Below are positions 1 through 64,000 of a stretch of 64,000 nucleotides of DNA, one piece after another. The notes beneath the pieces are model-generated. The model was not told where the DNA came from and made no database searches. It was given only the letters and a program-made list of their open reading frames with translations. How positions within the stretch are numbered: the stretch's first letter is position 1; each line of letters starts with the position of its first letter. Both the position numbers and the translations under genes were made by a program. The DNA lies in the NCBI GenBank assembly GCA_026391775.1, contig JAPLDK010000007.1, positions 1,065-65,064 of the forward strand, read 5' to 3'. Origin of the DNA: Bacteroidota bacterium (GTDB lineage Bacteria; Bacteroidota; Bacteroidia; Bacteroidales; FEN-979).

Positions 1-538
1 TCACGTTCATCGAAACCATCATAGCCGCACCATGGGCATATGGTGTTTCCTTGTCGATATCGTACTGGCCTTTGTCTTTTTCACGATACCCGATTGCAAA
101 ACTGCGCATTGTACGGTGATCAATGGGGGTGTAACCGGCAAACTGAATGACAGATCGGTCATAATAAAAACGAAGTTTGGAGCTGACACATCCTATATTC
201 GGGTCGGATTGCATTTTTCTGACCAGTGGTTCAAGAAAACCCTTTTCAACAATTGTATCGTTATTTAAAAGCAGAACATATTCACCTCTGGCCCGCATTA
301 TCCCAAGGTTATTCCCTCCGGCGAAACCCATGTTAATATTACTTTCATAAAGCACAACCGAAGGAAACCTCTCTTTGATTATACGGGGATTGTCATTTTC
401 GGAATTATTGTCCACGACGATTATCTCAATATTGGGATATGAGATCCTGGTCAGGGAATCAATCATCTCGAGGGTATCTTCCGATCCATTGAAATTTACC
501 GTGATGATAGAAACAAGAGGATATTGTTGTGGTTGCAT
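1..538 (-). CDS. Glycosyltransferase family 2, partial (3' end lies beyond the window start)
   Basis: Absent from the ORF track because there is no stop inside the window. Hand translation of the minus strand from the ATG (complement of 536-538) gives MQPQQYPLVSIITVNFNGSEDTLEMIDSLTRISYPNIEIIVVDNNS...GFAGGNNLG...LLLNNDT. This is collinear with the adjacent GT2 at 540..1463. Confidence 0.8.
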   Translation of the reverse strand, partial: MQPQQYPLVSIITVNFNGSEDTLEMIDSLTRISYPNIEIIVVDNNSENDNPRIIKERFPSVVLYESNINMGFAGGNNLGIMRARGEYVLLLNNDTIVEKGFLEPLVRKMQSDPNIGCVSSKLRFYYDRSVIQFAGYTPIDHRTMRSFAIGYREKDKGQYDIDKETPYAHGAAMMVSMNV

Positions 539-539
539 T

Positions 540-1463
540 TCAGTCTAGGTTTGGACTTCTGTGCAATTCCCGGTTGAATGCATTACTGACTTGCCAGCCG
601 ATTGCATTTTTATAGGCCCGGCAAAGCTTGAATTGTCCTTTAAGCAGAAAAACGAGAATATTTTTTGGAACAGCTATCAGAAACTGGTACATCAAAGCCA
701 GTAAGAACAAGGGACCATGAACATTACGCCTGAGGTAAAGCAGGCGGTTGCGGTTAAGATAGTAGATTTTCAGTGGACTCATTGTACCTGTAGTAACGGA
801 GTCCTTATGAAAGATCAGAGAATTGTGCACATATCCAATCTTATAACCGGCATCTTTTATTCTGTGGATCCAGTCCATTTCTTCATAGTACAGAAAAAAG
901 ATATCAGCCATTAAACCGACTTTTCTAATCACCTCAACAGGGATCATCATGGCTGCACCATAGGCGTATTCTGTGTATGAGTCCTGATCATACTGTCCTT
1001 TATCAACTTCCTGAAAGCCGATCCCTTTATTTCTGGCAGTGATGGGATTAATTGTAGTAAATCCTGCATATTGTATAAGTTCCGGATGGTAAAAATACCG
1101 GATCTTCGGGCTAACAACACCAAGTTTTGGATCTTGCTGAAGCTTGGCTACAAGAGGTTCCAAGAATTTCGGGTCTACCTCAGTATCGTTATTGATCAAT
1201 AGATGGAACTTTCCTTTTGCAATTCTTATTCCAAGATTATTTCCTCCCGCAAATCCAAGATTTTCCTTGCTCTCGATTAATATGATCTCAGGATGTTTCT
1301 CTTTAATTATTGCAGGTTTTTTGGTCGGGGATGCATTATCAACAACAATGATTTCATAAGAAGGATAAGTAATATGTCTGATGGAGTCCAGAAAAGCAAG
1401 TGTAACTTCTGGCTGGTTATAATTTACCGTGATAATAGAAACCAATGGATATGCTTCCGCCAT
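540..1463 (-). CDS. Glycosyltransferase family 2
   Basis: 307 aa. GT-A motifs PLVSIITVNYN, IIVVDNAS, NLGFAGGNNLGI and LLINNDTEV. Tandem paralogue of the partial gene at 1..538. Confidence 0.85.
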   Translation of the reverse strand: MAEAYPLVSIITVNYNQPEVTLAFLDSIRHITYPSYEIIVVDNASPTKKPAIIKEKHPEIILIESKENLGFAGGNNLGIRIAKGKFHLLINNDTEVDPKFLEPLVAKLQQDPKLGVVSPKIRYFYHPELIQYAGFTTINPITARNKGIGFQEVDKGQYDQDSYTEYAYGAAMMIPVEVIRKVGLMADIFFLYYEEMDWIHRIKDAGYKIGYVHNSLIFHKDSVTTGTMSPLKIYYLNRNRLLYLRRNVHGPLFLLALMYQFLIAVPKNILVFLLKGQFKLCRAYKNAIGWQVSNAFNRELHRSPNLD

Positions 1464-1502
1464 ACACTTTTTCGTTTGGTAGTATTGTTATCCTTCAGAC
1501 CC

Positions 1503-1637
1503 TCAGAAAAGAGACTTCTTGTTTTCCTCTTCGCGTTCCAGCTCCCTCCTGTGTTGTAGAAATCCAACGATAAACCCCAGTGGAGTAAATAGTAAAAGTC
1601 CGATTATCATATGTACTACTACACCCGTCATCTGCAT
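1503..1637 (-). CDS. Possible 44-aa single-pass membrane peptide
   Basis: Below the ORF-track size cut-off. Hand translation gives MQMTGVVVHMIIGLLLFTPLGFIVGFLQHRRELEREEENKKSLF. It has one hydrophobic helix and a charged tail. It fills the only gap between the Wzy-like gene and the GT2 on the same strand. There is no family recognition. Confidence 0.25.
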   Translation of the reverse strand: MQMTGVVVHMIIGLLLFTPLGFIVGFLQHRRELEREEENKKSLF

Positions 1638-1643
1638 GTTTAA

Positions 1644-3116
1644 TTAACTAATTTGGGTTTGTATTTTATCTGTTGTATCACTAAGCTGTTTATCCAGGGA
1701 TGGAGCCATAAACACATAGGCCATACTTGTATAAACCAGCAAGCCTGTTGGAAACTGGCCGAGGACCGCATTTCCGTAGCTTGCGACCAGGATGCCGAAA
1801 ACACCGCATAAAAGTGCGGCGGTTTTAACCTCCAAATCTTTATTCTTTATTTGAAACATGCTAATATACAAGCCTTTGCCTGTAAACCAGCCAAGGACTA
1901 ATAGATGCAGGTACAAGCCGATTATCCCGGCTTCTGCCCAGATCAGAACGAACCAGCTGTCGGTAGCAACGCCTGAAAGAAAGGTTTCTCCGGTATATGT
2001 GATAGCACGGCTGCCGGCATGCCCGATACCCCCACCGAAAGGTCTTGTTTTAAGGTAAGACTCAAAAATTGCCTGGTTCTTAAGCCTGACCTGGAAAGAC
2101 GCATCATCTTCCATTGCAAAGGCAGAGCGCATCCTGTAAATCTGATAACTGCTGTTACCAATTGTTGTATAACGGAAAAAAGAATATATGAAGATGAGAA
2201 ATATTGCACCAATTATGATTACCCTTAAATTCTTTCTTATGATCAGATATAATGCACCGCCGGCAAAAGGTACAAAGATTGCACCCCTTGTACCCGAACT
2301 CGACATACCATAATACCCTGCAATAAAGACTACCAGCCAGAACAACCTTTGTTTCCACCGCTTCTCATAGAAAAACATGATCATTGCAACAATCCCGATT
2401 TGCCCCTGGGCAGCCCCAAACTGACCAGCGTCAGAGAAAAACGAGAAGGCACGAAGATTCCCCCATAAAATATGTGTAACAGCTCCGAAATCATCCAGCC
2501 ATTTCTGCTCCCAGGGGTCAACGCCAATGTTCAACTGAATCCAGGCTTTCGCAGATGCAATAATTGATATTACTGCCCATATCTTAAGAAAACGGTCAAG
2601 GTGTTTGGGCTGGTTATAAAGAAGCTGTACCAGGGGTATAACCAGAATCATATACAAGCCTATACCACGCATGGATGCAAACCAGGCTGTTTTATTCAAT
2701 GCCTCCGGATTGAACATTTCAAGAAAAACATAAATGAACCAGACTAACGCTAAATAAGTGAGGTCATTATTGATCGGTCGTAGGTCAAGCTTCTTATCAA
2801 AATAATGAAAGAACATTGCAATGTAGGTGGAAATCAGGGTTATATCCATTAAATACCCCAGTTTCAAGGGAACATAACGGGAAATGCCGATAATAAAGAA
2901 GTTAATTATCAGGGCAAAGGTCAATCCGATTTCCGGCTTTAGAATCAGGCGATAGAATGAATAGAAAAGGATTGGAATGGCAATAACTACGGCCGCGGTT
3001 ATAAATCCCCCAAGGGCCATTGCATAACCCAGAACAATCGCAGCAATCAGCATAATTCCAATCAGAAATGGATTTCTGAGTAGTTCAGCTCCTGTCGGAA
3101 TATGGAATGGGTTCAT
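1644..3116 (-). CDS. O-antigen polymerase/ligase family membrane protein (Wzy-like)
   Basis: 490 aa with about 10-12 hydrophobic segments. Central SSSGTRGAIFVPFAGGALYLII region is typical of the O-antigen ligase/Wzy_C family. Located in a polysaccharide locus. Confidence 0.65.
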   Translation of the reverse strand: MNPFHIPTGAELLRNPFLIGIMLIAAIVLGYAMALGGFITAAVVIAIPILFYSFYRLILKPEIGLTFALIINFFIIGISRYVPLKLGYLMDITLISTYIAMFFHYFDKKLDLRPINNDLTYLALVWFIYVFLEMFNPEALNKTAWFASMRGIGLYMILVIPLVQLLYNQPKHLDRFLKIWAVISIIASAKAWIQLNIGVDPWEQKWLDDFGAVTHILWGNLRAFSFFSDAGQFGAAQGQIGIVAMIMFFYEKRWKQRLFWLVVFIAGYYGMSSSGTRGAIFVPFAGGALYLIIRKNLRVIIIGAIFLIFIYSFFRYTTIGNSSYQIYRMRSAFAMEDDASFQVRLKNQAIFESYLKTRPFGGGIGHAGSRAITYTGETFLSGVATDSWFVLIWAEAGIIGLYLHLLVLGWFTGKGLYISMFQIKNKDLEVKTAALLCGVFGILVASYGNAVLGQFPTGLLVYTSMAYVFMAPSLDKQLSDTTDKIQTQIS

Positions 3117-3124
3117 CGTTATTA

Positions 3125-4522
3125 TTAAAATAAGGGTTCTTTGTTCTTAAGACGCTTATTAAGTTCCTTATAAAACGTAAATCCCTTAGAGAATATCAGG
3201 GAGAATGAAATGTCTATCTCTTTTTTCAAAAAATGATATCCGATAAACAAGCCTATAACGGAAAACACTATCGAGGCTACAGCAACAAAGAAAAGAATCG
3301 TAACAGGAGGCATTGCAGGGAATAAGTAATGAAGTCCGAAAACTGCAAAAATATCACCCACTATGTTAGCAAGCGTCATGGCAAATACCTTCTGGAAATT
3401 TTTATCAGGTCTGTTAAGGCTGTCCAGTGCAACTCCGGTAAAGCGGTCGAGTGGCATAAGCATTCCATAGAGTATAAACACCATTAAGACATAGGTAATG
3501 TTCGGCGAAGTAGTAAGATACTTTACTCCACCCAGAATGAGAATGAAATATTTATTCAAAATCAGGCTAACCAAGGCAATTACAATAAAAATATAAACAA
3601 TTGGGCCGGTGTAGCCATAATAAATCCGTTTGAAGCCATCCGTATTATTTTCCATACTCATTTTTGAGAGTTTAGGGAAGGCCGTTGTAGCAAAACTCAA
3701 GAGTGGAATCTCGATAAATTCAATATATTTTAATGGGATAGCGTATAATGCAACACTGGCAGGTCCCATAAAAGCGCTAAAAGAAATTATAAAGCTGTCT
3801 GCTCCTTTCAGCAGGCTACTTCCAATACGGGTTGCCATGGAATATCTCCCATATTTCAGGATATCCATGACTTTACTTTTATTAATATGACCCATGAACT
3901 GAAGCCCTGTCCACTTTTTAAACATGCAGAATAATGAGGTGGCAAGGTTTGTTGCGATATATATGAATACCACCATTACCACATCAATTTTAAGATACAG
4001 GTATGCAACAAAAATGATTACAAGAAAAGAACAAAGATTAAAGAACCTTATCCATAAAATTTTACCAAAATCAATGTCGGCCTGGAAGATTGACCAGGCG
4101 TAATTCCATGGAAGGGTAACGAGCCCGAGCAGGGGATACCAGATAAAAAACAATGAATAGCCGCTATCTTTTAATGGTTGGGGTATCAGCAAGGCGACTG
4201 TCCATAAAATCACTGTGATCCCTGCAAGAATAAGCAGGCCTACTATCCAGGCTGAACCGAGATAATATTTTCTTTCCTCAGCATTGCTTCCAGAAAGGTA
4301 TCTCACAAGGGCTTCTTTTGTAACTCCGAACCTGAGCATGTCGATTAATGAGGCTGGCGTGGTAAACAGCACCCATATTCCAAAATCGTGGATAGACAAC
4401 ATTCTCAGAAGTATCATAAAGGAAAATAGTCCGGCAAGTGCAGTCGACAGATTACCCGCAAAAGAAAGGAAATTCGCGTCTCTTACTATCTTAAACGTTG
4501 TTTGTTTTAAGAATGCCCGCAT
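3125..4522 (-). CDS. Polysaccharide flippase (MOP/Wzx family)
   Basis: 465 aa, multi-pass throughout, with the size and hydropathy of Wzx-type flippases. Sits between the Wzy-like and Wzc-like genes. Confidence 0.65.
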   Translation of the reverse strand: MRAFLKQTTFKIVRDANFLSFAGNLSTALAGLFSFMILLRMLSIHDFGIWVLFTTPASLIDMLRFGVTKEALVRYLSGSNAEERKYYLGSAWIVGLLILAGITVILWTVALLIPQPLKDSGYSLFFIWYPLLGLVTLPWNYAWSIFQADIDFGKILWIRFFNLCSFLVIIFVAYLYLKIDVVMVVFIYIATNLATSLFCMFKKWTGLQFMGHINKSKVMDILKYGRYSMATRIGSSLLKGADSFIISFSAFMGPASVALYAIPLKYIEFIEIPLLSFATTAFPKLSKMSMENNTDGFKRIYYGYTGPIVYIFIVIALVSLILNKYFILILGGVKYLTTSPNITYVLMVFILYGMLMPLDRFTGVALDSLNRPDKNFQKVFAMTLANIVGDIFAVFGLHYLFPAMPPVTILFFVAVASIVFSVIGLFIGYHFLKKEIDISFSLIFSKGFTFYKELNKRLKNKEPLF

Positions 4523-4545
4523 GATGAATCAAATTAAGGTCATCA

Positions 4546-7233
4546 CTAGGAAATGACATTGTCTTCACGAAATCTGAATGTCAGAATCCTTTTAACCGTT
4601 CTGCGAAACTTTGATCTTGGTTTAGGGATTTCTCCGAAAACCGAATCCAGGAACATCAGTTCAACTCCATTAAGGACTATTTGCGTAGGTTGTTTGGTGA
4701 CGGAAAGGAATCCGTTCAATGCAGACCTGTCGGCATCGGTCCAGGAACGATTGGCCCGCACAACGAGCAGGGCAAGATCAAATTTTTGAATCAGATCGAT
4801 CGGATAGGCATTATTAATTAGGGATGGGACTTCAATAAAAATGTAATCATAAGACTCCAGGTCAAGATGCTCGTAACCTCTCAGTAGTTCCTTTGTGTCC
4901 TTTGTTTCAAAGAAATTATCCTGAATAATGTACTGCACTTCATCCTCTGCAGGAGGGATGAGCTCGCCGTTACCAAATCTTTCATCCGGTCCAAGATTTT
5001 CCTTAATATAATTCAGGAAAAGCGCATTCTCTCCGAAAGATTTGAACTTTCTGCTGAGTTCTCTTCCTATCGTTGTTTTACCTTCTGAGTCACGGGTGCT
5101 GAAAAGCAGGATGACAATTGGTTTTTTTTCGGTGTTATTAAGGAATTTATGAAGGCTGATTTTAATATTCTGGGCCATTATTTCAACCAGTCTGGGCAAA
5201 ATAAACCCGATATCCACATTATAGATCTGCTTTACGATTTTTGGATAAAGCCCGGCGAGTTTAAGTTTGATAAAGCGTTCGGCCCTTTCCCCGGTTTTAA
5301 TTGTTGTGTCGAAGAATTCCAGGGCAAGCAGAACAATTATAACAAAAATCAAGCCAAGCAAAGCTGCCGCGAGTACCAGCAACATAGCTTTTGACCGTAA
5401 GGCGTGCAGGGGATAGAAAGGTGCATCAACAACTTTGAGGTTGGTTGACAATTCATCGTCCTGTTGCCTGAGTTTTGCAAGATTAAGATCGTGCAGAAGT
5501 TCAAGGAATTCGCTTTCAGTGACACCGATAAGCCTTTCAAATCTCTTTTGCTGGGCGCCAAGAGGTGCGAATATCTCATAAACCTTCTGGAAATACCTTT
5601 TTCGTTCAGTCAGAACCCTGAGTGCGGCTTTGCTTTCTTCGTATGCAACAACGTTTGTCAGCCATGCATTTAGGAGGTCTTTCAGTGGCAAACCTTCAAC
5701 AGAGTTGGTTACAAGATAAAGTTGGTCGATGTTGTCTTTTAATTCCAGTTTTATTGATTCGACCTTATTTTTAAGAGCAGTGAGTTGTTTTATGGTTGCA
5801 GAATCATTGCCCAGATCGATCTCAATATTGGCAATTTGCATGGTGGTATTTGTCAGTTCATTCCTCAACCTTAAAATTGCACTGGTATTCAGGGAAAGTT
5901 TGGCGTGATTTTCAAGTTTCTTTTCAATGATTTTTATTGCGGCATCGGATGATGCAAGGGCAATCTGCTTATTCTGGAAGTCAACATCAAGTTCTTCTTT
6001 TGTTGTTGCAATTACTTTGGTTTGCTCGTAAAAATTGATGATATTATTTCTTGAATTAAAGACCAGCAGATCTGATTCGGCTTTCTGCAACCTTCTCATG
6101 GCATCTTCAAGCTGGCGTCTGAAATAAGCGATTACGGCATCAGTTTGATTCTGCTTCAGCAATTTGAAGGACCGGATAAATCCTTTTGTGAGGAAAACAA
6201 GTGTTTGCTGGGCAATACCGGGATCTGTAGATTTATAAGTAAGTTTAAGCAGGTCGCTACTTTGGATCCTGAAAATCTCCACTGTCGACAAGGCACTGAG
6301 GCTGTAGAATGGGTCTTTTTGGGAACTCCAGAGTTCGTAAATGAAATTGTAATCATTCTGATGGCCATAGTTGATCAGTTGCTTTACCAATCTGTCAAAT
6401 GCTGTCGTATCCGCATAATTATGGTGTGAAGTGATTGCGGTAGTAGTATCAAATTGTGAGTAAAATTCTGATGGGAGGGAGGTTGTATCAACTATTCCTT
6501 CCGAGCCGCCGGTTCTGACAGGTGCAGGTTCGATTTTATCTGATTCCGTAGGATAGGAGGCAGGTTCCGGCATTTGTCCGGGTATATCAACCTTTAGTCT
6601 CTGGCCGGTAGAAATTTCATTGGATTTTAATCTGTTGTAGCTCATCAGCTTCCTGACACTCAATCCATAGTTACGCGCAATGGAGAACATAGTCTCACCT
6701 GGTTTAACAACATGAAACGACTCCCTGGTCTGTGGTGGTTCATATGCTGTTTTTTCTGAAGTATTCTGAGCCTCAGGTGAAGAATAAGAACTATCGGTCT
6801 TAGAAGTCCTTTTTGAAGGGGCTTTGAAAAATTTCGGGTTCGAACGTTTTGCTTTCCTCACGATATCCATTATATCGGGGGGTACCTTTGAGATCAGTTC
6901 ATCATAATGTTCTTTAGATATATACCGGTCATCATATTGATCCAATAGGAGATGCTGGGCAAGGAGGGAGACTGAAACTTCTTCAAGTGTTTGACGTGAA
7001 CGGATCAGATTGATCAGATTGTCGTATACCGTATTTTTTACCATAACATCGGTATATGCCTGTTGTTGCACGGAATAACCGGAAGTTACGCCTGTATATA
7101 TCGTTGTTTCCGAAATATAACTCCACTGGTCCTTACGGGTAAGGAAAAAGACGACTGCAGCAAGAAGCAGCGGGACAAGTATCAGGAGCAATACATGCCG
7201 CTGAAGAATCTTGACAAAGTAGATAATTTTCAT
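4546..7233 (-). CDS. Polysaccharide co-polymerase (Wzz/Wzc/GumC-like) with inserted LysM domain and degenerate P-loop C-terminal domain
   Basis: 895 aa. Has an N-terminal TM helix, a long coiled-coil periplasmic region and a second TM (AMLLVLAAALLGLIFVIIVLLALEFF). The C-terminal domain has Walker A-like STRDSEGKTT and Walker B-like YDYIFIEVPS. LysM signature HVVKPGETMFSIARNYGLSVRKLMSYNRLKSNEISTGQRLKV lies between low-complexity S/T/P/E linkers. Confidence 0.75.
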   Translation of the reverse strand: MKIIYFVKILQRHVLLLILVPLLLAAVVFFLTRKDQWSYISETTIYTGVTSGYSVQQQAYTDVMVKNTVYDNLINLIRSRQTLEEVSVSLLAQHLLLDQYDDRYISKEHYDELISKVPPDIMDIVRKAKRSNPKFFKAPSKRTSKTDSSYSSPEAQNTSEKTAYEPPQTRESFHVVKPGETMFSIARNYGLSVRKLMSYNRLKSNEISTGQRLKVDIPGQMPEPASYPTESDKIEPAPVRTGGSEGIVDTTSLPSEFYSQFDTTTAITSHHNYADTTAFDRLVKQLINYGHQNDYNFIYELWSSQKDPFYSLSALSTVEIFRIQSSDLLKLTYKSTDPGIAQQTLVFLTKGFIRSFKLLKQNQTDAVIAYFRRQLEDAMRRLQKAESDLLVFNSRNNIINFYEQTKVIATTKEELDVDFQNKQIALASSDAAIKIIEKKLENHAKLSLNTSAILRLRNELTNTTMQIANIEIDLGNDSATIKQLTALKNKVESIKLELKDNIDQLYLVTNSVEGLPLKDLLNAWLTNVVAYEESKAALRVLTERKRYFQKVYEIFAPLGAQQKRFERLIGVTESEFLELLHDLNLAKLRQQDDELSTNLKVVDAPFYPLHALRSKAMLLVLAAALLGLIFVIIVLLALEFFDTTIKTGERAERFIKLKLAGLYPKIVKQIYNVDIGFILPRLVEIMAQNIKISLHKFLNNTEKKPIVILLFSTRDSEGKTTIGRELSRKFKSFGENALFLNYIKENLGPDERFGNGELIPPAEDEVQYIIQDNFFETKDTKELLRGYEHLDLESYDYIFIEVPSLINNAYPIDLIQKFDLALLVVRANRSWTDADRSALNGFLSVTKQPTQIVLNGVELMFLDSVFGEIPKPRSKFRRTVKRILTFRFREDNVIS

Positions 7234-8021
7234 TATTCTATTTTGTTTATAACGTTGAATTTAAAACCACACAACTCCTGTAATATCATATATGAGTTGA
7301 AGAATGCATTTCTTGATGTCTCATAATTATAAACAGCAACCCTGTACATTTCCATGATATAAGCAAGATCATAAAGGGTAGACTGGCCATTAAGAAACTC
7401 TTTATCCCCCATTTCTTTATTCATAGCCCCTGCAATAACGCTTTCATTGGCATTCTTCAGGATTTTCTGGTTAACGCTCAATTGATTGTATTGGGTTATG
7501 ATCTTTTGTCTAAGTTCAAGAATGACATTATCCTTATTGGCCATGGACTTTTCAATTTCCTTGGTAGCCGTTTTCATCTGGTTCTTGCGGTCCCAGAGAT
7601 CCTGCATAGGGAGGCGGATTTCGAGCTGACCTAATCCTCTGTAACTGTTCTGGAAGGAATACATGATGTTGTTATCACCCAGATTGCTTGCATTATTTGT
7701 TGTTGCATCCCACCAGTCGGTTTGAAGATATCCTTCAAGATAAAAATTTCTCATCCATACTCGGCTTGCCGATTTGACCCTGTAACGCCATGCCGAGATG
7801 TCAGCTTCATAATACTTAATCTGGGGATTGTGAACTATAGCGGAGTCGATAAGGTCTTCGAGAGGCGGAATACGCTGGGTAATTTCATCGATCAGAGGGT
7901 TGAAATAAGTTGTGTCCCTGAGCTGGCCAAAACCCAGTACCGGCGGGAGCAAGAATGCCATCAGAACAAAGTGCTGCAACACTTTCTTCAAATTATATTT
8001 TTCAGAATTCACAATTCCCAT
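7233..8021 (-). CDS. Hypothetical secreted protein, half-size TolC/outer-membrane-efflux-like
   Basis: 262 aa. Hydrophobic N-terminus (FVLMAFLLPPVLGFGQ). LEDLIDSAIVHNPQIKYYEADISAWRYRV resembles the TolC/OEP repeat. Its stop overlaps the Wzc-like start by 1 nt (TAATG). The function call is weak. Confidence 0.35.
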   Translation of the reverse strand: MGIVNSEKYNLKKVLQHFVLMAFLLPPVLGFGQLRDTTYFNPLIDEITQRIPPLEDLIDSAIVHNPQIKYYEADISAWRYRVKSASRVWMRNFYLEGYLQTDWWDATTNNASNLGDNNIMYSFQNSYRGLGQLEIRLPMQDLWDRKNQMKTATKEIEKSMANKDNVILELRQKIITQYNQLSVNQKILKNANESVIAGAMNKEMGDKEFLNGQSTLYDLAYIMEMYRVAVYNYETSRNAFFNSYMILQELCGFKFNVINKIE

Positions 8022-9257
8022 TTACATATTCTCCTTTTGAAATAAAGCACCGAACGTTCTGAAAATTATAACAAGGTCTCCCCAGAAGGTGTTATGCTCG
8101 GCATAGTAGTTATCAAGTGCAAATCGTTCTTCTTCCGACATAGGTCCGGTTCTCCCTCTTTTTTCAACCTGCCAGAGCCCTGTAAGACCAGCAGCGGACC
8201 TGAACCTGCGGCTCCATTTTTTTTTCGTGAGGGCTTCAGCTTCATTCAAAGGCAAAGGGCGGTTCCCGACGATCGACATATCGCCCTTCAGCACATTGAA
8301 AAGCTGAGGCAATTCATCAATACTGGTCATCCTGATAAGCTTGCCTACCCTGGTTATCCTCGGGTCGTCTTTAATCTTAAGAAATGCCTTTCTTGCGCTC
8401 CTGCGTTTGTTTGCTATTCTTTCGCATACCTGTTCGCCGTCATAATATACAAGAGGCGAACAATATTGACCTTCCTGTAATTTGGCACATTCTGTACATG
8501 TAATTTCGACAGTTTCGCTTATATACTGGTTGAGATGCTCGACTTCCTTTAATCTTTTATCGGCATCAGGATACATTGAGCGGAACTTGTAAAAATCAAA
8601 GATCTTATAATTGGCTCCAACCCTTTTTGAAAAATAATATACTTTCCCCTTTGATTCAAGCCGGATTGCAAGCATGGTAATGATCATCAGGGGGGAAAGG
8701 ACAACAAGTGCGGTTCCTGCCACGAGGATGTCGAATGTTCTCTTTATGAACGGAGTTTTATATGCGTTAAAACTAACACTGGTATCCACCGCAATGGTTT
8801 TATTCTCAAATTCCGATTTGAACTTCTTTAAGAGCTTGATCCTGTTGAAAATATTTTCAGGATGAATCCCCTGGTGATAGAAATCATCGATGCCCAACGA
8901 ATAGGCATTCTTTTTTGCACTGTAATCCTTAAAGAAAGAAATTACTATAAAAGGTGTTTTCTGGTATAGCTTGTTTAGTTTTAAACGCCTGAAAAACGAA
9001 AATGCATTGATCCCCGGCAACAACAGTTCACAAACAATTGCATCAATGGACTGTTTTTCCTCGTATTTAATATCGAACCTAGTATCCTTATCAAGGTCAA
9101 AAATTTTAAATTGATTATCGGTAAGCCAATATATTGCAGAAAGTGGATTTCCCATGACCGTAACATTAAAGTACCTGGAATTACGGAAGAGATCAGCCAC
9201 TGACTGATCTTTACCGATATACAGGATATTTAATAATGTCGTGTTCTCTTTCTCCAT
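8022..9257 (-). CDS. Priming sugar-phosphate transferase (bacterial sugar transferase family) with N-terminal receiver-like domain
   Basis: 411 aa. FDILVAGTALVVLSPLMIITMLAIRLESKGKVYYFSKRVG and DDPRITRVGKLIRMTSIDELPQLFNVLKGDMSIVGNRP are the classic WbaP/EpsL-type motifs. The first roughly 135 aa have a CheY-like pattern but with E at the phospho-acceptor position (DAIVCELLLPGINAF). Confidence 0.85.
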   Translation of the reverse strand: MEKENTTLLNILYIGKDQSVADLFRNSRYFNVTVMGNPLSAIYWLTDNQFKIFDLDKDTRFDIKYEEKQSIDAIVCELLLPGINAFSFFRRLKLNKLYQKTPFIVISFFKDYSAKKNAYSLGIDDFYHQGIHPENIFNRIKLLKKFKSEFENKTIAVDTSVSFNAYKTPFIKRTFDILVAGTALVVLSPLMIITMLAIRLESKGKVYYFSKRVGANYKIFDFYKFRSMYPDADKRLKEVEHLNQYISETVEITCTECAKLQEGQYCSPLVYYDGEQVCERIANKRRSARKAFLKIKDDPRITRVGKLIRMTSIDELPQLFNVLKGDMSIVGNRPLPLNEAEALTKKKWSRRFRSAAGLTGLWQVEKRGRTGPMSEEERFALDNYYAEHNTFWGDLVIIFRTFGALFQKENM

Positions 9258-9262
9258 CGGGT

Positions 9263-9664
9263 TTACTGGCTGCTTTTGCTGCCTGAAAAGGCTACAGATG
9301 TTTCAATACGTCGTTTAATTCTTACAATAAGTTCCCTGGGGTTAAACGGCTTCACAACGTAATCATCAGCACCCATTTCAAAACATTTAATCTTATCAGA
9401 ACTTTCCTCTTTCCCCGATAACATGATCAAAGGTATTTCATCGAAAAAACCACTTTCACGAATTCGTTTGATGAACTCAAATCCGTTCATTACCGGCATT
9501 TCCACATCACAAATAATAACATCCGGGAGGTTCCCCGACTGGATGTAATACAATGCATCCATTCCGTTGCTCAGGGTCGTAACTTCAAACTCCTTATTGA
9601 AGGTATTTTCTATGATGAACCGGATACTCTTTTCATCGTCTATTGCGAGTATCTTTCTTTTCAT
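9263..9664 (-). CDS. Single-domain response regulator (CheY-like receiver)
   Basis: 133 aa. Has ILAIDDEKS, PDVIICDVEMPVMNGFEF (phospho-Asp), MLSGK and YVVKPFNP, so all canonical receiver positions are present. Confidence 0.9.
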   Translation of the reverse strand: MKRKILAIDDEKSIRFIIENTFNKEFEVTTLSNGMDALYYIQSGNLPDVIICDVEMPVMNGFEFIKRIRESGFFDEIPLIMLSGKEESSDKIKCFEMGADDYVVKPFNPRELIVRIKRRIETSVAFSGSKSSQ

Positions 9665-9684
9665 TCAGATACATTTTTGGTAAG

Positions 9685-9717
9685 CAAATATATTCGAATT
9701 TGCCCCAAACTGTCAAA
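9685..9717 (-). promoter_or_regulatory. Candidate Bacteroidota sigma-A promoter (-33 TTTG / -7 TAnnTTTG)
   Basis: On the minus strand, TATATTTG (complement of 9685-9692) lies 20 nt upstream of the response-regulator ATG. TTTG (complement of 9714-9717) lies 21 nt further upstream. Confidence 0.45.
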
Positions 9718-9777
9718 ATAGATATTAACAATAAATCGAAAGTTATTAAGAAGAGTACTGACGGACGTTTAATGATT

Positions 9778-11799
9778 TTAAGCTTCCGGAAGTGCCTTTT
9801 TTAAAGCCGCAAGCTCATCACGCAATCTTGCAGCTTCAAGAAAATCAAGCTGTTTGACAGCTTCCTCCATTGCCTTGGCAGACTCCCTGATTAATTTTTG
9901 TATTTTAACTTTCGGCAGATAAGCGATTACGGGATCTGCAGCATTGTCTAGGTTTTCCTTCTCAATGTACGGACGGCCTTTACCTGAACTTCTATCTTCT
10001 CTCATCCTGAGATCGAAAACATTTCTCATTTCCTTTGTAATCTGTACAGGAATGATATTGTGTTTTTCGTTATAGGCTATCTGTTTCTCCCTTCTTCTGT
10101 TAGCTTCAGAGATCATCCTTTTCATCGAGTCAGTTACTTTGTCGGCATAAAGGATTACCCTGCTGTTAATATTTCTTGCAGCCCTTCCAGCTGTTTGAGT
10201 CAGGCTGCGTTCCGATCTGAGAAAACCTTCTTTATCGGCATCAAGGATTGCTACAAGAGAAACTTCCGGGAGATCAAGCCCCTCCCTCAGCAGGTTTACA
10301 CCAATTAGTACATCGATAGTCCCGCTCCTGAGATCATGTAGGATATCCACCCGGTCCATCGTGTCAACATCCGAATGGATATACCTGGATTTTATATTCA
10401 GTTTGATAAAGTATTTGGCGAGCTCTTCGGCCATCCTCTTGGTCAGGGTTGTCACAAGCACTCTTTCATTAACAACTACACGTTTATCGATCTCATCCAG
10501 AAGATCATCGATCTGGTTCAGGCTTGGCCTCACTTCAACAATGGGATCAAGCAGTCCTGTGGGGCGGATAAGCTGCTCCACGACAACACCTTCAGCCTTT
10601 TGAAGTTCAAAATCCGCAGGAGTTGCACTTGCGAAAACAATCTGCCCGACAACTGCTTCGAATTCATCAAACTTCAGAGGCCTGTTGTCCATTGCTGATG
10701 GCAGCCTGAAGCCGTATTCAACAAGCGTCTGTTTACGTGAACGGTCACCACCGTACATTGCCCTGATTTGAGGAACGGTAACATGGCTTTCGTCAATGAC
10801 CATCAGAAAATCATCAGGAAAATAGTCCAGCAGGCAGAAAGGTCTGGAGCCGGGAGCTCTACCGTCGAAGTATCTTGAGTAATTCTCGATACCGGAACAA
10901 TAACCAAGTTCCCGCATCATTTCCATATCATACGTGACCCGGTCCTCGAGTCTTTTGGCTTCAAGGGCTTTTCCATCATTCCTGAAGTAATCAACCTGAC
11001 GGAATAAATCATCCTGTATATCGGTAAGCGCTTCCCTCATTTTATCCTGCGAAGTGACAAAAATATTCGCCGGGTAGACCTGTATAAACTCAAGTGGCTC
11101 AATCGTTCTGCCCGATACCGGATCAAAAGACTCCAGTTTCTCGATTTCATCTCCCCAGAAAATAATCCGGTAAGCAATATCAAGATATGCCGGGAATACA
11201 TCTACCACATCGCCCTTGATCCGGAACTTCCCCCTTGTGAATTCCGCTTCTGTCCTTGAATACAGGCTGTTGACAAAGCTCAGTAAAAGGCTGTTCCTGC
11301 TTACAAGATCACCCAGTTTAAGTTTTACGATATTACCGGCAAAATCATCCGGGTTGCCAATACCATAAATACAGGATACTGAGGAAATAACAATAACGTC
11401 GCGCCTTCCTGAAAGCAGGGCAGAGGAAGCACTCAGGCGCAGCTTTTCAATTTCCTCATTGATAGAAAGGTCTTTCTCAATGTAAGTGTTTGTTACAGGG
11501 ATGTATGCTTCGGGCTGATAATAATCATAATAGGAAACAAAAAACTCAACCGCATTCTCCGGGAAAAATTCACGAAATTCATCGTATAGCTGAGCCGCAA
11601 GAGTTTTATTATGGCTTAAAACTAGTGTGGGCCTTTGAACCTTTTCAATAACATTAGCAATTGTGAATGTTTTCCCTGATCCGGTAACTCCTGCAAGTAC
11701 CTGTGCCTGGTCACCGCGGTTCAGCCCTTCCACAAGCTCCCTTATGGCTTCAGGCTGGTCTCCAGTGGGGACGAAATCTGTTGTCAGGCGGAATTCCAT
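9778..11799 (-). CDS. uvrB: Excinuclease ABC subunit B
   Basis: 673 aa. Has Walker A GVTGSGKTFTIANVI, helicase motifs and a C-terminal UVR motif (LEAARLRDELAALKK). The N-terminus MEFRLTTDFVPTGDQPEAI is typical of UvrB. Confidence 0.97.
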   Translation of the reverse strand: MEFRLTTDFVPTGDQPEAIRELVEGLNRGDQAQVLAGVTGSGKTFTIANVIEKVQRPTLVLSHNKTLAAQLYDEFREFFPENAVEFFVSYYDYYQPEAYIPVTNTYIEKDLSINEEIEKLRLSASSALLSGRRDVIVISSVSCIYGIGNPDDFAGNIVKLKLGDLVSRNSLLLSFVNSLYSRTEAEFTRGKFRIKGDVVDVFPAYLDIAYRIIFWGDEIEKLESFDPVSGRTIEPLEFIQVYPANIFVTSQDKMREALTDIQDDLFRQVDYFRNDGKALEAKRLEDRVTYDMEMMRELGYCSGIENYSRYFDGRAPGSRPFCLLDYFPDDFLMVIDESHVTVPQIRAMYGGDRSRKQTLVEYGFRLPSAMDNRPLKFDEFEAVVGQIVFASATPADFELQKAEGVVVEQLIRPTGLLDPIVEVRPSLNQIDDLLDEIDKRVVVNERVLVTTLTKRMAEELAKYFIKLNIKSRYIHSDVDTMDRVDILHDLRSGTIDVLIGVNLLREGLDLPEVSLVAILDADKEGFLRSERSLTQTAGRAARNINSRVILYADKVTDSMKRMISEANRRREKQIAYNEKHNIIPVQITKEMRNVFDLRMREDRSSGKGRPYIEKENLDNAADPVIAYLPKVKIQKLIRESAKAMEEAVKQLDFLEAARLRDELAALKKALPEA

Positions 11800-11801
11800 A
11801 C

Positions 11802-12935
11802 TCAGTGATTAAATGAAAATTCCGAAATAACCGGGTAATGGTCCGACATATTAACTTCTTTCTTCTGATACGATATGGCTGTAAAAAAATCATCATACAG
11901 CATATAATCTATGCGGAAAGCGGGGAAACGGCCTGCATAGGTACTTCCGATCCACTCATTTCCCGATTTGACAAATGCGTCATTCCTGCCCTTTGACAAA
12001 GTATGATAGGCGAAAGAAGAAGGTGTATCATTGAAGTCCCCACAGATCAGAACCGGATAAGGGCTGTATTTCATATGCGCAGTAAGCATTTCAACCTGTA
12101 TGGCCCTTAAGGTAAAAGCTTTTTTCAGTTTCCAGATCATCTTCCTGGAACCTTTAGAAAAGTTTTTTTCATCAGCCGCCGGGTCAGTGAGATTGGAATA
12201 AAAGGAATAATCATCATTGCCAAGACGGATTGATTCAAGGTGCAGGTTGTAAACCCTGATGGTGTCTCCCTTTATCGCGATATCAGTAAAAATTCCGAAT
12301 GTGCTCTTGTCTCCCAGCCTGAAAAATCCCTGATCCACAATTGGATACCGTGAAAACGTGGCAATGGCGTTTATTTTTGTTTTTTGCCAGAAGTCCCTGT
12401 AATTTTTGAAAAAGAAATACCCAAGGCGGATAGAACGTGAGAATTTATGAAGGGTTTTCATGTATTCTTCACCAATGGCATAAAACTCCTGCACACACAC
12501 CAGGTCAGGGTTTTCCGAAGCAAGAAAATCCGTTACCTGGCTTCTCGTTTCAGGCAGAACATTATCCGCCTGGTTACCGTAAAGACTGTGGACATTGTAC
12601 GTGGCCACCCTTAAAGAATACTGACTATGTGCTTTTTGAGAACCAAACCTAACAGGAACAATGGTCCTTAGATTGCCAATACCTACAAGCATCGTCAGCA
12701 ATGATAAATAAATGAATTTATTCCAAAGGATCAGCCAAACCAACACAAACAGCAGATTAATGATCAGGATGACGGGATAGGCAATCCCAAAGAATGCCAA
12801 TGGCCAGAATTTCAAGGGGCTGATGTAAGCTGCTGCATAAGAACATAATAAGGCTGCAGCGGCAATATAATTCAGGATCAGGAGAGAAATCCTGACCCAC
12901 CGTCTTTTCTTGGTTGTTTTAGTTATTTTCCCCAT
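11802..12935 (-). CDS. Endonuclease/exonuclease/phosphatase (EEP) family membrane protein
   Basis: N-terminal TM helices followed by EEP motifs VATYNVHSLYG, CVQEF, GDFNDTP and SDHYPV. Start set at the ATG at 12935 (MGKITKTTKKRRW). The ORF-track start at 12980 would overlap the rhomboid gene by 41 nt. Confidence 0.8.
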   Translation of the reverse strand: MGKITKTTKKRRWVRISLLILNYIAAAALLCSYAAAYISPLKFWPLAFFGIAYPVILIINLLFVLVWLILWNKFIYLSLLTMLVGIGNLRTIVPVRFGSQKAHSQYSLRVATYNVHSLYGNQADNVLPETRSQVTDFLASENPDLVCVQEFYAIGEEYMKTLHKFSRSIRLGYFFFKNYRDFWQKTKINAIATFSRYPIVDQGFFRLGDKSTFGIFTDIAIKGDTIRVYNLHLESIRLGNDDYSFYSNLTDPAADEKNFSKGSRKMIWKLKKAFTLRAIQVEMLTAHMKYSPYPVLICGDFNDTPSSFAYHTLSKGRNDAFVKSGNEWIGSTYAGRFPAFRIDYMLYDDFFTAISYQKKEVNMSDHYPVISEFSFNH

Positions 12936-12939
12936 GCGT

Positions 12940-13854
12940 TCATCGTTTACCCGACGATCTGAACAGGAAATCCTTCTCATCCCTGGTCAGGCTATCATAT
13001 CCCCCTTTTGAGATTTTATCAAGTATACTGTCCATCCGCTTTTGTTTTTGAGCTTTCTGCACATTGTATTCTTCGTCGCTAATAGGTCGGCTGGTGTTAT
13101 CATTAGCAGTAACTTTCATTGTTTTCTTTCGGAAAAACCAACCCTTTCGTTTATATGCCCCGGATACGGAGCCATTTGAACGTACTACCAATTGAATATA
13201 GAGAAAACCGAACAGGGCACCGCCGATATGCGCAATATGGCCTCCTGCATTTCCGGTAGGGATCATGAAGAAGTCGAATATAAACAATGCAATAGCAAGG
13301 TACAGAATACGGATCCTTCCGAAAAACAGAAGATAAACCGAATAATTTGGGACCTTGAATGAGATAGCCGTGACAATTGCCATCACTGATGCCGAAGCTC
13401 CGAGAGCATAAGATATGGGCAGGGATGGTGAGAAGACCGGGAAAATATTAAATGCGAAAATATATACCAGGGCTCCCGAGATACCACCCAGAAAATATAC
13501 TACCATGAGCTTCCTGCCTCCAAGGTATTCCTGGAAAATTTTTCCGAACCAGTACAGCCAGAGCATATTAAACAGTACATGCCATATATCGATATGCAGA
13601 AACATGTAAGTCAGGACGGTCCATGGTTTATTGATCAGTGAAGTGAGTGAAGCAGGAACCCCAAAGATTCTGATAATCGATGTTGTGGCTAATGCAGCAT
13701 CAGGCTGGTTATATAAGAAGAAAATAATCCTGAAAACCTGAACCAGTAACCATACAACAACATTGATGATGATCAGGTTTGCCAGGGCAGATCCTTCCCT
13801 GAAAAACCTTTTCAGATTGTCACCAGGACTCGGTTCGGTCATGTATGGATTCAT
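12940..13854 (-). CDS. Rhomboid family intramembrane serine protease
   Basis: 304 aa. Motifs WHVLFNMLWLYWFG, LGASASVMAIV (Ser) and AHIGGALFGFLY (His). Has a charged C-terminal tail. Confidence 0.85.
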   Translation of the reverse strand: MNPYMTEPSPGDNLKRFFREGSALANLIIINVVVWLLVQVFRIIFFLYNQPDAALATTSIIRIFGVPASLTSLINKPWTVLTYMFLHIDIWHVLFNMLWLYWFGKIFQEYLGGRKLMVVYFLGGISGALVYIFAFNIFPVFSPSLPISYALGASASVMAIVTAISFKVPNYSVYLLFFGRIRILYLAIALFIFDFFMIPTGNAGGHIAHIGGALFGFLYIQLVVRSNGSVSGAYKRKGWFFRKKTMKVTANDNTSRPISDEEYNVQKAQKQKRMDSILDKISKGGYDSLTRDEKDFLFRSSGKR

Positions 13855-14690
13855 TGTGGTTTAGATTTTGGCTTTCGTTTCCAGTACAGGATCAGGAAAA
13901 ATCCAAAGATCATGCCGCCAAGATGAGCAAAATGTGCGACATTATCGCTGGGGTTGTTTGAAATTCCCAGGAAAACCTCAATTGTCCCGTACCCTAGAAC
14001 AAGCCATTTGGCTTTTATGGGGAATAAGAAATAAATAAAGACAAGCATGTTCGGGAACATCATACCAAAGGCTAACAGGATTCCATATACTGCTCCGGAT
14101 GCTCCAATGGTTGCTATATCCATTTGCTGTTTTATCAGGTCATAGACATATATCACGGATTGCCTCTGATAATGGACATCATACAGGGAAGACTGCCATT
14201 GAGAGAGAAGGGCGTTCATCTGATCGAGAAGTTCCTGGCTCCTGGGCGGGCAAGTTTTAACAAAGGCGACAAAAGCATCAGGAGAAGGTGCCGATGAATA
14301 GGCCAGGGCTGCGGCTTCATATCCCGAAAAATGCCAGTAATTGATAGCTGTCTGAATAATAGCTGCCCCGATGCCTGTAATCATATAATATGTCAGAAAA
14401 CGCTTTGGGCCCCAAACGTTCTCAAGCAGGTAACCAAACATCCATAAAGCAAACATATTATAAAGGATGTGCTGTACACCCGCATGGAAAAACATATAGG
14501 TAACAAACTGGTAAGTCCTGAACAAATCCGACTTGAAATAATGAAGCCCGAAAAGATTTGTTAAATCGATCCTGAAGGTGCTTTCCAGCGATATTGTAGC
14601 AACATAACAGATAATGTTGATGATCAGCAGATTTTTGACAACAGTAGGCAAAAGCTTGAAGCCGGCAGGACTATATTGCTCGTAGCTCAT
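13851..14690 (-). CDS. Rhomboid family intramembrane serine protease
   Basis: 279 aa. Motifs HILYNMFALWMFG, GASGAVYGILLAFG (GxSG) and AHLGGMIFGFF. Has a 4-nt overlap with the downstream rhomboid. Confidence 0.85.
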   Translation of the reverse strand: MSYEQYSPAGFKLLPTVVKNLLIINIICYVATISLESTFRIDLTNLFGLHYFKSDLFRTYQFVTYMFFHAGVQHILYNMFALWMFGYLLENVWGPKRFLTYYMITGIGAAIIQTAINYWHFSGYEAAALAYSSAPSPDAFVAFVKTCPPRSQELLDQMNALLSQWQSSLYDVHYQRQSVIYVYDLIKQQMDIATIGASGAVYGILLAFGMMFPNMLVFIYFLFPIKAKWLVLGYGTIEVFLGISNNPSDNVAHFAHLGGMIFGFFLILYWKRKPKSKPQ

Positions 14691-14699
14691 AGATCGTGT

Positions 14700-16559
14700 T
14701 TAAGTTTTAAACTTTTTAGAAAGTTCATCGAATGATAGTACGAAAAAAGCAGGTTTTCCGTATGGTGATAATTCCGGTATTTTACAAGCAAACAACTTCT
14801 GATGGATTGCCTCCATTTCTTCCTTATTAAGGGGTTTCCCTCTCCTGATTGCAACGGTTTTGGCCATGGTTCTTGCAATCATCTGTTGTTTCCCGGCATT
14901 CCTGCCCGGGAGTTCATTCTTGATCGCTTCAAGCGCTTGTTCGACTGCACCGTGAAAATCGTTGTGTCCAAGATCATGAGGAATGGATTGAAGGACAAAA
15001 TCATTATTTCCAAATTCCGATATCTCAAAGCCCAGGGCATTGAAGTCCCCAAGAAGATCTGTAAGTAAAAGTGCATCATCAGGTGAGAACGAAAGTGTCT
15101 CCGGCATGATGCTTGACCTCAGGTTATTACTTCCTGCTCCTGCTTCCAGCATTTCCTCGTACAAGATTCTTTCATGGGCTGCCTGCTGGTCAATAATAAG
15201 AAGGCCTTTGGGGGCTTCAGTTACTATATATGAATTTGCGATCTGAAACATGGCGTGAGAAGCATTATCGCACGCAAGGTTCAGCTGCACTTCTTCCCCT
15301 TCATTAAGTTTATCGATAAGATTCGCAAGCGGACCGGAGGGAATTGTACCCGGTTGATTGAACGCCGGCTGAAAATTGTCTTTCCGAGCATCACCGGTCT
15401 GGATCCTTCCGGGATTTTCAAATCTGAAACTCGGTTGAAATTCTTGTTTCTTTTCAAAGGGATTGTAGCCCGGGTTTATTGTGATCTGTGGAGGGCGTAT
15501 CGTTTGTCCGGGTTTCAGGGGAGGAATATCCATGCTTTGTTCTTGTTCGAAATCCAGGACTGTTGTAAGGTTATACTTCCCCAACGATTGTCGGATCGCA
15601 GCCTGTAAGATGGCATATATACTTTTGCTGTCGGTGAAATTTATTTCCGTTTTTGTAGGATGTATATTGACGTCAATATTACCGGGATCAAGTTCAAGGT
15701 AAAGGAAATAGGATGCGAATGAATCTTTCGGGATAAGCTCCTTGAAGGCTGCTTCAACAGCATGGTGCAGGTATGGGTTCCTGATGTACCTTCCGTTGGC
15801 AAAGAAAAACTGTTCACCCCTTGTCTTTTTGGAGAATTCGGGTTTGCCAATGAAACCGCTGATGTTCACCATATTTGTCTGTTGCTCAACCGGTATCAGC
15901 CTCTGGTTGTAATTCGAGCCAAAAAGAGCAACAATGCGCTGGCGCAAATTAGCAGAAGGAAGCTGGAACATCACTTTTTCCTGGTTGTACATCGTGAATG
16001 CGATATCAGGATGAACCAAGGCGATACGGTAGAATTCATCAAGAATATACTTTAACTCTGATGTGTTTGATTTAAGGAAATTCCTGCGGGCTGGTACATT
16101 AAAAAACAGGTTTTTTACCTGAATGCTGGTTCCATTGGGAGTGTTTACCGGACTGTGATTCCTGACTTCGGTCCCTTCAATAATAAGCTGTGTTCCGATC
16201 TCATCTTCAGCTTTCTTTGTCCGGAGTTCCACCTGGGCAACTGAAGCGATGGAGGCGAGGGCTTCTCCGCGGAATCCAAGTGTACGGATTGAAAGGAGGT
16301 CATGGACTGTCTGTATCTTTGAGGTTGCATGCCGTTCAAAACACATCCGGGCATCCCTTTCCGACATTCCACAACCGTTATCAATAACATGAATAAGGGC
16401 TCTGCCAGCTTCCTTTATAACCAGTTTGACTTCAGTCGCTCCTGCATCAATCGTATTTTCAAGCAATTCCTTGACAGCCGAAGCAGGCCGTTGCACGACC
16501 TCTCCAGCAGCTATCTGGTTCGCGACTGATTCAGGAAGCATCCTGATAATATCCGTCAT
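14700..16559 (-). CDS. mutL: DNA mismatch repair protein MutL
   Basis: 619 aa. GHKL ATPase motifs IAAGEVVQRPASAVKELLENTIDAGA, VIDNGCGM and TLGFRGEALASI. Has the C-terminal dimerisation region. Confidence 0.97.
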   Translation of the reverse strand: MTDIIRMLPESVANQIAAGEVVQRPASAVKELLENTIDAGATEVKLVIKEAGRALIHVIDNGCGMSERDARMCFERHATSKIQTVHDLLSIRTLGFRGEALASIASVAQVELRTKKAEDEIGTQLIIEGTEVRNHSPVNTPNGTSIQVKNLFFNVPARRNFLKSNTSELKYILDEFYRIALVHPDIAFTMYNQEKVMFQLPSANLRQRIVALFGSNYNQRLIPVEQQTNMVNISGFIGKPEFSKKTRGEQFFFANGRYIRNPYLHHAVEAAFKELIPKDSFASYFLYLELDPGNIDVNIHPTKTEINFTDSKSIYAILQAAIRQSLGKYNLTTVLDFEQEQSMDIPPLKPGQTIRPPQITINPGYNPFEKKQEFQPSFRFENPGRIQTGDARKDNFQPAFNQPGTIPSGPLANLIDKLNEGEEVQLNLACDNASHAMFQIANSYIVTEAPKGLLIIDQQAAHERILYEEMLEAGAGSNNLRSSIMPETLSFSPDDALLLTDLLGDFNALGFEISEFGNNDFVLQSIPHDLGHNDFHGAVEQALEAIKNELPGRNAGKQQMIARTMAKTVAIRRGKPLNKEEMEAIHQKLFACKIPELSPYGKPAFFVLSFDELSKKFKT

Positions 16560-16599
16560 AAGAAAAATTTGTAGCTGATCCGGTAATGGATTACCCTTG

Positions 16600-16607
16600 C
16601 AAAAATA
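16600..16607 (-). promoter_or_regulatory. Candidate -7 element (TATTTTTG) for the mutL operon
   Basis: The complement of 16600-16607 reads TATTTTTG, which matches TAnnTTTG. It lies 40 nt upstream of the mutL ATG at 16559. Confidence 0.35.
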
Positions 16608-16649
16608 CCATTTTTTCGAAGCCGGAATTTCGATTTTGGAGATAAAGAG

Positions 16650-16657
16650 TACCTTTG
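16650..16657 (+). promoter_or_regulatory. Candidate -7 element (TACCTTTG) for the GroES-like gene
   Basis: TACCTTTG matches TAnnTTTG and lies 20 nt upstream of the ATG at 16678. This supports 16678 as the true start rather than the TTG at 16597 in the ORF track. Confidence 0.35.
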
Positions 16658-16677
16658 GAATAGATAATTATCAACAC

Positions 16678-17058
16678 ATGAATGACAGTGATGCCAAGTT
16701 AAAAAAACTCATTGTTGTAGGGGACAGGGTTTTGATCAAGCCCAAAAAGATATCAAACAAGACAAAAGCAGGCTTGTTTCTTCCGCCCGGATATCAGGAA
16801 AAGGAAGAGATCCAGACAGGATTTGTAGTGAAAATCGGTCCCGGATATCCAATTCCATTGCCATCAGACGACTTTAATGAAAGCTGGAAAAAGAGTGAAG
16901 AAAAAATTAAATATATCCCCCTACAGGCAAAAGAAGGGGATCTTGCAATTTTTCTTCAAAAAGGAGCCATTGAAATAATTTTCAATGACGAAAAGTACTT
17001 TATTGTGTCTCAGAATTCCATCCTGCTCCTCGAAAGAGAGGAGGAGATGTTTGTCTAA
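16678..17058 (+). CDS. GroES/Cpn10-like protein (orphan, extended)
   Basis: KLIVVGDRVLIKPKKISNKTKAGLFLPPG...GFVVKIGPG...EGDLAIF follows the Cpn10 pattern. It has an insertion and a C-terminal extension. No groEL is adjacent. Start moved to the first ATG (MNDSDAKL). Confidence 0.6.
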   Translation: MNDSDAKLKKLIVVGDRVLIKPKKISNKTKAGLFLPPGYQEKEEIQTGFVVKIGPGYPIPLPSDDFNESWKKSEEKIKYIPLQAKEGDLAIFLQKGAIEIIFNDEKYFIVSQNSILLLEREEEMFV

Positions 17059-17615
17059 AACCTCGACCTGTCAAGTACAGGAAACCTCATCTGAATCAGA
17101 TAGAAGGCTCCATAGAATACGGCGCTGAAAAACGTTGTTCCAAGGATATCATTCAGAAAAAATGAGAACCCGTAAGTTGTATCCCTAAAGAACACCAGAC
17201 CAGCGATATAACACTCGATCAGGCCCATGAAATTTTTAGGATACAAACCCATGGCAAGCCATGAAGAAAAGTTGGTGATCAGGAAAAAGATCATGGCGGA
17301 TGCAACAGAAGCCATGAGTACTGATCCAACCGTAACTTTCTTCCGGATAGACATACCCAGAACAACCGTAATGGCAAAACTAAGATAAACGGCAGGCATG
17401 TTTGCGTGCAGACCTAAAATGAGGTCGCTGATGAACATCGCGGCGACCGGAATGGCGAAAGCGTATTGCTTTCTGTCGAAATAGGTACCTGCAAACAAAG
17501 CCATAGCCGCAATCGGTGTAAAGTTTGGCCAATGCGGGAGCAACCGTAACAGGGCTGCAGTAAGAATTACTGAAAAAACAACAATAAATCTAGGTGTAAT
17601 AGATTTATATAGCAT
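17055..17615 (-). CDS. Multi-pass membrane protein (resembles the DUF6580-type putative transporter component of Bacteroidota, from memory)
   Basis: 186 aa with 5-6 hydrophobic helices (LLRLLPHWPNFTPIAAMALFAGTYF). Its stop codon overlaps the convergent GroES-like stop. Confidence 0.5.
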   Translation of the reverse strand: MLYKSITPRFIVVFSVILTAALLRLLPHWPNFTPIAAMALFAGTYFDRKQYAFAIPVAAMFISDLILGLHANMPAVYLSFAITVVLGMSIRKKVTVGSVLMASVASAMIFFLITNFSSWLAMGLYPKNFMGLIECYIAGLVFFRDTTYGFSFFLNDILGTTFFSAVFYGAFYLIQMRFPVLDRSRF

Positions 17616-17638
17616 TAATATATCGTGTTAATATCTTA

Positions 17639-17646
17639 CAAAAATA
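17639..17646 (-). promoter_or_regulatory. Candidate -7 element (TATTTTTG) for 17055..17615
   Basis: The complement of 17639-17646 reads TATTTTTG. It lies 23 nt upstream of the ATG at 17615. Confidence 0.35.
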
Positions 17647-17691
17647 TAAAAACATTTGTATAAAAGTCAAGTTTTTGCAAAAATTGTTTTC

Positions 17692-17699
17692 TACATTTG
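17692..17699 (+). promoter_or_regulatory. Candidate -7 element (TACATTTG) for the amidohydrolase gene
   Basis: TACATTTG matches TAnnTTTG and lies 31 nt upstream of the ATG at 17731. Confidence 0.35.
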
Positions 17700-17730
17700 A
17701 ATATTCTTATCAAATTCAGCTCATTGGCTC

Positions 17731-19377
17731 ATGAAGAAAAAGTTATTAACACTGAGTTTACCTCTGATATTTCTGTTTTATTCCTGCAACCTGATGAAAA
17801 CCAAAGCCGATTTGATCCTTTATAATGCAAAGATCTATACTGTTGATTCGGTTATAACGGTTGCCGAGGCCATGGCTGTGAAAAACGGGAAGGTACTAGC
17901 AACAGGTTCAACAAAATACATTCTTGAAAAATTCGGTTCGGAAACATTACTTGATGCAGGAGGTAAACCTGTGTATCCCGGGTTTATCGACGCTCATTGC
18001 CATTTTTATGGATATGCTTTGAATTTCAGATCTGTAGCTCTTAATGGTTGCTGTTCATTTGAGGAGGTCCTCGACCGCCTGAAAAAATCAGGAGAGTACA
18101 AACGCGATGAATGGATTGTAGGAAGGGGATGGGATCATAACCGGTGGAAGGAAAAAGTCTTTCCTGACCGTACGAAACTGGATAAGCTATACCCCGAAAA
18201 CCCTGTTGTCCTTACGAGGATTGACGGACATGTTGTGCTTGCAAATAACAAAGCCCTGCAAAAAGCCGGAATTGATATTCATCATTCATTCACTCCCGCT
18301 GAAGTGGAAATAAAGCAAGGTACGCTTACAGGAATCCTTAGTGAGAATGCTGCAGATCATATGCGGAATGCCATCCCGAAACCTGATCCTGCCGGGCTTC
18401 TAAAACTCCTTGCCCGGGCCAGGGAGAATTGTTTTGCAACCGGGCTGACGACTGTGAGCGATGCAGGTCTGGATGCAGCAACTGTTGGCCTGCTGGCTGA
18501 ATTATCGTCGGGACAGGATTCATCGCAGATGATACGCATATATGCAATGCTTGACCCGAGCGTGGAAAATATTAGAAAGTATATCAGGAACGGGCCTTAT
18601 AAGACCTCACGCATACACATTAGTTCAGTTAAAATCTATGCTGATGGCAGCCTGGGTAGCCGTACAGCCCTCCTGAAGCAAGCTTATTCCGATATGCCCT
18701 GCCAGCATGGAATTCAGGTGATATCTGCCGATTCCTTAAGAGAAATCTGTAAACTGTGTCTTGAGTATGGGTACCAGGTCAATACTCATGCCATTGGAGA
18801 TTCAGCAAATAAACTGGTACTTGATATCTATAGTGAGTATCTGAAAAAACAAAATGACCTGCGCTGGAGAATTGAGCATTGCCAGGTGGTTGATCCGGCC
18901 GACCTGTCTATGTTCAAAGATTATTCCGTCATTCCCTCCATCCAGGCTACACATGCTACTTCCGATATGGATTGGGCTGAAGGCAGGCTTGGACCTGTAA
19001 GAATTAAATGGGCCTATGCTTATAAATGCCTGCTGAAGCAAAATGGCTGGTTAGCCAATGGAACCGACTTCCCGATAGAAAATATATCGCCTATACTCAC
19101 CTTTTACGCGGCTGTTGTCCGTAAGGACCTGAACGGTAAGCCTGAGACCGGTTTTCAACAGGAAAATTCACTAAGCAGGGAAGAAGCCCTGAGATCGATA
19201 ACTATTTGGGCTGCAATGGCCGACTTCTGGGAGAATGAAATCGGTAGCCTTGAAACAGGGAAGAATGCTGATTTTGTGATACTGGACCATGATATCATGC
19301 AGGTTGATTGTCAGGTAATCCCGAAAACCTTGGTTTTAGAGACTTTTGTTGACGGACATTCTATGTATAAAAGATAA
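17731..19377 (+). CDS. Metal-dependent amidohydrolase (YtcJ-like, amidohydrolase 3 family), secreted or lipoprotein
   Basis: 548 aa. Signal/lipobox-like N-terminus (LIFLFYSC). Has the HxH metal motif GFIDAHCHF, then HAIGD, EHCQV and NGTDFP. Confidence 0.8.
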   Translation: MKKKLLTLSLPLIFLFYSCNLMKTKADLILYNAKIYTVDSVITVAEAMAVKNGKVLATGSTKYILEKFGSETLLDAGGKPVYPGFIDAHCHFYGYALNFRSVALNGCCSFEEVLDRLKKSGEYKRDEWIVGRGWDHNRWKEKVFPDRTKLDKLYPENPVVLTRIDGHVVLANNKALQKAGIDIHHSFTPAEVEIKQGTLTGILSENAADHMRNAIPKPDPAGLLKLLARARENCFATGLTTVSDAGLDAATVGLLAELSSGQDSSQMIRIYAMLDPSVENIRKYIRNGPYKTSRIHISSVKIYADGSLGSRTALLKQAYSDMPCQHGIQVISADSLREICKLCLEYGYQVNTHAIGDSANKLVLDIYSEYLKKQNDLRWRIEHCQVVDPADLSMFKDYSVIPSIQATHATSDMDWAEGRLGPVRIKWAYAYKCLLKQNGWLANGTDFPIENISPILTFYAAVVRKDLNGKPETGFQQENSLSREEALRSITIWAAMADFWENEIGSLETGKNADFVILDHDIMQVDCQVIPKTLVLETFVDGHSMYKR

Positions 19378-19440
19378 TTCAATTTAGTATATTTGCTCTC
19401 TGATCAAAGAATCAATTCAATAACTAAAACAATAACTTTT

Positions 19441-19857
19441 ATGGACAAGCAGGAAATTTTAAAATACCTGAATGATTGCAGGATCTTTTTTTTAGCAACA
19501 GCAGAAGGCAACACCCCTCATCTCAGGGGTTTATTCCTTCATAAAGCTGATGAGACTGGTATTTCCTTCACTACAGCCAAATTCAGGGACCTTTATAAAC
19601 AACTTAAAGAAAACCCAAAAGTTGAATTGATCTTTTGGCAGGATAAATCATCGATAAGGGTAAGTGGCAGAGTTGTAGAATTGGATGAAAACCTTGACCT
19701 GAAGAAAGAAATTGTTGCGGCAAGGCCATTTATGAACCCATGGATCGAAGCTGCAGGATATTCTCCGATGGCAGTTTTCAAAGTAGTTGATTGTATAGCA
19801 ACAACGTGGAGTTTCGACAAAACCCTGGCCCCAAAAACATATGTGCCATTATCCTAA
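19441..19857 (+). CDS. Pyridoxamine 5'-phosphate oxidase-like FMN-binding protein
   Basis: FFLATAEGNTPHLRGLFL and the split-barrel size class. Start moved to the ATG at 19441 (MDKQEILKYL). The ORF-track start is a non-ATG codon. Confidence 0.55.
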   Translation: MDKQEILKYLNDCRIFFLATAEGNTPHLRGLFLHKADETGISFTTAKFRDLYKQLKENPKVELIFWQDKSSIRVSGRVVELDENLDLKKEIVAARPFMNPWIEAAGYSPMAVFKVVDCIATTWSFDKTLAPKTYVPLS

Positions 19858-19928
19858 GCTTTGAATTACTTGCCAGGGAGTTGGGGATGAAAAAACAAAA
19901 GCCAGGGGCAATAATCTCCAGGTAAGCG

Positions 19929-20540
19929 TTATTTCAGGTTCTTGCAAATCAGTTTGCCGATATCATCGCCGGCTCTGTCAAAACAACTCATAACCCTGGA
20001 ACCGGTATCATAATCATATCCCATCATATTGACACTTTGGCATTTAGGATATGAAATTATAGCCAGGGGTTTGTCCGGTGCTTTTGAATCTACAATATCG
20101 ATCACCAGATCAATATATGCAGGCTTGCTAACTCCGATACCCGATTGAAAACCTTGTTCAAGAGCGGTTACATGAAGGATTAAGGTATACTGTGCGTCGG
20201 TGGCATTAGACTTCCCTTCAAGGCCACATTTATTAAGCTTGCCATTTAAATTTGTTTCAAACTTGGGCTGGAAGCGGGTTCCCTTATCTGTTCTCCATTT
20301 TGCAGCCCACTCTTCACCGCTGCCTTCTTTTTTCTTGTTCCTGTCGGCAGTGCCGTCAGCAATATATTCCTCTTCGCTCACGTATTTACCGACTTTCATT
20401 TTTGAGTAATCATACTGAAGATTGATCACCTTCTGACCTTTCAATAGCGATAAATCCCCCGATTTAAGTTTCTGGGAGAATACGCTGCTTCCTGCAAGTA
20501 AGAAGAAGCATGTTAATAAAAGAATGCCAATTTTTTTCAT
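19929..20540 (-). CDS. Secreted hypothetical protein
   Basis: Signal peptide MKKIGILLLTCFFLLAGSSVFSQ. No family recognised. Start set at the ATG at 20540, since the ORF-track start at 20546 is TTG. Confidence 0.5.
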   Translation of the reverse strand: MKKIGILLLTCFFLLAGSSVFSQKLKSGDLSLLKGQKVINLQYDYSKMKVGKYVSEEEYIADGTADRNKKKEGSGEEWAAKWRTDKGTRFQPKFETNLNGKLNKCGLEGKSNATDAQYTLILHVTALEQGFQSGIGVSKPAYIDLVIDIVDSKAPDKPLAIISYPKCQSVNMMGYDYDTGSRVMSCFDRAGDDIGKLICKNLK

Positions 20541-20581
20541 ATGCAATCGGTTTAAAGTTCTGAATTGTTAACTTAACATGG

Positions 20582-20589
20582 CAAAACTA
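20582..20589 (-). promoter_or_regulatory. Candidate -7 element (TAGTTTTG)
   Basis: The complement reads TAGTTTTG. It lies 41 nt upstream of the ATG at 20540. Confidence 0.3.
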
Positions 20590-20641
20590 TAACAAAAAGT
20601 GGATTTTTCCAAATTTTATCCAGTCTAAATTCAATAGTGGG

Positions 20642-21958
20642 TCAGGAGTGTGAAACATTGTTTCGTTTATCGATGAATTTAATGGCCTTACGGTTGCCTT
20701 CAGGGAATTGAACTTTAATGATGTCTTCAGGTTTATGGAATTTTACCTGGGGTGCTACCCTTAGCCGGGCCCTGAAATGATCCTTAATATCCTTCTCCAG
20801 TTCAGAATTGAACTGGTTTGTACCGGCATTGATTATTATTTCGTCAGTTCCTATCTCATTGGTATATACCTCCACATAATAATTTCTGATGTACGGGATA
20901 TTATCAAGGATATCATATAATGCAGGAGGATAGAGAGTAGTGCCCTTGAATTTTATCATCTGTTTCCTGCGTCCGATCACCGGGCCAAGCCTCATTGTAG
21001 TCCTGCCGCAGGCACAGGGCTCTGTATAATGATAACACACATCTCCTGTTTTAAATCTCAGAAGGGGCATTCCCTTCACCCCAATAGTGGTAATGGTGAC
21101 TTCGCCTGCTTGTCCTTCCTGAACGGGATTGCCATTGTCGTCCAGGAATTCAACGATGATCAGTTCAGGGTGATGATGGCCACCAGTCCCTTCTCTGCAT
21201 TCAGTAAAAGTAGTGGCCATTTCGGTGGAGGCATAGGTTGAATATAGTTTCAAAGGCCATTTTCCCAGTATTTTCCTCCCAAGAGCATTCATACTCAAAT
21301 CAGGATTCCTTAAGGGCTCACCAATGCAAACAGCTTTTGTAATGCTGGATGATCGATAGTCTATCCCGTTTTGTTCAGCATATTCAATGATTTTAAGAAT
21401 AAAAGAAGGGACGACTATGATGGCATTGGGGCGGATGCGGTTTATTGTATCCCATTGAAGTTCAGGGATGCCATTGCCCACTCTTACGATTGATGCACCC
21501 AGCATTCTTATACCAAGGAAATATGCCATACCAGCCATAAATCTGCGATCAAGGGTTGTCATTAGCTGGTACAGGTCATCCACAGAACCATCGGCACAGG
21601 TAAAGGAAATGGCTTCATTGTATGCAAGCCGGTCCAGGTCACTGTTGGTCATCGCCACAGTAACCGGATCTCCCATCGTGCCTGAAGTTGTTATATAATC
21701 AACGATATTGTTTTTGGGAACACAAATGAAGTCCTCGTTAAACTGCTGAAGGTGGGCTTTGTCTGTAACGGGAATCCGTATCAGGTCTTCCAGGTGGCTG
21801 ATCTTGCTTATATCAATCGAGTGTTCTCTGAAGAGACTTTTGTAAAAGGCGGAATTAGCACCAACATAGTTTAGTAAATCTCCCAGGGATTCTTCCTGGA
21901 AATTCTTTATCTCTTCAAGTGATTGACGCTCAATAGCAGGAAAAAAGGATCTGGCCAT
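20642..21958 (-). CDS. Phenylacetate-CoA ligase-like adenylate-forming enzyme (PaaK / F390 synthetase family)
   Basis: 438 aa. AMP-binding core TTSGTMGDPV, then YASTEM, RFKTGD and KGTTLYP. The short single-lobe architecture is typical of PaaK-like ligases. Confidence 0.75.
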   Translation of the reverse strand: MARSFFPAIERQSLEEIKNFQEESLGDLLNYVGANSAFYKSLFREHSIDISKISHLEDLIRIPVTDKAHLQQFNEDFICVPKNNIVDYITTSGTMGDPVTVAMTNSDLDRLAYNEAISFTCADGSVDDLYQLMTTLDRRFMAGMAYFLGIRMLGASIVRVGNGIPELQWDTINRIRPNAIIVVPSFILKIIEYAEQNGIDYRSSSITKAVCIGEPLRNPDLSMNALGRKILGKWPLKLYSTYASTEMATTFTECREGTGGHHHPELIIVEFLDDNGNPVQEGQAGEVTITTIGVKGMPLLRFKTGDVCYHYTEPCACGRTTMRLGPVIGRRKQMIKFKGTTLYPPALYDILDNIPYIRNYYVEVYTNEIGTDEIIINAGTNQFNSELEKDIKDHFRARLRVAPQVKFHKPEDIIKVQFPEGNRKAIKFIDKRNNVSHS

Positions 21959-21975
21959 CTGTTTCTTCGTGAATC

Positions 21976-22677
21976 CTAGATTTTAATCCCTACCAGGATC
22001 CTGAATGTGGAAGTATCCAGCCAATATTTTGGGTTATCATCCTGGTTATATGTAAATCTTACCTTGCCCCAATTATACTGGAAAGCAAACAGCATTATTC
22101 TGTACCTGATGCCAAGGCTGACTTCATTTAGTGTGTAATTTGAACCCCACATGCTGTTGTACCATGCTGCAGTCGCATTAACCTTGTATGATAGGTCAAT
22201 CATCAGGTAGTCGACAGGGTTGATGGTCAGGACAGGGCCGAACTTCTGGCCTCCGAAATAATACCAGTATTCATATTTCTTTGATGACTTGGAATTTGGA
22301 GGCAGGGCCTGATCTGTCGGGTTGAAAGATGCCGTAAGAAATGTGGCATCAATTCCGGCTCTCAAATGATGATTGGCAAATGAAGGGCCAATGTATATCA
22401 GGTACCCCAGTTCAAAAACAAATCCGAATTTTGCCTGGTTGAATTTAATTGTATCTATCGTTCCTTTATACGGGTAATAATTCATATGCTGGTTGGCAAA
22501 ATCAACCATAGGGAAAGAACCGCCAAACTTCATGTAAAACCCGCTTTTAATGTGACTTGTAAAAGTTTTTGGTTGAGTAACCGTCGGTTGTGTTTGTCCC
22601 TGGGGAGGCTGATCCTGGGAATAGAGGAAAGTACTTGTAAAAAACACGAATAAAAAAGGCAGAAAAAATTTTTTCAT
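21976..22677 (-). CDS. Putative outer-membrane beta-barrel protein
   Basis: 233 aa. Signal peptide MKKFFLPFLFVFFTSTFLYSQ, a Q/P/T-rich linker and alternating aromatic/polar strands with many Y/F/W/G. No specific family recognised. Confidence 0.45.
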   Translation of the reverse strand: MKKFFLPFLFVFFTSTFLYSQDQPPQGQTQPTVTQPKTFTSHIKSGFYMKFGGSFPMVDFANQHMNYYPYKGTIDTIKFNQAKFGFVFELGYLIYIGPSFANHHLRAGIDATFLTASFNPTDQALPPNSKSSKKYEYWYYFGGQKFGPVLTINPVDYLMIDLSYKVNATAAWYNSMWGSNYTLNEVSLGIRYRIMLFAFQYNWGKVRFTYNQDDNPKYWLDTSTFRILVGIKI

Positions 22678-22726
22678 AATGGATGGTTTATCTCGGGGTT
22701 CATAGGTTTATCGTTTTACAAAGATA

Positions 22727-22734
22727 CAAATGTA
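22727..22734 (-). promoter_or_regulatory. Candidate internal -7 element (TACATTTG)
   Basis: The complement reads TACATTTG. It abuts the sulfotransferase stop codon and lies 49 nt upstream of the ATG at 22677. Confidence 0.3.
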
Positions 22735-23817
22735 TCAGGAATAGGAATATTTCATCATATAGGCTTTTAATTCAGTCTTGATAGCTGTTTTATCATTCTC
22801 TGACAATGAAAAACTGTTTTTCTTGAAGTTGCAGTTAATGGCCATGTATTCCCTTATTTTACTCTCCTGGCGTTCAGAAAATATTAGTCCCAATGCCGAA
22901 TAAATCTGTTTTACGGTCATTACCGGATCATTCTCCAGGTCTTCGAACCGGGTTTCAGCATAAACCCCTGCCGGCAATGTATGCGTTTCGGCACTGATCT
23001 TCTCCATTATAAGGTTAATTACCCTGCATATCTCCGCAATGTTATATTTATGAAGCTCATTGTTCAGGTTATTCTCCTTCTGAAGAATCTCCCACATATT
23101 TATAGTAGATGGAACTACAGAAAACGGATGCCTGTATATCTGAATGAACCTGGCCTTGGGAAAAACCTCAAGAAGCAACCTGATCCTTAATGAATGGAAT
23201 GGGTTTTTAGAGAGGATGATGCCTTTTTGATTATAACCTACTTTGGTAAAAAAGGATTTCAACTGTTCTTTGAGGACTTCGTTTGCTTTGAACGAATTCA
23301 CCTTCTTTACCCATTCCTCTATGAAATAGCGTTCGCTACTTGGAAACAGCAGTTGTTCAAGAGGCGAATAGCCTGTAAGTCTGAAAACTGCATATTCGTC
23401 CTCCTGGGGTTCATCCATTCCTATTTTTACATTATCCATAGGCCTGGTTTCCCTGACGAGGGCTTTCATTATTGGTTTATAATAGGCATGAGAAATAAGC
23501 ATACTGTCAGGTTCAGCAACCTGAAACAAGGTAGGGGCTTTGAACTGTTCATCCAGACTCATCAGTTTAAACAATAAAGTAGTACCTGTGCGCCAGTGTC
23601 CGATAATAAAGACTGGATCCACAGGGCATGGCATTGTTTTAAGACGCTTGCCGTAACGTATATTTTCAATGGAGGCAAAAAGGCTTGACCATGCCGAACT
23701 TTGCAATAAAAAGAGAATTCTCCCTAAACTTCTGGGATTCCAGCTTATTTTATTCCTGGACAGGATACTTATCAGCCGGCCGGATGACATCCCGGCAGTT
23801 ATGTAAGAATGTTTCAA
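22735..23817 (-). CDS. Sulfotransferase family protein
   Basis: 360 aa. PAPS 5'-phosphosulfate loop-like IIGHWRTGTTLLFKLM and 3'-phosphate motif-like QIYRHPFSVVPS. Confidence 0.7.
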   Translation of the reverse strand: MKHSYITAGMSSGRLISILSRNKISWNPRSLGRILFLLQSSAWSSLFASIENIRYGKRLKTMPCPVDPVFIIGHWRTGTTLLFKLMSLDEQFKAPTLFQVAEPDSMLISHAYYKPIMKALVRETRPMDNVKIGMDEPQEDEYAVFRLTGYSPLEQLLFPSSERYFIEEWVKKVNSFKANEVLKEQLKSFFTKVGYNQKGIILSKNPFHSLRIRLLLEVFPKARFIQIYRHPFSVVPSTINMWEILQKENNLNNELHKYNIAEICRVINLIMEKISAETHTLPAGVYAETRFEDLENDPVMTVKQIYSALGLIFSERQESKIREYMAINCNFKKNSFSLSENDKTAIKTELKAYMMKYSYS

Positions 23818-23829
23818 GAATCAGATAAA

Positions 23830-24114
23830 TTATGAATGTTTTCCTTGTTCGGAAACAAGAAATTCTGCAATGCTGTTAATTGACCTTATCACTGAACGAG
23901 CCAGGTTCTGATCGGCTATTCTCAGGTTATATTTACGCTGTATTGCCATGATGATCTCCAATGCGTCGACGGAATCCAGCGTCAGGGCATTTTCCCCGCC
24001 AAATAGTGGTTTGTCATCATCGATTTCTTCAGGCTTTATCCCTGTTATTCCAAGTGTTTCCATTATGAGATTCTTGATCTCCGTCCTCAGTTCTTCCGTC
24101 ACTACCTGGTTCAT
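23830..24114 (-). CDS. Acyl carrier protein
   Basis: 94 aa. Phosphopantetheine attachment motif LTLDSVDALEIIMAIQ. Confidence 0.85.
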   Translation of the reverse strand: MNQVVTEELRTEIKNLIMETLGITGIKPEEIDDDKPLFGGENALTLDSVDALEIIMAIQRKYNLRIADQNLARSVIRSINSIAEFLVSEQGKHS

Positions 24115-24124
24115 GTAAGTTGAT

Positions 24125-25132
24125 TTAATTAATAGTTTTTGACAATCGTTTAAAAAAGTCCTCTTCCAAACCGGCCCTCTGGTAAAGAAGGTCGCTCATC
24201 TGTTTGAATTTATCAGGGCCAAGGTCACGGTTCTTGCCGATCTTTGCTGCAAAAAGTGAGAATTCCCGCCAGCCGTCGCCGATCTCCATAAGTTCTCTTG
24301 CAAAATCTTTCAGTTCGGGTTTGTTTATAATCTCAGATGCCTGCTGAAGAAACGTAGCATACATGAAACGGAATCCCGCTCCACCGGTTCCCTGGTCCTC
24401 GAGAAGAATATTGATCTTCATGACCTCATGTGACAGATGCTCAGTATCTCTGGCAATAGCAGGCCACTCGGTTATTTTTTTAGCAAACAGCTTCATCCCT
24501 TTGATGCCAAGAAAGGGAATGGGTAAACTTAACATGTAAAAGCATGCCTTTTTTATTCCCTTGCGGATGGCTTTATCGTAATCGAAGGTCTCAGGAACGT
24601 ATCTTGGATAAAAAATAGAGCCTTTCGGGGACATGCTCCCCTGGGCGAACCTGCCTTTGTTCATCGATTCGACCGGAAGGTCAACAAGCTTGGGAAAGTA
24701 AGAGTCGCTTACTTTATAAACATCCCCTTCTTTACCAATCGCCACAATGAAATGCACATTTATATGGACGCGTTCCCAGGAAGGCACATAATCCAGATAA
24801 AACATATCGACCTGAGTGGCTGTGGGAATCCCCTTTGAAATAAGCAGGTCAAGTGCTTCCTGGCCTGCTGTCTGGTTTTTGAAATCCTTTGTGAAAAACT
24901 TTACACCAGTCCTTTTTTCAAGATTTTTTCTCATTTGACCAGGTTTGTTCCTGACAATGAAAGTAGGGAAAGCAAAGGATTTCATTTTATGAAAATAACC
25001 GAAAAAGATTCCGCTGGAGATCCCGAATATCATGGGTTCGGTGATCTTCATCCCGGCATGGTTAAGTAAAGAAGTAATGGATCCCGATTCACAATGGGCC
25101 GCCATTTTATGCTGATAATTCTCTATAATCAT
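24125..25132 (-). CDS. BtrH_N-like / DUF4872 two-domain protein (papain-like fold, putative ACP-dependent acyltransferase or hydrolase)
   Basis: The N-terminal AAHCESGSITSLLNHAGMKITEPMIFGISSG pattern matches the butirosin BtrH N-terminal family as I remember it. The C-terminal half (GTGGAGFRFMYATFL) is paralogous to 63468..64000. Start moved to the ATG at 25132. Confidence 0.6.
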   Translation of the reverse strand: MIIENYQHKMAAHCESGSITSLLNHAGMKITEPMIFGISSGIFFGYFHKMKSFAFPTFIVRNKPGQMRKNLEKRTGVKFFTKDFKNQTAGQEALDLLISKGIPTATQVDMFYLDYVPSWERVHINVHFIVAIGKEGDVYKVSDSYFPKLVDLPVESMNKGRFAQGSMSPKGSIFYPRYVPETFDYDKAIRKGIKKACFYMLSLPIPFLGIKGMKLFAKKITEWPAIARDTEHLSHEVMKINILLEDQGTGGAGFRFMYATFLQQASEIINKPELKDFARELMEIGDGWREFSLFAAKIGKNRDLGPDKFKQMSDLLYQRAGLEEDFFKRLSKTIN

Positions 25133-25136
25133 TTCT

Positions 25137-25532
25137 TTATTTTCTGTTTCCTGATTGCCTTCCTGCAACCTCTTCCACCGAAACGTTGAACACTACAGAG
25201 TATTTTTTTAGTGCAGATTCATTGATCCTGGAAAAATTGCCCGGTTTAAGATGCTTTCTTACGATCCACTTCATAATCCCAGCACGTGCCGCAAGTTCTG
25301 AAATAGTAAGGTCTTCCAGTATCATATAATACTCAATGGCATTAATCTCACCTTTTTCTATCCTCTCCCGGAGAGCCTTTTCCAGGTTACGCCGTTTGAA
25401 AAAGTAATCGTCAATATAATTAGCTGAAAGGTAGGAGCCGGTTTGCATGGCCCCATACTTTCCGTCCTCCTTTTCCACATACAGTATTACCTGCTGTTCA
25501 GGGCATTCAGAATATCCATCCTTTTCTTTCAT
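25137..25532 (-). CDS. Hypothetical protein with C-terminal helix-turn-helix-like segment
   Basis: 131 aa. LTISELAARAGIMKWIVRKHLKPGNFSRI resembles an XRE-type HTH. No confident family. Confidence 0.4.
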   Translation of the reverse strand: MKEKDGYSECPEQQVILYVEKEDGKYGAMQTGSYLSANYIDDYFFKRRNLEKALRERIEKGEINAIEYYMILEDLTISELAARAGIMKWIVRKHLKPGNFSRINESALKKYSVVFNVSVEEVAGRQSGNRK

Positions 25533-25552
25533 CGGATCACCCGGTTTGAAGA

Positions 25553-26743
25553 TTAAGCTTTTCTGACTGCAAAAATATAAATGCTGCTGATCATTGCAAA
25601 AATGAAGAAGACAAAGAGCAGCAGACTCCTGGGCAAAATTGTCAAAATACCACCTCCGCGAATAAATACATCAAGGTAATTGTCAATTCCCCATCGCATG
25701 GGAGAGATCAGGCTGAGGTTTTGTAACAGTTTCGGCATCACGTGCACCGGAAGGAAAGTACCGCTGATTACACCAAGCAATACTACCATCACAGAACCGA
25801 ACAGAGATGCCTGAGCCATCGTCTCTGAGGCTGAGCCGACAAGTATTCCGAACCCAATTGCAGCAAGTGATGAAGCTGCTGTTGCAAATAAAATGGCTGC
25901 AACATTGTTCCCAACCTGAAGCTGAGGCAGTCCGAGGAAGTTCGGGAAAACCCAAAGTCCGACCAGCATCATGAGGAAGAACTGGATGAGACATACCATG
26001 AAATAAACAAAAACCTTTGACCCAAGAATCACTCCAAACCCGACAGGCAGTGTTCGCAGCCTCTGGAATGCCCCTTCATGTTTTTCATTGATTATGCTTG
26101 CCGCAAGAGGTATTACAATAAAAAACATTGCGAAGAGAATGAAGCCCGGAACTATGTTTTGAATGGCGGTGGGTTTTATTTCCTGCATTTCAGAGCCTGC
26201 AAAAGATTCCTGCACAACAGGCAACTTATTTGTGCTTTCTTCAATTGACTTATCGATAAGAGGTTTCAAGTCACCCGAGGATATGGCAAGCATGTTCTCC
26301 ACAATATTCCTTGTTTGTGTGCCTTTTATAAGGTATTTCAGTGGCATGATGAGGTTCGAACGGTATGGCCCTGAAACAGCCGGGTCCGAAATAATCTCGA
26401 TAGCAGAATCACCGCGCCCTATATACAGGCCGATCTGATATTTTCCTGAATTGATCAGATCAATGGCGATTTTCCTCGATATGACTAATCCATCAGCTAC
26501 AGTATCTGTTTCAAAAAATCCGCTTGATACGAGATTTTCACGCAGTGATGTTGAAAAACCGGAATGGCTGTCGTCAATGAACACCAGCCTGGTCTTTCCT
26601 ATCTCATTACGCAGGCTATAATCCTGAGCCAAAATGACAACTGTCATCAGCAAAACAGGCATCAGGAAAAGGATCAGAAGGCCGGGAACATCCCGAAAGA
26701 TAATGAGGATCTCTTTTTTTGCCGAAAACAGAAGCTTGTTCAT
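25553..26743 (-). CDS. ABC-2 type transporter permease
   Basis: 396 aa. Has an N-terminal TM, a large extracytoplasmic loop and a C-terminal 5-TM bundle. Same architecture as 61395..62696. No ATPase is adjacent to this copy. Confidence 0.7.
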   Translation of the reverse strand: MNKLLFSAKKEILIIFRDVPGLLILFLMPVLLMTVVILAQDYSLRNEIGKTRLVFIDDSHSGFSTSLRENLVSSGFFETDTVADGLVISRKIAIDLINSGKYQIGLYIGRGDSAIEIISDPAVSGPYRSNLIMPLKYLIKGTQTRNIVENMLAISSGDLKPLIDKSIEESTNKLPVVQESFAGSEMQEIKPTAIQNIVPGFILFAMFFIVIPLAASIINEKHEGAFQRLRTLPVGFGVILGSKVFVYFMVCLIQFFLMMLVGLWVFPNFLGLPQLQVGNNVAAILFATAASSLAAIGFGILVGSASETMAQASLFGSVMVVLLGVISGTFLPVHVMPKLLQNLSLISPMRWGIDNYLDVFIRGGGILTILPRSLLLFVFFIFAMISSIYIFAVRKA

Positions 26744-26757
26744 CCTGCAAAGGTAAA

Positions 26758-27849
26758 TTATTCTCCGACTGTTTCCAGGATTGAGAGAGGCGCAATGGTA
26801 GGTATGATTCGTCGTAGCCTGAACCCGGAATTATTAAGCATGGTTTCAAAATTACGCCTTGTCCTTTCTTTTCCTCCTTGCATGATTGCAAGCATCTGGA
26901 TATCCACCATTTTTGCATAGGAGGGGATATTTGGGCCTGGTAAGATCATTTCAAGGATCAGCAAACGCGAACCCTTTCCCATTGTTTTCCTCAGATTCCC
27001 CAGTATTATCCTGCAATGTTCATCATCCCAGTTATGTAATACATTTTTCATCAGGTAGAGATCAGCTTCAACATTGAAAGGTTCCAGAAAACTGCCCGGT
27101 GAAAAGCTCATTCTCAGGTTCAGGCCGCAAGAATGAATAAAATCTGCAGCTTTTCCGGCATTTTCGGGCAAATCAAAAAGAATACCCTTTACAGCTGCAT
27201 ATTTTTCAAGGACCTTTGCAAGCAAAAACCCTTCACCTCCTCCAATATCTGCTATAGTCTTAAATTTCGAGAAGTTGAATCGTGAGAGCACGGGATTCAA
27301 AGCCAGTGCAGAAAGATCCGACATGGACTTTTCGAATCGCTGCAGTTCATCATGGTTCTGCTGAAGGTAAGGGTAAATGTCCATTCCGAACAAACCGGCA
27401 AACGCGCTTTCCCCTGTTTTAACAGTATGAAGCAGGTTTCCGCCGGCCAACCAGTTGATCCGGCCAAGGTGGTGAATGATCATATTCCTCATGCTGCCGT
27501 CACCATCAAGCAATGCTTTGGCGCGGGAATTCAACCTGAAACGCCTGCCGTCCATTTCTTTAAATATCCCTGAGGAGGCAAGGGCTCTAAGTATCCTGTA
27601 CAATGCTTCCTCCTGTGATTTTGTTTTATCGGCAAGTTCTTCCACGCTTAGTGGTTTTTCTCTCAAATGTTCCGCAATATTAAGTTCGGCAGCAATAAAA
27701 AGAGGCTGCAGCAGCCAGAATGACTGGAACTGCTCATACAGCACAACTGAACCCGGAAACAGATTCCTGTGAAGTTTCAGAAGCAGGCCCCTGAAGACGT
27801 TAAGGGCTTTCACAAAGCCATAAGGTGGAAGTTTTTGAATACTGCTCAT
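26758..27849 (-). CDS. SAM-dependent O-methyltransferase (family 2, with N-terminal winged-helix dimerisation domain)
   Basis: 363 aa. LSVEELADKTKSQEEALYRILRALASSGIF (dimerisation wHTH), IADIGGGEGFLLAKVL (SAM motif I) and LMKNVLHNWDDE. Confidence 0.8.
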   Translation of the reverse strand: MSSIQKLPPYGFVKALNVFRGLLLKLHRNLFPGSVVLYEQFQSFWLLQPLFIAAELNIAEHLREKPLSVEELADKTKSQEEALYRILRALASSGIFKEMDGRRFRLNSRAKALLDGDGSMRNMIIHHLGRINWLAGGNLLHTVKTGESAFAGLFGMDIYPYLQQNHDELQRFEKSMSDLSALALNPVLSRFNFSKFKTIADIGGGEGFLLAKVLEKYAAVKGILFDLPENAGKAADFIHSCGLNLRMSFSPGSFLEPFNVEADLYLMKNVLHNWDDEHCRIILGNLRKTMGKGSRLLILEMILPGPNIPSYAKMVDIQMLAIMQGGKERTRRNFETMLNNSGFRLRRIIPTIAPLSILETVGE

Positions 27850-27859
27850 TTATTTCTGT

Positions 27860-30250
27860 TTAAAACTGAATTCTCCATGTTGCCATTGGGAAAAATCCCA
27901 TGTTAAAAAAGTTCCTTATCTCACCTGTTTTCGGATCGATCCGCTGAAGATACACATTTGTATAATTTGTCCTGTATTGCAAATCAAGAATGAATTCGAT
28001 ATTATAGCCCGGAAGGTTTCTTTTAAGCCCAAACCGTAAAGAAGCCCTCTTGTAATCCGGGTACCTGACTGTGAATGATGCGGGCCAGTCCATCATGGTC
28101 TCGCCCGAAGCTACCGTGGCATTCACATCAAAGGGTATATAAGGATTTCCGCCGGCATAGGTAGCTCTCAGGCCCAGGGAAAGGATTCCCCACCGGCGTT
28201 TTCCAATAACGAAATCATATCCGCCAACAGCATTCAGCACATAATTAACCCCGAATGCTGAATTCCTTCTTACATTATCATATGCAGTATAAGTTGACTG
28301 GTATACAGAGGCTGTGAACAGGAAGTAATACTGTTTATTATAATATCTTTCAAAGGTAAATTCAATACCATAATTTGAGCCGGTCCCCTTATTGATGAGG
28401 CTGTCGGAATATTGTCTGTTCAGAAAGAAGTCATGGCCCTCATTGATGAGAGAATACTGCGGAATCGAGGATTTTACGGGCAGATCGTACAAGTATTGAT
28501 AATATACCTCGGTTTTTAAATGAAGTATTTTGGTCGGTCTGAAATCATAGGAAAGGGCTGACTGAACCGACCTGATAAAATCCAGGTTCCTGTTCGGCTG
28601 AATCATTGCACCACCGGGCAGTCTGTTAATCTGGAAATAAATTACATGGGGTGGCATCTGGCTGTACAGCCCGGCACCGAAATTCAAGGTATGTTTATCC
28701 GAGATCCTCCAATCCAGGCCTATTCTGGGTTCTGCAGACCAGGAATTGTTCAAAAGAAGCCAGGATCCGTAAATCCCTGCTTTAAGATCAACTGAAGGTG
28801 CAAGACTCTGAAGCCATTGACCGTAAACCCTCACAAAATCCATCTGTTCCTTCGTTCCGGTATGAACCTGGAATGAACTTTTAAACATCATGCTGTCGGA
28901 GAATTGCATAAAAAAATGGTCATAGCTGAGACCTGACTCCATAGAGCTTTTGGTGGAAAATTTTTTGTAGACTCTGGAGGAGAATGAAAGTTTTACTTCC
29001 GAACTTCGTTCACCTGCCCATAGAGAGGGGGTCGTAACCACATTCGAGAAGGTGTCAATACTGGTGTAAACAAGCGAACTTACTGCATACAGCATAGTCT
29101 TCATCCTTAATCCGGGCTTTAATGCTGCCTGGTGAGTCAGCCCCAGGACCGCGAGGTTAGAACCGTTGGCAAGATTCTCGCCGTAATCGGGGAACATCCA
29201 TCCGGACTGTTCCTTTCGGCTGTCGAAAAGCTGTATATAACTCAATCCTCCCATCCCGGTAATGGTCAGGATACCAGTTTTCCGCAGAGGAATGTTCACT
29301 TTAAAGCTAAGATCCTGGTATTGGGGCACAACATTCATTTTGACCCCGGTATAGCTTAATAGTTGCAGCATTGAGACCCTGTATGAGAAAATGTACGATG
29401 CAGCGCTTTTATTTGAGAACGGGCCTTCAGAGCCAAATTCCAGGCCGTTCCATCCAAGCCCGAACCAAAATTCGTGATGATCGCTGTTCCCTGTTTTCAG
29501 CCGGAGGTCGAACACCCCGGCTGTTGTGTTGCCATATTGGGCCGGGAAAGAACCAGTAAGGAAGTCAGAATTCGTCAGAAGATTATCATTGAGCATCGTG
29601 ACCGGCCCGCCGGTAGTGCCCACTGCTGCAAAATGGTTGGGGTTTGGAATTTCCATATCATCAAGCCTCCACTGAACACCTGAAGGGGAGTTGCCCCTTA
29701 CAATGATATCGTTCCGGTTATCAATGCCAGAAGTAACACCAGCAAAATTCTGTGCCATTCTTGCAGGATCATTATATGTACCTGGGAACCTGAATGTTTC
29801 GTCAACACTGAAAGGACGAATGCTAACAGAAACCATCCTGTTAAGCGCTTCTCCTTTCCTGTAAACTCCTTTAACTTCAACTTCCTTTCCGTTTATACCT
29901 GTTTGTTGTAGATAAACAGTTATATCGGCCTCTTTTCCGCTGCTTATTACCAGAGGGTCTGAGATCAATGTGGCATAGCCGATAAAACTGACTTTAAGTT
30001 CTGCACTTCCTATAGGAATACCTTTCAGCCCGAAATGGCCAATTTCATCGGTTGAACAAGCCAGGGGAGGGTCAGAATTAACCAGCAGGATACTGGCGCC
30101 GGCAAGGGGCTCCAGGGATTGTGCATCAAGAACTATGCCTTTTACAGAGGATCTGAGCACGGGTTGCGCCCTTACCTCATCCGCAGACATAAACAAAAAG
30201 AAAAAACAAGTACAAAGAGCAAAAGATAATCGGTAAACAAATCCTGGCAT
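27860..30250 (-). CDS. TonB-dependent receptor with CarboxypepD_reg-like N-terminal domain
   Basis: 796 aa. Has a signal peptide, VKGIVLDAQSLEPLAGASILLVNS (CarboxypepD_reg), plug-like DIIVRGNSPSGVQWRLDDMEIPNPNHF, a long beta-barrel and a C-terminal ...TWRIQF. Confidence 0.8.
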   Translation of the reverse strand: MPGFVYRLSFALCTCFFFLFMSADEVRAQPVLRSSVKGIVLDAQSLEPLAGASILLVNSDPPLACSTDEIGHFGLKGIPIGSAELKVSFIGYATLISDPLVISSGKEADITVYLQQTGINGKEVEVKGVYRKGEALNRMVSVSIRPFSVDETFRFPGTYNDPARMAQNFAGVTSGIDNRNDIIVRGNSPSGVQWRLDDMEIPNPNHFAAVGTTGGPVTMLNDNLLTNSDFLTGSFPAQYGNTTAGVFDLRLKTGNSDHHEFWFGLGWNGLEFGSEGPFSNKSAASYIFSYRVSMLQLLSYTGVKMNVVPQYQDLSFKVNIPLRKTGILTITGMGGLSYIQLFDSRKEQSGWMFPDYGENLANGSNLAVLGLTHQAALKPGLRMKTMLYAVSSLVYTSIDTFSNVVTTPSLWAGERSSEVKLSFSSRVYKKFSTKSSMESGLSYDHFFMQFSDSMMFKSSFQVHTGTKEQMDFVRVYGQWLQSLAPSVDLKAGIYGSWLLLNNSWSAEPRIGLDWRISDKHTLNFGAGLYSQMPPHVIYFQINRLPGGAMIQPNRNLDFIRSVQSALSYDFRPTKILHLKTEVYYQYLYDLPVKSSIPQYSLINEGHDFFLNRQYSDSLINKGTGSNYGIEFTFERYYNKQYYFLFTASVYQSTYTAYDNVRRNSAFGVNYVLNAVGGYDFVIGKRRWGILSLGLRATYAGGNPYIPFDVNATVASGETMMDWPASFTVRYPDYKRASLRFGLKRNLPGYNIEFILDLQYRTNYTNVYLQRIDPKTGEIRNFFNMGFFPMATWRIQF

Positions 30251-30270
30251 GATGTAAAGATAGGGAGATT

Positions 30271-30657
30271 TTAATCTTCCATCATCCTGTCAACCTGTTC
30301 CTTTGTAAGCCTTGTCCAGACCGGGTTTGAAAATTTTCCGCCACTCCATTCGAATTCCACCCTGTCGAAAGATTCTCCATAAAAAGTGAGTTTACTTCCA
30401 AGGTCAGGGGTATGTTCAATGAAAATAAAGCTTTCGGGAGTTTCACCGTTTGTCTTCAGAATCTGGGTAGCCAGGTATTCAACGACTTCAGTGACAGGTG
30501 AACCGGGATTCTGCCGGTAGATCTCGGTCGCAATGGCAAGCGTTTTCCCATCTTTTCTCTTTACCAGCTTCAACCCGCATTTAGAAGGGCTGCCCCAATG
30601 GCCAAGGTAATCGAAGTAGCTGTCCATGTATTTGTTAAAGGCAGGATTGGTTTCCAT
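30271..30657 (-). CDS. Hypothetical protein
   Basis: 128 aa, soluble, no recognisable motif. Co-directional and tightly spaced within the cluster. Confidence 0.5.
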   Translation of the reverse strand: METNPAFNKYMDSYFDYLGHWGSPSKCGLKLVKRKDGKTLAIATEIYRQNPGSPVTEVVEYLATQILKTNGETPESFIFIEHTPDLGSKLTFYGESFDRVEFEWSGGKFSNPVWTRLTKEQVDRMMED

Positions 30658-30659
30658 AA

Positions 30660-30691
30660 TGAAATAGCGAAGTAGTGAAATAGCGAAGCAG
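30660..30691. repeat. Tandem 16-nt direct repeat (2 copies, 15/16 identical)
   Basis: tgaaatagcgaagtag / tgaaatagcgaagcag. It fills most of the 46-nt gap between the rSAM stop (30704) and the ATG of 30271..30657. The proximal copy ends 2 nt from that ATG. Confidence 0.9.
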
Positions 30692-30703
30692 AGACAATTT
30701 TAA

Positions 30704-31978
30704 TTATACAATATCGGTTACTTTTTTCCCGAAGCTGATATCAGCAAGGTCGCGGCGGCGGGGTGTATATGTACCGTCGGCCAATTCCCTTGCCATAACC
30801 CTGTTAATGAGGTTGAACATTTTCATGGTCTGGGGTTCGTCCTTATAGAAGGTATCCCAGGCATAATGATACAGTTCGGTGAGCCTTTCAGGGCTCATAT
30901 GTTTGGGATAGTACACAACTTTACCTGCATTATAATGATTCCAATCCTTATCAAAGATCCGGTTTTGTTTCAACAGGTCGCTGTATGCTTTTGTATGAGG
31001 AAAAGGCGCCAATACAGTGAATTCGGCAAGGTCCAGGTCGATCTCCAGGAGAAAATCGATAAGTCGTTTTATATCATCTTCGGTTTGGTTATCCAGGCCC
31101 AGGAGTATAGTGCCTTCAACTGCAATACCGTAATCATGATACTGTTTGATGCGGTTACGGATATAATCCGATGTGTCAAACACTGCCTGGTAAACATACC
31201 AGGCACCTGCCTGGGCAGCAAGGTCCAGTACTTCATTCTTGTCTTCAATGGTATGGCTTACCCATTTCTTTTTAAGAGGGATCATTGCCCTGAAAAGCTT
31301 CTTTTCCCATTCCGTATCAAGAGCCAGTGAATTGTCAACGATGAATAGGCGGTTGTTATCCATCTGCGAAAGTTCCTCAACTACACGGTCAATTGGGCGT
31401 GGGCGAAAACCTCGGCCGCCGAGATATCTTACGGCGCAGGGGTAACAGTCATAAATACATCCCCGCGAGGCATGGAACAGGTCAACCATCCTGAAACCTT
31501 TATGATAATAAAGGTCTTTTTTCAGGATGTCCCTGTTTGCCGGACCGATCAGATTCATATCAGGGGGCTTGCTGAGGTAGTTATAGATCTTCTTAAGATC
31601 ATTCTTCCTGAAGTCTTCAAAAACCAGTTCAAGGCGGCCTTCTACTTCGCCAAGGAAGACTGAATCGGCATGAAGCATAGTCTCTTCGGCATGAAGCATA
31701 GTTGAAATACCTCCGAAAATAACCTTCTTGCCCAATGAACGGTACTGGTCCGCAATTTCCCAGCCACGTTTCACCTGGGTGGTCAGCATCATCGAGATGC
31801 CCACAAAGTCAGCAGAATCATCTATTATGAGTTCTTCGACGTTCTCATCGGTAAAATCGATTTCTATGCCTTCAGGCACTTCCGCAGCCATTACTACGGG
31901 TCCATGAGGAGGAAGGTAAAAGATTGTTTGTCCTTCCAGTTTTTCCCAACGGGGATATATTAGTTTAAACTTCATCAT
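30704..31978 (-). CDS. Cobalamin-binding-domain radical SAM protein (class B-like)
   Basis: 424 aa. N-terminal B12-binding-like Rossmann segment (FVGISMMLTTQ...VIFGGI). CX3CX2C cluster motif FHASRGCIYDCYPCAVR. Confidence 0.8.
   Translation of the reverse strand: MMKFKLIYPRWEKLEGQTIFYLPPHGPVVMAAEVPEGIEIDFTDENVEELIIDDSADFVGISMMLTTQVKRGWEIADQYRSLGKKVIFGGISTMLHAEETMLHADSVFLGEVEGRLELVFEDFRKNDLKKIYNYLSKPPDMNLIGPANRDILKKDLYYHKGFRMVDLFHASRGCIYDCYPCAVRYLGGRGFRPRPIDRVVEELSQMDNNRLFIVDNSLALDTEWEKKLFRAMIPLKKKWVSHTIEDKNEVLDLAAQAGAWYVYQAVFDTSDYIRNRIKQYHDYGIAVEGTILLGLDNQTEDDIKRLIDFLLEIDLDLAEFTVLAPFPHTKAYSDLLKQNRIFDKDWNHYNAGKVVYYPKHMSPERLTELYHYAWDTFYKDEPQTMKMFNLINRVMARELADGTYTPRRRDLADISFGKKVTDIV
31665..31702. 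repeat. In-frame 21-bp tandem duplication inside the rSAM gene
   Basis: tcggcatgaagcatagt occurs at 31665-31681 and again at 31686-31702, giving a 21-nt period. It encodes TMLHAEE-TMLHAD in GGISTMLHAEETMLHADSVFLGE. Confidence 0.9.
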
Positions 31979-32045
31979 TTTTGGTTTAGTCCTTACTCAT
32001 CATGCAGAATCACTTCAAAGCATGACTCAACCGGTTCTTTCCGGT

Positions 32046-33752
32046 TTAATTAATTTTCAATTCCGTATTGCACTCGGCAATCCGCCGGATAATTTTTTGT
32101 TTTTCCTGCCATCTCGGCACTTCACACCTCAAAGCCCGATAATAACATGATCTGGCTTCAGCAGGTTTTTTCCGGGCGTTGTAATATTCCGCAGCCAGGA
32201 ACCAGGATTCATAGAATTCCGGATTCGTATGTGTAAAAGCAGAAATAAAAGAACATTCATTGGACAGTACCCTGTCATTCTTTATACAATCATGAAGGAT
32301 TCTCTTCATAGCCCTGAACTCAATAAAAGCTCTGTATCCGGCTGATTTCAGGAAGATGTCGGGTGGTATCTCTACCTCCTTCACTTCTATTTCCACACTC
32401 TGGTCTGAGCCTGCAAAATTATGAAAAATTTTTTTCAGGTCGAAGCATTTATAAGCACCCAGTTGCCATGGACCTGTAGAAACCCAGACAAGCCTTTCGG
32501 CAGGCCTGAAAATAATGGAGTGATGAGCAATAAGCTGGTTCATCGCTTTTTCATTTCCCATACCGATATCCCGGCCGTTTAAACCGGCCCGGTCTCTAAG
32601 TATCCAGGCTGCTTTTTCCACATTCAATGGTGATTGCCTGATGATATCTTCCTGTAGACGTTGGTATCTGTACATTGATGCATTGTCCCTGATATTTTCT
32701 TTATTCACAGGGTCCCTGGCAAACTCTGCAGATTGAAAATGATTTGCACATAGAATTGTGTTTCCCTTAGGTTCAAGTATGGCGGTTATAAAAGGTGATT
32801 TTTCAATCACAACTGCATGCCTGTCCTTTGCGGAGCCAATGAGAAGGGATTCGGAAACGAATGTGTGACGTTTCTCGGCAATGGCATATGCCTCGTAAAT
32901 TGTTGAGGCATATTGCAGTATCTCTCTCGCCAGTAGAGAGATTGGTGTACGGGCCGATAATGGGATTTTAGACCGCGCGGCATTTATTGTCACAGTAAGG
33001 CCTTCTTCATTCATGCCTGAGACAGCGCCTATCATACTTCCCCAGGTGACCATCATGAAGGCATGGCCGGTGTCGGGCTGCTCAAAGCAGATGATCTTAT
33101 TCCTGGCAAATTCATCCCCCATATAGAAATCAAAGTTCCTTCCCAAAATCAGGTTGCCATCGGCACTTGAATTACCCCAGGCCCCAAATGAAGTGCAGCC
33201 CACCAAACTAAGCTGCTCCAGCGCATGGCCAATATCATGCGCCGAATGATAGTTAAGCATCCTCTGGTAATTTGTGCCGATATAGGCAAAATCATCACTG
33301 GCTGAATAACTTATTCCATAGATCTCCTGCTTATATTCCAGTGGAATATACTTATCGAGATCCCTGTTGAACCAGTAAATAAAGTATTTCAGGAAACGGA
33401 GATAAAAATCGGAAGGGATCATTTTCCTTATCTGACTTATAAAAGCTTTTTCCTGCTCATATATCAAAGCTTTCGCAAGTTTCCCGTTTGCAAGGCCACG
33501 TTCATATGGGCTTCCTTTAAGGTACATAAGCCAAAGGCCTGAAGTGTCTTTTCTGAGCCAGGATTGCCCGCAGCGTGTGAAATCTTTGGAAATAACTGAA
33601 ACTTCTGCCGTGTCGGCAGAACGGTCGGCTATTACAGGTGGGTTGATATTAATGGATATCCTGAACCATGCCCACAAACTGAGCAGGATTGCTGCCATGA
33701 TGAACAATGCAAGCCAGACCCTGTTTTGCTTGCGGTTTTCCTTATTCTGCAT
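32046..33752 (-). CDS. Peptidase C45 / acyl-CoA:6-aminopenicillanic acid acyltransferase-like Ntn enzyme with C-terminal TPR-like region
   Basis: N-terminal membrane anchor. The putative Ntn nucleophile context LVGCTSFGAWGNSSADGNLILGRNFDF is characteristic of the C45/AAT family. The helical C-terminus (YYNARKKPAEARSCYYRAL) is TPR-like. Start chosen at the ATG at 33752. The ORF-track start at 33797 would overlap the upstream gene by 56 nt. Confidence 0.65.
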   Translation of the reverse strand: MQNKENRKQNRVWLALFIMAAILLSLWAWFRISININPPVIADRSADTAEVSVISKDFTRCGQSWLRKDTSGLWLMYLKGSPYERGLANGKLAKALIYEQEKAFISQIRKMIPSDFYLRFLKYFIYWFNRDLDKYIPLEYKQEIYGISYSASDDFAYIGTNYQRMLNYHSAHDIGHALEQLSLVGCTSFGAWGNSSADGNLILGRNFDFYMGDEFARNKIICFEQPDTGHAFMMVTWGSMIGAVSGMNEEGLTVTINAARSKIPLSARTPISLLAREILQYASTIYEAYAIAEKRHTFVSESLLIGSAKDRHAVVIEKSPFITAILEPKGNTILCANHFQSAEFARDPVNKENIRDNASMYRYQRLQEDIIRQSPLNVEKAAWILRDRAGLNGRDIGMGNEKAMNQLIAHHSIIFRPAERLVWVSTGPWQLGAYKCFDLKKIFHNFAGSDQSVEIEVKEVEIPPDIFLKSAGYRAFIEFRAMKRILHDCIKNDRVLSNECSFISAFTHTNPEFYESWFLAAEYYNARKKPAEARSCYYRALRCEVPRWQEKQKIIRRIAECNTELKIN

Positions 33753-35241
33753 CACGGATTTTATTAAACAAGTATTCCAGTCCAAGTATTTCAGCACAGG
33801 TCATGATTGCGCCTATGGTAACACCGGGGGCCCCATGCATATTCAGGTTTTGTCCTGTAAAATAAAAACCAGGTATTTTGGTATGTGGCAAAATCATTGT
33901 TTTAAGGTAGTTCCCCGATTCCTTCCGTATGCCGTACATGGAACCTTCCGGGGTACCTGTAAAATCTCTCCAGGTGAGGGGAGTTGAAATTTCCACAGAG
34001 TTTATTGAAGAATTTATGTCCGGGAATTTTCGTTCGACCAGCTGTAGGAGTTTCCCTGCATACCTGGTCTTGAGTTCCATGTAATCCTGGCCCCGCCTGG
34101 AGGATACAGTGCCTTCCCATCGTTTAACTTCGTCAAAACGCATATATGAAAGAATGCAGAGGGCGGAGGTATGATCGCCATGTCTCGCTGATGAAGGTGT
34201 ATACAGGAAATACATCCCGGGCCATTGTTCATCTTTACATTCCTGTCCGTTCCAGACATCCCGGGAAGAATGATAATATATATTATAATCCAGGTAAGGG
34301 AAACTTCCGGGTTTAAGGCCAAGATACAATCCGAAGGACGAAACCGAATTTTCCATACTCATGATCCTTGACTGGAATGATCGTTTAACCAGGTATGGCT
34401 CAAGCAGGCCGATAGCAGTTTGGGGATGGATTCCGGCGATAATCCGGCCTGCAACAAACAATTCATCTCCTGAAGTCTCAACCTGGAATTTGTTTTTCAA
34501 TGATGAAATTTTTCTGACTTCCTTTCTAATCATAACCTTGCCTCCTGCAGAAGTTATGGCAGAAATGAGATGATCGGCGATTTGCTTGCTGCCATGCCTC
34601 AACCTCCAGGCACTGCTGATAAAGGAATGATTGATGAGGGCATACTGATGCCAGGGGGTGGATACCTTCCGCCCTGCATACAGGAAATTATTGCCTGAAA
34701 GCACTTCCAGTAGTTTGAGGTTTTCCGTACCTTTTCCTGCCATTGTATACAGAAAATCCCAGGCATTGGTTCTCATCCAGGTGTTTTTGGTATGCCTGTC
34801 GGTGAGCTGAAAATTGTATAAAGGAAAAGCCGAAACTGTTTCTTTCAGAGCCGAAACATACTGCCTGAGAAAATCGCGGGATGCAGGGAAATGGGCTGCC
34901 AGATTTTCAATAAAATTGTTGAAACCCTGGGCGAGTGGAAAATCCCTGCCATCCAGTGAGATCAGATCATAACAGTCCTTATTCAGCGGTTCCAGAGCCA
35001 GGGACTGCGACAGGCCGAAGTATTTCCAGTAAGAGTGAAGTGTCTGTCCCGGCATCATACTACCAATATAATGGATCCCAGTGTCAAAAGAATTCTCACC
35101 TCTCTGAAAACTCTGCAGACAACCACCTGGAACCGAATGCTTTTCAAGTATGCATACACTGAATCCTTCCTTGCTTAGAATATAACCGCAAAGCAAACTG
35201 CCTAAGCCTGATCCAATGATAATGACGTCATAGCGGTTCAT
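33742..35241 (-). CDS. FAD-dependent oxidoreductase, phytoene desaturase (CrtI)-like
   Basis: 499 aa. Dinucleotide fold YDVIIIGSGLGSLLCGYILSKEGFSVCILEKH and C-terminal FYFTGQNLNMHGAPGVTIGA. Has an ATGA overlap with the upstream gene. Confidence 0.75.
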   Translation of the reverse strand: MNRYDVIIIGSGLGSLLCGYILSKEGFSVCILEKHSVPGGCLQSFQRGENSFDTGIHYIGSMMPGQTLHSYWKYFGLSQSLALEPLNKDCYDLISLDGRDFPLAQGFNNFIENLAAHFPASRDFLRQYVSALKETVSAFPLYNFQLTDRHTKNTWMRTNAWDFLYTMAGKGTENLKLLEVLSGNNFLYAGRKVSTPWHQYALINHSFISSAWRLRHGSKQIADHLISAITSAGGKVMIRKEVRKISSLKNKFQVETSGDELFVAGRIIAGIHPQTAIGLLEPYLVKRSFQSRIMSMENSVSSFGLYLGLKPGSFPYLDYNIYYHSSRDVWNGQECKDEQWPGMYFLYTPSSARHGDHTSALCILSYMRFDEVKRWEGTVSSRRGQDYMELKTRYAGKLLQLVERKFPDINSSINSVEISTPLTWRDFTGTPEGSMYGIRKESGNYLKTMILPHTKIPGFYFTGQNLNMHGAPGVTIGAIMTCAEILGLEYLFNKIRDAE

Positions 35242-38200
35242 GTATGCTGTATTGTTTTAAGATTTCTCTTTAGCAGATAATACGTGTTCGAACTGTATGT
35301 CTTTGAGCCTATTATCTCTAGGCTGAAGCCAGTCTGTGATGCAATTTGTCTGATCCTGTCAGTGGATATAAAGTGAAGCCTGCTTGTTTCGCCATAGGTC
35401 TTATTAAACTTCATTCCGGTGGAAAACAGTTCGGTAAGTCTTGAACGCGAATGTCCTTCTTCACGGTTTGCGTCAGCATCCCTGATGATGACAATCCCGT
35501 CCTGCTTCAGGTTTGTCATACATTTCATCAGGAGTCGTTCCTGGTCCGCCGGAAGAATATAATGCAGGACATCGCTTAGTATGATGCAGTCTTTGGGAGA
35601 AAATTCATACAACCTGATATCGGTTGCCTTGAAAGTTACCTGGAGTGATTTGATAAACCCGCCTTCAGCCACCCTGATCTTATCATCATCATAATCAATA
35701 CCGGTAATCATTCTTTCTGCGGATGTGAGGGCAAGCATATAGCTTATGAACCCGTATCCGCAACCCATATCCAGTATTTCGCCCTGGCGGGGCACATATT
35801 CATTTAGCAGAGAATAGTTCTTCTCAAGCATCAGTTTGATCTTAAGGTACCATTCCAGTACCGGACCCTTATAAATATAATTAAGGACAAGTTTGCGGCG
35901 GTAAAATGAAGCGTTGCCCTCTTCGGCCCGGAAACGGTCATATTCCTTTATATACCATCTCCTGGTTAACCTGGTCCTTTCTTGATAACTTGTCCCGAAC
36001 GAGCTGTCATCCGGCTTAATCCTTGGATATATCCTTTGCCTGAACATATTAGGCCTTCCCCAGAATGCACCATGCGCCAGAAATTCCCCGGTGCCAAACA
36101 TCATCACCGGCAGGATGTCCAGTTGTAGCTTCTCCGCTATATAAAAGGCCCCCCTGTGAAATCTCTGAATCTTATGGTCGGTCGAACGGTGAGCCTCCGG
36201 AAAGATAAGGAGGGAATACCCCTCGCTGACTTTCTTTTTAAGCTTTTCCATAATGTAATCCAATCCCTTATCAACATTGTAGAAATTTGCGAGCCTGGCT
36301 ATGGGCCCAAACACAGGGGAATTATAAACCCAGGTATTGGTAAGTATAATCATCTTAGGATATAGCCGGAGCATTGCCGGTGTTTCAACAAGTGACTGAT
36401 GGTTACTGATGATTAGTGCAGGTTTTTTAAAATCTTCGCCAATTGGGTTATACAACCTGCGGTTTGGAAAGGCAAGGAAAATATACAGCCTTGAAAGGCT
36501 GCAGAACAAATTGTGGAAGATGTTCTCCTTCCAACTGCGTTTCAGAGGGAGCAGGAAATACATCAGCCAGCCGGTAACAGTAAGGATTATAGCGATCAGA
36601 ACGATATTTCCCCAGGTGATGATGGTTTTGACAAAAATCCTCGCGGTTACGGGGAATTTGTTTCTCCTGAGCCTTTCGGTCATAAACCAGCCTACAACCA
36701 AGGGCTGTATGCTGAAAGTGATCAGGACAAGCACGAGGATTCCAAACACTGAGATCAGTGCGATCGAATGAAGGGCCGGATGACGGGCCGTAAATAAAGC
36801 GGCAACACCGAACAACGTTGTGGACGAGGATAACATGATGGATATTCTGTATGATGAAATGTTCTGTGACCTGTACTTGTAGTCCTGCATCAGGCCCCTC
36901 ATCATCAGGATGCTGTAATCGACCCCAAGTCCGAAAATAAAGGATGAGATGATAATGTTGAAAATATTGAACCTTATACCTGTAACGCCCATAAAACCAA
37001 GTGTAATGATCCAGGAGAGGTACATCGGTATGGCTGTGAACAGGGCTAATTCAATCCGGCCGAAAGAGAACCATAAAAGCAGGCTTACAAAGAGCATGGA
37101 AAGCAGAACAAGCCTGTCGAAATCTTTCCTTACACCTTCAACAAAACGATCTGTGAGTTTCTGCCTGTCGAAGACCACAACACCCGTCATGCTGCCGAAT
37201 TCTTCATAAATTTTCACAACATTCGCAGGTTTCACCTTTGCAATGGATGTAATCATGGACATCCCCTGGTTGAAATTTATCCATTCAGAAAACAATGCAT
37301 TTTCAAACCTGGATTTAAGCTTAGGGTCCAGGAGTTCATATGATTTTCCGACCATTTTGTCAAACCCATTGAAAGCCCCGGGAGTAAACCCTGTTTGTGA
37401 CGCAGCCCTATCGATTTTAACGATCATATTACGTGATTTTTCAGCAGGGAAAGCCGCTTCCCATTTGTTAATACGTAACCCGGAAAGAGAATCGGACAGT
37501 AGAAGAGACCTGATCCCTGAAACTCCTGCAACAGTCCGATTCTGAATCATGGCGTCAAGGCGCAACTGTATCCTTTCGTTCAACCTGAGAGCTTCTTCCC
37601 GGCAAGCTCCCGTCGCAACAATGTAAATATTTTTAAATTTTCCGTTGGATAAGCTGTCCAGTTCGTCCCCTGCTTTGCGCAGGCCGGATTCCATATAATT
37701 CAGGGTATTCATATCCGTTTCAAAACCGGCTTTCCTGAAGAAAAACAAGCTGGCAAAGCAGAGCAGGCCTAAAATAACGATGAGGATATAATTTCTTTCA
37801 AATTGCAGGCTGCCGATACGGTCTATGAATGTCGAAAATGCAGAGGGACGTTTTTCACGGAAGCGTTCCGAGAACATCTGTGGAAGGAAGACCAGTGCAA
37901 ACAGTGCCGCTCCAGTAACACTAACCGAGGCAAACCATCCAAGGTCATGAAGTACGCTGGATTTAAGAAAAACCAGGCACAGAAAGGCTCCTGCAGAAGT
38001 AAGTGCACAAACTACAATGCTTTGTGACATTTCGCGCAGGGTTTGCCTTACATCCCCGCATCTTCTGTACTGGTTGATCAGGTACAATGAATAATCAATG
38101 ATCAGCCCCAGGATCACTGAACCGATGCCCAGGGCAATAGCCGATACAGAGCCTTTAACAAAAGCAAGGACAGCAATTGCCAGCCCTCCTCCGAAAACTG

Positions 38201-39143
38201 CAGGAAGCAGGCCGAGCAAGGGAACCAGCACTGATCTGAAATAGAAACCAAGCAGAAGGAAGATCGCCAGGAAGGCGATCAGCAGGGTAAGAATGATGTC
38301 CTTTTTAATTCGTTCCGCATTGCCGGCTGCCACTGCGGCAGCCCCGAAATATTCCGCCCTGAAACTCTGTCCTGAATTAATTTTCAGGTCAATGATCTGA
38401 TCAAGTTTTTTAAGGAATTTCCCATTCTTACCAGTTTCTCCCGGTGGATTTGAAGGAGTAATAAAAATTAGAAGGTGGTGGTGGTCTTTGCTGAGGATAT
38501 ATCCATTGTACGATTCATACTGATCGCTCCCCTGCAAAGCCTGCAATTTCCTTAGGGCGAGTCCCTGAATTCCAAGCGGATCGTTGAGTATCTGATCCCT
38601 GATAACGATGGAGGCTGGGGATAACAATTGACGGTAAGCCTTTTTGACAGCCTTTTCTATATTTCCTGTGGATGTCATTGTATCGATCCGCAAATAATCC
38701 CCATCTTCAAGAAATAATGGAAGGTAGTCACGGGTGCAGACAATCAGTTCAGGCAATAACGAATCATCCGGTTTATAGAACATTTTCCTGATATATTCCT
38801 TGCATCCGAAATTAATTGCAGTTGCTAGTGTATCGGCCGCCATGCAAAGATATTCTTCCCTGCTAGCCATAGTAGTATCAGCAAAAGACAGATTGATAAC
38901 CAGCTTTTCAGCAAACTGGAAATGGCTGACCACAAAGTCAAACCGGTTCAACATTTCCACCTTTGAAGAGCTGCCAGAAATATCTTCAACAAACCGTATC
39001 CGGGAAACACCAAGGATAACAAAAAGAAAGACCGCTCCTAAAAAGAGCCAGAAAAGCCATCTTCTTGTGCTGAATAAGATATAAATATAGATAAAAAGGT
39101 TTGACATCTGAATAAGGTAATCATTCCATTTATAATAATACAA
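35238..39143 (-). CDS. Tri-functional fusion: MMPL/RND-type exporter + PlsC-type acyltransferase + class I SAM methyltransferase
   Basis: 1301 aa. Two MMPL-type TM bundles (GSVILGLIIDYSLYLINQY and FGLGVDYSILMMRG). Next comes LPLAT motifs ALIISNHQSLVETP and LLIFPEAHRS (about nt 35950-36450). The C-terminal part has GEILDMGCGYGFISYML (about nt 35241-35830). The real start may be the ATG at 39107. Confidence 0.8.
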   Translation of the reverse strand: MYYYKWNDYLIQMSNLFIYIYILFSTRRWLFWLFLGAVFLFVILGVSRIRFVEDISGSSSKVEMLNRFDFVVSHFQFAEKLVINLSFADTTMASREEYLCMAADTLATAINFGCKEYIRKMFYKPDDSLLPELIVCTRDYLPLFLEDGDYLRIDTMTSTGNIEKAVKKAYRQLLSPASIVIRDQILNDPLGIQGLALRKLQALQGSDQYESYNGYILSKDHHHLLIFITPSNPPGETGKNGKFLKKLDQIIDLKINSGQSFRAEYFGAAAVAAGNAERIKKDIILTLLIAFLAIFLLLGFYFRSVLVPLLGLLPAVFGGGLAIAVLAFVKGSVSAIALGIGSVILGLIIDYSLYLINQYRRCGDVRQTLREMSQSIVVCALTSAGAFLCLVFLKSSVLHDLGWFASVSVTGAALFALVFLPQMFSERFREKRPSAFSTFIDRIGSLQFERNYILIVILGLLCFASLFFFRKAGFETDMNTLNYMESGLRKAGDELDSLSNGKFKNIYIVATGACREEALRLNERIQLRLDAMIQNRTVAGVSGIRSLLLSDSLSGLRINKWEAAFPAEKSRNMIVKIDRAASQTGFTPGAFNGFDKMVGKSYELLDPKLKSRFENALFSEWINFNQGMSMITSIAKVKPANVVKIYEEFGSMTGVVVFDRQKLTDRFVEGVRKDFDRLVLLSMLFVSLLLWFSFGRIELALFTAIPMYLSWIITLGFMGVTGIRFNIFNIIISSFIFGLGVDYSILMMRGLMQDYKYRSQNISSYRISIMLSSSTTLFGVAALFTARHPALHSIALISVFGILVLVLITFSIQPLVVGWFMTERLRRNKFPVTARIFVKTIITWGNIVLIAIILTVTGWLMYFLLPLKRSWKENIFHNLFCSLSRLYIFLAFPNRRLYNPIGEDFKKPALIISNHQSLVETPAMLRLYPKMIILTNTWVYNSPVFGPIARLANFYNVDKGLDYIMEKLKKKVSEGYSLLIFPEAHRSTDHKIQRFHRGAFYIAEKLQLDILPVMMFGTGEFLAHGAFWGRPNMFRQRIYPRIKPDDSSFGTSYQERTRLTRRWYIKEYDRFRAEEGNASFYRRKLVLNYIYKGPVLEWYLKIKLMLEKNYSLLNEYVPRQGEILDMGCGYGFISYMLALTSAERMITGIDYDDDKIRVAEGGFIKSLQVTFKATDIRLYEFSPKDCIILSDVLHYILPADQERLLMKCMTNLKQDGIVIIRDADANREEGHSRSRLTELFSTGMKFNKTYGETSRLHFISTDRIRQIASQTGFSLEIIGSKTYSSNTYYLLKRNLKTIQHT

Positions 39144-39150
39144 TCAGGGA

Positions 39151-40341
39151 TCAGGAAGGTTTGGTTTTCCTGAAAATATTCAGCAGCAGGTAAGTCAAAC
39201 TGCCAAGGCTCACCGACAGTATACCGCCAAAAATCAAACTTCCCACAACATACTGAAAGAAATTTGCTTTGATCCATTGGTAATCAAATCCAGACGAGTA
39301 ATGGATCGCCGAGATTTTTGTTCCGACCACCCAACCTCCGGCCTCATAACTCAGATACAGTATCAGAGGCAGCATTGGAGGAATACTTATATTAGATGCA
39401 GCTAAGGTGACGAATTTGTTAAGCCGGAAAAAATGAGCAAGGCCGAATGCTATCACCATCTGCCATCCCCAAACAGGCAATATCCCAATATAAAGTCCAA
39501 CAAATACTGAAAGTGCGATCTTTGTGTTGGAATCGCTGCTGTCAAAGACATATTCTTTAATAAATCCCTTTATTGATTTTCGTTTCAGCCCCTTGGCAAA
39601 CATGAATGGCCTCACCCAAAGCAAAGCCATGAAAACAAGTATGGCATTCAGGATACTTGTACGGGTAAAATCAGGACCTTTCCTGAAATGGGAAACCCTG
39701 GTTTCCTTTGGAGCATAGTAAACCTCAATGGGGACAGAAAGAATTTTAACTCCCCGCCAGGCAAGGCGTGCAAGAATCTCCACCTCGAATTCATATTTGC
39801 CGGTGAAAAATCTCCTGATCTCACTGACTTTTTCAAGAGGGTAGAGGCGAAAACCGGTCTGTACATCTGCAATTTGCAATCCTGTCTCTATCCAGAACCA
39901 GAATATCGAAAATTTATGCCCGAAGCGACTGGAGCCTGGAACGGCCGGGTCATCCATGTTTCTCGCGCCAACAATGAGGCTTTCAGGTTCTTTCCCTATC
40001 AACTCTATAAATTTAGGAATATCAGCGACCATATGCTGACCGTCACTGTCAATTGTGATGGCATACCTGTAACCTTTCTCTATTGCCATTTCAAAGCCTT
40101 TCTGAAGCGCCCGTCCTTTTCCTCTGTTTGAAGGAAAAGCAAATGAAACGACTTCCGGAATCTGTTCCAGGATTACCAGAGTATTATCGGTTGAACCATC
40201 ATTCACAACAATTATATTTCTGGTAAGCGACTGAACATCGCGGATCAGCCCTTCAAGAGTTCTCCCATTGTTGTAGGTAGGGATTAAAACACAGCATCGG
40301 AGATCATCAATCTTCTGGCGGACTTCCTGGTTGGTTTGCAT
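39151..40341 (-). CDS. Glycosyltransferase family 2 fused to a C-terminal membrane domain (DUF2062-like)
   Basis: 396 aa. CVLIPTYNNGRTL, IIVVNDGSTD and AITIDSDGQH form the GT-A DxD core. Four C-terminal TM helices follow. Confidence 0.8.
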   Translation of the reverse strand: MQTNQEVRQKIDDLRCCVLIPTYNNGRTLEGLIRDVQSLTRNIIVVNDGSTDNTLVILEQIPEVVSFAFPSNRGKGRALQKGFEMAIEKGYRYAITIDSDGQHMVADIPKFIELIGKEPESLIVGARNMDDPAVPGSSRFGHKFSIFWFWIETGLQIADVQTGFRLYPLEKVSEIRRFFTGKYEFEVEILARLAWRGVKILSVPIEVYYAPKETRVSHFRKGPDFTRTSILNAILVFMALLWVRPFMFAKGLKRKSIKGFIKEYVFDSSDSNTKIALSVFVGLYIGILPVWGWQMVIAFGLAHFFRLNKFVTLAASNISIPPMLPLILYLSYEAGGWVVGTKISAIHYSSGFDYQWIKANFFQYVVGSLIFGGILSVSLGSLTYLLLNIFRKTKPS

Positions 40342-40372
40342 GTGCTGTGATATCGTTTCTGGCAGATCTGAA

Positions 40373-40380
40373 CAAAAATA
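40373..40380 (-). promoter_or_regulatory. Candidate -7 element (TATTTTTG) for the GT2/MMPL operon
   Basis: The complement reads TATTTTTG. It lies 31 nt upstream of the ATG at 40341, in the 62-nt divergent intergenic region. Confidence 0.35.
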
Positions 40381-40391
40381 ACAAAAAACTG

Positions 40392-40399
40392 TAAATTTG
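40392..40399 (+). promoter_or_regulatory. Candidate -7 element (TAAATTTG) for the plus-strand rSAM pair
   Basis: TAAATTTG ends 4 nt before the ATG at 40404. This implies a leaderless or near-leaderless transcript if the element is functional. Confidence 0.35.
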
Positions 40400-40403
40400 A
40401 CCG

Positions 40404-41744
40404 ATGAAAATACTGCTCATTAACACACCGCGCTCCCCGGAGAATAGGATACTTGAGTTCGCGCCTGAAGCTGCGAAGCCTTTTATTCATAAGAAACTGA
40501 TAGGTCCACCCCTGGGGCTCATGACAATAGCAGCTGTGGTGAAAGACCATGATGTGCTCCTGTTTGACACGAAAGGGGAGTTTGACCTTACGCCTGATCC
40601 GCCCTCCCTTGCCGGTCTGGTGAAAAGACTGGTTCATGAATTTAAGCCGGATATTGTAGGAAGCACTGCAATTACTTCCGAACTGTATTACGCTTTGGAA
40701 ATATTTACCGAAGCAAAAAAGGCAAATCCCCGTATTATTTCTGTTTTAGGCGGATTGCATCCTACCTTACTTCCATACGATTGTTTTCATCCGTCGGTTG
40801 ATGTGGTCTGTCAGGGGCAGTGCCCTCATATTTTCAGGGATGTAGTTCAGGCTCTGGAACGTAAATCCTCCCTGGAAACAGTACCCGGCATTTTATTAAA
40901 CAATGGATCCGGGCTAATACGAACCGAAGGAAAACCCCGTTCCTGGGACGCTGCCAATGCAGATTATCTTTTGCCCGACCGGGCGCCGCTGAAAAAATGG
41001 ATCAATGCATATAAGGTCGGTGGCAGCCCTGATCCAAGCACCTATATATTCACGTCCCTGGGCTGTCCCTATAAATGTACTTTTTGCTCGATATGGCCGC
41101 AGTTCAAGGGGAAGTATTACCAGAGGACAATCGAAAGCCTGATCGCAGAGCTGCACTCAATTCCCGATTATCCGGTTGTAAGGTTTGCGGACGCTAATAC
41201 AGTTGTTGACCTGGGTTTTATGAATGCCCTGTTCGACCGTATTCTGGAAGAAGGTATCCGTAAGACCATTATAATGGATATCAGGGCTGATGTGGCAGCC
41301 ATGCATCCCGGGATAATCAGTAAGATGGCAAGGGGAGGGCTTAAAGTGGTGATTTGCGGATTTGAGTCATACAGGGATGAGGACCTGAAAAAATACCGCA
41401 AAGCGTCGCCTGCCAGCGACATCGCAAAAGCCATTAAAGTTTTCCACGACAACGATATTATGATCAGGGGAAATTATGTTATCCCAAATGATTATTCTGA
41501 GGATGATTTTAAGGCCCTTGAAGAATATTCGGCAGGCAATCCTGTAGTTTATGCAGGCTACACAATTCTCACACCCATGCCAGGCACTGTGTTTTACAGC
41601 CAGGTGAAGAAGCAGATAACCGATCATGATTATCTGAAATATAACTTTTTTAATTCTGTAATGCGGACCACATTATCCTATGAAAAATTTCATGAACGGG
41701 TAGGCAGCCTCTGGCTTATTAAAAGTGGAAAAGACGTAATATGA
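40404..41744 (+). CDS. Cobalamin-binding-domain radical SAM protein
   Basis: 446 aa. N-terminal B12-binding-like fold (MKILLINTP...GPPLGLMTIAAVV...IVGSTAITS). CX3CX2C motif FTSLGCPYKCTFCSIW. Confidence 0.8.
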   Translation: MKILLINTPRSPENRILEFAPEAAKPFIHKKLIGPPLGLMTIAAVVKDHDVLLFDTKGEFDLTPDPPSLAGLVKRLVHEFKPDIVGSTAITSELYYALEIFTEAKKANPRIISVLGGLHPTLLPYDCFHPSVDVVCQGQCPHIFRDVVQALERKSSLETVPGILLNNGSGLIRTEGKPRSWDAANADYLLPDRAPLKKWINAYKVGGSPDPSTYIFTSLGCPYKCTFCSIWPQFKGKYYQRTIESLIAELHSIPDYPVVRFADANTVVDLGFMNALFDRILEEGIRKTIIMDIRADVAAMHPGIISKMARGGLKVVICGFESYRDEDLKKYRKASPASDIAKAIKVFHDNDIMIRGNYVIPNDYSEDDFKALEEYSAGNPVVYAGYTILTPMPGTVFYSQVKKQITDHDYLKYNFFNSVMRTTLSYEKFHERVGSLWLIKSGKDVI

Positions 41745-43165
41745 AAAAGTTACTTCTGGTAAATACAAACGCAGAAAAATCACCTTATCCGATTCCTCCG
41801 CTTGGGATTTGTTTGATTGCCTCTTTTCTGAATGGCCATTATGATGTCAAAATTTATGACGGGATGTTCGATGAAGGCAGAAGCCTGGGATCGGTGATCC
41901 ACAGTTATAATCCTGATTTTATTGGTTTCAGCATACGCAATGTAGATGAGGTGGTGCCGGAGCGATCCACTTTCTTCATTCAGGGCGTTTACCGGAACTT
42001 TATTGAGCCGGCGCGTAAATTCACCACCGCTCCTTTTATTCTGGGTGGAAGCGGGTATACGATCTTTCCGAGGGAAATATTGGATTATACCGGTGCTGAT
42101 TACGGGATTGCCGGAGAGGGGGAGGAACCCCTGCTAATCCTTCTTCAGAAACTTGAAAGGGGAGAAACTGTTACGCGAATACCTAATGTATATGCAAGAA
42201 AGGGAGAGGGGCCGCGAAAATTGAGAGCAGAAGGTGACTACAACCTAAGGCCTTACTCTGAGATAGATCTTAAACTGGATTTTAATCCTTATACCGACCG
42301 GGGGGTATACAGTATACAAACTAAAAGGGGTTGTGCGCTTCGATGCCTCTATTGTTCCTATCCACTTCTGGAAGGCAGGCAATACCGCCTGAGAGCTCCA
42401 CAGGCCATAGTTAATGAAATCGAAGAGGCTTCTGAAAGACTTGGGGAGAGTGTGACCTTCGAATTCGTAGATTCAACCTTCAACGAGCCCAAGGGCCATG
42501 CAGAGGAGATATGCAAGGAACTTATCCGCAGAAAAATCAGGGTCAGGCTGAGGACCATGGGTGTAAATCCCAGGAATACGAGTAAGGAATTGTTCGGTCT
42601 TATGACAGAAGCCGGTTTTGCCCAGATAGACGTGACCCCTGATTCTGCTTCAGTAACTGTTATCAAGAATCTTCTTAAGGGGTTTACCATAGATGACATC
42701 CGCAGAACAGCAATGCTGATAAGGGAGTTCAACTTTCCGTCTATGTGGTTTTTCCTGTTTGGAGGGCCGGGTGAAAACCGCGGCACTTTTAATGAAACTC
42801 TTAATTTTATTGATAATTTTATTAATCCCAACGACCTGGTATATATGTCGGGAGGCCTGAGGATCTACCCCGGAACCCCTCTGTTTGATGTTGCATTAAA
42901 GGAAGGTTTTATCTCTGATTCCGACAACCTTTTTAAGCCTTCGGTTTTTTATTTTTCGAAAGAATCCCCTCAGGCTGTACTCAGAGACTGGATAACAGAG
43001 GCCTGCCGGGACCGGCTGAACTGCCTGCCTTCATATGAAACAAACGCACCTGCCGAAATGCTTCGTGAAGCGGTTTCCACTCGTAGCAATCAGGGCCTTA
43101 CCGAACCTATGTTCAGGACACTATTACGCCTGAGAAGAGAGTGGAAAATTTCCGGAAAGTTGTGA
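41741..43165 (+). CDS. Cobalamin-binding-domain radical SAM protein
   Basis: 474 aa. N-terminus MKKLLLVNTN...PPLGICLIASFL...FIGFSIRN. CX3CX2C motif IQTKRGCALRCLYCSYP. Has an ATGA overlap with the preceding rSAM. Confidence 0.8.
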   Translation: MKKLLLVNTNAEKSPYPIPPLGICLIASFLNGHYDVKIYDGMFDEGRSLGSVIHSYNPDFIGFSIRNVDEVVPERSTFFIQGVYRNFIEPARKFTTAPFILGGSGYTIFPREILDYTGADYGIAGEGEEPLLILLQKLERGETVTRIPNVYARKGEGPRKLRAEGDYNLRPYSEIDLKLDFNPYTDRGVYSIQTKRGCALRCLYCSYPLLEGRQYRLRAPQAIVNEIEEASERLGESVTFEFVDSTFNEPKGHAEEICKELIRRKIRVRLRTMGVNPRNTSKELFGLMTEAGFAQIDVTPDSASVTVIKNLLKGFTIDDIRRTAMLIREFNFPSMWFFLFGGPGENRGTFNETLNFIDNFINPNDLVYMSGGLRIYPGTPLFDVALKEGFISDSDNLFKPSVFYFSKESPQAVLRDWITEACRDRLNCLPSYETNAPAEMLREAVSTRSNQGLTEPMFRTLLRLRREWKISGKL

Positions 43166-43170
43166 AAATT

Positions 43171-43190
43171 AAGTAATGAAATTACTTTTT
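43171..43190 (+). terminator. Weak candidate intrinsic terminator
   Basis: aagtaat-gaa-attactt forms a 7-bp, almost all A/T stem followed by a T-run. It lies 6 nt after the rSAM stop, in the 36-nt convergent gap. The stem is thermodynamically weak. Confidence 0.25.
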
Positions 43191-43201
43191 CATCACGATC
43201 A

Positions 43202-44122
43202 TCACGTCGTCACATTATCACGGATTAAGGTATTCCAGTTCACAAACTTCCCTGCACCGGGAATAAACTTAGAATTCTTCCGTAATGCCTGTGAGGGGCC
43301 GCATTCCGTGAAAAGGCGTATGCCTGAGCTGAACATCTGCACCTGGGTTGCCAGCCAGTTAAAGGGGTTATGGATATTATTCACGACCTCCATTCTTGCT
43401 CTTTCCGCATTAATTATCAGGTTCTGGCTGAGCGCTGAGATGATTGGGATTTCCGGAGCCCGGACTTCTGCAGTATAGACTGTTTCTGATAATTTTATTG
43501 CCGCTTCCGACAACAGGTTTGTATGATAGGGCACAGTCACTCCCAATGACCTTGCATGAAGGGCCCCTTCTTCCCTGGCTTTCAATAGGAAAACATTAAT
43601 GTGAAAACTATTGCCTGCCACAGTAAAAGAATAATCGCTGTTGCGGTTGACGATCATCAGATTCAGATTGTGCTGTCCTGCTATATCCCTGATGTCTTTT
43701 TCGCTCAGGCCTATCACACCCCCCATGCCGTACTGGCCGTGCGGGAGGACTTTCCTGATTGCTTCATAGGCTTTCTGAATAAAAAGCAATCCGGTTTCAA
43801 ATGAAATAGAGCCGGCTGTGTAAAGGGAAGCATAGATTCCCATGCTGTAACCTGCGGTCATGGCCGGCTTAACCCCTGATTTCATAAGGATCCCGGCACA
43901 ACTGCAGCCATAGATGTATGAAATGTACTGGTTTCGAAGTTCATCCTGCAGCATAGGATTTGATTCCGGATGAAATGAAAGCAATTCTTTGTCAACTGAA
44001 TCAGCCGCCCTTGAAAGATAAGCCTGAAAAACTTTCGAAAAACCAAGAACCCCGTGGGAAGGGTCATCCCGGTGGTCACTAATAAAAGCAGGAAAAACGA
44101 AAGCAATTGTATCTTCTGCCAA
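43202..44122 (-). CDS. Divergent FabD-like acyltransferase (malonyl-CoA:ACP transacylase family)
   Basis: 306 aa. Nucleophile elbow GYSMGIYASL (GHSxG with H to Y), VNRNSDYSFTVAG and VPYHTNLL. The N-terminal FPAFISD replaces FPGQGSQ. Confidence 0.65.
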   Translation of the reverse strand: MAEDTIAFVFPAFISDHRDDPSHGVLGFSKVFQAYLSRAADSVDKELLSFHPESNPMLQDELRNQYISYIYGCSCAGILMKSGVKPAMTAGYSMGIYASLYTAGSISFETGLLFIQKAYEAIRKVLPHGQYGMGGVIGLSEKDIRDIAGQHNLNLMIVNRNSDYSFTVAGNSFHINVFLLKAREEGALHARSLGVTVPYHTNLLSEAAIKLSETVYTAEVRAPEIPIISALSQNLIINAERARMEVVNNIHNPFNWLATQVQMFSSGIRLFTECGPSQALRKNSKFIPGAGKFVNWNTLIRDNVTT

Positions 44123-44130
44123 ATGCGGAA

Positions 44131-44439
44131 TTATTTATCCAGTTCCAGCAGCCGGTTTTCGTGTTCGATGATCAGCATCTGCATCTCAATCAACTGGCCT
44201 ATGGTATCAACAGGATGTTTAACAGCATATTTGCCGATGGTTTTCAGTTCAATATCGAGATTGTATTTCTTTTTGAAGATCTCTATCAGTTCGAGGAACA
44301 TCAGCGAATCCCCATCCAGGTCCTTGATAATATTTGTGTTATCGGTGATCTGTGATTTATCTGCCTCACATTCTTCAGCAAAGAACGCAAAGACAATCTC
44401 TCTGACTTCATTCCGGGTGCTCTCTGTGATTTTTGCCAT
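44131..44439 (-). CDS. Acyl carrier protein (with C-terminal extension)
   Basis: Phosphopantetheine site DLDGDSLMFLELIEIF. Start set at the ATG at 44439 (MAKITESTRNEV), which leaves a 25-nt gap after the KS. The ORF-track start overlaps the KS. Confidence 0.75.
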   Translation of the reverse strand: MAKITESTRNEVREIVFAFFAEECEADKSQITDNTNIIKDLDGDSLMFLELIEIFKKKYNLDIELKTIGKYAVKHPVDTIGQLIEMQMLIIEHENRLLELDK

Positions 44440-44464
44440 TTCGAGTGTTTTTTTTGCAAAAGTA

Positions 44465-45688
44465 TTAATTTCCGGGATATTTTCTAAATACCAGGGTGGC
44501 ATTATGGCCTCCAAAGCCGAAGGAATTTGAAAGTGCAACATGTATTTCCTTCTGCCTACTCACGTTGGGGACATAATCCAGGTCAAGGTCGGGATCGGGA
44601 TCAGAATAATTAATTGTTGGAGTAAGGATGTTGTTTTTCAGGCTCAGAATTGTGATGATCCCTTCAATAGCTCCTGCAGCCCCAATTGTGTGGCCAATCA
44701 TTGATTTGGATGAAGACACAGGGATATGATAAGCCTGCTCGCCAAAAACTTTTTTAATTGCCATGGTCTCATACCGGTCGTTGAGTTCGGTCGAGGTTCC
44801 ATGAGCATTGAGGTAACCTACTTCGCTTTTATCAACACCTGCGTTCTGTAATGCTTTTTCAATTGTAGCTGCCATTCCTGCACCGTCTTTCATAGGGGCC
44901 ATAATGTTATATCCCTCGCTGGTCAGGGCATAGCCTGCCAGCTCGCTATGAATGATTGCATTTCTCATGAGAGCATGTTCTTCCGATTCAAGGATTACCA
45001 CTCCGGCCCCTTCACCTATGACAAACCCATCCCGTTTTGATGTAAAAGGCCTGCTTGCAGCTTCGGGTGGGTCATTGGCAACTGACAATGCATATAAGGC
45101 GTTAAAACCGTTTATTTCCTCAGGGTTGATGATGGAATCGGCTCCTCCGGCGATGACAACATCAACCATATTGTTTTTAATCATCTGCATGCCAATTGCA
45201 ATGGCATAGGCTGAAGATGCACAGGCTGTATTGATTGCAAAATTTGGGCCGAGAAGTTGGTATTCAAGTGATATCCATGCAGGCATGGAGTTGGTCATGC
45301 TTTTGAATACCGTGTTCTGGGGGGAAGTGTCTTTTTCTACGCTGGAATTCCCTGTATTTACCACTCCCATAATGACAGCACAACGTGTCTTATCCTCTTT
45401 CTCAAAATCCAGTCCGGAAAGGGTAACAGCCTGTTTTGCTGCGACCAGACACATCCTGGTAACCCTGGTCATTTGCCCGGCTGCACGCTTTTTGACGAGG
45501 CACCTTGAATATTCTTCAAATTCATGAGGTACTTCAGCGGCAATCTGAGTTGCACAGGAAGAGGCGTTAAAAAGGGATATCTTTTTTACACCGCTTTTGC
45601 CTTCAACAAGGTTTTTCCAGAACGTTTCTAAATCATAACCAAGGGATGATACAATGCCCATCCCACTAATAACTACTTTTCCAGCCAT
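44465..45688 (-). CDS. Beta-ketoacyl-ACP synthase (FabF/KAS II-like)
   Basis: 407 aa. Cys-His-His triad contexts INTACASSAYAIAIG, LNAHGTSTELND and SMIGHTIGAAGAIE. Confidence 0.9.
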   Translation of the reverse strand: MAGKVVISGMGIVSSLGYDLETFWKNLVEGKSGVKKISLFNASSCATQIAAEVPHEFEEYSRCLVKKRAAGQMTRVTRMCLVAAKQAVTLSGLDFEKEDKTRCAVIMGVVNTGNSSVEKDTSPQNTVFKSMTNSMPAWISLEYQLLGPNFAINTACASSAYAIAIGMQMIKNNMVDVVIAGGADSIINPEEINGFNALYALSVANDPPEAASRPFTSKRDGFVIGEGAGVVILESEEHALMRNAIIHSELAGYALTSEGYNIMAPMKDGAGMAATIEKALQNAGVDKSEVGYLNAHGTSTELNDRYETMAIKKVFGEQAYHIPVSSSKSMIGHTIGAAGAIEGIITILSLKNNILTPTINYSDPDPDLDLDYVPNVSRQKEIHVALSNSFGFGGHNATLVFRKYPGN

Positions 45689-45697
45689 CCTCAGAGA

Positions 45698-46120
45698 TTA
45701 ATTATTCAGTGCCTTGGCCCAGTTTTTAATCAGGTCAACCTCAGCCTGGGTGGGAATATTGCCAGGGTTATTCTTACGCCATTTTCCCGGTGGCATTGAC
45801 CCTTTTGAAACCTTTTTGCTGATGTCATTTGCTTTGTCGGCCTGTCTTTTAGTGTCGTAAGTATTCCAACTGGAAAAGTTGACACGCATTTTAGCCATGC
45901 TGTTTCCGTCTGCACCATGACAATCCATGCAGGCTTTTTGTATGATTTTCGCCACTGAATCCGGAAGTTCGGGGTTCCCTTCGGCATATTTTACTGAACC
46001 GGATGCGTTTACAGGCCTGAAAGCCAGGACCAGAAAGAACACCACTGCAAATGATATCCATAGAAATGCACTTGTTTTTCTCATAAATTTCATGTTAATG
46101 CTTAAAACAAAAATACGCAC
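45698..46120 (-). CDS. Small secreted haem-binding-domain protein (single CXXCH)
   Basis: 140 aa. Has a signal/anchor (FLWISFAVVFFLVLAF). CMDCHG is followed by VNFSSWNTY, as in the 'haem-binding domain' family of small c-type proteins. The start may be the ATG at 46093. Confidence 0.6.
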   Translation of the reverse strand: MRIFVLSINMKFMRKTSAFLWISFAVVFFLVLAFRPVNASGSVKYAEGNPELPDSVAKIIQKACMDCHGADGNSMAKMRVNFSSWNTYDTKRQADKANDISKKVSKGSMPPGKWRKNNPGNIPTQAEVDLIKNWAKALNN

Positions 46121-46122
46121 AA

Positions 46123-48699
46123 TTATTCAAAGGGGCCTAATTCTGTTCCAAAATATTCTTTCAATGCCTCATTAAGTTCATCAATGGTTAGGCCCGAATG
46201 AGTGATAAACCTCCGGGCTGCATTTTTATATGTGAACTCCAAATGATTTCTTAATTCTTCGATTTTCTCAGGTACAGCTGCCGCTGGATTTCTTTCGGTT
46301 GCATTTCCGGAATAATCATAAAAGCCACGGCCCGACTTCCTGCCAAGATGACCTTCGGAAATCAGTTTTTTAAGTTTGCTGATGAGAGGAGTATAGTATT
46401 CGGCATGGGGGTATTTGACCGTATAATTTGTTATGCTCCTTAGCATGGTATCAAGGCCTACATGGTCAAAGAACTCAAAGACACCGGCAGGGAAGAGCGT
46501 TCCCTTCACGGCCTGGTCAATTTCGCTGCATGTTGCCTGGCCCTGATCGACAATACGGTAGGCCTCATTCTGCACATCGAGGAAAATACGGTTGAGAATA
46601 AAGCCCTCCTCTTCGGTCAACAGAATAAATCTGCGTTTGATTGTATCGAGAAAAACAATCAGCTTTTCAACGGTATTACCGGAAGTGCCCGGCCCCCTGA
46701 TAATCTCCACAATGTTTACCAGGTTTACAGGATAAAAGAAATGAAGTCCTGCAAATTTTTTTTCCCTTGCTTTAGATGGGCAAAGGACCGAAGGATTGAT
46801 CGAAGATGAGTTGGTAACAAGGATTGCATCCGGATGTAATATTGTATCTGCTTGAGCGAGAACCTTCTTCTTGAGCTCCTCGTCCTCGGTGATGGCTTCT
46901 ATAACAAGCGTACAGCCGGACAAAGCTGATATCTCAGGAGAAATTACAGTTAGTTTAAGCTTATCGTATTTCGCTTCTGATATTATACCGTTCTCAAGGA
47001 GTCTTCTGGTCTTTTTTTCAATGTTCTTGCGGATCTTCGCCAAATCGGCCTGGGAACTGACGACCCACCGGATATCAAGGCCTGATTCAATAAAATAATG
47101 AGCAAGGTTTGTTCCCATCTTACCTTCCCCGATAATACCAACTGTTGCTGCTTTCATAAGTTGTTGATTCCACTTCCCCATATCTTGCGCTATCACCAGT
47201 TTGCGGTATTCATCCATCCTGAGGTGATGCTGGCGTATATGCCTGTTGTAACCCAGCATGGACAGGATAAAGCCCAGGCCTTTGTCAATGGCGATCTGTT
47301 TCGCACGGATAAGATTGAACATGAAGATGAACAGGGCTTTGCGGTCCTTATCGGATGTGAGAATAAACTCTTTGAAAGTTATCCAGGAAAGACGGGCCTT
47401 AATCCAAACGGGGATATTGCCTCCGGGCCTCGTAAAAGCCCCGTTGCTGAAAAGAGCTTCAGCTTTCTTTCTGATAACAGGGAAAGAATACAAGCGGGTG
47501 ATTGTTTCCATGTATTTGTCGAAGATCTCGATCTGAGACATGTTCATGTATTGAATAGTAGGGAAGTGGCCTACTCCCATTTCCGGATCGCAGTTCATGA
47601 GCCTTCCTTCCGCCTTCAGTTTCTTATTGGTTTCGGTGCCAGGAGGAGCATTTAACAGGTGAAGGTTTACATTCGGAAGATTATGTTCCAGGGTAAAGTT
47701 GAAAATCCGCTCAAACTCATCCGCAGTATCATGATCAAATCCGACTACAAAACTTGCATTAATCTGTATACCCGCTGCATGTATTTTACTTATGGCTTCC
47801 TTGTAAATAGACCCACCCCGGTTGTGATGTTTCCGTGTTTCGTCAAGACTGTCACGATTCAAAGATTCAAACCCAACCAGGATGTTAAAACAGCCGGCAT
47901 CCGCCATAAGTTGTAAAAGTTCGTCATCGGTAGCCACATCCAGGCTGCACATGCAGCCCCATGAAATGTCCAGGGGTTTGATAGCCTTCATCAGTTCCTT
48001 GGCATAGCGTTTATTAATAGTCAGGTTGTCATCAACAAAAAAGAAATATTTTGAAGGAGCGGCTTTGATTTCATCCACCACATTAGCAATCTCGCGGTAC
48101 CTCATTTTACGGCCGAAATTCTTGGAGACAAGGCAGAAATCACAGTTAAACGGGCAGCCTCTTGAAACTTGTATTGCCACCTGGAAAATCCTCTTCATGT
48201 TAACCAGGTCCCAGCGGGGTGGTTTTTGATGGTGGTATTCGGTGTATGTTGTGGATTCGTATACCTGTTTAAGTTCTCCTTTCTCAAAATCGGCAAGGCA
48301 TTGTTCCCATTTACCTTCAGCTTCACCAACAACAACTGCGTCTCCGTGTTTCAGGGCCTCATCGATAACAAAGGAGGCATATGGCCCTCCGTAGACCACT
48401 TTAGCCCCCATGGAGCGGTAATGGTCTCCAAGTTCGAAAGCCCGCTTCGCTGTGGCTGCCAGGGTCGTGATGCCAACAATATCGGGCCGGATACCTGAAG
48501 GAATATCCTCTATCTCTTCATCATAAATCGAGATCCTGTAATGAGTGGGGGTAAGCGAAGCAATTGTCGGGAGTGCGAGGGGCACCATGAAACGTTTCTT
48601 CCCGAACATTCTTGCCATTTCAGAATGAGCAGGATAGTTGATATACTTCTGTCTAGGGCCTAATAGAAAAAGATTATATTTTGGTTTCTCTTCAGACAT
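46123..48699 (-). CDS. Fusion: cobalamin-binding-domain radical SAM + 3-hydroxyacyl-CoA dehydrogenase (Hbd/HADH-type)
   Basis: 858 aa. The N-terminal half has IVGITTLAATA...VVYGGPYAS (B12-like) and QVSRGCPFNCDFCLVS (CX3CX2C). From about nt 47160 downward there is VGIIGEGKMGTNLAHYF (NAD Rossmann) and GLHFFYPVNLVNIVEIIRG (the HFFNP-type HADH signature), plus the C-terminal HADH helical domain. Confidence 0.8.
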   Translation of the reverse strand: MSEEKPKYNLFLLGPRQKYINYPAHSEMARMFGKKRFMVPLALPTIASLTPTHYRISIYDEEIEDIPSGIRPDIVGITTLAATAKRAFELGDHYRSMGAKVVYGGPYASFVIDEALKHGDAVVVGEAEGKWEQCLADFEKGELKQVYESTTYTEYHHQKPPRWDLVNMKRIFQVAIQVSRGCPFNCDFCLVSKNFGRKMRYREIANVVDEIKAAPSKYFFFVDDNLTINKRYAKELMKAIKPLDISWGCMCSLDVATDDELLQLMADAGCFNILVGFESLNRDSLDETRKHHNRGGSIYKEAISKIHAAGIQINASFVVGFDHDTADEFERIFNFTLEHNLPNVNLHLLNAPPGTETNKKLKAEGRLMNCDPEMGVGHFPTIQYMNMSQIEIFDKYMETITRLYSFPVIRKKAEALFSNGAFTRPGGNIPVWIKARLSWITFKEFILTSDKDRKALFIFMFNLIRAKQIAIDKGLGFILSMLGYNRHIRQHHLRMDEYRKLVIAQDMGKWNQQLMKAATVGIIGEGKMGTNLAHYFIESGLDIRWVVSSQADLAKIRKNIEKKTRRLLENGIISEAKYDKLKLTVISPEISALSGCTLVIEAITEDEELKKKVLAQADTILHPDAILVTNSSSINPSVLCPSKAREKKFAGLHFFYPVNLVNIVEIIRGPGTSGNTVEKLIVFLDTIKRRFILLTEEEGFILNRIFLDVQNEAYRIVDQGQATCSEIDQAVKGTLFPAGVFEFFDHVGLDTMLRSITNYTVKYPHAEYYTPLISKLKKLISEGHLGRKSGRGFYDYSGNATERNPAAAVPEKIEELRNHLEFTYKNAARRFITHSGLTIDELNEALKEYFGTELGPFE

Positions 48700-48716
48700 T
48701 TTGTTTGATCGTCGAT

Positions 48717-49859
48717 TCAGAATTGACGCCAGCTCATGACATATCCGGCTTGCATGAACTTGCTGACTTCCGTGACAAAGCTGAGTACGATGTCCTTATC
48801 GACCAGTTTTTCTTCTTTTAAAATCCTATCGAGGCATAAAAATGCCATTGGTGGGCCCAAGTATCCCATAGCCGACATTTTTGAATACAAGGTATAGCGC
48901 GGTATGCCCAACCCGGCACACTCATCCATGACAAGCTCCGAGATATGTTTTGAGGGAAAGTTAACCTGGAAAAACCTGATAGCTTCCATATCGACAGGGT
49001 GTTGCTTTAACATGCGTTTTAAGCCGTTCAGGAATACCGACCCGTCCGGCTCATGAAAATTCTGTCGCAATTCCTCCTGGAACATCTGGGCAAGGTGGTG
49101 ATAGCCTTTCTCATATTCTTCCTTTGGATTCATCCAGTAAGCAGGCCGTTTGTTACCCATGGCCGAAGGTTTGTTTCCACCCACCGATTCCATATAGACA
49201 TGTTCAACATACAGTCCGTTTGCCTTTTCGGGTGCTGCTTTCAGGAAGAGAGCAGAAGCCCCGTCCGAGAGAAAATATCTCAGGAACAACTCTTCTTTGG
49301 TTACCAGGGGCTGGTTGTAATATTCTGCAACAAGTTCCGAAGATGACATGCTGGACGAGATTACCAGGGCATTGTCATAACGGCCATGCCGGATCATGTC
49401 AGAAGCAACAAGCAGTGACTTATAGGCAGATGTACAGTTGGCATGAATGGAGAGCTCTCCGCAATGTTCAATCCCGAGACCTTCCTGTATTCTCACCGAA
49501 GCTGTCGGCATCTGGTCCTGGTGTGCGCTGCCATAAACAATAAGCTGAACATCTTTAGGTGTCATTCCTGCAACCTGAAGTGCCTGCTCTGCAGCTTTGA
49601 CCGACATACTCACATTATCTTCTGTAAACTTTCTGCTGACCGGGTCCAGCGCAAAATGGTAATATTCGACTTCAAGCAGTTCAGCCATCAGTCCCCTTAT
49701 TCTTTGAAGCCATTTTCGTATCTTGAGGGGAGCTTCGGTGAGTTCGCCAAGATAATAATCGACTTCCGTCTTGGGAACCGGCTTTCCAGGTAGGAATGAA
49801 CCGCTTCCGGTAACCATTACAGCCCTATGAAATATATAATTTGTATTATGTTCTTTCAC
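48717..49859 (-). CDS. Thiolase-fold KAS III-like enzyme with atypical catalytic residues
   Basis: 380 aa. Cys context SIHANCTSAYKSLLVASDMIRHG. By eye, the positions that align with FabH HQAN and GNTSAAS read FFQVN and SAMGYLGPP. This suggests the His/Asn of the decarboxylative triad are not conserved. Confidence 0.6.
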   Translation of the reverse strand: MKEHNTNYIFHRAVMVTGSGSFLPGKPVPKTEVDYYLGELTEAPLKIRKWLQRIRGLMAELLEVEYYHFALDPVSRKFTEDNVSMSVKAAEQALQVAGMTPKDVQLIVYGSAHQDQMPTASVRIQEGLGIEHCGELSIHANCTSAYKSLLVASDMIRHGRYDNALVISSSMSSSELVAEYYNQPLVTKEELFLRYFLSDGASALFLKAAPEKANGLYVEHVYMESVGGNKPSAMGNKRPAYWMNPKEEYEKGYHHLAQMFQEELRQNFHEPDGSVFLNGLKRMLKQHPVDMEAIRFFQVNFPSKHISELVMDECAGLGIPRYTLYSKMSAMGYLGPPMAFLCLDRILKEEKLVDKDIVLSFVTEVSKFMQAGYVMSWRQF

Positions 49860-50545
49860 GAAAGATATTTCTTGATATATAATGCCCTCTTTTCGACCCT
49901 GAAATCCTGCATCACCTCCTTTGCAAAATCGCTTGAAGTGGAAAGCAACGCTTTTTTGGGAACTACCTTATCAACGATCCTGTATTTCATGGCGTCTATT
50001 GATGTGAATGTGCTTCCCTTCAGCACACGTTCAAGGGCAAGAGCCTGTCCTGATATACAACACAGTTTGTAGATCCCGCCCAAGCCGGGGACAAGGTTGA
50101 AAGAGGCTTCCGGGAGGCCAAAAACTGCATCTTGTCCACAAAGCCTGAAGTGGCTGAACAGGGCGAGCTCCAGAGCCGAACCGAGGCAAACCCCACGTAT
50201 GGCAGAGATCACAGGGATTCTAAAGCTTTCAAGCATCAGCAGGGATTTATAATTATTGGAAAGAAAATCGGGCACTTTCGTCAACCTGCCTTTTTTATCA
50301 GTCTCGGCTTTATCAAGAATTTCCCTCAAAAGAACCGGCACATCGGCACCTGAAGAAAAATGTCTTCCGTGTCCACTTATAATCAGAGCACGAAACGCAT
50401 GGTGATTCTTTACAAATTCCAACACCGATGTGAATTCCGTGAAGAATTCCATGGTCATGGCATTCGAAGGCGGGGTATTCAGTTCCAACTGTCCTATCCC
50501 TTCTTCAAGGACTAAGCGAATTGTTGAATAATCAGGTATCTTCAT
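49856..50545 (-). CDS. Enoyl-CoA hydratase/isomerase (crotonase) family protein
   Basis: 229 aa. Oxyanion-hole pattern GHGRHFSSGADV and FGLPEASFNLVPGLGGI. Has ATGA-type overlaps on both sides. Confidence 0.75.
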   Translation of the reverse strand: MKIPDYSTIRLVLEEGIGQLELNTPPSNAMTMEFFTEFTSVLEFVKNHHAFRALIISGHGRHFSSGADVPVLLREILDKAETDKKGRLTKVPDFLSNNYKSLLMLESFRIPVISAIRGVCLGSALELALFSHFRLCGQDAVFGLPEASFNLVPGLGGIYKLCCISGQALALERVLKGSTFTSIDAMKYRIVDKVVPKKALLSTSSDFAKEVMQDFRVEKRALYIKKYLS

Positions 50546-51303
50546 TTCTGTATCTCCCGGGAACCATTCCTCCTTTTGGCCTCAGCAAGTGCCAGCTCGC
50601 AGAACATCCTGGTTTCCTCTTTCATAGCCTCTTCGATACTAAGGGATCTGGCGTTTTTCAAAGCCTTCATTACCGCATTGATAACAGGTAAAGGCCTGTC
50701 CCTGGTCAGTTTCTGCAAGAGGTTGAAGGAAAAATCAAATACCTTCTGTTTACTTACAATAAAATCCACGAGGTGCATCTCCTGTGCGTCCTCTGCATTG
50801 ATCATATCACCGCTCATGATGAGTTTCATCGCTTTTGGGAAACCGGTTTTTCCAAAACACCTGACGGTTCCTCCCAAACCGGGTATGACACCATGGTTGA
50901 TCTCGGGGAAAGCAAATAAGGCATTTTCGGAGCAGACCCTGATGTGACTGGAAAGAGCAACCTCCAGCCCCCCTCCGAAACAAATGCCCTGGATTGCTGC
51001 AACTACGGGTATTTCTAAATTTTCAAGATGTTCAAGCACAGCTTTCCCTTTCTCCATGCTCTCAGTAATGTTCTCCTTGTCTCGGATCATTTTGAACAGG
51101 TTCTCAAGCTTGCCGCCACCCGAGAAATGTTTTCCCGCACCACATATTATGATTCCTTTCAGGTAATCATAGGAGGTCCATTTTTTAAGGGTTTCAAGTG
51201 GTACAAATCCCGGCTGAACTAGATAGTTTTCAGGGGGATTGTCAAGTGTTATAATCCCAATATCACCTCTGATCTCCCAGCTTATTTTATCGATTGTTTC
51301 CAT
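50542..51303 (-). CDS. Enoyl-CoA hydratase/isomerase (crotonase) family protein
   Basis: 253 aa. GAGKHFSGGGKL and FAFPEINHGVIPGLGGT. Confidence 0.75.
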   Translation of the reverse strand: METIDKISWEIRGDIGIITLDNPPENYLVQPGFVPLETLKKWTSYDYLKGIIICGAGKHFSGGGKLENLFKMIRDKENITESMEKGKAVLEHLENLEIPVVAAIQGICFGGGLEVALSSHIRVCSENALFAFPEINHGVIPGLGGTVRCFGKTGFPKAMKLIMSGDMINAEDAQEMHLVDFIVSKQKVFDFSFNLLQKLTRDRPLPVINAVMKALKNARSLSIEEAMKEETRMFCELALAEAKRRNGSREIQK

Positions 51304-51317
51304 TCAGTTTTAAATAA

Positions 51318-51707
51318 TTATAAAGTGAATACAGGCTCAATGCGGGAAGGGATATCATGGGAGATCCTCTGGACATCCACGAATACAGTCTTAACCCTTG
51401 CCCTGGCAACGGCCTGCCCTCCCGGCACAAGCCTCATCCTCTGTTCAAAAATAATAAACGGCTCATCTTTCTTTACTGCTGTAATGATTTCCACTTCATC
51501 GCCAAGCCTTACTTCATGCTGGTAACGTATATTAACCTCAACAACAACCAGGAACAGGCCCTGGATGGTAAGCTGATCAAGCAAGCCTTTGTTTTGGAAC
51601 AACTCCCAGCGGGCTTGTTCAAAATAATTGAAAAATACAGCATTGTTTACATGTCCATATGAATCCAGTTCATATCCTCTTGCGGTGATCCTGCTTTGAT
51701 ACATCAA
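51318..51707 (-). CDS. Hotdog-fold acyl thioesterase (4HBT/YbgC-like)
   Basis: 129 aa. YELDSYGHVNNAVFFNYFEQARWELF is the 4HBT signature region. Confidence 0.75.
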   Translation of the reverse strand: MMYQSRITARGYELDSYGHVNNAVFFNYFEQARWELFQNKGLLDQLTIQGLFLVVVEVNIRYQHEVRLGDEVEIITAVKKDEPFIIFEQRMRLVPGGQAVARARVKTVFVDVQRISHDIPSRIEPVFTL

Positions 51708-51709
51708 CT

Positions 51710-52108
51710 TCAGGCTTTAAACTCTTTAAAGATTCCCTTCATTTTCATAAATACTATGTCACCGGCTGTGATTTCAGCAGAAACATTAAATTCATCCCGA
51801 TCAGTATCATTGATTCTTAAATTCAGCTGGAGCAAGGGATTCAATGCAGGATTGATCACGCTGAAATATTTAATCTGGCCTGCCTGTGAGAGCATGAACT
51901 TGCGGCCGAGGATATCCTCTACAAGTTCCCTCACCATTTCGACCTGACAAACACCTGGTAAAATAGGGTTGCCCGGGAAGTGGCCTTTGAAAATATCGTG
52001 GCTGCTGTCAAGGTTGACCGATACGGTATACTTTTGCCCGACTGAAAGTTTCTGATCTTGCAACTGCAGCTCTATTGCATTGACCTTATATAATTTACCC
52101 TTTAACAT
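51710..52108 (-). CDS. FabZ/FabA-like hotdog dehydratase
   Basis: 132 aa. Catalytic His context FKGHFPGNPILPGVCQVEMV. Confidence 0.75.
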   Translation of the reverse strand: MLKGKLYKVNAIELQLQDQKLSVGQKYTVSVNLDSSHDIFKGHFPGNPILPGVCQVEMVRELVEDILGRKFMLSQAGQIKYFSVINPALNPLLQLNLRINDTDRDEFNVSAEITAGDIVFMKMKGIFKEFKA

Positions 52109-52212
52109 CTTTTGCCGTTCCGGTTTCTGATTGTGTAAAAATACGAAATTATGTTAAAAATGCCCGATTACCCGGGGAAGGGAGCCGCTGAAACAGGAGT
52201 TCTTAATCCTTC

Positions 52213-52890
52213 TCAATGCCCTAAAAAGTTAAAGGTCAGTATCATTTTGATTTTAGGATTCACTATCCTGATCTCGTTTGGGAACCCATGGTCATATTCT
52301 TTGAAACTGACGATAACGGCATCAACGTAGTTACTCCATCCAACCAGCCCCGTCAAAGTGTTCTGTTTCGTATCCATCCAGGCATATAATTTAAGTCCCA
52401 GGTAGAGGTAGACGACTTCTCCTGAGCCCTTCTGTAAATACTTTCGCAGGGGTTGTTTGCCCGGTGATTCACTGAAAAACAGTATTGCAAAATCTCTCTG
52501 TAAAATCTTCAGGAAGGATTTTTTGTTTATAGGATCGAAAATATAATCAGGTTTATATTTATTCCTGAAGATTTCCATATCAAAATAGGTCATTCCGATC
52601 TCATTAGCAAATGTGAAGTGGAAACTGCTGTCGGAGGTTCTTTTGATGATAGAAATACCGGTAAGGTGCTTGTCGGCTACATCCAGAGATGTACGGAATA
52701 ATGCCTTCTCAAAATCCTTTAAAAAAGGTGAGTTCCAGGCTGGCGCTTTGTATGAGTTTTCCGGGCTTGTACTTAAAGTTGATTTTTTAACCGGGTCACA
52801 GGCCGATAAAAACAGTATTAAAACTAGATTAAGGAATATTAAACTTTGCATCTGGAACATTCTGGTTAATCTTCTTACCGCTGAATTCAA
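52213..52890 (-). CDS. Lipoprotein of unknown function (positionally equivalent to the DUF3261-type lipoprotein of aryl polyene clusters)
   Basis: 225 aa. Signal peptide with lipobox LILFLSAC. No motif-level family recognition, so the equivalence rests on position only. Confidence 0.5.
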   Translation of the reverse strand: MNSAVRRLTRMFQMQSLIFLNLVLILFLSACDPVKKSTLSTSPENSYKAPAWNSPFLKDFEKALFRTSLDVADKHLTGISIIKRTSDSSFHFTFANEIGMTYFDMEIFRNKYKPDYIFDPINKKSFLKILQRDFAILFFSESPGKQPLRKYLQKGSGEVVYLYLGLKLYAWMDTKQNTLTGLVGWSNYVDAVIVSFKEYDHGFPNEIRIVNPKIKMILTFNFLGH

Positions 52891-53479
52891 TCCTGGTATA
52901 ATCCCCGGAGACCTCCCTCATAACAAATTTGTCAACAGTGTAATCCGTTTTATTGAAATACAGGATTATTTCGCTCAGGGTCTCCTTGATACGCAGGTTT
53001 ACAGGTACCATTGACGCCAGGTACTGGTCATGCAGATCGGATATATTGCACTCGAAGTTCTTTGTGTCCGACAACAGGGTCCCCTGAACTGCTCCTATGA
53101 GGATATTGTTGACTTCCCTGAACACCTTGTTTGACTGAAGGCTGATATGGTTTTCCTTATCCTCGTCTTTCACGAAAATTTTATCGTTGTTGAAAATAAT
53201 AAGGTAGGGAAATGGTTCCGTATATTCCCATCTGAGAAGCTTCTCCTTTTTAAAGTAAAAATTTCCTTTTGAGACAATCTTCTCCTTTATCACACTCAGT
53301 TCTTTCGTTTGTGTGAACTGGGCTTCTAATGAACCGGTTGTTTTTGAGGCATCACTGATCCTTTTTCTGACCTCCAATGCATCGGCTGGAGAAAGTGGTT
53401 TGGTCTGGGCCTGAACCTGAACTACCATGCATAAGCACTGCAGGATAGTGACTAATATAAGACTCTCAGCGGTTTTCAT
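52829..53479 (-). CDS. LolA-like outer-membrane lipoprotein carrier family protein
   Basis: 216 aa. Signal peptide, then GSLEAQFTQTKELSVIKEKIVSKGNFYFKKEKLLRWEYTEPFPYLIIFNNDKIFV, which follows the LolA pattern. Confidence 0.7.
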   Translation of the reverse strand: MKTAESLILVTILQCLCMVVQVQAQTKPLSPADALEVRKRISDASKTTGSLEAQFTQTKELSVIKEKIVSKGNFYFKKEKLLRWEYTEPFPYLIIFNNDKIFVKDEDKENHISLQSNKVFREVNNILIGAVQGTLLSDTKNFECNISDLHDQYLASMVPVNLRIKETLSEIILYFNKTDYTVDKFVMREVSGDYTRIEFSGKKINQNVPDAKFNIP

Positions 53480-54290
53480 AGGCTTGCAGCTTTAATATTT
53501 CATCCAGGGGAATAAAACTAAAACCTCTTTCCTGCAATGATACAATTATTTTTTCAAGAATTCCGGCTGTCAGAACCGAGCTATCATGAAAAAGCATGAT
53601 ATCACCGGGCTTTGTTTTAGTTATTGCTTTATTGAGCAGGGATGAGGGATTGGTGGCAGTAGTATCGAATGATCTGAAGCTCCATGCCACAACCTTAACG
53701 CCTGTTTTGTGGATCGCTTTTGCAACCATTGGATTGATGACCCCATAAGGAGGTCTGAAAAACTTCATCCTTTTGCCTGTTATCCTTTCCGTTTCCAGAA
53801 TATTCCGCTCAATGTCATCCGCCATCCTTAAAGAAGAATACAAATCCCATAAATAGCTGTGTGACCAGGAATGATTTCCGATAATATGGCTTTCAGCGGC
53901 TAATTTTTTCAGGATTTCTTCATTCCCGCTTATTTTTCTTCCGATAATAAAGAAAGCTGCTTTGATTTCGAATTTTGCGAGTATATCAAGGATCTGAGGA
54001 GTGGTCTCAGCGTCCGGTCCGTCATCAAAAGTCAGTGAAAGTATTTTTTTCTCAGTTTTCCCGTTGGAATAAACTTCACTGTAATGAAATCCCGAAGAAG
54101 GGACAAATGCCATGCCCACCGAGACTCCAAGGTAAACCGATACGAGTACCAGGTAAAACAGCCATGGCATGCTGCAAAAGCAAGAGATAAAGCATGTTCC
54201 GCAAGGGCATATGACAATCCTGCATGCCGTAAACAGTAAAAAAAGCAGCAGAAACAGGGTGGACGTATTTCTGAAATTCAGGATCTTCAC
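53466..54290 (-). CDS. Polysaccharide deacetylase (NodB homology domain) with Cys-rich N-terminal membrane anchor
   Basis: NodB motifs LTFDDGPD, GNHSWSH and FRPPYG. Start placed at the GTG at 54288-54290, which overlaps the upstream stop (GTGA). The ORF-track ATG at 54434 would overlap the CLF-like gene by 148 nt. Confidence 0.7.
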   Translation of the reverse strand: MKILNFRNTSTLFLLLFLLFTACRIVICPCGTCFISCFCSMPWLFYLVLVSVYLGVSVGMAFVPSSGFHYSEVYSNGKTEKKILSLTFDDGPDAETTPQILDILAKFEIKAAFFIIGRKISGNEEILKKLAAESHIIGNHSWSHSYLWDLYSSLRMADDIERNILETERITGKRMKFFRPPYGVINPMVAKAIHKTGVKVVAWSFRSFDTTATNPSSLLNKAITKTKPGDIMLFHDSSVLTAGILEKIIVSLQERGFSFIPLDEILKLQAYENR

Positions 54291-55360
54291 GGTTTCCGTA
54301 TCAGAATAAAGGAATGATTCAGGTCCAGGTAATGATTGTATAAAAGGATCGTATTTATGGGTCTGTCCCCACAGTTTCGAACTACCGCTGCTTCCGGTAC
54401 CTGCCCGTGTTTCATGATCATTGAAGCCATCCATAGCCCAAAAGCCGAGGAAGTCATATACTCCCCGCTCAGGTGCTTCCAGGCTGCAATGCCGGCATTT
54501 TTAACTGAGTCAGTAAGTTCTTTATATGGTTTGGCGGATGTGGAGTCACCGTTCATCCCGCATACTGCCAGGTCAATTTCTTCAGGCATGATACCTGATC
54601 TATTAAGAAAACCTGAAAGGATTGAAGGCAGCGACTTTACTGAATCCTTCCGGTTAAACGTAAGGATGTCGGTCAGCGCTGCATATGTTCCGTGAGAAGC
54701 AGTAGTTGAGAGAAGGAAAAAAGCCGATCCTTCACCTGCTATGCTTCCCCTTGAAGTAGATGTAAACAGTTCAAACGTATCCACCGGTTTTCTTCTCCAA
54801 TGGCCAAGCCGGCTTGTGATCTCAAAGGAGCCATTGGTAAGTTCGTCCATTCCTCCAGTGAGTACTGTTGAGGTTCTGCCGTTTCTCAATTGAATCACAG
54901 AGTCGAGTAAAGCCGATTCAAACGACCAGCCCCGATGAACATAAGTATAATTATAGTTGTGGCATCTCAAGAGCAGTGCAATCTGTGCTGAAACTGTATT
55001 ATGAGTCGATTGAATGAAAGAAGTCGGAGTGAGAAGCTCTTCCTTGTTCCTGATCAGGGTTGTAAGAAATTTTTCAGTGTCTTCAAGGCATCCCAGCCCT
55101 GTCCCTGTGATTATGGCATCCGGCATCCCGCATCCAGAATCTGCCAGGCAGATCCTTGACGAGGCCACGCCCATTTTGATGAGCCTGCCCATCCTTCGCA
55201 GGATATCTGGACTGATAAAATCCCTGTAATTCGGCTCAATGCATGCGAGACGGTTTGACTGAGTTCTGTTAACTTCATCAAGGAAGTGGTTGTTATCAGT
55301 TGTTTTTTGGGGAGATACATTTCCCAGGCCGTTGATATATATAACATTTACAGCTGTCAT
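54287..55360 (-). CDS. KS-like chain-length-factor-type protein (no active-site Cys)
   Basis: Thiolase fold. At the KS Cys position it reads FIQSTHNTVSAQIALLL. Start set at the ATG at 55360 (MTAVNVIYINGLGNVSPQ), which parallels MAYINGIGIISPQ of the paralogue. Confidence 0.7.
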   Translation of the reverse strand: MTAVNVIYINGLGNVSPQKTTDNNHFLDEVNRTQSNRLACIEPNYRDFISPDILRRMGRLIKMGVASSRICLADSGCGMPDAIITGTGLGCLEDTEKFLTTLIRNKEELLTPTSFIQSTHNTVSAQIALLLRCHNYNYTYVHRGWSFESALLDSVIQLRNGRTSTVLTGGMDELTNGSFEITSRLGHWRRKPVDTFELFTSTSRGSIAGEGSAFFLLSTTASHGTYAALTDILTFNRKDSVKSLPSILSGFLNRSGIMPEEIDLAVCGMNGDSTSAKPYKELTDSVKNAGIAAWKHLSGEYMTSSAFGLWMASMIMKHGQVPEAAVVRNCGDRPINTILLYNHYLDLNHSFILIRKP

Positions 55361-55364
55361 GGGA

Positions 55365-56579
55365 TCATCGGGGATTGTATTTTGAGAGAACAAGTGATGA
55401 ATTATTCCCCCCGAATCCAAATGAATTGGATAACACATGTTCAACCATAATATCCTTCAGAAGGGTGGTGACCGGACGGATATAAAGTTCTTTCATTGGT
55501 GTTGTCCAACGTAGATTGGGGAAAATACAATTATGCTGTATAGATAGCAGGGATATTACGGCTTCTATAGCTCCTGCAGCACCCAGGGTATGCCCTGTAT
55601 AGGATTTTGTCGAACTGAAGGGGGGTACATACTCTCCGAATAGTTTCTGAACGGCCATACCTTCACTAAGATCATTATTCTGTGTTCCGGTACCATGAAC
55701 GTTAATATAATTGATGTTGCCTGGCACGATACCACTCATCTCCATTGCTTTGGCCATAGCTAACCCTGCTCCAATTCCTTCCGGTGAAGAAGCTGTCTGA
55801 TGGTAGGCATCGTTTGCATTTCCATAACCACTCAGCAGACCAACTATTTTCTTCCCTTCCTTAAGGGCCAGTTCTTCGGATTCAAGAACAAGAAATGCAG
55901 ATCCTTCCCCAATCGTAAGGCCGGCACGGTTCTCATCAAAGGGGCAGCAACCTTCTTTATCAAGTATCATCAGGGTGTTAAAACCGTTCAGGGTAAAACG
56001 TGTCACTGCATCGGTTCCTCCTGCGATCACCCTGTCGAGCATCCCTGCTTTTATCAACTCCGAACCGAACATGATTGAATTTGCAGAGGAACTGCAGGCA
56101 GTACTTATAGTTGTAGTTAAATCACAGATACCCAGATATTCTGCAATCTTTTCTGTGCTGTCACCGCAGTCATGGTTAATTACTTCTGAGAGTTTGCCTT
56201 TTGCCAGGTTTTCAAGAAACAATGGATAAAAATCCTCGGTGCGGTCCATGCCGCCAACCGTGTTGGCCGAAACAAGACCTGTTCTATATGATTGGCCGGG
56301 TTTCACGCCGGCCATTTCTGTAGCCTGCCTGGCGGCAACAATTCCTAGAAGGGTCGTTCGGGAATACTTCTTTTTACTCTTCAGACAGCATAATTCCAGC
56401 AATTCTTCATTGGATCTCTTAACTTCGGCAAGGGGCAGTTTACCTTTGTGAATCGTTTCAAACTTTGTGATCTCCCCAATACCGGAAATTCCATCCATCA
56501 ATGAATGAAGCACTTCATCAGCATTCATCCCGATGGAGGAGATTATTCCGTAACCTGTAATCACAACACGGTTTCCCAT
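55365..56579 (-). CDS. Beta-ketoacyl synthase (type II PKS/FAS KS)
   Basis: 404 aa. TISTACSSSANSIMFG (Cys), NVHGTGTQNND and KSYTGHTLGAAGAIE. Confidence 0.9.
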   Translation of the reverse strand: MGNRVVITGYGIISSIGMNADEVLHSLMDGISGIGEITKFETIHKGKLPLAEVKRSNEELLELCCLKSKKKYSRTTLLGIVAARQATEMAGVKPGQSYRTGLVSANTVGGMDRTEDFYPLFLENLAKGKLSEVINHDCGDSTEKIAEYLGICDLTTTISTACSSSANSIMFGSELIKAGMLDRVIAGGTDAVTRFTLNGFNTLMILDKEGCCPFDENRAGLTIGEGSAFLVLESEELALKEGKKIVGLLSGYGNANDAYHQTASSPEGIGAGLAMAKAMEMSGIVPGNINYINVHGTGTQNNDLSEGMAVQKLFGEYVPPFSSTKSYTGHTLGAAGAIEAVISLLSIQHNCIFPNLRWTTPMKELYIRPVTTLLKDIMVEHVLSNSFGFGGNNSSLVLSKYNPR

Positions 56580-56601
56580 GATATCTGAACGATTGTGGCT
56601 A

Positions 56602-56609
56602 CAAATTTA
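56602..56609 (-). promoter_or_regulatory. Candidate internal -7 element (TAAATTTG)
   Basis: The complement reads TAAATTTG. It lies 22 nt upstream of the KS ATG at 56579, in the 47-nt gap between the two KS/CLF pairs. Confidence 0.3.
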
Positions 56610-56626
56610 GGAAAATTCCGGAGGTA

Positions 56627-57682
56627 TTATCTCCTGACCAGGATAAAGGAGTGGTCGGTGTTCCAGAAATGGTTGTGTATCAGTATGTTTTGAAGCTTTC
56701 CGGGAGATTTTGGAAGACACGGCAGGGAAGAAGGGATAAACTGCTTCCGGAGGATATTGGCTGCAAGATACAGGGCGAAACCCGAAACGGTATGGTATTC
56801 CCCGCAAAGATGCTTATAAACCATGTGGGATGCTGAAGGAAGGGCATGTTCTATAACATCATTGCAAATCCTGTCATGTTCCTCATTGCCGTTGTTGCCC
56901 ATAAGAACCAGGTCCACATCTTCAGGTTTAAGGCCATTTTCGGAAATAAACCGGACTACAGTTTCTGCAGTCTTGTCTGTTGATTCCGGTTTGTAAAGAG
57001 TCTCAACAGCTGCAAGGCATGCATAGGTTTTATCAGTTCTTTCTTCTGAAATAATGAAATAAGCTGCACCTTCCCCGGCAAGTGCGCCAGGCACTTTGCT
57101 TGACCATAAGTCAAGGTTCCGGATTGCTTCACGCTTCCAAAGTCCCAGCCTTCGTATAATCGAAAGGTGATTGAGGGTCATCTCGTCAATCCCGCCTGCA
57201 AGAACGTTTACGGCCGTGCCTTCCTCTATTTGTAAAAGTGCATCGATAAGGCAGCTTTCCAGGGAGAAACAACGATGCACATAAGTTGAATTATACTGAT
57301 GGCATTTCAGGTTGATTGCAATTTGTGAACTGATTGTGTTGTATGTAGACTGAATGAAAGGTGTAGGGTTTAGAAATTTCTCCTCTTTCGAAAGCTCGCC
57401 AAGTATTTTTTCTGTATCCTCCACGCTGCCCAGGCCGGTACCTGTAATAATTGCATCAGGCATTTCAATACCGGCATCCTGAACACAGATCTTTGCAGAG
57501 CTTATACCCATTTTAATCAGACGGCTCATCCTCCTTGATGCCATGGGATCTATATACGATTTGTAAACAGGTTCAATGGATTTCAGGAATTCGGAAGTAT
57601 GCTCTACAACCGGCTCTAAAAAATCCGAACCAGGCAGAGTGTTCTGAGGTGAGATAATGCCTATTCCATTAATGTATGCCAT
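56627..57682 (-). CDS. KS-like chain-length-factor-type protein (no active-site Cys)
   Basis: 351 aa. FIQSTYNTISSQIAINL sits at the Cys position. Paralogue of 54287..55360. Confidence 0.7.
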   Translation of the reverse strand: MAYINGIGIISPQNTLPGSDFLEPVVEHTSEFLKSIEPVYKSYIDPMASRRMSRLIKMGISSAKICVQDAGIEMPDAIITGTGLGSVEDTEKILGELSKEEKFLNPTPFIQSTYNTISSQIAINLKCHQYNSTYVHRCFSLESCLIDALLQIEEGTAVNVLAGGIDEMTLNHLSIIRRLGLWKREAIRNLDLWSSKVPGALAGEGAAYFIISEERTDKTYACLAAVETLYKPESTDKTAETVVRFISENGLKPEDVDLVLMGNNGNEEHDRICNDVIEHALPSASHMVYKHLCGEYHTVSGFALYLAANILRKQFIPSSLPCLPKSPGKLQNILIHNHFWNTDHSFILVRR

Positions 57683-58877
57683 GCTTCTTAAAAATCAGGG
57701 AACTGTCATTACCACCGAAACCAAAGGAATTGCTCATTACTACTTTCATATTAACGCTCCTGATCATTTCTCCGGCTGGCCGGAACTGTAGTTCAGGCAT
57801 AGGATTTGAGAAGTTCATGTTTGGCCAGATAATACCATTCTGCAGGCCGAGTATTGAAATTATTGCTTCGGCAGAGCCTGCGGCAGATGTCATATGCCCG
57901 GTAAACGGTTTGGTTGAACTCACGTATGGGACCTTCCCCGTGAACAGCTTTTCTATAGCCCTGCCTTCTGAAAGGTCGTTATTATCGGTTCCTGTTCCGT
58001 GAGCATTAATGTAATCCACAGTATCAGGCGTTTCTCCGCTCATATCAAGGGCCTTTTTCATAGCCAGGTATGCGCCGGTGCCATCAGGGGAGGAGGCGGT
58101 CTGGTGAAAAGCCTCGCAGGCATTTCCATATCCAACAAGCTCACAAATCACTGTATTGCCTGTTTTTTTATTGGTTTCTTCTGTCTCCATTACAAGATAT
58201 GCCGCTCCCTCGCCCAGGTTAATCCCGTTACGTGTTGCATCGAACGGGCGGCAAGGCTGTTTATCCAGAATTTTCAAAGCATTAAAGCCGTTAAGATGAA
58301 ATTTTGTCAGGGATTCTGTTCCCCCTGCAATTGCACAATCCAGTTTCCCTGCTTTCATCAGTCTGGATGCAAACATTATTGAATTGGCAGCTGATGAACA
58401 GGCCGTACTGATAGTGGTCATAAATCCTTTCAAACCCAGGTTGTCGGCGATTTTTTCAGTACTATCGGCACAATCATAAGTGCTGATGAAACTGTTTTTA
58501 CTGTCGTTTGTTAGAAAATCCTGATAGTATTTTTCACATTCATCCATGCCACCGACTGTAGTACCCGAAATCAGGCCAATTCTGATGCCTGGATGGTTAT
58601 TTAAACAGGCATGTGAAAAGGCTTCATTTGCAGCTACAATGCCCAGCAGGGTATTCCGGGTATAGACTTCGGTATTCTGCAATCCCGCATACTTCATCAG
58701 TTCCTCGTTTGTCATGAGAACTTCAGAAACCGCAAGTTCGTCCTTAAGGTTTGTTTCAATATGCCTTATAGGGCCGATTGCGGAACGAAGATTTAACAGT
58801 GAAGTAAGGTTTTCCTGAACATTGCTACCCATACCAGATATAAACCCTAATCCGGTAACAAAAATCCTTGAAGGCAT
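57669..58877 (-). CDS. Beta-ketoacyl synthase (type II PKS/FAS KS)
   Basis: 402 aa. TISTACSSAANSIMFA, NAHGTGTDNND and KPFTGHMTSAAGSAE. Paralogue of 55365..56579. Confidence 0.9.
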   Translation of the reverse strand: MPSRIFVTGLGFISGMGSNVQENLTSLLNLRSAIGPIRHIETNLKDELAVSEVLMTNEELMKYAGLQNTEVYTRNTLLGIVAANEAFSHACLNNHPGIRIGLISGTTVGGMDECEKYYQDFLTNDSKNSFISTYDCADSTEKIADNLGLKGFMTTISTACSSAANSIMFASRLMKAGKLDCAIAGGTESLTKFHLNGFNALKILDKQPCRPFDATRNGINLGEGAAYLVMETEETNKKTGNTVICELVGYGNACEAFHQTASSPDGTGAYLAMKKALDMSGETPDTVDYINAHGTGTDNNDLSEGRAIEKLFTGKVPYVSSTKPFTGHMTSAAGSAEAIISILGLQNGIIWPNMNFSNPMPELQFRPAGEMIRSVNMKVVMSNSFGFGGNDSSLIFKKHGIH

Positions 58878-59138
58878 TTATGCTTTCTTTTGATGCTCGG
58901 TAATATATTCGGCCATTGTACGGATTGAATAAAAGATCTTTTTCCCGTCTTTGGGGTCTTCTATCTTAATACCGTAATTCTTTTCCAGGAGGACAATAAG
59001 TTCCAGGGCATCGATTGAATCCAGGCCCAGGCCTTCCCCGAACAAGGGTGCATCGGGGTTAATATCATCCACAGAAATATCTTCGAGATTAAGCTGTGTA
59101 ATTACTTCTTTTTTAAGTTTGTTGATCAATTCGTCCAT
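58878..59138 (-). CDS. Acyl carrier protein
   Basis: 86 aa. LGLDSIDALELIVLLE. Confidence 0.9.
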   Translation of the reverse strand: MDELINKLKKEVITQLNLEDISVDDINPDAPLFGEGLGLDSIDALELIVLLEKNYGIKIEDPKDGKKIFYSIRTMAEYITEHQKKA

Positions 59139-59791
59139 ATTTTAGTTTCAGTTAAATTCATTAATTCATTAAGCGAAGCTTCAGTAAAAGGCAATGCGCT
59201 GAACCCTGTTTTCAGGACATCAGCATTTTCCTTTTCAACAAGGGAAACCATTGCCCTGAATGTATTGCCGAGAATTTCAACCCAACCGCAAATACAGGCC
59301 TCGGCACGGTTATTATCAAGAAGTTCTGAAACATGATTCTGCAGCTGCATGGGGTTGAACTTTTCGCTGATCAGAAATGCATTTTCCCCTTTCAGGCTGT
59401 GCCGTATACAGATTTCTCCGATGACGATATTTGCCAGGGTATAGACAAAAACCGAAGGGCTTGGGAAATAGGCCGATCTGTTTCTGATACTGGCCTGATG
59501 CGACAGGTCGGATTCCAGGCTGGAACTTGAATTAGCAAGCACCACCGCAAGCGATCCGGGTTTGAATCTACCGGAGTTTTCATGTCTGAGCAGCAATTCG
59601 GCAGACATAAATCCAAGCTTACTCAATGGATCCATTTTGTAAAACTTGGAATACGATATCTGCTCCTGCTTATACAGAGCCTTGATAAACTCGGCAAAAG
59701 TAGCAATTTTTTCCTGATAAAAGATAAGTCGCTTGTTAACAACTACTTTACCTTCCCCGATATAGGTATATGCCGTGATCAGTTTCTCCAT
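59126..59791 (-). CDS. Short KS N-terminal-like / chain-length-factor-like protein (ApeC-like size class)
   Basis: About 221 aa from the ATG at 59791, which is 2 nt after the upstream KS stop. Has a thiolase-like N-terminal half without a Cys nucleophile (LAVVLANSSSSLESD). Sits between a KS and an ACP, as in aryl polyene clusters. Confidence 0.55.
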   Translation of the reverse strand: MEKLITAYTYIGEGKVVVNKRLIFYQEKIATFAEFIKALYKQEQISYSKFYKMDPLSKLGFMSAELLLRHENSGRFKPGSLAVVLANSSSSLESDLSHQASIRNRSAYFPSPSVFVYTLANIVIGEICIRHSLKGENAFLISEKFNPMQLQNHVSELLDNNRAEACICGWVEILGNTFRAMVSLVEKENADVLKTGFSALPFTEASLNELMNLTETKIWTN

Positions 59792-59793
59792 GC

Positions 59794-60966
59794 TCAGGTT
59801 TTTTGAAATACCAGGGCTGCATTGCATCCTCCGAAACCGGAGGCCGTTTTCAGGCAGGTATTAACAGGTTTATGTATTGTTTCGGTCACAACATTGATTC
59901 GCTCAGAGACTCCGGAGACTTCAAAACCCGCTGATTTAAAAAGCACGTTCGCTTTCATTGACAATATGAGAGCTGCTGATTCCATAAGTCCCGATGCACC
60001 AAGCGTATGCCCCCAGTAGCCTTTAAAACTGTTAACATGCACGTGGTTCATTTTGCTCAGAGAAATAGCTTTTGCTTCCATCTCGTCATTGTAAGGTGTT
60101 GCGGTGCCGTGAGCCGAAATATAATCAATTGCCGGATGTTCAAGGCCTGATTCTTCGAGAGCTTTATTTATAGCCATACTGAGCTCTTCACCTGTTCTTG
60201 AAGGGCCGGAAATATGATTGGCATCATTGCTCACCGATCCGCCCATTACAAGAATCCTGTCTTTCCTGTCCTCATTGATATTAGCTGAAAGCACTATTGT
60301 TCCACAGCCTTCGCCCAGTGACAGGCCGGTACGGTGAAGATCAAATGGTTTACAGGGTTCGGGGCTTAATGCCTGGAAAGACTGAAAGCCGGAGATCACA
60401 AATTCGCTGGCAATATCTCCGCCTGTGACAACCGCAGTTTCATATTTGCCGTAACGCAATAATCGGCTGGCCGTTATCAGAGCCATTACCCCCGAAATAC
60501 ATGCATTGCTTATGATCAGCGGAGTGTTTGCAAATCCAAAGAAATCCCGGAGAACCGAAGCCACCGCCCAGAGATAGATACGTTTATGATCGAATTTTGC
60601 CATAAACCGGTCTTCAAGCAAGTCGATATTTCCTTTGGTTGTTGAAAGGACCAGTATGACTTTATCATTCTCCGGTTTTACCGGAATTCCCGCCAAGGTA
60701 TCCGCTAATGAAAGGATCAGCAGTTTCTCCAGCCTGGTGTAATAGCCCGGTTTCTGGTCTTTTTTATAACTCTCAAGGATGGCTTCAAATTTCTGTTCAA
60801 GCCTGGCCGTATCAACCAGGGAAAGGGGGACAGGCTGGGGAGAAAGGTTTCCGTCTTGATTTATCCTGATCCCTGTAGTTCCTGCAAGCAGAGATTCAGC
60901 ATTTTCCAGGGCTGTAAACCCCAGTGAAGAGATGATGTTTTCGGAAATGGCGTAAACGGTTTTCAT
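59794..60966 (-). CDS. Beta-ketoacyl synthase (type II PKS/FAS KS)
   Basis: 390 aa. IISNACISGVMALITAS (Cys), SAHGTATPYND and KGYWGHTLGASGLME. Confidence 0.88.
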   Translation of the reverse strand: MKTVYAISENIISSLGFTALENAESLLAGTTGIRINQDGNLSPQPVPLSLVDTARLEQKFEAILESYKKDQKPGYYTRLEKLLILSLADTLAGIPVKPENDKVILVLSTTKGNIDLLEDRFMAKFDHKRIYLWAVASVLRDFFGFANTPLIISNACISGVMALITASRLLRYGKYETAVVTGGDIASEFVISGFQSFQALSPEPCKPFDLHRTGLSLGEGCGTIVLSANINEDRKDRILVMGGSVSNDANHISGPSRTGEELSMAINKALEESGLEHPAIDYISAHGTATPYNDEMEAKAISLSKMNHVHVNSFKGYWGHTLGASGLMESAALILSMKANVLFKSAGFEVSGVSERINVVTETIHKPVNTCLKTASGFGGCNAALVFQKT

Positions 60967-60976
60967 TATTCAATAA

Positions 60977-61393
60977 TTATTCAACGCTCCACTTCCTTTT
61001 CCATCCTGTATAAAATTCAGGAGATGTTAATAGCAGATCGCCTTCAGGGGTCAGAAACACCTGGGTTGAACTGCCTGTTGCTACTACTTCGCCATCTTTC
61101 TTTCTTGAGATTTTATACTCGAATACAATCTTGGCCGCTTCAGTAGGGATATATTTTGTCTCGATGATTAGATCATCACCGTAAACCAGAGGTTTTTTAT
61201 AATCGCAGTTCACTTTAACGATAGGGATAATCACATTGTGCCTGTATACATCAAGGTAACCAAGGCTGTATCTGAGACCAAACGATTCACGCCCGTCCTC
61301 GAAATATTTCAGATAATTTCCGTGCCAGACGATTTTCATGGAATCGACCTCACTGAATCTGACTGTAATCTCTTTGCTGTCGGTTAGTGTCAT
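60977..61393 (-). CDS. Hotdog-fold acyl thioesterase (4HBT-like)
   Basis: 138 aa. VRFSEVDSMKIVWHGNYLKYFEDGRESF. Confidence 0.7.
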   Translation of the reverse strand: MTLTDSKEITVRFSEVDSMKIVWHGNYLKYFEDGRESFGLRYSLGYLDVYRHNVIIPIVKVNCDYKKPLVYGDDLIIETKYIPTEAAKIVFEYKISRKKDGEVVATGSSTQVFLTPEGDLLLTSPEFYTGWKRKWSVE

Positions 61394-61394
61394 G

Positions 61395-62696
61395 TTAGCT
61401 ATTTAATGGAGAATTTATCCGGCGGTAAAATAAGGCAATTGAGATCATGACAACAAAAAAGGCAAGAAGTTTGGCTAATGGCGGCAGTATATCCACTAAG
61501 GTAGCCTGCCTCAGGAAAAGGTCAATAAAGCCTACGTGTGCCCAGTTCAATGGGGACCATGTTGCAATAGTTCGCATGACTTCAGGCATTAAGTACACCG
61601 GGACCCATAATCCGCCCAGAGCAGTAAATACCACCACTGAAACAACACCAAAGGCAGCAGCCTGCTGATGTGTTCGGGCAATAGTGCCGACTGCAATTGC
61701 GAAACCCAGGGCTGCAAGGCTTGAGGCAATCATCATGAGCAGGATACCAAAATAATTTGAACCTATGGTCAGGGGAGGAATTTTTGCGAGTGGAAGCACA
61801 AACCTGCCGGCAAGCACCATCAGTATGAACTGTATGATACAAACCATGGTGTATACGCTTACCTTGGCCATAAAAATTGTAAGATATGATACAGGCATTG
61901 TGTATATCCTGACCATACTGCCTTCTTCACGTTCCTTGATCATACTGCCTGTCATCGGGATCACAATAAAAAACATAGCAAACAGAGCCCAGGCCGGAAC
62001 ATTATGCTGGGTGGTTGAAGGCACTGCATTCTCATCCTTGCCTGCAGGAAAAATCTCCGAGAAATAAACTGTTTCCCTGTAATCCGATTTTGGAGGCTGA
62101 TACTGAGGGAACATTTTCTTCAGCTCGGAATTAAAGGAATCGAATATCATTGAAGATTCGATAAACATGCTGTATTCCTTCATTGATGCCATAAAAGCAT
62201 ATTTAAATGTCCCCTTGATCCCCGGGTCGAAATAAACAGCAATATTTATCGAGTCGTTAGACTGAATGTCGAGAAAGGGATTATCGACCGGCATCATGAT
62301 TCCCGAAACGATCTGGGTCACCATCACCTGTACTTTATGCCGTATTATCTTTGTGGACCCTTTTGGTATAATAACAGCGATATTATAGGCTCCTTTCGCA
62401 ATTTCCTCTTTCGCCACCTCACGGGTCAGGTTTATCCCGTCAAGGCTGGTATATACTTTGAAAATATTGGAACTCCTGAGGCCTTCCTGTATTTTGGCAC
62501 CAAGCGTATCATGGTCCTCATCCACAAGCAAAACAGGTATGGATGGGTCCTTTGTAAGGGAGCTCCAGCCCTGTTCCTGGACAAGAGCCAGGATAACGAC
62601 CATGATCATGGGCATAACGAAGAGGATGATCAGTCCCGCCATATCCCTGATCAGGATCAATGATTCTTTTCTGCAAGCGGAAAAAAATTTGAACAT
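61395..62696 (-). CDS. ABC-2 type transporter permease
   Basis: 433 aa. Has an N-terminal TM, a large loop and a C-terminal TM bundle. Lies immediately downstream of the ATPase. Confidence 0.75.
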   Translation of the reverse strand: MFKFFSACRKESLILIRDMAGLIILFVMPMIMVVILALVQEQGWSSLTKDPSIPVLLVDEDHDTLGAKIQEGLRSSNIFKVYTSLDGINLTREVAKEEIAKGAYNIAVIIPKGSTKIIRHKVQVMVTQIVSGIMMPVDNPFLDIQSNDSINIAVYFDPGIKGTFKYAFMASMKEYSMFIESSMIFDSFNSELKKMFPQYQPPKSDYRETVYFSEIFPAGKDENAVPSTTQHNVPAWALFAMFFIVIPMTGSMIKEREEGSMVRIYTMPVSYLTIFMAKVSVYTMVCIIQFILMVLAGRFVLPLAKIPPLTIGSNYFGILLMMIASSLAALGFAIAVGTIARTHQQAAAFGVVSVVVFTALGGLWVPVYLMPEVMRTIATWSPLNWAHVGFIDLFLRQATLVDILPPLAKLLAFFVVMISIALFYRRINSPLNS

Positions 62697-62715
62697 TGCG
62701 CCTTTCTTATCCCTA

Positions 62716-63468
62716 TTAATCTCTTAGGTCCTTACCTGTAAGATGCAGGAAAATGTTTTCAAGGTCCTTGAACTCCGGATGTTCTGCGACAAGTTCGTGT
62801 GGATTTCCCATGGAAATGACTCTGCCCCGGTCAATTATAGCAACGCGTGTGCAGAGTCTCTCTGCTTCCTCCATATAATGCGAGGTATAGATTACAGTAG
62901 TACCCTTCTGGTTTAGTTCTTTAAGATATTCCAGGATAACAACCCTTGACTGAACATCTATACCGACGGTGGGCTCATCCAGAAAAATCACTTTGGGGTC
63001 ATGCAACAGGCCTGCGATCAGGTTGATCCTGCGTTTAATTCCACCCGAACAGTTTGCTATTTTTTTATCTGCATGTTTTTCCAGTCCAAAAACAGCCATC
63101 CCTTCAGCAATTTTCTGCTTCAGGCTTGCGCCTTTGAGGCCGTACATATTGCCGAAGAAAGTGAGATTCTCCCAGGCTGTCAGGGTAGGATAGAGGGCGA
63201 CATCCTGAGGTACCACTCCGATGATTTTCTTTATTTCATTGAGGTTTGAATGAATATCCATACCGTCAATCCTTGCACTTCCCTTGGTGGCCCGAAAGAG
63301 GCCGCATAAAATAGAAATAGTGGTTGTTTTGCCGGCACCATTCGGACCAAGCAATCCGAAGATCTCCCCCTGAAAAATATCAAGAGAGATCCCTTTGATA
63401 GCGGGTTCTTCTGATCCTTTATAAACTTTAACCAGTTCCCTTATTTCTATAATGACCTTATCTGACAT
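62716..63468 (-). CDS. ABC transporter ATP-binding protein
   Basis: 250 aa. Walker A GLLGPNGAGKTTT, signature CSGGIKRRINLIAGL and Walker B VIFLDEPTVGID. Confidence 0.93.
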   Translation of the reverse strand: MSDKVIIEIRELVKVYKGSEEPAIKGISLDIFQGEIFGLLGPNGAGKTTTISILCGLFRATKGSARIDGMDIHSNLNEIKKIIGVVPQDVALYPTLTAWENLTFFGNMYGLKGASLKQKIAEGMAVFGLEKHADKKIANCSGGIKRRINLIAGLLHDPKVIFLDEPTVGIDVQSRVVILEYLKELNQKGTTVIYTSHYMEEAERLCTRVAIIDRGRVISMGNPHELVAEHPEFKDLENIFLHLTGKDLRD

Positions 63469-64000
63469 CAGATTTTAACTTTTCCAATTTGCTTGAATAC
63501 CTGCTCCTCCATCCCTGCGATTTCCATCATCATATCTCCCAATGTTCCATAATCCTCAACAGGCTGTGATGACCTGTTCTTGCAATTTCTGGCACCAAGG
63601 TAAGTAAATTCCCTCCATTTATTGGCTGTACGGCCCATAAGATCGGCAGCATCAAGAATCTCCTTATTGTTAAATGTCTCTCCACTTTCCTTGAGAAACG
63701 AACCAAAGATATATCGGAAACCTGCGCCGCCGGTACCAAAATCCTCAGCCATCCTCAGTATCTGCCCAAGGTAAAATGCTGCTTTCTGGTTGCCATGTTT
63801 TTTAGGCCACTTTTTGATATCCCTGGCCATCACACGCATTCCTTTAATCCCGATGAGCCAGAATGGAACCTTAGTCATTTCATATACGCTTTTTTTGATC
63901 CCCAACTGCACACCGGTCCGGATATCCAGTTCTTTTGGCACATTGTTAATCCAGTACATTTTCCCCTTTGGAGCGAAAGGCCCTTTGGCCCAGCGAACTC
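63468..64000 (-). CDS. BtrH_N/DUF4872-like protein, partial (5' end beyond the window end)
   Basis: The ORF-track M at 63959 is internal. The frame stays open to the window edge (hand translation ...VRWAKGPFAPKGKMYWINNVPKE). The region aligns by eye with the C-terminal half of 24125..25132 (GTGGAGFRYIFGSFL versus GTGGAGFRFMYATFL; LIGIKGMRVMARDIKKWP versus FLGIKGMKLFAKKITEWP). Confidence 0.65.
   Translation of the reverse strand, partial: VRWAKGPFAPKGKMYWINNVPKELDIRTGVQLGIKKSVYEMTKVPFWLIGIKGMRVMARDIKKWPKKHGNQKAAFYLGQILRMAEDFGTGGAGFRYIFGSFLKESGETFNNKEILDAADLMGRTANKWREFTYLGARNCKNRSSQPVEDYGTLGDMMMEIAGMEEQVFKQIGKVKI

What the first reader, a model, noticed from the sequence alone, without database searches (positions are those of the whole stretch)
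20642..64000. Compact cluster of at least 43 kb: aryl-polyene/flexirubin-type type II PKS-FAS core with an accessory set matching no described subtype
About 40 genes are packed with very short gaps or overlaps (ATGA/GTGA-type). All are on the minus strand except one divergent gene pair.

Core components seen directly in the translations:
- four Cys-His-His KS (44465..45688, 55365..56579, 57669..58877, 59794..60966)
- a KAS III-like enzyme
- three Cys-less CLF-like partners
- three ACPs (DSx motifs)
- a divergent FabD-like acyltransferase
- a FabZ-like dehydratase and two 4HBT thioesterases
- a LolA-like carrier and a lipobox lipoprotein
- MMPL exporter, PlsC acyltransferase, GT2, SAM methyltransferases and an ABC-2 transporter

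This parts list follows the known logic of the Gammaproteobacterial aryl polyene (ApeA-R) clusters and the Bacteroidota flexirubin clusters. In those, a polyene acyl chain is built on ACP, esterified to a lipid anchor and moved to the outer membrane.

Components that fit neither cluster type:
- four cobalamin-type radical SAM proteins
- a crotonase pair and an HADH domain
- a CrtI-like oxidoreductase
- a CXXCH protein
- a sulfotransferase
- a C45 Ntn acyltransferase
- two BtrH_N/DUF4872 proteins
- a TonB-dependent receptor

Head-group genes expected for flexirubin (tyrosine ammonia-lyase, DarA) or for APE (chorismate-derived 4-hydroxybenzoate route) are not present in the window. I infer that the product is an envelope-anchored modified acyl or polyene lipid of an undescribed subclass, possibly an anaerobe-adapted variant.
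Basis: partly seen in the sequence, partly recalled or inferred. Interest (0 to 1): 0.85.

Follow-up and report, generated by a model that had tools for sequence, protein, structure and literature searches.

The report
Anaerobe flexirubin-type cluster with radical-SAM add-ons
This is a flexirubin-type outer-membrane pigment gene cluster from an uncultured anaerobic Bacteroidales bacterium that keeps the textbook backbone in the textbook order, lacks the usual resorcinol-forming gene pair, and carries two conserved extra modules rich in B12-type radical SAM enzymes, a variant that I could not find described.

Summary
There are 41 tightly packed genes at 20642-64000 (median gap 7.5 bp), and all but one divergent pair are on the minus strand.

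The cluster is not an unclassifiable aryl-polyene type. It is colinear with the characterised flexirubin (flx/dar) clusters. FlxY, LolA2, LolB2, DarG and DarH pass NCBI's flexirubin-specific models. In close relatives, FlxA (tyrosine ammonia-lyase) and FlxB lie just beyond base 64000.

Two modules are truly extra:
- **Module A (40404-51707):** thioesterase, two crotonases, a StlD/DarB-like enzyme with Cys kept but His→Asn and Asn→Tyr, a radical SAM-HADH fusion, a haem protein, KS/ACP/AT and two more B12-type radical SAM genes.
- **Module B (21976-31978):** a radical SAM, an orphan 128-aa protein, an outer-membrane barrel, an O-methyltransferase, a second DarG/DarH/ACP set and a sulfotransferase.

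Both modules are conserved with the core across dozens of anaerobic Bacteroidota MAGs, also where the genes are rearranged. Canonical DarA/DarB were not found.

The product is unknown. My verdict is a new variant of a known kind.

The parts
20642..21958 (-). FlxY, the flexirubin-type aryl acid CoA ligase (F390-synthetase/PaaK-like)
   Evidence: NCBIfam NF053551 FlxY_rubin scores 709.5 bits against a cutoff of 520. Pfam finds AMP-binding plus AMP-binding_C_2.
21976..22677 (-). Module B: secreted 233-aa protein of unknown family
   Evidence: No Pfam or NCBIfam hit. It has a signal-peptide-like N-terminus. It holds the same position in L072 and L084.
22735..23817 (-). Module B: sulfotransferase
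   Evidence: Pfam Sulfotransfer_3 scores 106 bits. It is conserved next to ACP1 and DarH1 in L033, L035, L072 and L084.
23830..24114 (-). Module B: acyl carrier protein ACP1
   Evidence: Pfam PP-binding. The motif LDSVDALE is present.
24125..25168 (-). DarH1, a BtrH-related acyltransferase
   Evidence: NCBIfam NF053550 DarH_acyl scores 325.8 bits against a cutoff of 300. Pfam finds BtrH_N plus DUF4872.
25137..25532 (-). DarG-family protein (DarG1)
   Evidence: NCBIfam NF053536 DarG_fam scores 71.2 bits against a cutoff of 70.
25553..26743 (-). Module B: ABC-2 permease
   Evidence: Pfam ABC2_membrane_3.
26758..27849 (-). Module B: O-methyltransferase with dimerisation domain
   Evidence: Pfam Methyltransf_2 scores 148 bits, with a Dimerisation domain.
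27860..30250 (-). Module B: 796-aa outer-membrane protein (CarboxypepD_reg N-domain, weak Plug)
   Evidence: Pfam hits; no NCBIfam hit. It is conserved beside the 128-aa protein in L072 and L084.
30271..30657 (-). Module B: orphan 128-aa protein, always next to radical SAM 1
   Evidence: 299 homologues were found; all 120 listed are 118-130 aa (all but one 127-130) and carry no Pfam domain or only the name 'hypothetical protein'. The AF2 model has pLDDT 83 and no PDB fold neighbour.
30704..31978 (-). Module B: B12-type radical SAM 1
   Evidence: Pfam B12-binding 34.6 bits plus Radical_SAM. Motif CIYDCYPC. It is 90% identical in L072.
32046..33797 (-). FlxW-type C45 Ntn acyltransferase
   Evidence: Pfam AAT. 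NCBIfam C45_proenzyme scores 239 bits against a cutoff of 85. FlxW of C. pinensis is annotated the same way.
33742..35241 (-). FlxV-type CrtI/amine-oxidase family flavoenzyme
   Evidence: Pfam Amino_oxidase. [quoted passage not shown]
35238..39143 (-). FlxU-type MMPL exporter + PlsC acyltransferase + methyltransferase fusion
   Evidence: Pfam MMPL, Acyltransferase and Methyltransf_31. FlxU is described the same way.
39151..40341 (-). FlxT-type GT2 + DUF2062
   Evidence: Pfam hits, and position after module A as in the flx order.
40404..41744 (+). Module A: B12-type radical SAM 2, the radical SAM intrinsic to the cassette
   Evidence: Pfam B12-binding 52.9 bits plus Radical_SAM. The best NCBIfam hits, HpnR (133) and BchE (117), are far below their cutoffs. 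Present beside module A in all but three contig-truncated loci of L001-L035 (none within 10 kb in L026). Orthologous to the radical SAM next to the StlD-like gene in L081 (34% over the full length).
41741..43165 (+). Module A: B12-type radical SAM 3, 'ladderane/lipid' family-like
   Evidence: NCBIfam TIGR04072 scores 307.9 bits over the full length against a cutoff of 360. The nearest PDB entry is TsrM, 6wte, at 106 bits.
43202..44122 (-). Module A: FabD/MdcH-like acyltransferase
   Evidence: Pfam Acyl_transf_1. NCBIfam mdcH 132 and fabD 113 bits, both below cutoff.
44131..44541 (-). Module A: ACP2 (the ORF call is probably too long at the 5' end)
   Evidence: Pfam PP-binding. Motif GDSLMFLE. 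The homologue in L079 is 102 aa.
44465..45688 (-). Module A: KS1, a FabF-like ketosynthase with Cys-His-His
   Evidence: NCBIfam PRK07314 scores 440 bits against a cutoff of 387. Active-site motifs are present.
45698..46120 (-). Module A: membrane-anchored or secreted haem-binding protein (CMDCH)
   Evidence: Pfam Haem_bd 50 bits. CXXCH is kept in all 21 orthologues.
46123..48699 (-). Module A: radical SAM 4 fused to a 3-hydroxyacyl-CoA dehydrogenase
   Evidence: Pfam Radical_SAM, 3HCDH_N and 3HCDH, with B12-binding at 27.4 bits, below cutoff. The N-terminal domain is nearest to AprD4, 6fd2. The two domains are fused in about 8 loci and are adjacent separate genes in about 18.
48717..49859 (-). 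Module A: StlD/DarB-like thiolase-fold enzyme, Cys/Asn/Tyr variant
   Evidence: The best sequence and fold match in the PDB is StlD. It fails the DarB models: 84 bits against 550, and 109 against 450. Cys142 is kept, the catalytic His is Asn300 and the Asn is Tyr333, invariant in 31 orthologues.
49856..50545 (-). Module A: crotonase ECHb (short, 229 aa)
   Evidence: Pfam ECH_1. Both catalytic Glu residues align.
50542..51303 (-). Module A: crotonase ECHa
   Evidence: Pfam ECH_1. The GGGLE and PE motifs are kept.
51318..51707 (-). Module A: 4HBT/YbgC-type thioesterase TE1
   Evidence: Pfam 4HBT_2. NCBIfam TIGR00051 scores 65 bits. A TE-like ORF also starts the cassette in L081.
51710..52108 (-). 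FlxS-type hot-dog dehydratase
   Evidence: Weak Pfam ApeI-like and FabA hits, and its position in the flx order.
52213..52890 (-). LolB2 (FlxR), a lipoprotein
   Evidence: NCBIfam NF053540 scores 90.6 bits against a cutoff of 60. Lipobox LSAC.
52829..53479 (-). LolA2 (FlxQ)
   Evidence: NCBIfam NF053544 scores 209 bits against a cutoff of 125.
53466..54434 (-). FlxP-type polysaccharide deacetylase
   Evidence: Pfam Polysacc_deac_1 scores 123 bits.
54287..55444 (-). CLF1, the partner of KS2
   Evidence: Pfam ketoacyl-synt, N-terminal part only. It has no active-site Cys or first His. It is fused to KS2 in L079.
55365..56579 (-). KS2 (Cys-His-His)
56627..57682 (-). CLF2 (FlxO-type)
57669..58877 (-). 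KS3 (FlxN-type, Cys-His-His)
58878..59138 (-). ACP3 (FlxM-type)
   Evidence: Pfam PP-binding. NCBIfam PRK09184 scores 87 bits against a cutoff of 70.
59126..59827 (-). FlxL-type small protein (233 aa)
   Evidence: No Pfam or NCBIfam hit. It sits between KS4 and ACP3, as flxL does.
59794..60966 (-). KS4 (FlxI-type, Cys-His-His)
60977..61393 (-). TE2 (FlxH-type 4HBT thioesterase)
61395..62696 (-). ABC-2 permease of the dar transport set
   Evidence: Pfam hit. It has the same neighbours as in the canonical dar loci L066 and L073.
62716..63468 (-). ABC ATPase of the dar transport set
   Evidence: Pfam ABC_tran.
63468..64000 (-). DarH2, cut by the window end
   Evidence: Pfam DUF4872. The full 341-aa orthologue in L045 scores 391 bits on DarH_acyl, cutoff 300.

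Best explanation
The region is most of a roughly 52-kb flexirubin-type biosynthetic cluster from an uncultured, probably anaerobic, Bacteroidales bacterium.

**Shown by homology and gene order**
1. Tyrosine ammonia-lyase FlxA (just outside the window) and CoA ligase FlxY supply a 4-coumaroyl starter.
2. KS/CLF pairs, ACP3, the FlxB reductase (outside the window) and hot-dog dehydratases extend it to an aryl-polyenoyl thioester.
3. FlxW, FlxE and DarH-type acyltransferases join it to an alcohol or lipid partner.
4. FlxP, FlxT, FlxU, LolA2, LolB2 and the ABC-2 transporter move the product to the outer membrane.

**Inferred**
1. The usual dialkylresorcinol partner made by DarA/DarB is replaced or supplemented by the product of a portable cassette, module A.
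2. In that cassette KS1, ACP2 and AT make a beta-ketoacyl thioester. HADH and the two crotonases convert it to hydroxy and enoyl thioesters, which are the two substrate types a DarB/StlD enzyme joins.
3. A StlD-like Cys/Asn/Tyr enzyme couples or transfers them. B12-type radical SAM enzymes perform oxygen-independent C-C, C-methyl or dehydration chemistry. TE1 releases the product.
4. Module B (radical SAM 1, the 128-aa protein, the O-methyltransferase, the sulfotransferase and a second DarG/DarH/ACP set) tailors and attaches a further group.

The end product would be a methylated, O-methylated and/or sulfated flexirubin-like envelope lipid made without oxygen.
For: **Flexirubin identity**
- Curated equivalog models pass for FlxY, LolA2, LolB2 and DarH, and for the DarG family.
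- In the 86%-identical relative L045, FlxA, FlxB, a second DarG and a full DarH2 also pass.
- Gene order matches flxA-Y of C. pinensis gene for gene.
- LolA2 and LolB2 are reported only in flexirubin loci (PMC11885536).

**Linkage of the extras to the core**
- Module A lies between the FlxS and FlxT positions in 20 or more species-level genomes.
- It stays next to polyene KS/CLF, DarG/DarH, the sulfotransferase and radical SAM 1 in rearranged loci, including a Chlorobiota MAG (L032, L033, L035).
- Module B travels with FlxV, FlxW and FlxY as one block in L072 and L084/L085.
- Radical SAM 4 and HADH are fused in some genomes and adjacent in others.
- A fifth TIGR04072 radical SAM (400 bits, cutoff 360) is fused to the FlxE-type acyltransferase.

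**Missing DarA/DarB**
- No canonical DarB and no homologue of the DarA-position ORF was found in the window or in any variant locus.
- Canonical dar loci have both.

**StlD-like enzyme**
- StlD is the best match by sequence and by fold.

**DarB substrates**
- They are beta-keto and 2-enoyl thioesters (PMC6836626).

**Anaerobic habitat**
- Titles of the MAG records that hold the cluster name, among others, Lac Pavin water-column samples and a SPRUCE sample. That these habitats are anoxic is my own knowledge, not a tool result.
Against: - No product chemistry is available.
- The StlD-like enzyme lacks the catalytic His (His302 in StlD) and Asn, so it may not cyclise at all.
- darAB can lie elsewhere in a genome, as in C. 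pinensis. Only the window and flanks of at most 10 kb could be read, so their absence from the genome is not shown.
- The module A cassette also occurs without flexirubin genes (L081, L086, L088). It can therefore make a product of its own.
- The function of B12-type radical SAM enzymes cannot be read from sequence. The domain nearest to radical SAM 4, AprD4, is not a methyltransferase.
- FlxA and FlxB are seen in relatives, not in this window.
- The Flx letters for genes without equivalog hits rest on position and domain type only.
Confidence: 0.65

Rival explanations
1. There are two or three products rather than one. The flx backbone makes an ordinary aryl polyene. Modules A and B are nested but chemically independent pathways, for example for a methyl-branched, sulfated or glycosylated lipid, that only share export machinery or regulation with it.
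For: - The module A core cassette occurs without flexirubin genes: beside a UDP-glycosyltransferase and sugar-nucleotide genes in L081/L082, alone in L086, and with a MacB-type exporter in L088.
- Module A contains a divergent gene pair, so the region holds at least three transcription units.
- One genome splits the cluster into two loci about 330 kb apart.
Against: - Module A is nested between the FlxS and FlxT positions, with gaps of 2-62 bp, in more than 20 genomes.
- In rearranged loci it still sits with polyene KS/CLF and DarG/DarH.
- Module B is bracketed by FlxW and FlxY and contains DarG, DarH and an ACP, which are parts of the dar system.
- The one canonical function missing from the cluster (DarA/DarB) is the function that the closest relative of module A's signature enzyme performs.
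Confidence: 0.2
2. Module A is a beta-branching cassette of the HMG-CoA-synthase type (donor ACP, AT, decarboxylating KS, HMGS, ECH1 and ECH2) that adds methyl branches to the polyene.
For: - The parts list looks the same: AT, ACP, KS, a thiolase-fold Cys enzyme and two crotonases, all adjacent.
- The two crotonases give weak hits to the PKS crotonase domain model PRK07110 (81 and 96 bits) and to HMGS models (31 and 24 bits).
Against: - KS1 keeps its Cys-His-His triad and scores as FabF, so it is not a decarboxylating KS0.
- Both crotonases keep the two hydratase Glu residues, unlike ECH2 decarboxylases (the ECH2 comparison is from general knowledge of that family).
- The thiolase-fold enzyme matches StlD and KAS III-like condensing enzymes by sequence and fold. 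No HMGS appears in the top 50 fold hits.
- An HADH and a radical SAM have no role in that cassette.
Confidence: 0.07
3. A ladderane-like or otherwise radical-cyclised lipid. The TIGR04072-type radical SAM enzymes act on the ACP-bound conjugated polyene and cyclise it, as proposed for anammox ladderanes.
For: - Radical SAM 3 is closest to TIGR04072 'rSAM_ladder_B12' (308 bits). The FlxE-fused radical SAM in relatives passes that model (400 bits, cutoff 360).
- The anammox and Desulfotalea clusters share a phenylacetate-CoA-ligase-like gene, phytoene-dehydrogenase-like genes, a polysaccharide deacetylase, a GT, FabF paralogues and radical SAM genes with this cluster (PMC2649909).
- antiSMASH 'ladderane' clusters of unknown function are expressed in many anaerobic phyla (PMC9902471).
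Against: - Ladderanes are known only from anammox Planctomycetota. The role of the anammox cluster itself is unproven (PMC10139942).
- The nearest solved relative of radical SAM 3 is the methyltransferase TsrM.
- Nothing in the sequence indicates cyclisation.
Confidence: 0.05
4. Unrelated genes juxtaposed by chance, or an assembly chimera.
For: None specific. The window is probably from a metagenome assembly: its own contig could not be retrieved, and the closest matches are all MAGs.
Against: - The same order is found in dozens of independent assemblies from different studies and habitats.
- G+C is uniform at 0.40-0.46 across the window.
- The genes are tightly packed on one strand.
Confidence: 0.01

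Closest known systems
Flexirubin clusters of Chitinophaga pinensis (flxA-Y, MIBiG BGC0000839) and Flavobacterium johnsoniae (Fjoh_1075-1110, BGC0000838)
   Same: The gene families and order match: TAL, SDR, KS, (ACP), lipid-A-type acyltransferase, DH, [DarG, DarH, ABC], TE, KS, FlxL, ACP, KS, CLF, deacetylase, LolA2, LolB2, DH, GT2, MMPL-PlsC-MT, CrtI-like, C45, CoA ligase. Flexirubin-specific NCBIfam models pass for FlxY, LolA2, LolB2, DarH and DarG, and in relatives for FlxA and FlxB.
   Different: - No DarA or canonical DarB, no FlxK halogenase, no FlxJ, and no FlxX in the part seen.
- An extra KS/CLF pair and a second DarG/DarH/ACP set.
- Module A (11 genes) and module B (10 genes).
- Five B12-type radical SAM domains, one fused to the FlxE-type acyltransferase. 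By my mapping of accession numbers to locus tags, this is the position where F. johnsoniae has darA-darB (inference).
- The supplementary file with the published flx gene tables contains no 'radical', 'B12' or 'enoyl-CoA'; the flx table I read lists no radical SAM, crotonase or HADH.
DarB/StlD ketosynthase-cyclases (dialkylresorcinol and bacterial stilbene biosynthesis)
   Same: They are the best sequence and fold relatives of the 48717-49859 protein (StlD 5gk0/5gk2, E 1.8e-12; Foldseek E 4e-29, TM 0.72-0.77). The active-site Cys is conserved. The protein is surrounded by enzymes able to make beta-keto and 2-enoyl thioesters, which are the DarB substrates.
   Different: - It fails both curated models (84 bits against 550; 109 against 450).
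- The catalytic His is Asn and the Asn is Tyr, invariant in 31 orthologues and kept (Cys and Tyr) in relatives down to 32% identity.
- No DarA aromatase partner is present.
- 'DarA-less' DarB homologues with unknown products are already noted in cyanobacteria (PMC6836626).
Anammox/Desulfotalea 'ladderane-type' type II FAS clusters (TIGR04072 radical SAM, phytoene-dehydrogenase-like, FabF paralogues)
   Same: They share the B12-type radical SAM family TIGR04072, a CrtI/PDH-like flavoenzyme, a PaaK-like CoA ligase, a polysaccharide deacetylase, a GT, multiple FabF paralogues and a dedicated ACP and FabZ. They also occur in anaerobes.
   Different: This cluster has flexirubin-specific TAL, FlxB, FlxY, LolA2, LolB2 and DarG/DarH, plus the crotonase/HADH/StlD-like cassette, which I did not find mentioned for the anammox clusters. 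Its host is Bacteroidota, and no ladderanes are known there.
Arcuflavin (xanthomonadin-dialkylresorcinol hybrid) clusters of Azoarcus sp. BH72
   Same: An aryl polyene is esterified to a resorcinol. The dar set includes a BtrH-like protein, ABC transporter genes, an ACP and a KS.
   Different: The Azoarcus starter comes from chorismate (XanB2), and canonical DarA/DarB are present. No radical SAM genes are listed.
AprD4/AprD3 (radical SAM diol dehydratase plus NAD(P)H reductase, apramycin pathway)
   Same: The N-terminal domain of the 858-aa fusion is nearest in the PDB to AprD4 (55 bits). Like AprD4, it is paired with a nicotinamide-dependent dehydrogenase (the AprD3 partnership is from my own knowledge).
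   Different: The similarity is low. The partner here is a 3-hydroxyacyl-CoA dehydrogenase rather than an SDR, and the substrate would be an acyl thioester rather than an aminoglycoside.

Membership tests
Flexirubin-type (flx/dar) biosynthetic gene cluster | FlxY-type aryl acid CoA ligase | tested here: met
   NF053551 scores 709.5 bits against a cutoff of 520.
Flexirubin-type (flx/dar) biosynthetic gene cluster | FlxA tyrosine ammonia-lyase and FlxB ketoreductase | tested here: inconclusive
   Neither is in the window, which ends inside DarH2. In L045 (86% identical ABC-2 permease, same gene order), FlxA scores 822 bits (cutoff 700) and FlxB 397 (cutoff 340), 6.6-8.9 kb upstream of that ABC-2 permease gene. 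The window's own contig could not be extended.
Flexirubin-type (flx/dar) biosynthetic gene cluster | Type II KS/CLF pairs, dedicated ACP, hot-dog dehydratases and 4HBT thioesterase | tested here: met
   Pfam hits and active-site motifs.
Flexirubin-type (flx/dar) biosynthetic gene cluster | LolA2/LolB2 pair specific to flexirubin loci | tested here: met
   NF053544 scores 209 bits (cutoff 125) and NF053540 scores 90.6 (cutoff 60). Their specificity is stated in PMC11885536.
Flexirubin-type (flx/dar) biosynthetic gene cluster | Export and anchoring set FlxP, FlxT, FlxU, plus FlxV and FlxW | tested here: met
   The domain architectures and order match the C. pinensis table. The match is by domain type and position; no pairwise comparison with the C. 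pinensis proteins was made.
Flexirubin-type (flx/dar) biosynthetic gene cluster | DarG/DarH accessory proteins with an ABC transporter | tested here: met
   DarH scores 325.8 bits (cutoff 300) and the DarG family 71.2 (cutoff 70). A second set lies at the window end.
Flexirubin-type (flx/dar) biosynthetic gene cluster | DarA aromatase and DarB cyclase making the dialkylresorcinol | tested here: not met
   The DarB models fail for the only candidate (84 bits against 550; 109 against 450). Its His and Asn are replaced. The DarA-position ORFs of four canonical loci have no tblastn hit (E < 0.01) in the window or in any variant locus. The genes could still lie elsewhere in the genome.
Flexirubin-type (flx/dar) biosynthetic gene cluster | The product is an aryl-polyene carboxylate esterified to a dialkylresorcinol (alkali colour shift) | not testable with these tools
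   This needs chemistry on cells or on a heterologous host.
Gammaproteobacterial aryl polyene (ApeA-R) cluster | Ape-type gene set with a 4-hydroxybenzoate starter and no ammonia-lyase | tested here: not met
   Flexirubin-specific equivalogs pass instead, and a TAL is present in relatives. The ApeI-like Pfam hit is below its cutoff (25.5 bits against 28.5). The shared logic (ligase, KS/CLF, DH, TE, LolA-like, MMPL, GT) does hold.
TIGR04072 'lipid biosynthesis (ladderane) B12-binding/radical SAM protein' | Score at or above the curated cutoff of 360 bits | tested here: not met
   The window protein 41741-43165 scores 307.9 bits over the full length. The FlxE-fused radical SAM of relative L045 passes at 399.6 bits.
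Class B (cobalamin-dependent) radical SAM enzymes | CxxxCxxC cluster motif plus an N-terminal B12-binding domain | tested here: met
   The motif is present in all four proteins and conserved in their orthologues. The B12-binding Pfam domain passes in three (34.6, 52.9 and 46.7 bits against 32.1) and falls below the cutoff in the HADH fusion (27.4).
Class B (cobalamin-dependent) radical SAM enzymes | Cobalamin binding and methyl transfer | not testable with these tools
   The nearest solved relatives include both methyltransferases (TsrM, TokK) and a non-methylating dehydratase (AprD4).
DarB/StlD ketosynthase-cyclase | Cys-His-Asn catalytic residues and a score above the family cutoff | tested here: not met
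   Only the Cys is kept; His is replaced by Asn and Asn by Tyr. The models fail. The fold is nevertheless closest to StlD.
HMG-CoA-synthase beta-branching cassette | HMGS, a decarboxylating KS0, and an ECH1 dehydratase with an ECH2 decarboxylase | tested here: not met
   The HMGS models score 31 and 24 bits against cutoffs of 244 and 360. KS1 keeps Cys-His-His. Both crotonases keep the hydratase Glu residues.

The most novel reading that the evidence does not exclude
Anaerobic Bacteroidota make a so far unseen class of outer-membrane aryl-polyene lipids.
- Radical SAM enzymes of the 'ladderane' family (one of them fused to the acyltransferase that handles the ACP-bound polyene) methylate or cyclise the conjugated chain.
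- A portable cassette built around a Cys/Asn/Tyr StlD-like enzyme, a B12-type radical SAM and beta-oxidation-type enzymes is an oxygen-independent route to the ring or alcohol partner, replacing DarA/DarB.
- If so, this cluster would give a genetically simpler model for the unproven anammox radical SAM chemistry, and a new candidate source of lipid biomarkers in anoxic waters.
Probability: 0.15. Interest if true: 0.85.

Novelty: new variant of a known kind. Interest (0 to 1): 0.6.

Why it matters
- **Unexpected hosts.** Flexirubins are treated as pigments of aerobic Bacteroidota, made by a fatty-acid-like pathway with no radical chemistry. Here the same backbone is present in dozens of uncultured species whose MAG records name Lac Pavin water-column, SPRUCE and other environmental samples, habitats I take to be anoxic.
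- **Radical SAM on acyl lipids.** The backbone is tied to five B12-type radical SAM domains. [quoted passage not shown]
- **Link to 'ladderane-like' clusters.** The cluster connects these unexplained clusters, which genome-mining tools report in many anaerobes, to a pathway whose other steps are understood. That narrows what the radical SAM enzymes can act on.
- **A new enzyme clade.** The work defines a small, sharply conserved clade of StlD/DarB-like enzymes with an altered active site. Only 34 clusters at 50% identity reach E ≤ 1e-30 among 1.84 billion representatives. The clade comes with a portable seven- to nine-gene cassette, which is a clear target for heterologous expression.
- **Limits.** The product is unknown and no cultured host was found.

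Tried and rejected
- **Extending the window.** Exact look-ups of three proteins near the window end returned only 1-kb read assemblies or nothing. Relatives were used instead.
- **RNA elements.** The Rfam scan found no riboswitch or other RNA, and no cobalamin riboswitch near the outer-membrane barrel gene.
- **Promoters and terminators.** A scan around the divergent pair gave counts no better than shuffled sequence and nothing in the convergent gap. The tool does not model Bacteroidota promoters.
- **The 128-aa protein.** It was tested as a possible small cyclase or aromatase. The model is confident (pLDDT 83), but the best PDB match has E 0.013 and TM 0.3, so there is no lead.
- **HMGS beta-branching reading of module A.** Rejected on active-site and fold grounds.
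- **Gammaproteobacterial APE membership.** Rejected in favour of flexirubin.
- **Literature.** No paper in the library contains both 'flexirubin' and 'radical SAM'. A search combining aryl polyene, radical SAM and Bacteroid terms gave only surveys.
- **Not done.**
  - The Flx proteins without equivalog models were not compared pairwise with the C. pinensis or F. johnsoniae proteins, because those sequences were not at hand.
  - The third large protein search was left unused, because its top-120 listing would again have been filled with close MAG relatives.

Full report
**1. Observation**

The ORF list and Pfam scans show 41 genes from 20642 to the window end. All are on the minus strand except 40404-41744 and 41741-43165. 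The median gap is 7.5 bp, and 33 of 40 gaps are 20 bp or less or are overlaps. G+C is even across the window at 0.40-0.46.

Below about 19.9 kb lie housekeeping genes (uvrB, mutL, two rhomboids, an amidohydrolase) and a polysaccharide locus. The 3' border at FlxY is therefore real. The 5' side is cut by the window: the last ORF is the C-terminal half of a DarH protein.

- KS1-KS4 have Cys-His-His.
- The three ACPs have DSx motifs, the haem protein has CMDCH, and all four radical SAM proteins have CxxxCxxC.
- Only two proteins are clear CLFs. One of them has a Cys in the aligned column.
- The B12-domain hit of the HADH fusion is below Pfam's cutoff.
- The 'TonB receptor' shows only a CarboxypepD_reg domain and a weak Plug match.

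**2. What kind of cluster it is**

NCBIfam holds flexirubin-specific models, and five window proteins pass them.

| Protein | Coordinates | Bits | Cutoff |
|---|---|---|---|
| FlxY | 20642-21958 | 709.5 | 520 |
| DarH | 24125-25168 | 325.8 | 300 |
| DarG family | 25137-25532 | 71.2 | 70 |
| LolB2 | 52213-52890 | 90.6 | 60 |
| LolA2 | 52829-53479 | 209 | 125 |

LolA2 and LolB2 are reported to occur only in loci for flexirubin-like pigments (PMC11885536).

The published table of the Chitinophaga pinensis cluster (PMC3992019 supplement) gives this order:
- flxA TAL, B SDR, C KS, D ACP, E lipid-A acyltransferase, F dehydratase, H thioesterase, I KS
- L small condensing-like protein, M ACP, N KS, O CLF, P deacetylase, Q LolA, R (LolB2), S dehydratase
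- T GT2, U MMPL+acyltransferase+methyltransferase, V 'retinol 13,14-reductase' (CrtI family), W C45 acyltransferase, Y CoA ligase

The window follows this order from H to Y.

The missing head of the cluster is visible in metagenome contigs whose ABC-2 permease is 81-88% identical and whose downstream genes are syntenic with the window. In L045 the genes upstream of DarH2 are:
- FlxA (822 bits, cutoff 700)
- FlxB (397 bits, cutoff 340)
- a KS
- a 777-aa fusion of a lipid-A-type acyltransferase with a TIGR04072 radical SAM (400 bits, cutoff 360)
- a FabZ-like protein
- a second DarG (108 bits, cutoff 70)

The whole cluster is therefore about 52 kb, running from FlxA to FlxY.

**3. What is canonical and what is extra**

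- The CrtI-like enzyme corresponds to FlxV.
- The C45 Ntn acyltransferase corresponds to FlxW.
- The BtrH_N/DUF4872 proteins are DarH. A BtrH-like gene with ABC transporter, ACP and KS genes is also part of the Azoarcus dar cluster (PMC3949708).

Two blocks and one extra pair are not in the canonical tables.
- **Module A (40404-51707)** lies between the FlxS and FlxT positions. It holds TE1, two crotonases, a StlD/DarB-like enzyme, a radical SAM-HADH fusion, a haem-binding protein, KS1, ACP2, a FabD-like AT and the divergent radical SAM pair.
- **Module B (21976-31978)** lies between FlxW and FlxY. It holds radical SAM 1, a 128-aa orphan protein, an outer-membrane protein, an O-methyltransferase, an ABC-2 permease, DarG1, DarH1, ACP1, a sulfotransferase and a secreted 233-aa protein.
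- **An additional KS/CLF pair** is also present.

The supplementary file with the published flx gene tables contains no occurrence of 'radical', 'B12' or 'enoyl-CoA'. The canonical oxygen-dependent halogenase FlxK is absent here.

**4. Are the extras part of the same system?**

The radical SAM-HADH protein was found in 40 species-representative genomes. About 26 of these hold both domains, and all are MAGs. Nearly all are labelled Bacteroidota, Bacteroidales, Prolixibacteraceae or Draconibacterium, and their record titles name, among others, Lac Pavin water-column samples and a SPRUCE sample.

- **Same order in close relatives.** In L001-L022 the order KS3 ... LolA2-LolB2-DH-[module A]-GT2-MMPL is the same as in the window.
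- **Same partners after rearrangement.** In more distant genomes (L025-L035, including a Chlorobiota and a Marinilabiliales MAG) the order is rearranged. The genes TE1-ECHa-ECHb-StlD-like-HADH-KS1, AT-ACP2 and radical SAM 2 still lie with polyene KS/CLF, the O-methyltransferase, DarG, DarH, ACP1, the sulfotransferase and radical SAM 1.
- **Module B moves as one block.** It travels with FlxV, FlxW and FlxY in L072 (radical SAM 1 is 90% identical) and in L084/L085.
- **One split genome.** In one genome the two halves of the cluster lie about 330 kb apart on the same contig.
- **Fusion and split.** Radical SAM 4 and HADH are one protein in about 8 loci and adjacent genes in about 18.
- **Motifs kept.** All radical SAM orthologues keep the cluster motif, and all 21 haem proteins keep CXXCH.

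Conservation through rearrangement, together with the fusions, argues for functional coupling rather than neighbourhood by chance.

**5. The missing DarA/DarB and the StlD-like enzyme**

Canonical dar loci recovered in the same scan (L066, L073, L077, L078) have a conserved 284-319-aa ORF in the DarA position. It is followed by a DarB that passes the curated models (558 bits against 550; 578 against 450), then DarG, DarH, the ABC transporter and an ACP. The DarA-position ORFs have no tblastn hit (E < 0.01) in the window or in any variant locus.

The only DarB-like protein in the window (48717-49859) scores 84 and 109 bits on those models. Its best PDB match by sequence is StlD (E 1.8e-12, full length). 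Its best match by fold is also StlD, using an AF2 model with pLDDT 78.5 (Foldseek E 4e-29, TM 0.72-0.77).

- The nucleophilic Cys is kept (HANCTSAYK).
- The catalytic His is Asn (QVNFPSKH), and the Asn is Tyr (MGYIGPPM).
- These residues are invariant in 31 orthologues, while canonical DarB keeps Cys/His/Asn.

The family is narrow. A reading of 1.84 billion representatives found 34 clusters at E ≤ 1e-30. Full-length relatives down to 32% identity keep the Cys and the Tyr. Among 5.8 billion proteins there are 1184 hits. The best 120 are at least 71% identical and are named only 'ketoacyl-ACP synthase III family'.

By my mapping of accession numbers to locus tags, F. johnsoniae has darA-darB between FlxE and FlxF. 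That is the position where the variant has a radical SAM domain fused to FlxE. This mapping is an inference.

**6. A portable cassette**

Distant members of the Cys/Asn/Tyr clade sit in the same company elsewhere.

| Locus | Identity to window protein | Gene order |
|---|---|---|
| L081/L082 | 40% | TE-like, ECH, StlD-like, B12 radical SAM (orthologue of radical SAM 2, 34%), HADH, KS (53% to KS1), then a UDP-glycosyltransferase, a flavodoxin and sugar-nucleotide genes |
| L086 | 48% | KS, ACP, StlD-like, B12 radical SAM, AT, HADH, ECH |
| L088 | 40% | KS, ACP, PPTase, StlD-like, ECH, a MacB-type exporter, AT and a B12 radical SAM |

The unit KS + ACP + AT + StlD-like + crotonase + HADH + B12-type radical SAM therefore works as a unit of its own. 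Here it has been recruited into a flexirubin cluster.

**7. How it most likely works**

*Shown by homology.* FlxA and FlxY provide 4-coumaroyl-CoA; these activities were demonstrated for the C. pinensis enzymes. KS/CLF, ACP, FlxB and the dehydratases build an aryl polyene. Acyltransferases and the FlxP/T/U, LolA2/LolB2 and ABC systems attach and export it.

*Inferred for module A.*
1. KS1, ACP2 and AT make a beta-ketoacyl thioester.
2. HADH, acting as a ketoreductase, and the crotonases, which both keep the hydratase Glu pair, give 3-hydroxy and 2-enoyl thioesters.
3. These are the two substrate classes that DarB/StlD enzymes join into a carboxy-cyclohexanedione, which DarA then aromatises (PMC6836626).
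4. The StlD-like enzyme would couple them, or transfer one of them.
5. A radical SAM would supply the step that DarA performs, or would add methyl groups.

The nearest solved relatives of the radical SAM proteins are:
- the sp2-C-methyltransferase TsrM for radical SAM 3
- the diol dehydratase AprD4 for the HADH-fused domain
- nothing informative for radical SAM 1 and 2

*Inferred for module B.* It adds a second ACP/DarH acyl transfer, an O-methylation and a sulfation.

I put the flexirubin-type assignment at about 0.9, the integration of the modules into one product at about 0.65, and the specific 'DarA/DarB replacement' role at about 0.35-0.4.

**8. Rivals**

The alternatives are independent nested pathways (0.2), an HMGS-type beta-branching cassette (0.07), a radical-cyclised ladderane-like lipid (0.05) and a chance or chimeric arrangement (0.01). 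The evidence for and against each is given in the rival explanations.

**9. Comparison with what is known, and novelty**

The kind of cluster is known: Brinkmann et al. count 268 flexirubin-type clusters in five Bacteroidetes classes and at least five families (PMC9248904). Clusters that combine type II FAS genes, a PaaK-like ligase, phytoene-dehydrogenase-like genes, a deacetylase, a GT and radical SAM genes are also known. They occur in anammox bacteria and Desulfotalea (PMC2649909) and are flagged as 'ladderane' in many anaerobes, without a known function (PMC9902471). The role of the anammox cluster itself is unproven (PMC10139942).

Three things were not found described:
- a canonical flexirubin backbone joined to these radical SAM families
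- the Cys/Asn/Tyr StlD-like cassette
- module B

No paper in the searchable library contains both 'flexirubin' and 'radical SAM'. I therefore rate it a new variant of a known kind.

**10. Limits**

- No chemistry is available.
- The window's genome beyond 64 kb is unseen.
- darAB could lie elsewhere in the genome, as they do in C. pinensis.
- Flx letters for genes without equivalog models rest on position and domain type.
- No cultured host appeared among the hits.

Noticed in passing
window 540-9664: A polysaccharide/capsule-type locus. It holds a GT2, a Wzy_C-type polymerase or ligase, an 895-aa LysM protein and an OEP-family protein. It also has a sugar transferase (Bac_transf) with an N-terminal response-regulator receiver domain, followed by a stand-alone response regulator.
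   Followed up: no
window 12940-14690: Two tandem rhomboid-family genes overlap by 4 bp, between an Exo_endo_phos gene and mutL. The first carries a C-terminal DUF6576.
   Followed up: no
window 16597-17058 (+): A 153-aa ORF with a TTG start matches only the first half of the Cpn10 (GroES) profile. It has no groEL beside it and overlaps the DUF6580 gene on the other strand. The start may be mis-called, or the gene may be a remnant.
   Followed up: no
window 30271-30657: An orphan 128-aa protein with 299 homologues; all 120 listed are 118-130 aa (all but one 127-130), and the 18 aligned are 65-89% identical. It has no family assignment. The predicted fold is confident but has no PDB neighbour. 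In every locus I read that covers it, it lies beside radical SAM 1.
   Followed up: yes
window 46123-48699; L007-L021, L079: The radical SAM domain and the HADH domain are one protein in the window and its closest relatives. In most other genomes they are two adjacent, overlapping genes.
   Followed up: yes
L079 3503-5827: KS2 and its CLF partner are fused into one 774-aa protein in a 74%-identical relative.
   Followed up: no
L079 and L084 (ENA ctg45429l, 838 kb): In this genome the cluster is split. The part from the polyene KS genes to FlxU, including module A, lies at 16-37 kb. FlxV, FlxW, module B and FlxY lie at 364-384 kb, and here an extra lipid-A-type acyltransferase gene sits inside module B.
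   Followed up: partly
L081/L082, L086, L088: Cassettes of KS, ACP, AT, StlD-like Cys/Asn/Tyr enzyme, crotonase, HADH and B12-type radical SAM occur outside any flexirubin context. One sits with a UDP-glycosyltransferase and sugar-nucleotide genes, and one with a MacB-type exporter and a PPTase.
   Followed up: partly
window 44131-44541, 53466-54434, 54287-55444: The longest-ORF calls for ACP2, the deacetylase and CLF1 overlap their upstream neighbours by 77-148 bp, so their 5' ends are probably too long. The homologues in L079 are 102 aa (ACP2) and 269 aa (deacetylase).
   Followed up: partly
window 19929-20546: A secreted 205-aa protein with no family hit lies directly downstream of FlxY, 95 bp away. 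Whether it belongs to the cluster could not be judged, because no related locus covers it.
   Followed up: no

What the first reader, a model, noticed from the sequence alone, without database searches (positions are those of the whole stretch)
30704..48699. Four cobalamin-binding-domain radical SAM enzymes embedded in a type II PKS/FAS cluster
Each of the four proteins combines an N-terminal B12-binding-like Rossmann segment with a CX3CX2C motif:
- 30704..31978: CIYDCYPC
- 40404..41744: CPYKCTFC
- 41741..43165: CALRCLYC
- 46123..48699: CPFNCDFC

Established knowledge: this class includes C-methyltransferases acting on unactivated carbons. It also includes oxygen-independent cyclases or oxidases such as BchE, and ring-rearranging enzymes. 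I know of no such enzyme as part of the APE or flexirubin pathways.

Four copies next to KS/ACP machinery suggest repeated radical C-methylation or C-C bond-forming tailoring of an ACP-bound or lipid-bound chain. That would be expected in an anaerobe that cannot use oxygenases.

The combination of B12-rSAM, CrtI-like desaturase, KS/ACP and SAM methyltransferase also loosely recalls gene sets proposed, but never proven, for ladderane lipid synthesis in anammox bacteria. I treat that only as an analogy.
Basis: partly seen in the sequence, partly recalled or inferred. Interest (0 to 1): 0.8.

Follow-up and report, generated by a model that had tools for sequence, protein, structure and literature searches.

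The report
Radical SAM enzymes inside flexirubin cluster
A pigment-lipid (flexirubin-type) gene cluster from an uncultured Bacteroidales bacterium found mostly in oxygen-poor habitats carries four conserved radical SAM enzymes with vitamin-B12-type domains that the known versions from aerobic bacteria lack; their chemistry is unknown, and one is a close relative of the enzyme long suspected in ladderane lipid synthesis.

Summary
All four ORFs exist at the stated coordinates. Each has the stated CX3CX2C motif, which is kept in every orthologue examined (87/87, 123/123, 97/97, 83/83).

Three corrections:
- 46123-48699 is a fusion of a radical SAM (rSAM) domain with a 3-hydroxyacyl-CoA dehydrogenase (HCDH).
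- B12 binding is well supported only for rS2 and rS3. rS1 and rS4 score marginally, and their nearest solved structure is AprD4, which binds no cobalamin.
- Close relatives carry a fifth rSAM just beyond the window's right end.

The "type II PKS/FAS cluster" is a flexirubin-type cluster. FlxY, DarG, DarH, LolA2 and LolB2 pass NCBIfam cut-offs, and the gene order matches Chitinophaga flxN-flxY. The CrtI-like, C45 and methyltransferase genes are ordinary flx genes, not ladderane signs.

The rSAMs lie in two insertions absent from the published aerobic clusters. Linkage is conserved. rS2/rS3 travel with ACP, DarG/DarH, two enoyl-CoA hydratases, an StlD-like ketosynthase, FabF and MCAT, also in other phyla. 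rS1 pairs with an unknown 128-aa protein.

rS3 scores 308 bits against TIGR04072, the "ladderane" rSAM model (cut-off 360). True members occupy equivalent places in related clusters.

The chemistry is inferred, not shown: oxygen-independent methylation or ring chemistry on the resorcinol-like half. I rate it a new variant of a known kind.

The parts
30704..31978 (-). rS1: rSAM with a B12-binding-like N-domain, 424 aa, only 3 Cys (the triad)
   Evidence: At least 578 genome hits, 73-97% identical among the 80 kept. Nearest solved structure is AprD4, weakly.
30271..30657 (-). Unknown 128-aa partner of rS1
   Evidence: Follows rS1 in 77/80 loci. No Pfam or NCBIfam hit. AlphaFold model pLDDT 84.6 with no fold neighbour in the PDB.
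40404..41744 (+). rS2: class-B rSAM, 446 aa
   Evidence: Pfam B12-binding 52.9, Radical_SAM 46.8. Best NCBIfam hits HpnR 133 and BchE 117, far below cut-offs. Nearest PDB entries are the glutamine C-methylase 9ccb and TokK. Found beside rS3 in 73/80 loci.
41741..43165 (+). rS3: class-B rSAM, 474 aa, sister group of TIGR04072; overlaps rS2 by 4 nt
   Evidence: TIGR04072 307.9 bits against a 360 cut-off. AlphaFold model pLDDT 85.8; best fold match TsrM, TM 0.79-0.80.
46123..48699 (-). rS4: rSAM domain (about residues 1-500) fused to 3-hydroxyacyl-CoA dehydrogenase (519-796)
   Evidence: Fused in at least 71 loci; the two halves are separate genes in others.
45698..46120 (-). Membrane-anchored or secreted single-haem protein (CMDCH motif)
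   Evidence: Pfam Haem_bd 50 bits; motif read; present in 51/80 rS3 loci.
44465..45688 (-). FabF-type elongating ketosynthase with Cys-His-His intact
   Evidence: TIGR03150 451.6 bits; sequence read.
43202..44122 (-). Malonyl-CoA:ACP transacylase-like acyltransferase (MCAT)
48717..49859 (-). Divergent StlD/DarB-family KSIII-like condensing enzyme
   Evidence: StlD/DarB family model 109 bits (cut-off 450); DarB model 84 bits (cut-off 550). Nearest PDB entry is StlD 5gk0, aligned over the full length, E 2e-12.
49856..51303 (-). Two crotonase-type enoyl-CoA hydratases
51318..51707 (-). YbgC/4HBT-type thioesterase; first gene of insertion A in the direction of transcription
20642..21958 (-). FlxY 4-coumarate-CoA ligase
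   Evidence: NCBIfam FlxY_rubin 709.5 bits, cut-off 520.
22735..23817 (-). Sulfotransferase
23830..25532 (-). ACP, DarH (BtrH-like acyltransferase) and DarG
   Evidence: DarH 325.8 bits (cut-off 300); DarG_fam 71.2 bits (cut-off 70); ACP.
25553..30250 (-). ABC-2 permease, O-methyltransferase, 796-aa outer-membrane protein
32046..35241 (-). C45 acyltransferase (FlxW-like) and CrtI-like FAD oxidoreductase (FlxV-like)
   Evidence: Matched by annotation and position to the published flexirubin gene tables.
35238..40341 (-). 1301-aa MMPL exporter-acyltransferase-methyltransferase fusion (FlxU-like) and GT2-DUF2062 glycosyltransferase (FlxT-like)
51710..54434 (-). ApeI/FabZ-like dehydratase (FlxS-like), LolB2, LolA2, polysaccharide deacetylase (FlxP-like)
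   Evidence: LolB2 90.6 bits (cut-off 60); LolA2 209 bits (cut-off 125).
54287..61393 (-). Polyene synthase part: CLF, KS, CLF, KS, ACP, unknown 233-aa protein, KS, thioesterase
   Evidence: The KSs keep the active-site Cys and the CLFs lack it.
61395..63959 (-). ABC-2 permease, ABC ATPase, and a second DarH-like gene (DUF4872) cut by the window end
   Evidence: The continuation was read in the relative L210.

Best explanation
The window holds most of a flexirubin-type gene cluster from an uncultured Bacteroidales bacterium. Flexirubins are aryl-polyene acids esterified to a dialkylresorcinol (DAR). The record titles of its relatives point mostly to anoxic habitats.

The four rSAMs are integral, vertically conserved parts of this lineage's version of the pathway. 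They sit in two insertions relative to the canonical aerobic cluster.

Insertion A lies between the flxS-like dehydratase and the flxT-like glycosyltransferase. It carries a thioesterase, two enoyl-CoA hydratases (ECH), an StlD/DarB-like ketosynthase, rS4 fused to a 3-hydroxyacyl-CoA dehydrogenase (HCDH), a haem protein, FabF, MCAT, and the rS2-rS3 pair.

Insertion B lies between flxW and flxY. It carries rS1 with its 128-aa partner, next to the DarG/DarH/ACP module.

Inferred mechanism for insertion A: the hydratases and the dehydrogenase interconvert enoyl, 3-hydroxy and 3-keto acyl thioesters. [quoted passage not shown]

Inferred roles of the rSAMs: they supply oxygen-independent C-H chemistry on these carrier-bound intermediates or on the ring product.
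- rS2 and rS3 are most likely cobalamin-dependent C-methyltransferases. Their nearest characterised relatives are QCMT, TokK and HpnR for rS2, and TsrM and BzaD for rS3.
- rS4 probably couples a radical step (dehydration, oxidation or aromatisation) to the NAD-dependent redox step of its fused domain. This is the logic of the AprD4/AprD3 pair.
- rS1 with its partner acts near the coumaroyl starter or the final coupling.

Shown: identity of the cluster, domain content, motif conservation, gene linkage, and absence of these genes from the sampled aerobic clusters. Inferred: substrates, reaction types and cobalamin use.
For: Cluster identity:
- FlxY, DarH, DarG, LolB2 and LolA2 pass NCBIfam cut-offs.
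- In the collinear relative L210, FlxB, two further DarG/DarH pairs and a near-threshold, locus-truncated FlxA tyrosine ammonia-lyase follow beyond the window end.
- Gene order matches flxN-flxY of C. pinensis and Fjoh_1075-1097 of F. johnsoniae.

The rSAMs are additions:
- The published gene tables contain no 'radical', 'B12' or 'cobalamin' entries.
- No rSAM homologue lies within 10 kb of the DAR ABC-transporter gene in Chryseobacterium, Flavobacteriales or Chitinophagaceae loci.
- No paper in the library pairs flexirubin with radical SAM.

Linkage:
- Among 80 rS3 loci, rS2 is present in 73, MCAT in 69, FabF in 57, rS4/HCDH in 52 and the StlD-like KS in 50.
- Partial to near-complete versions of the cassette persist in Spirochaetota, Thermodesulfobacteriota and Myxococcales MAGs, with rS2 but not rS3 in a Chlorobiota MAG.
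- rS1 is followed by the 128-aa protein in 77/80 loci, usually beside FlxW, FlxV, FlxY or DarG/DarH.
- rS4 is fused in at least 71 loci and split in others.

Chemistry leads:
- The window's StlD-like KS is nearest to StlD, and the hydratases are of the beta-oxidation type.
- No DarA was found, and the DarB model fails.
- The rS3 model matches TsrM over its full length. CysS, a class-B rSAM solved with pantetheine-bound substrates, is also among the matches.
Against: - No product, transcript or enzyme activity is known.
- NCBIfam scores against every characterised rSAM family are far below cut-off, so the reaction types are guesses from distant relatives.
- rS1 and rS4 may not bind cobalamin at all.
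- In rumen and horse-gut Bacteroidales, rS1 stands with only its partner, a hydrolase and a FlxY-like ligase, with no polyene genes nearby. It may therefore serve a more general role.
- Related clusters of the L167 type keep rS1, rS2 and a TIGR04072 protein but show no StlD-like KS, hydratases or rS4 within 21 kb. The link between the rSAMs and a cyclohexanedione route is therefore not universal.
- Canonical darA/darB could lie elsewhere in the genome; only about 10 kb past the window end was examined, and only in relatives.
- Absence from aerobic clusters rests on two published tables and six loci.
Confidence: 0.6

Rival explanations
1. The rSAM-bearing cassette (rS3/TIGR04072, FabF, MCAT, ACP) makes a different kind of lipid by radical C-C bond formation. 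The product would be cyclised, cross-linked or ladderane-like chains rather than a methylated or aromatised resorcinol half.
For: - rS3 scores 308 bits against TIGR04072, and true members (411-418 bits) occupy equivalent places in related clusters.
- The anammox candidate cluster also combines a B12-rSAM with FabF paralogues, an ACP and a phytoene-dehydrogenase-like gene (PMC10139942; PMC2649909).
- A review lists non-methylating class-B enzymes such as BchE, OxsB and HpnJ.
Against: - The CrtI-like, methyltransferase and deacetylase genes are standard flexirubin genes.
- The nearest characterised relatives of rS3 are methyltransferases acting on sp2 carbons (TsrM, BzaD).
- The role of the anammox cluster itself is unproven. 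Ladderane-type clusters occur in many phyla with no ladderanes reported.
- amxACP and amxFabZ were not sought here.
Confidence: 0.15
2. rS1 with its 128-aa partner is a self-contained, more general module, perhaps modifying an aryl-acid CoA thioester. It merely lies next to the flexirubin genes in this lineage and is not a tailoring enzyme of the pigment.
For: - It is very strongly conserved, with at least 578 genome hits and 73-97% identity among the 80 kept.
- In rumen and horse-gut Bacteroidales it occurs only with a hydrolase and a FlxY-like ligase, among housekeeping genes and beside methylmalonyl-CoA mutase.
Against: - In most of the 80 loci it lies beside FlxW, FlxV, DarG/DarH or FlxY homologues.
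- The ligase that stays with it is itself the flexirubin starter enzyme type.
Confidence: 0.15
3. Insertion A is an HMG-synthase-type beta-branching cassette (AT, decarboxylating KS, HMGS, ECH1, ECH2, ACP) that adds a methyl-type branch to the polyene.
For: The part list is superficially the same: MCAT-like AT, a FabF-like KS, a KSIII/HMGS-superfamily enzyme, two ECH genes and an ACP.
Against: - FabF keeps its active-site Cys instead of the Ser of decarboxylating KSs.
- The KSIII-like enzyme is nearest to StlD. Its HMGS models score only E 1e-7 to 2e-5.
- Both hydratases are nearest to beta-oxidation crotonases, with no PKS ECH1/ECH2 among the top matches.
Confidence: 0.03

Closest known systems
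Flexirubin and dialkylresorcinol clusters of Chitinophaga pinensis (flxA-Y, darA-J) and Flavobacterium johnsoniae (Fjoh_1075-1110)
   Same: - The gene order is shared: KS/CLF, deacetylase, LolA, LolB2, dehydratase, GT2, exporter-acyltransferase-methyltransferase, CrtI-like reductase, C45 and FlxY.
- ABC transporter, DarH, DarG and ACP are also shared.
- Five proteins pass the NCBIfam flexirubin models.
   Different: - It adds two insertions carrying four rSAMs, with a fifth beyond the window end in relatives.
- It has an StlD-like KS with hydratases and a dehydrogenase, and no recognisable DarA/DarB.
- It has a sulfotransferase and three DarG/DarH pairs.
- No halogenase was seen.
- The relatives' record titles point mostly to anoxic lakes, peat, sediment and guts.
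TIGR04072 'lipid biosynthesis B12-binding/radical SAM protein' and the candidate ladderane clusters of anammox bacteria and Desulfotalea
   Same: A class-B rSAM lies beside FabF-type synthases, an ACP and a phytoene-dehydrogenase-like gene. rS3 is the nearest neighbouring group to this model (308 bits).
   Different: - rS3 is below the 360-bit cut-off.
- The host is Bacteroidota.
- The surrounding genes are flexirubin genes.
- The function of TIGR04072 proteins is unknown even in anammox bacteria.
AprD4/AprD3 (radical SAM diol dehydratase plus NAD(P)H-dependent reductase, apramycin pathway)
   Same: - AprD4 is the nearest solved structure to the rSAM part of rS4 and to rS1.
- An rSAM works together with a nicotinamide-dependent dehydrogenase, here as one polypeptide.
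   Different: The similarity is low (55 bits and 24 bits). The substrate there is an aminoglycoside, the two enzymes are separate proteins, and the AprD4 model is far below its cut-off.
Characterised class-B rSAMs: TsrM, BzaD, QCMT/MgmA, TokK, HpnR, BchE, CysS
   Same: The architecture is shared: an N-terminal Rossmann-type domain and an rSAM barrel. The rS3 model overlays TsrM at TM 0.79-0.80. CysS was solved with pantetheinylated substrates (entry titles), which I take as precedent for carrier-bound substrates.
   Different: All equivalog scores are two- to twenty-fold below their cut-offs, so none of these functions can be transferred.

Membership tests
Class B (cobalamin-dependent) radical SAM enzymes | CX3CX2C cluster motif within a Radical_SAM domain | tested here: met
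   Present in all four and kept in 390/390 orthologue alignments. Pfam Radical_SAM is above cut-off for rS2-rS4; rS1 scores 27.6 against 29.5.
Class B (cobalamin-dependent) radical SAM enzymes | N-terminal B12-binding Rossmann domain (PF02310) | tested here: inconclusive
   Above cut-off for rS2 (52.9), rS3 (46.7) and rS1 (34.6, cut-off 32.1); below cut-off for rS4 (27.4). The rS3 model matches TsrM over its full length.
Class B (cobalamin-dependent) radical SAM enzymes | Actual binding and use of cobalamin | not testable with these tools
   AprD4 and ArsL have similar domains but bind no cobalamin (PMC12931638). AprD4 is the nearest solved structure to rS1 and rS4.
TIGR04072 (rSAM_ladder_B12, equivalog) | Score at or above the curated cut-off of 360 bits | tested here: not met
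   Window rS3 scores 307.9. Its orthologues in four phyla score 278-315. A paralogue in L167/L171 (416-418 bits) and in L210 (410.9 bits) passes.
Flexirubin-type biosynthetic cluster | FlxY ligase, DarG, DarH, LolA2 and LolB2 at equivalog or subfamily level, and collinearity with flx genes | tested here: met
   Scores against cut-offs: 709.5 (520), 71.2 (70), 325.8 (300), 209.1 (125) and 90.6 (60). Gene order compared with the published tables.
Flexirubin-type biosynthetic cluster | DarB cyclase and DarA aromatase | tested here: not met
   The DarB model scores 83.9 against a 550 cut-off for 48717-49859. No ORF resembled DarA: the unassigned ORFs had no NCBIfam hit, and those with hits matched other families. 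The L210 stretch where F. johnsoniae has darB/darA holds none. The rest of the genome was not examined.
Flexirubin-type biosynthetic cluster | Product is an aryl-polyene ester of a dialkylresorcinol (colour shift with alkali) | not testable with these tools
   Needs a culture or heterologous expression.
Anammox candidate ladderane cluster | amxACP, amxFabZ, two FabF paralogues, PDH-like gene and B12-rSAM in an anammox planctomycete | not tested
   Only the rSAM (sub-threshold) and generic FabF and CrtI-like genes were compared. The host is Bacteroidota by its nearest relatives.
HMGS beta-branching cassette | Decarboxylating KS (Cys to Ser), HMG synthase, ECH1/ECH2 | tested here: not met
   FabF keeps its Cys. 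The KSIII-like enzyme is nearest to StlD. The hydratases are nearest to crotonases.
HpnR, HpnJ, BchE, BzaD, TsrM, PhpK and AprD4 equivalogs | Score at or above each curated cut-off | tested here: not met
   Best scores against cut-offs: rS2-HpnR 133 (650), rS2-BchE 117 (481), rS3-BzaD 175 (450), rS3-TsrM 125 (500), rS4-HpnJ 107 (578), rS1-TIGR04013 56 (251).

The most novel reading that the evidence does not exclude
The rSAM set, including the TIGR04072-family members, is an oxygen-independent replacement for the DarA/DarB-type route to the resorcinol half of flexirubin-like pigments. TIGR04072 enzymes would then perform a general step of aryl-polyene/resorcinol-type lipid assembly.

That would imply that the anammox and Desulfotalea 'ladderane' clusters are relatives of flexirubin/aryl-polyene clusters. 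Those clusters also hold a deacetylase-like gene, inactive FabF paralogues, a phytoene-dehydrogenase-like gene and a methyltransferase. The unknown reaction of the ladderane-cluster rSAM could then be studied in Bacteroidales, which are far easier to handle than anammox bacteria.
Probability: 0.2. Interest if true: 0.8.

Novelty: new variant of a known kind. Interest (0 to 1): 0.62.

Why it matters
- Flexirubins are a classic marker pigment of aerobic Bacteroidota, and their pathway is only partly worked out.
- This variant carries four or five class-B-like rSAMs. It recurs in many species-level genomes, mostly MAGs labelled Bacteroidales, and rS1 alone matched at least 578 stretches.
- A 2026 review states that, apart from ladderanes and Jaw5, rSAM modification of ketoacyl-derived lipids is essentially unknown. 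Conserved rSAMs on a fatty-acid/polyketide-type pathway would widen that field.
- True TIGR04072 proteins, the family long suspected in ladderane synthesis, sit in the same clusters. The anammox enzyme has resisted heterologous expression and anammox bacteria lack genetics, so these clusters offer a possible route to learning what the family does.
- The fusion of an rSAM domain to a 3-hydroxyacyl-CoA dehydrogenase gives a concrete hint about substrate and mechanism that can be tested in vitro.

Tried and rejected
- Beta-branching (HMGS) cassette reading of insertion A: rejected.
- Extending the window rightwards by exact-protein look-up: failed. It returned only 1-kb contigs, or nothing. I used collinear relatives instead.
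- Fold of the 128-aa partner of rS1: the model is confident, but it has no PDB neighbour (best TM 0.30).
- Homologue search with rS3: the top 120 were all close Bacteroidota relatives with generic names, and it did not reach anammox sequences.
- Cobalamin riboswitch as a B12 clue: there is no Rfam hit in the window and no tRNA.
- Literature: no paper in the library pairs flexirubin with radical SAM, and none mentions TIGR04072. The searches for dialkylresorcinol or aryl polyene with radical SAM returned only unrelated papers or genome-mining surveys.
- The canonical DxHxxG cobalamin motif is absent from all four. To my knowledge this is usual for class B and not informative.
- Two family-scan calls failed on stop codons in the submitted ranges.
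- Not done: a proper phylogeny or similarity network against characterised class-B enzymes; a search for amxACP/amxFabZ-like features; structure models of rS1, rS2 and rS4.

Full report
**1. Observation**

The four ORFs are listed at exactly the coordinates given. Their translations carry the stated motifs: CIYDCYPC at residue 174, CPYKCTFC at 221, CALRCLYC at 198 and CPFNCDFC at 182.

Pfam finds a B12-binding domain followed by a Radical_SAM domain in each. The strength differs:
- rS2 (40404-41744) and rS3 (41741-43165) are clear.
- rS1 (30704-31978) is just above the B12-binding cut-off and just below the Radical_SAM cut-off.
- rS4 (46123-48699) is below the B12-binding cut-off.

Residues 519-796 are a 3-hydroxyacyl-CoA dehydrogenase (3HCDH_N 142 bits, 3HCDH 84 bits). 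It has a GxGxxG nucleotide-binding motif, and I read an HFFYPV...VEII stretch as the catalytic His/Glu region.

The Cys triad is kept in every orthologue of at least 40% identity in the fetched loci: 87/87, 123/123, 97/97 and 83/83. The four are distant paralogues. rS1 and the rSAM part of rS4 are about 28-30% identical.

**2. What the cluster is**

Genes from about 20.6 kb to the right end of the window form one cluster, almost all on the minus strand. Upstream lie unrelated genes such as UvrB, MutL and a rhomboid protease.

NCBIfam's flexirubin models pass their curated cut-offs for five proteins:
- FlxY 4-coumarate-CoA ligase: 709.5 bits, cut-off 520
- DarH acyltransferase: 325.8 bits, cut-off 300
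- DarG: 71.2 bits, cut-off 70
- LolA2: 209.1 bits, cut-off 125
- LolB2: 90.6 bits, cut-off 60

The gene order is that of the characterised flexirubin clusters of Chitinophaga pinensis and Flavobacterium johnsoniae (PMC3992019 supplement). It runs KS/CLF pairs, polysaccharide deacetylase (flxP), LolA (flxQ), flxR, dehydratase (flxS), GT2 (flxT), exporter-acyltransferase-methyltransferase (flxU), 'retinol reductase'/CrtI-like (flxV), C45 (flxW) and ligase (flxY). At the other end it runs KS, ACP, KS, thioesterase, ABC-2, ABC and a BtrH-like gene.

**3. Where the rSAMs sit**

Relative to the canonical order there are two insertions.

Insertion A (about 40404-51707) lies between the flxS-like and flxT-like genes. 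It contains:
- a thioesterase
- two crotonase-type hydratases
- an StlD/DarB-family condensing enzyme
- rS4::HCDH
- a single-haem protein
- FabF with Cys-His-His intact
- an MCAT-like acyltransferase
- the overlapping rS2-rS3 pair, on the opposite strand

Insertion B lies between flxW and flxY. It contains rS1, an unknown 128-aa protein, an outer-membrane protein, an O-methyltransferase, ABC-2, DarG, DarH, an ACP, a sulfotransferase and an unknown gene.

The published gene tables for the two aerobic clusters contain no rSAM, B12 or cobalamin entry. No rSAM homologue lies within 10 kb of the DAR transporter gene in three Chryseobacterium, one Flavobacteriales and two Chitinophagaceae loci. No paper in the searchable library pairs flexirubin with radical SAM.

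**4. Beyond the window**

Nine close, collinear relatives were compared. In them the cluster continues past the window's right end, read outward, with:
- the rest of the second DarH
- a DarG
- a third DarH and DarG
- a 137-aa unknown protein
- a 777-aa fusion of an LpxL-type acyltransferase with a true TIGR04072 rSAM (410.9 bits, cut-off 360)
- a KS
- FlxB (401.7 bits, cut-off 340)
- FlxA tyrosine ammonia-lyase, cut by the end of the locus

These scores come from L210. F. johnsoniae has darB and darA in the matching stretch; here none is seen. In the window the DarB model scores 84 bits against a cut-off of 550, and no ORF resembles DarA.

**5. Conservation**

The rS4 fusion is full length at 54-84% identity in about 25 Bacteroidales, Prolixibacteraceae and Draconibacterium MAGs, many from anoxic lake water, peat and sediment.

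Around 80 rS3 homologues, the other genes occur as follows:
- rS2: 73
- MCAT: 69
- GT2: 60
- FabF: 57
- rS4/HCDH: 52
- the haem protein: 51
- the StlD-like KS: 50

These counts are lower bounds because many contigs are short.

Outside Bacteroidota, two Spirochaetota MAGs, a Thermodesulfobacteriota MAG and a Myxococcales MAG keep rS3 beside ACP and DarH, and three of them also keep rS2. The fullest locus (L106) adds DarG, two hydratases, thioesterase, StlD-like KS, FabF, MCAT and HCDH. A Chlorobiota MAG keeps rS2 and most of the cassette but no rS3 within the locus. None of these shows polyene KS/CLF genes next to the rSAMs, except the Chlorobiota locus.

rS4 is fused in at least 71 loci. The dehydrogenase stands alone in 17 and the rSAM part alone in 4. 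This is the classic sign of functional coupling.

rS1 is the most conserved. It gave at least 578 genome hits, and the 80 kept were 72-97% identical. The 128-aa protein follows it in 77/80 loci, usually beside FlxW, FlxV, FlxY or DarG/DarH homologues. In rumen and horse-gut Bacteroidales, only rS1, its partner, a hydrolase and a FlxY-like ligase remain, among housekeeping genes.

**6. Family placement**

No characterised equivalog is approached:
- rS2 is nearest to HpnR and BchE among the NCBIfam models, and to the MCR glutamine C-methylase (9ccb) and TokK among solved structures.
- rS3 is nearest to TIGR04072 (307.9 bits), then BzaD and TsrM. Its AlphaFold model (pLDDT 85.8) overlays TsrM at TM 0.79-0.80 over the full length. 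AprD4, OxsB, MgmA and CysS follow.
- rS3 orthologues in other phyla score 278-315 bits against TIGR04072. A different paralogue in other Bacteroidales clusters scores 416-418 bits. So rS3 is a sister group, and true members share the same kind of cluster.
- rS1 and the rSAM part of rS4 are nearest to AprD4 among solved structures.
- A 2026 review states that AprD4 and ArsL have Rossmann-like domains but bind no cobalamin. It lists the 'ladderane' enzyme among class-B proteins of unknown reaction (PMC12931638).

**7. How it most likely works (inference)**

DarB-type enzymes join a beta-keto acyl thioester and an alpha,beta-unsaturated acyl thioester into a carboxy-cyclohexanedione. DarA then aromatises it (PMC6836626).

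Insertion A supplies an StlD-like enzyme together with the enzymes that interconvert enoyl, 3-hydroxy and 3-keto thioesters. These are two beta-oxidation-type hydratases and the dehydrogenase domain of rS4. It also supplies FabF and MCAT for chain building, and a thioesterase.

I therefore read it as a self-sufficient route to the non-polyene half of the pigment, in a lineage that shows no DarA/DarB in the cluster. The rSAMs would add oxygen-independent C-H chemistry:
- rS2 and rS3 most likely methylate.
- rS4 most likely performs a radical dehydration, oxidation or aromatisation coupled to its NAD-dependent domain.
- rS1 may act at the starter or coupling end.

CysS was solved with pantetheinylated substrates (entry titles). 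I take that as precedent for a class-B rSAM working on carrier-bound substrates.

None of this chemistry is shown. The L167-type clusters keep rS1, rS2 and TIGR04072 without the StlD-like module within 21 kb, which warns against over-reading it.

**8. Comparison and novelty**

The cluster is a member of the flexirubin kind by gene content and order. It fails the DarA/DarB feature and adds four to five rSAMs, a sulfotransferase and extra DarG/DarH pairs.

It is not a member of TIGR04072 (for rS3) or of any characterised rSAM family. Ladderane-type clusters in bacteria other than anammox bacteria are known from genome mining, with unknown function (PMC9902471). The anammox cluster itself remains unproven (PMC10139942 and PMC13459092).

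I found no description of rSAMs in flexirubin or aryl-polyene pathways.

Verdict: a real, conserved, undescribed variant of a known kind of cluster. The chemistry is open. There is a useful link to the ladderane-rSAM question.

Noticed in passing
window 45698-46120 (-): A 140-aa protein with an N-terminal membrane or signal segment and a single CMDCH haem-c motif (Pfam Haem_bd). It is conserved between FabF and rS4 in 51/80 rS3 loci. An extracytoplasmic haem protein inside a lipid cluster is unexplained.
   Followed up: partly
window 30271-30657 (-): A 128-aa protein always follows rS1 (77/80 loci). It has no Pfam or NCBIfam hit. Its AlphaFold model is confident (pLDDT 84.6) but has no PDB fold neighbour (best TM 0.30).
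   Followed up: yes
L210:3583-5916 (relative; about 4-6 kb beyond the window's right end): A 777-aa fusion of an LpxL-type lipid A acyltransferase (FlxE-like by annotation) with a true TIGR04072 B12-rSAM (410.9 bits, cut-off 360). This is a fifth rSAM of the cluster, seen in nine collinear relatives.
   Followed up: partly
window 24125-25532 and 63468-63959; L210:6295-9230: Close relatives carry three DarG-DarH (BtrH-like acyltransferase) pairs per cluster. The window holds one full pair and the C-terminal part of a second DarH.
   Followed up: partly
L197-L200 (rumen and horse-gut Bacteroidales MAGs), around position 10001; neighbours scanned in L197 only: Only rS1, the 128-aa partner, an alpha/beta hydrolase and a FlxY-like ligase are kept. 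In L197 they lie next to methylmalonyl-CoA mutase and housekeeping genes, with no polyene or DAR genes within 10 kb.
   Followed up: partly
window 22735-23817 (-): A sulfotransferase lies inside the cluster, next to the ACP and DarH. It recurs in related loci (32/80 rS1 loci), so the product may carry a sulfate ester, unlike known flexirubins.
   Followed up: no
L222:7816-8973 (Proteobacteria MAG): An aryl-polyene-like locus (LolA, exporter-acyltransferase, dehydratase, thioesterase, KS, ABC) holds a distant rS2-like rSAM (23% identity, E 3e-16).
   Followed up: no
window 35238-39143 (-): A 1301-aa single ORF combines an MMPL/RND-type exporter, a glycerolipid acyltransferase and a SAM methyltransferase domain. 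The architecture is the same as FlxU of C. pinensis.
   Followed up: partly
window 1-20600: Unrelated genes: GT2, an O-antigen-ligase-like protein, a LysM protein, an outer-membrane efflux protein, a sugar transferase with a receiver domain, UvrB, an endonuclease/exonuclease/phosphatase-family protein, a rhomboid protease and MutL. The whole window has no Rfam hit and no tRNA.
   Followed up: partly
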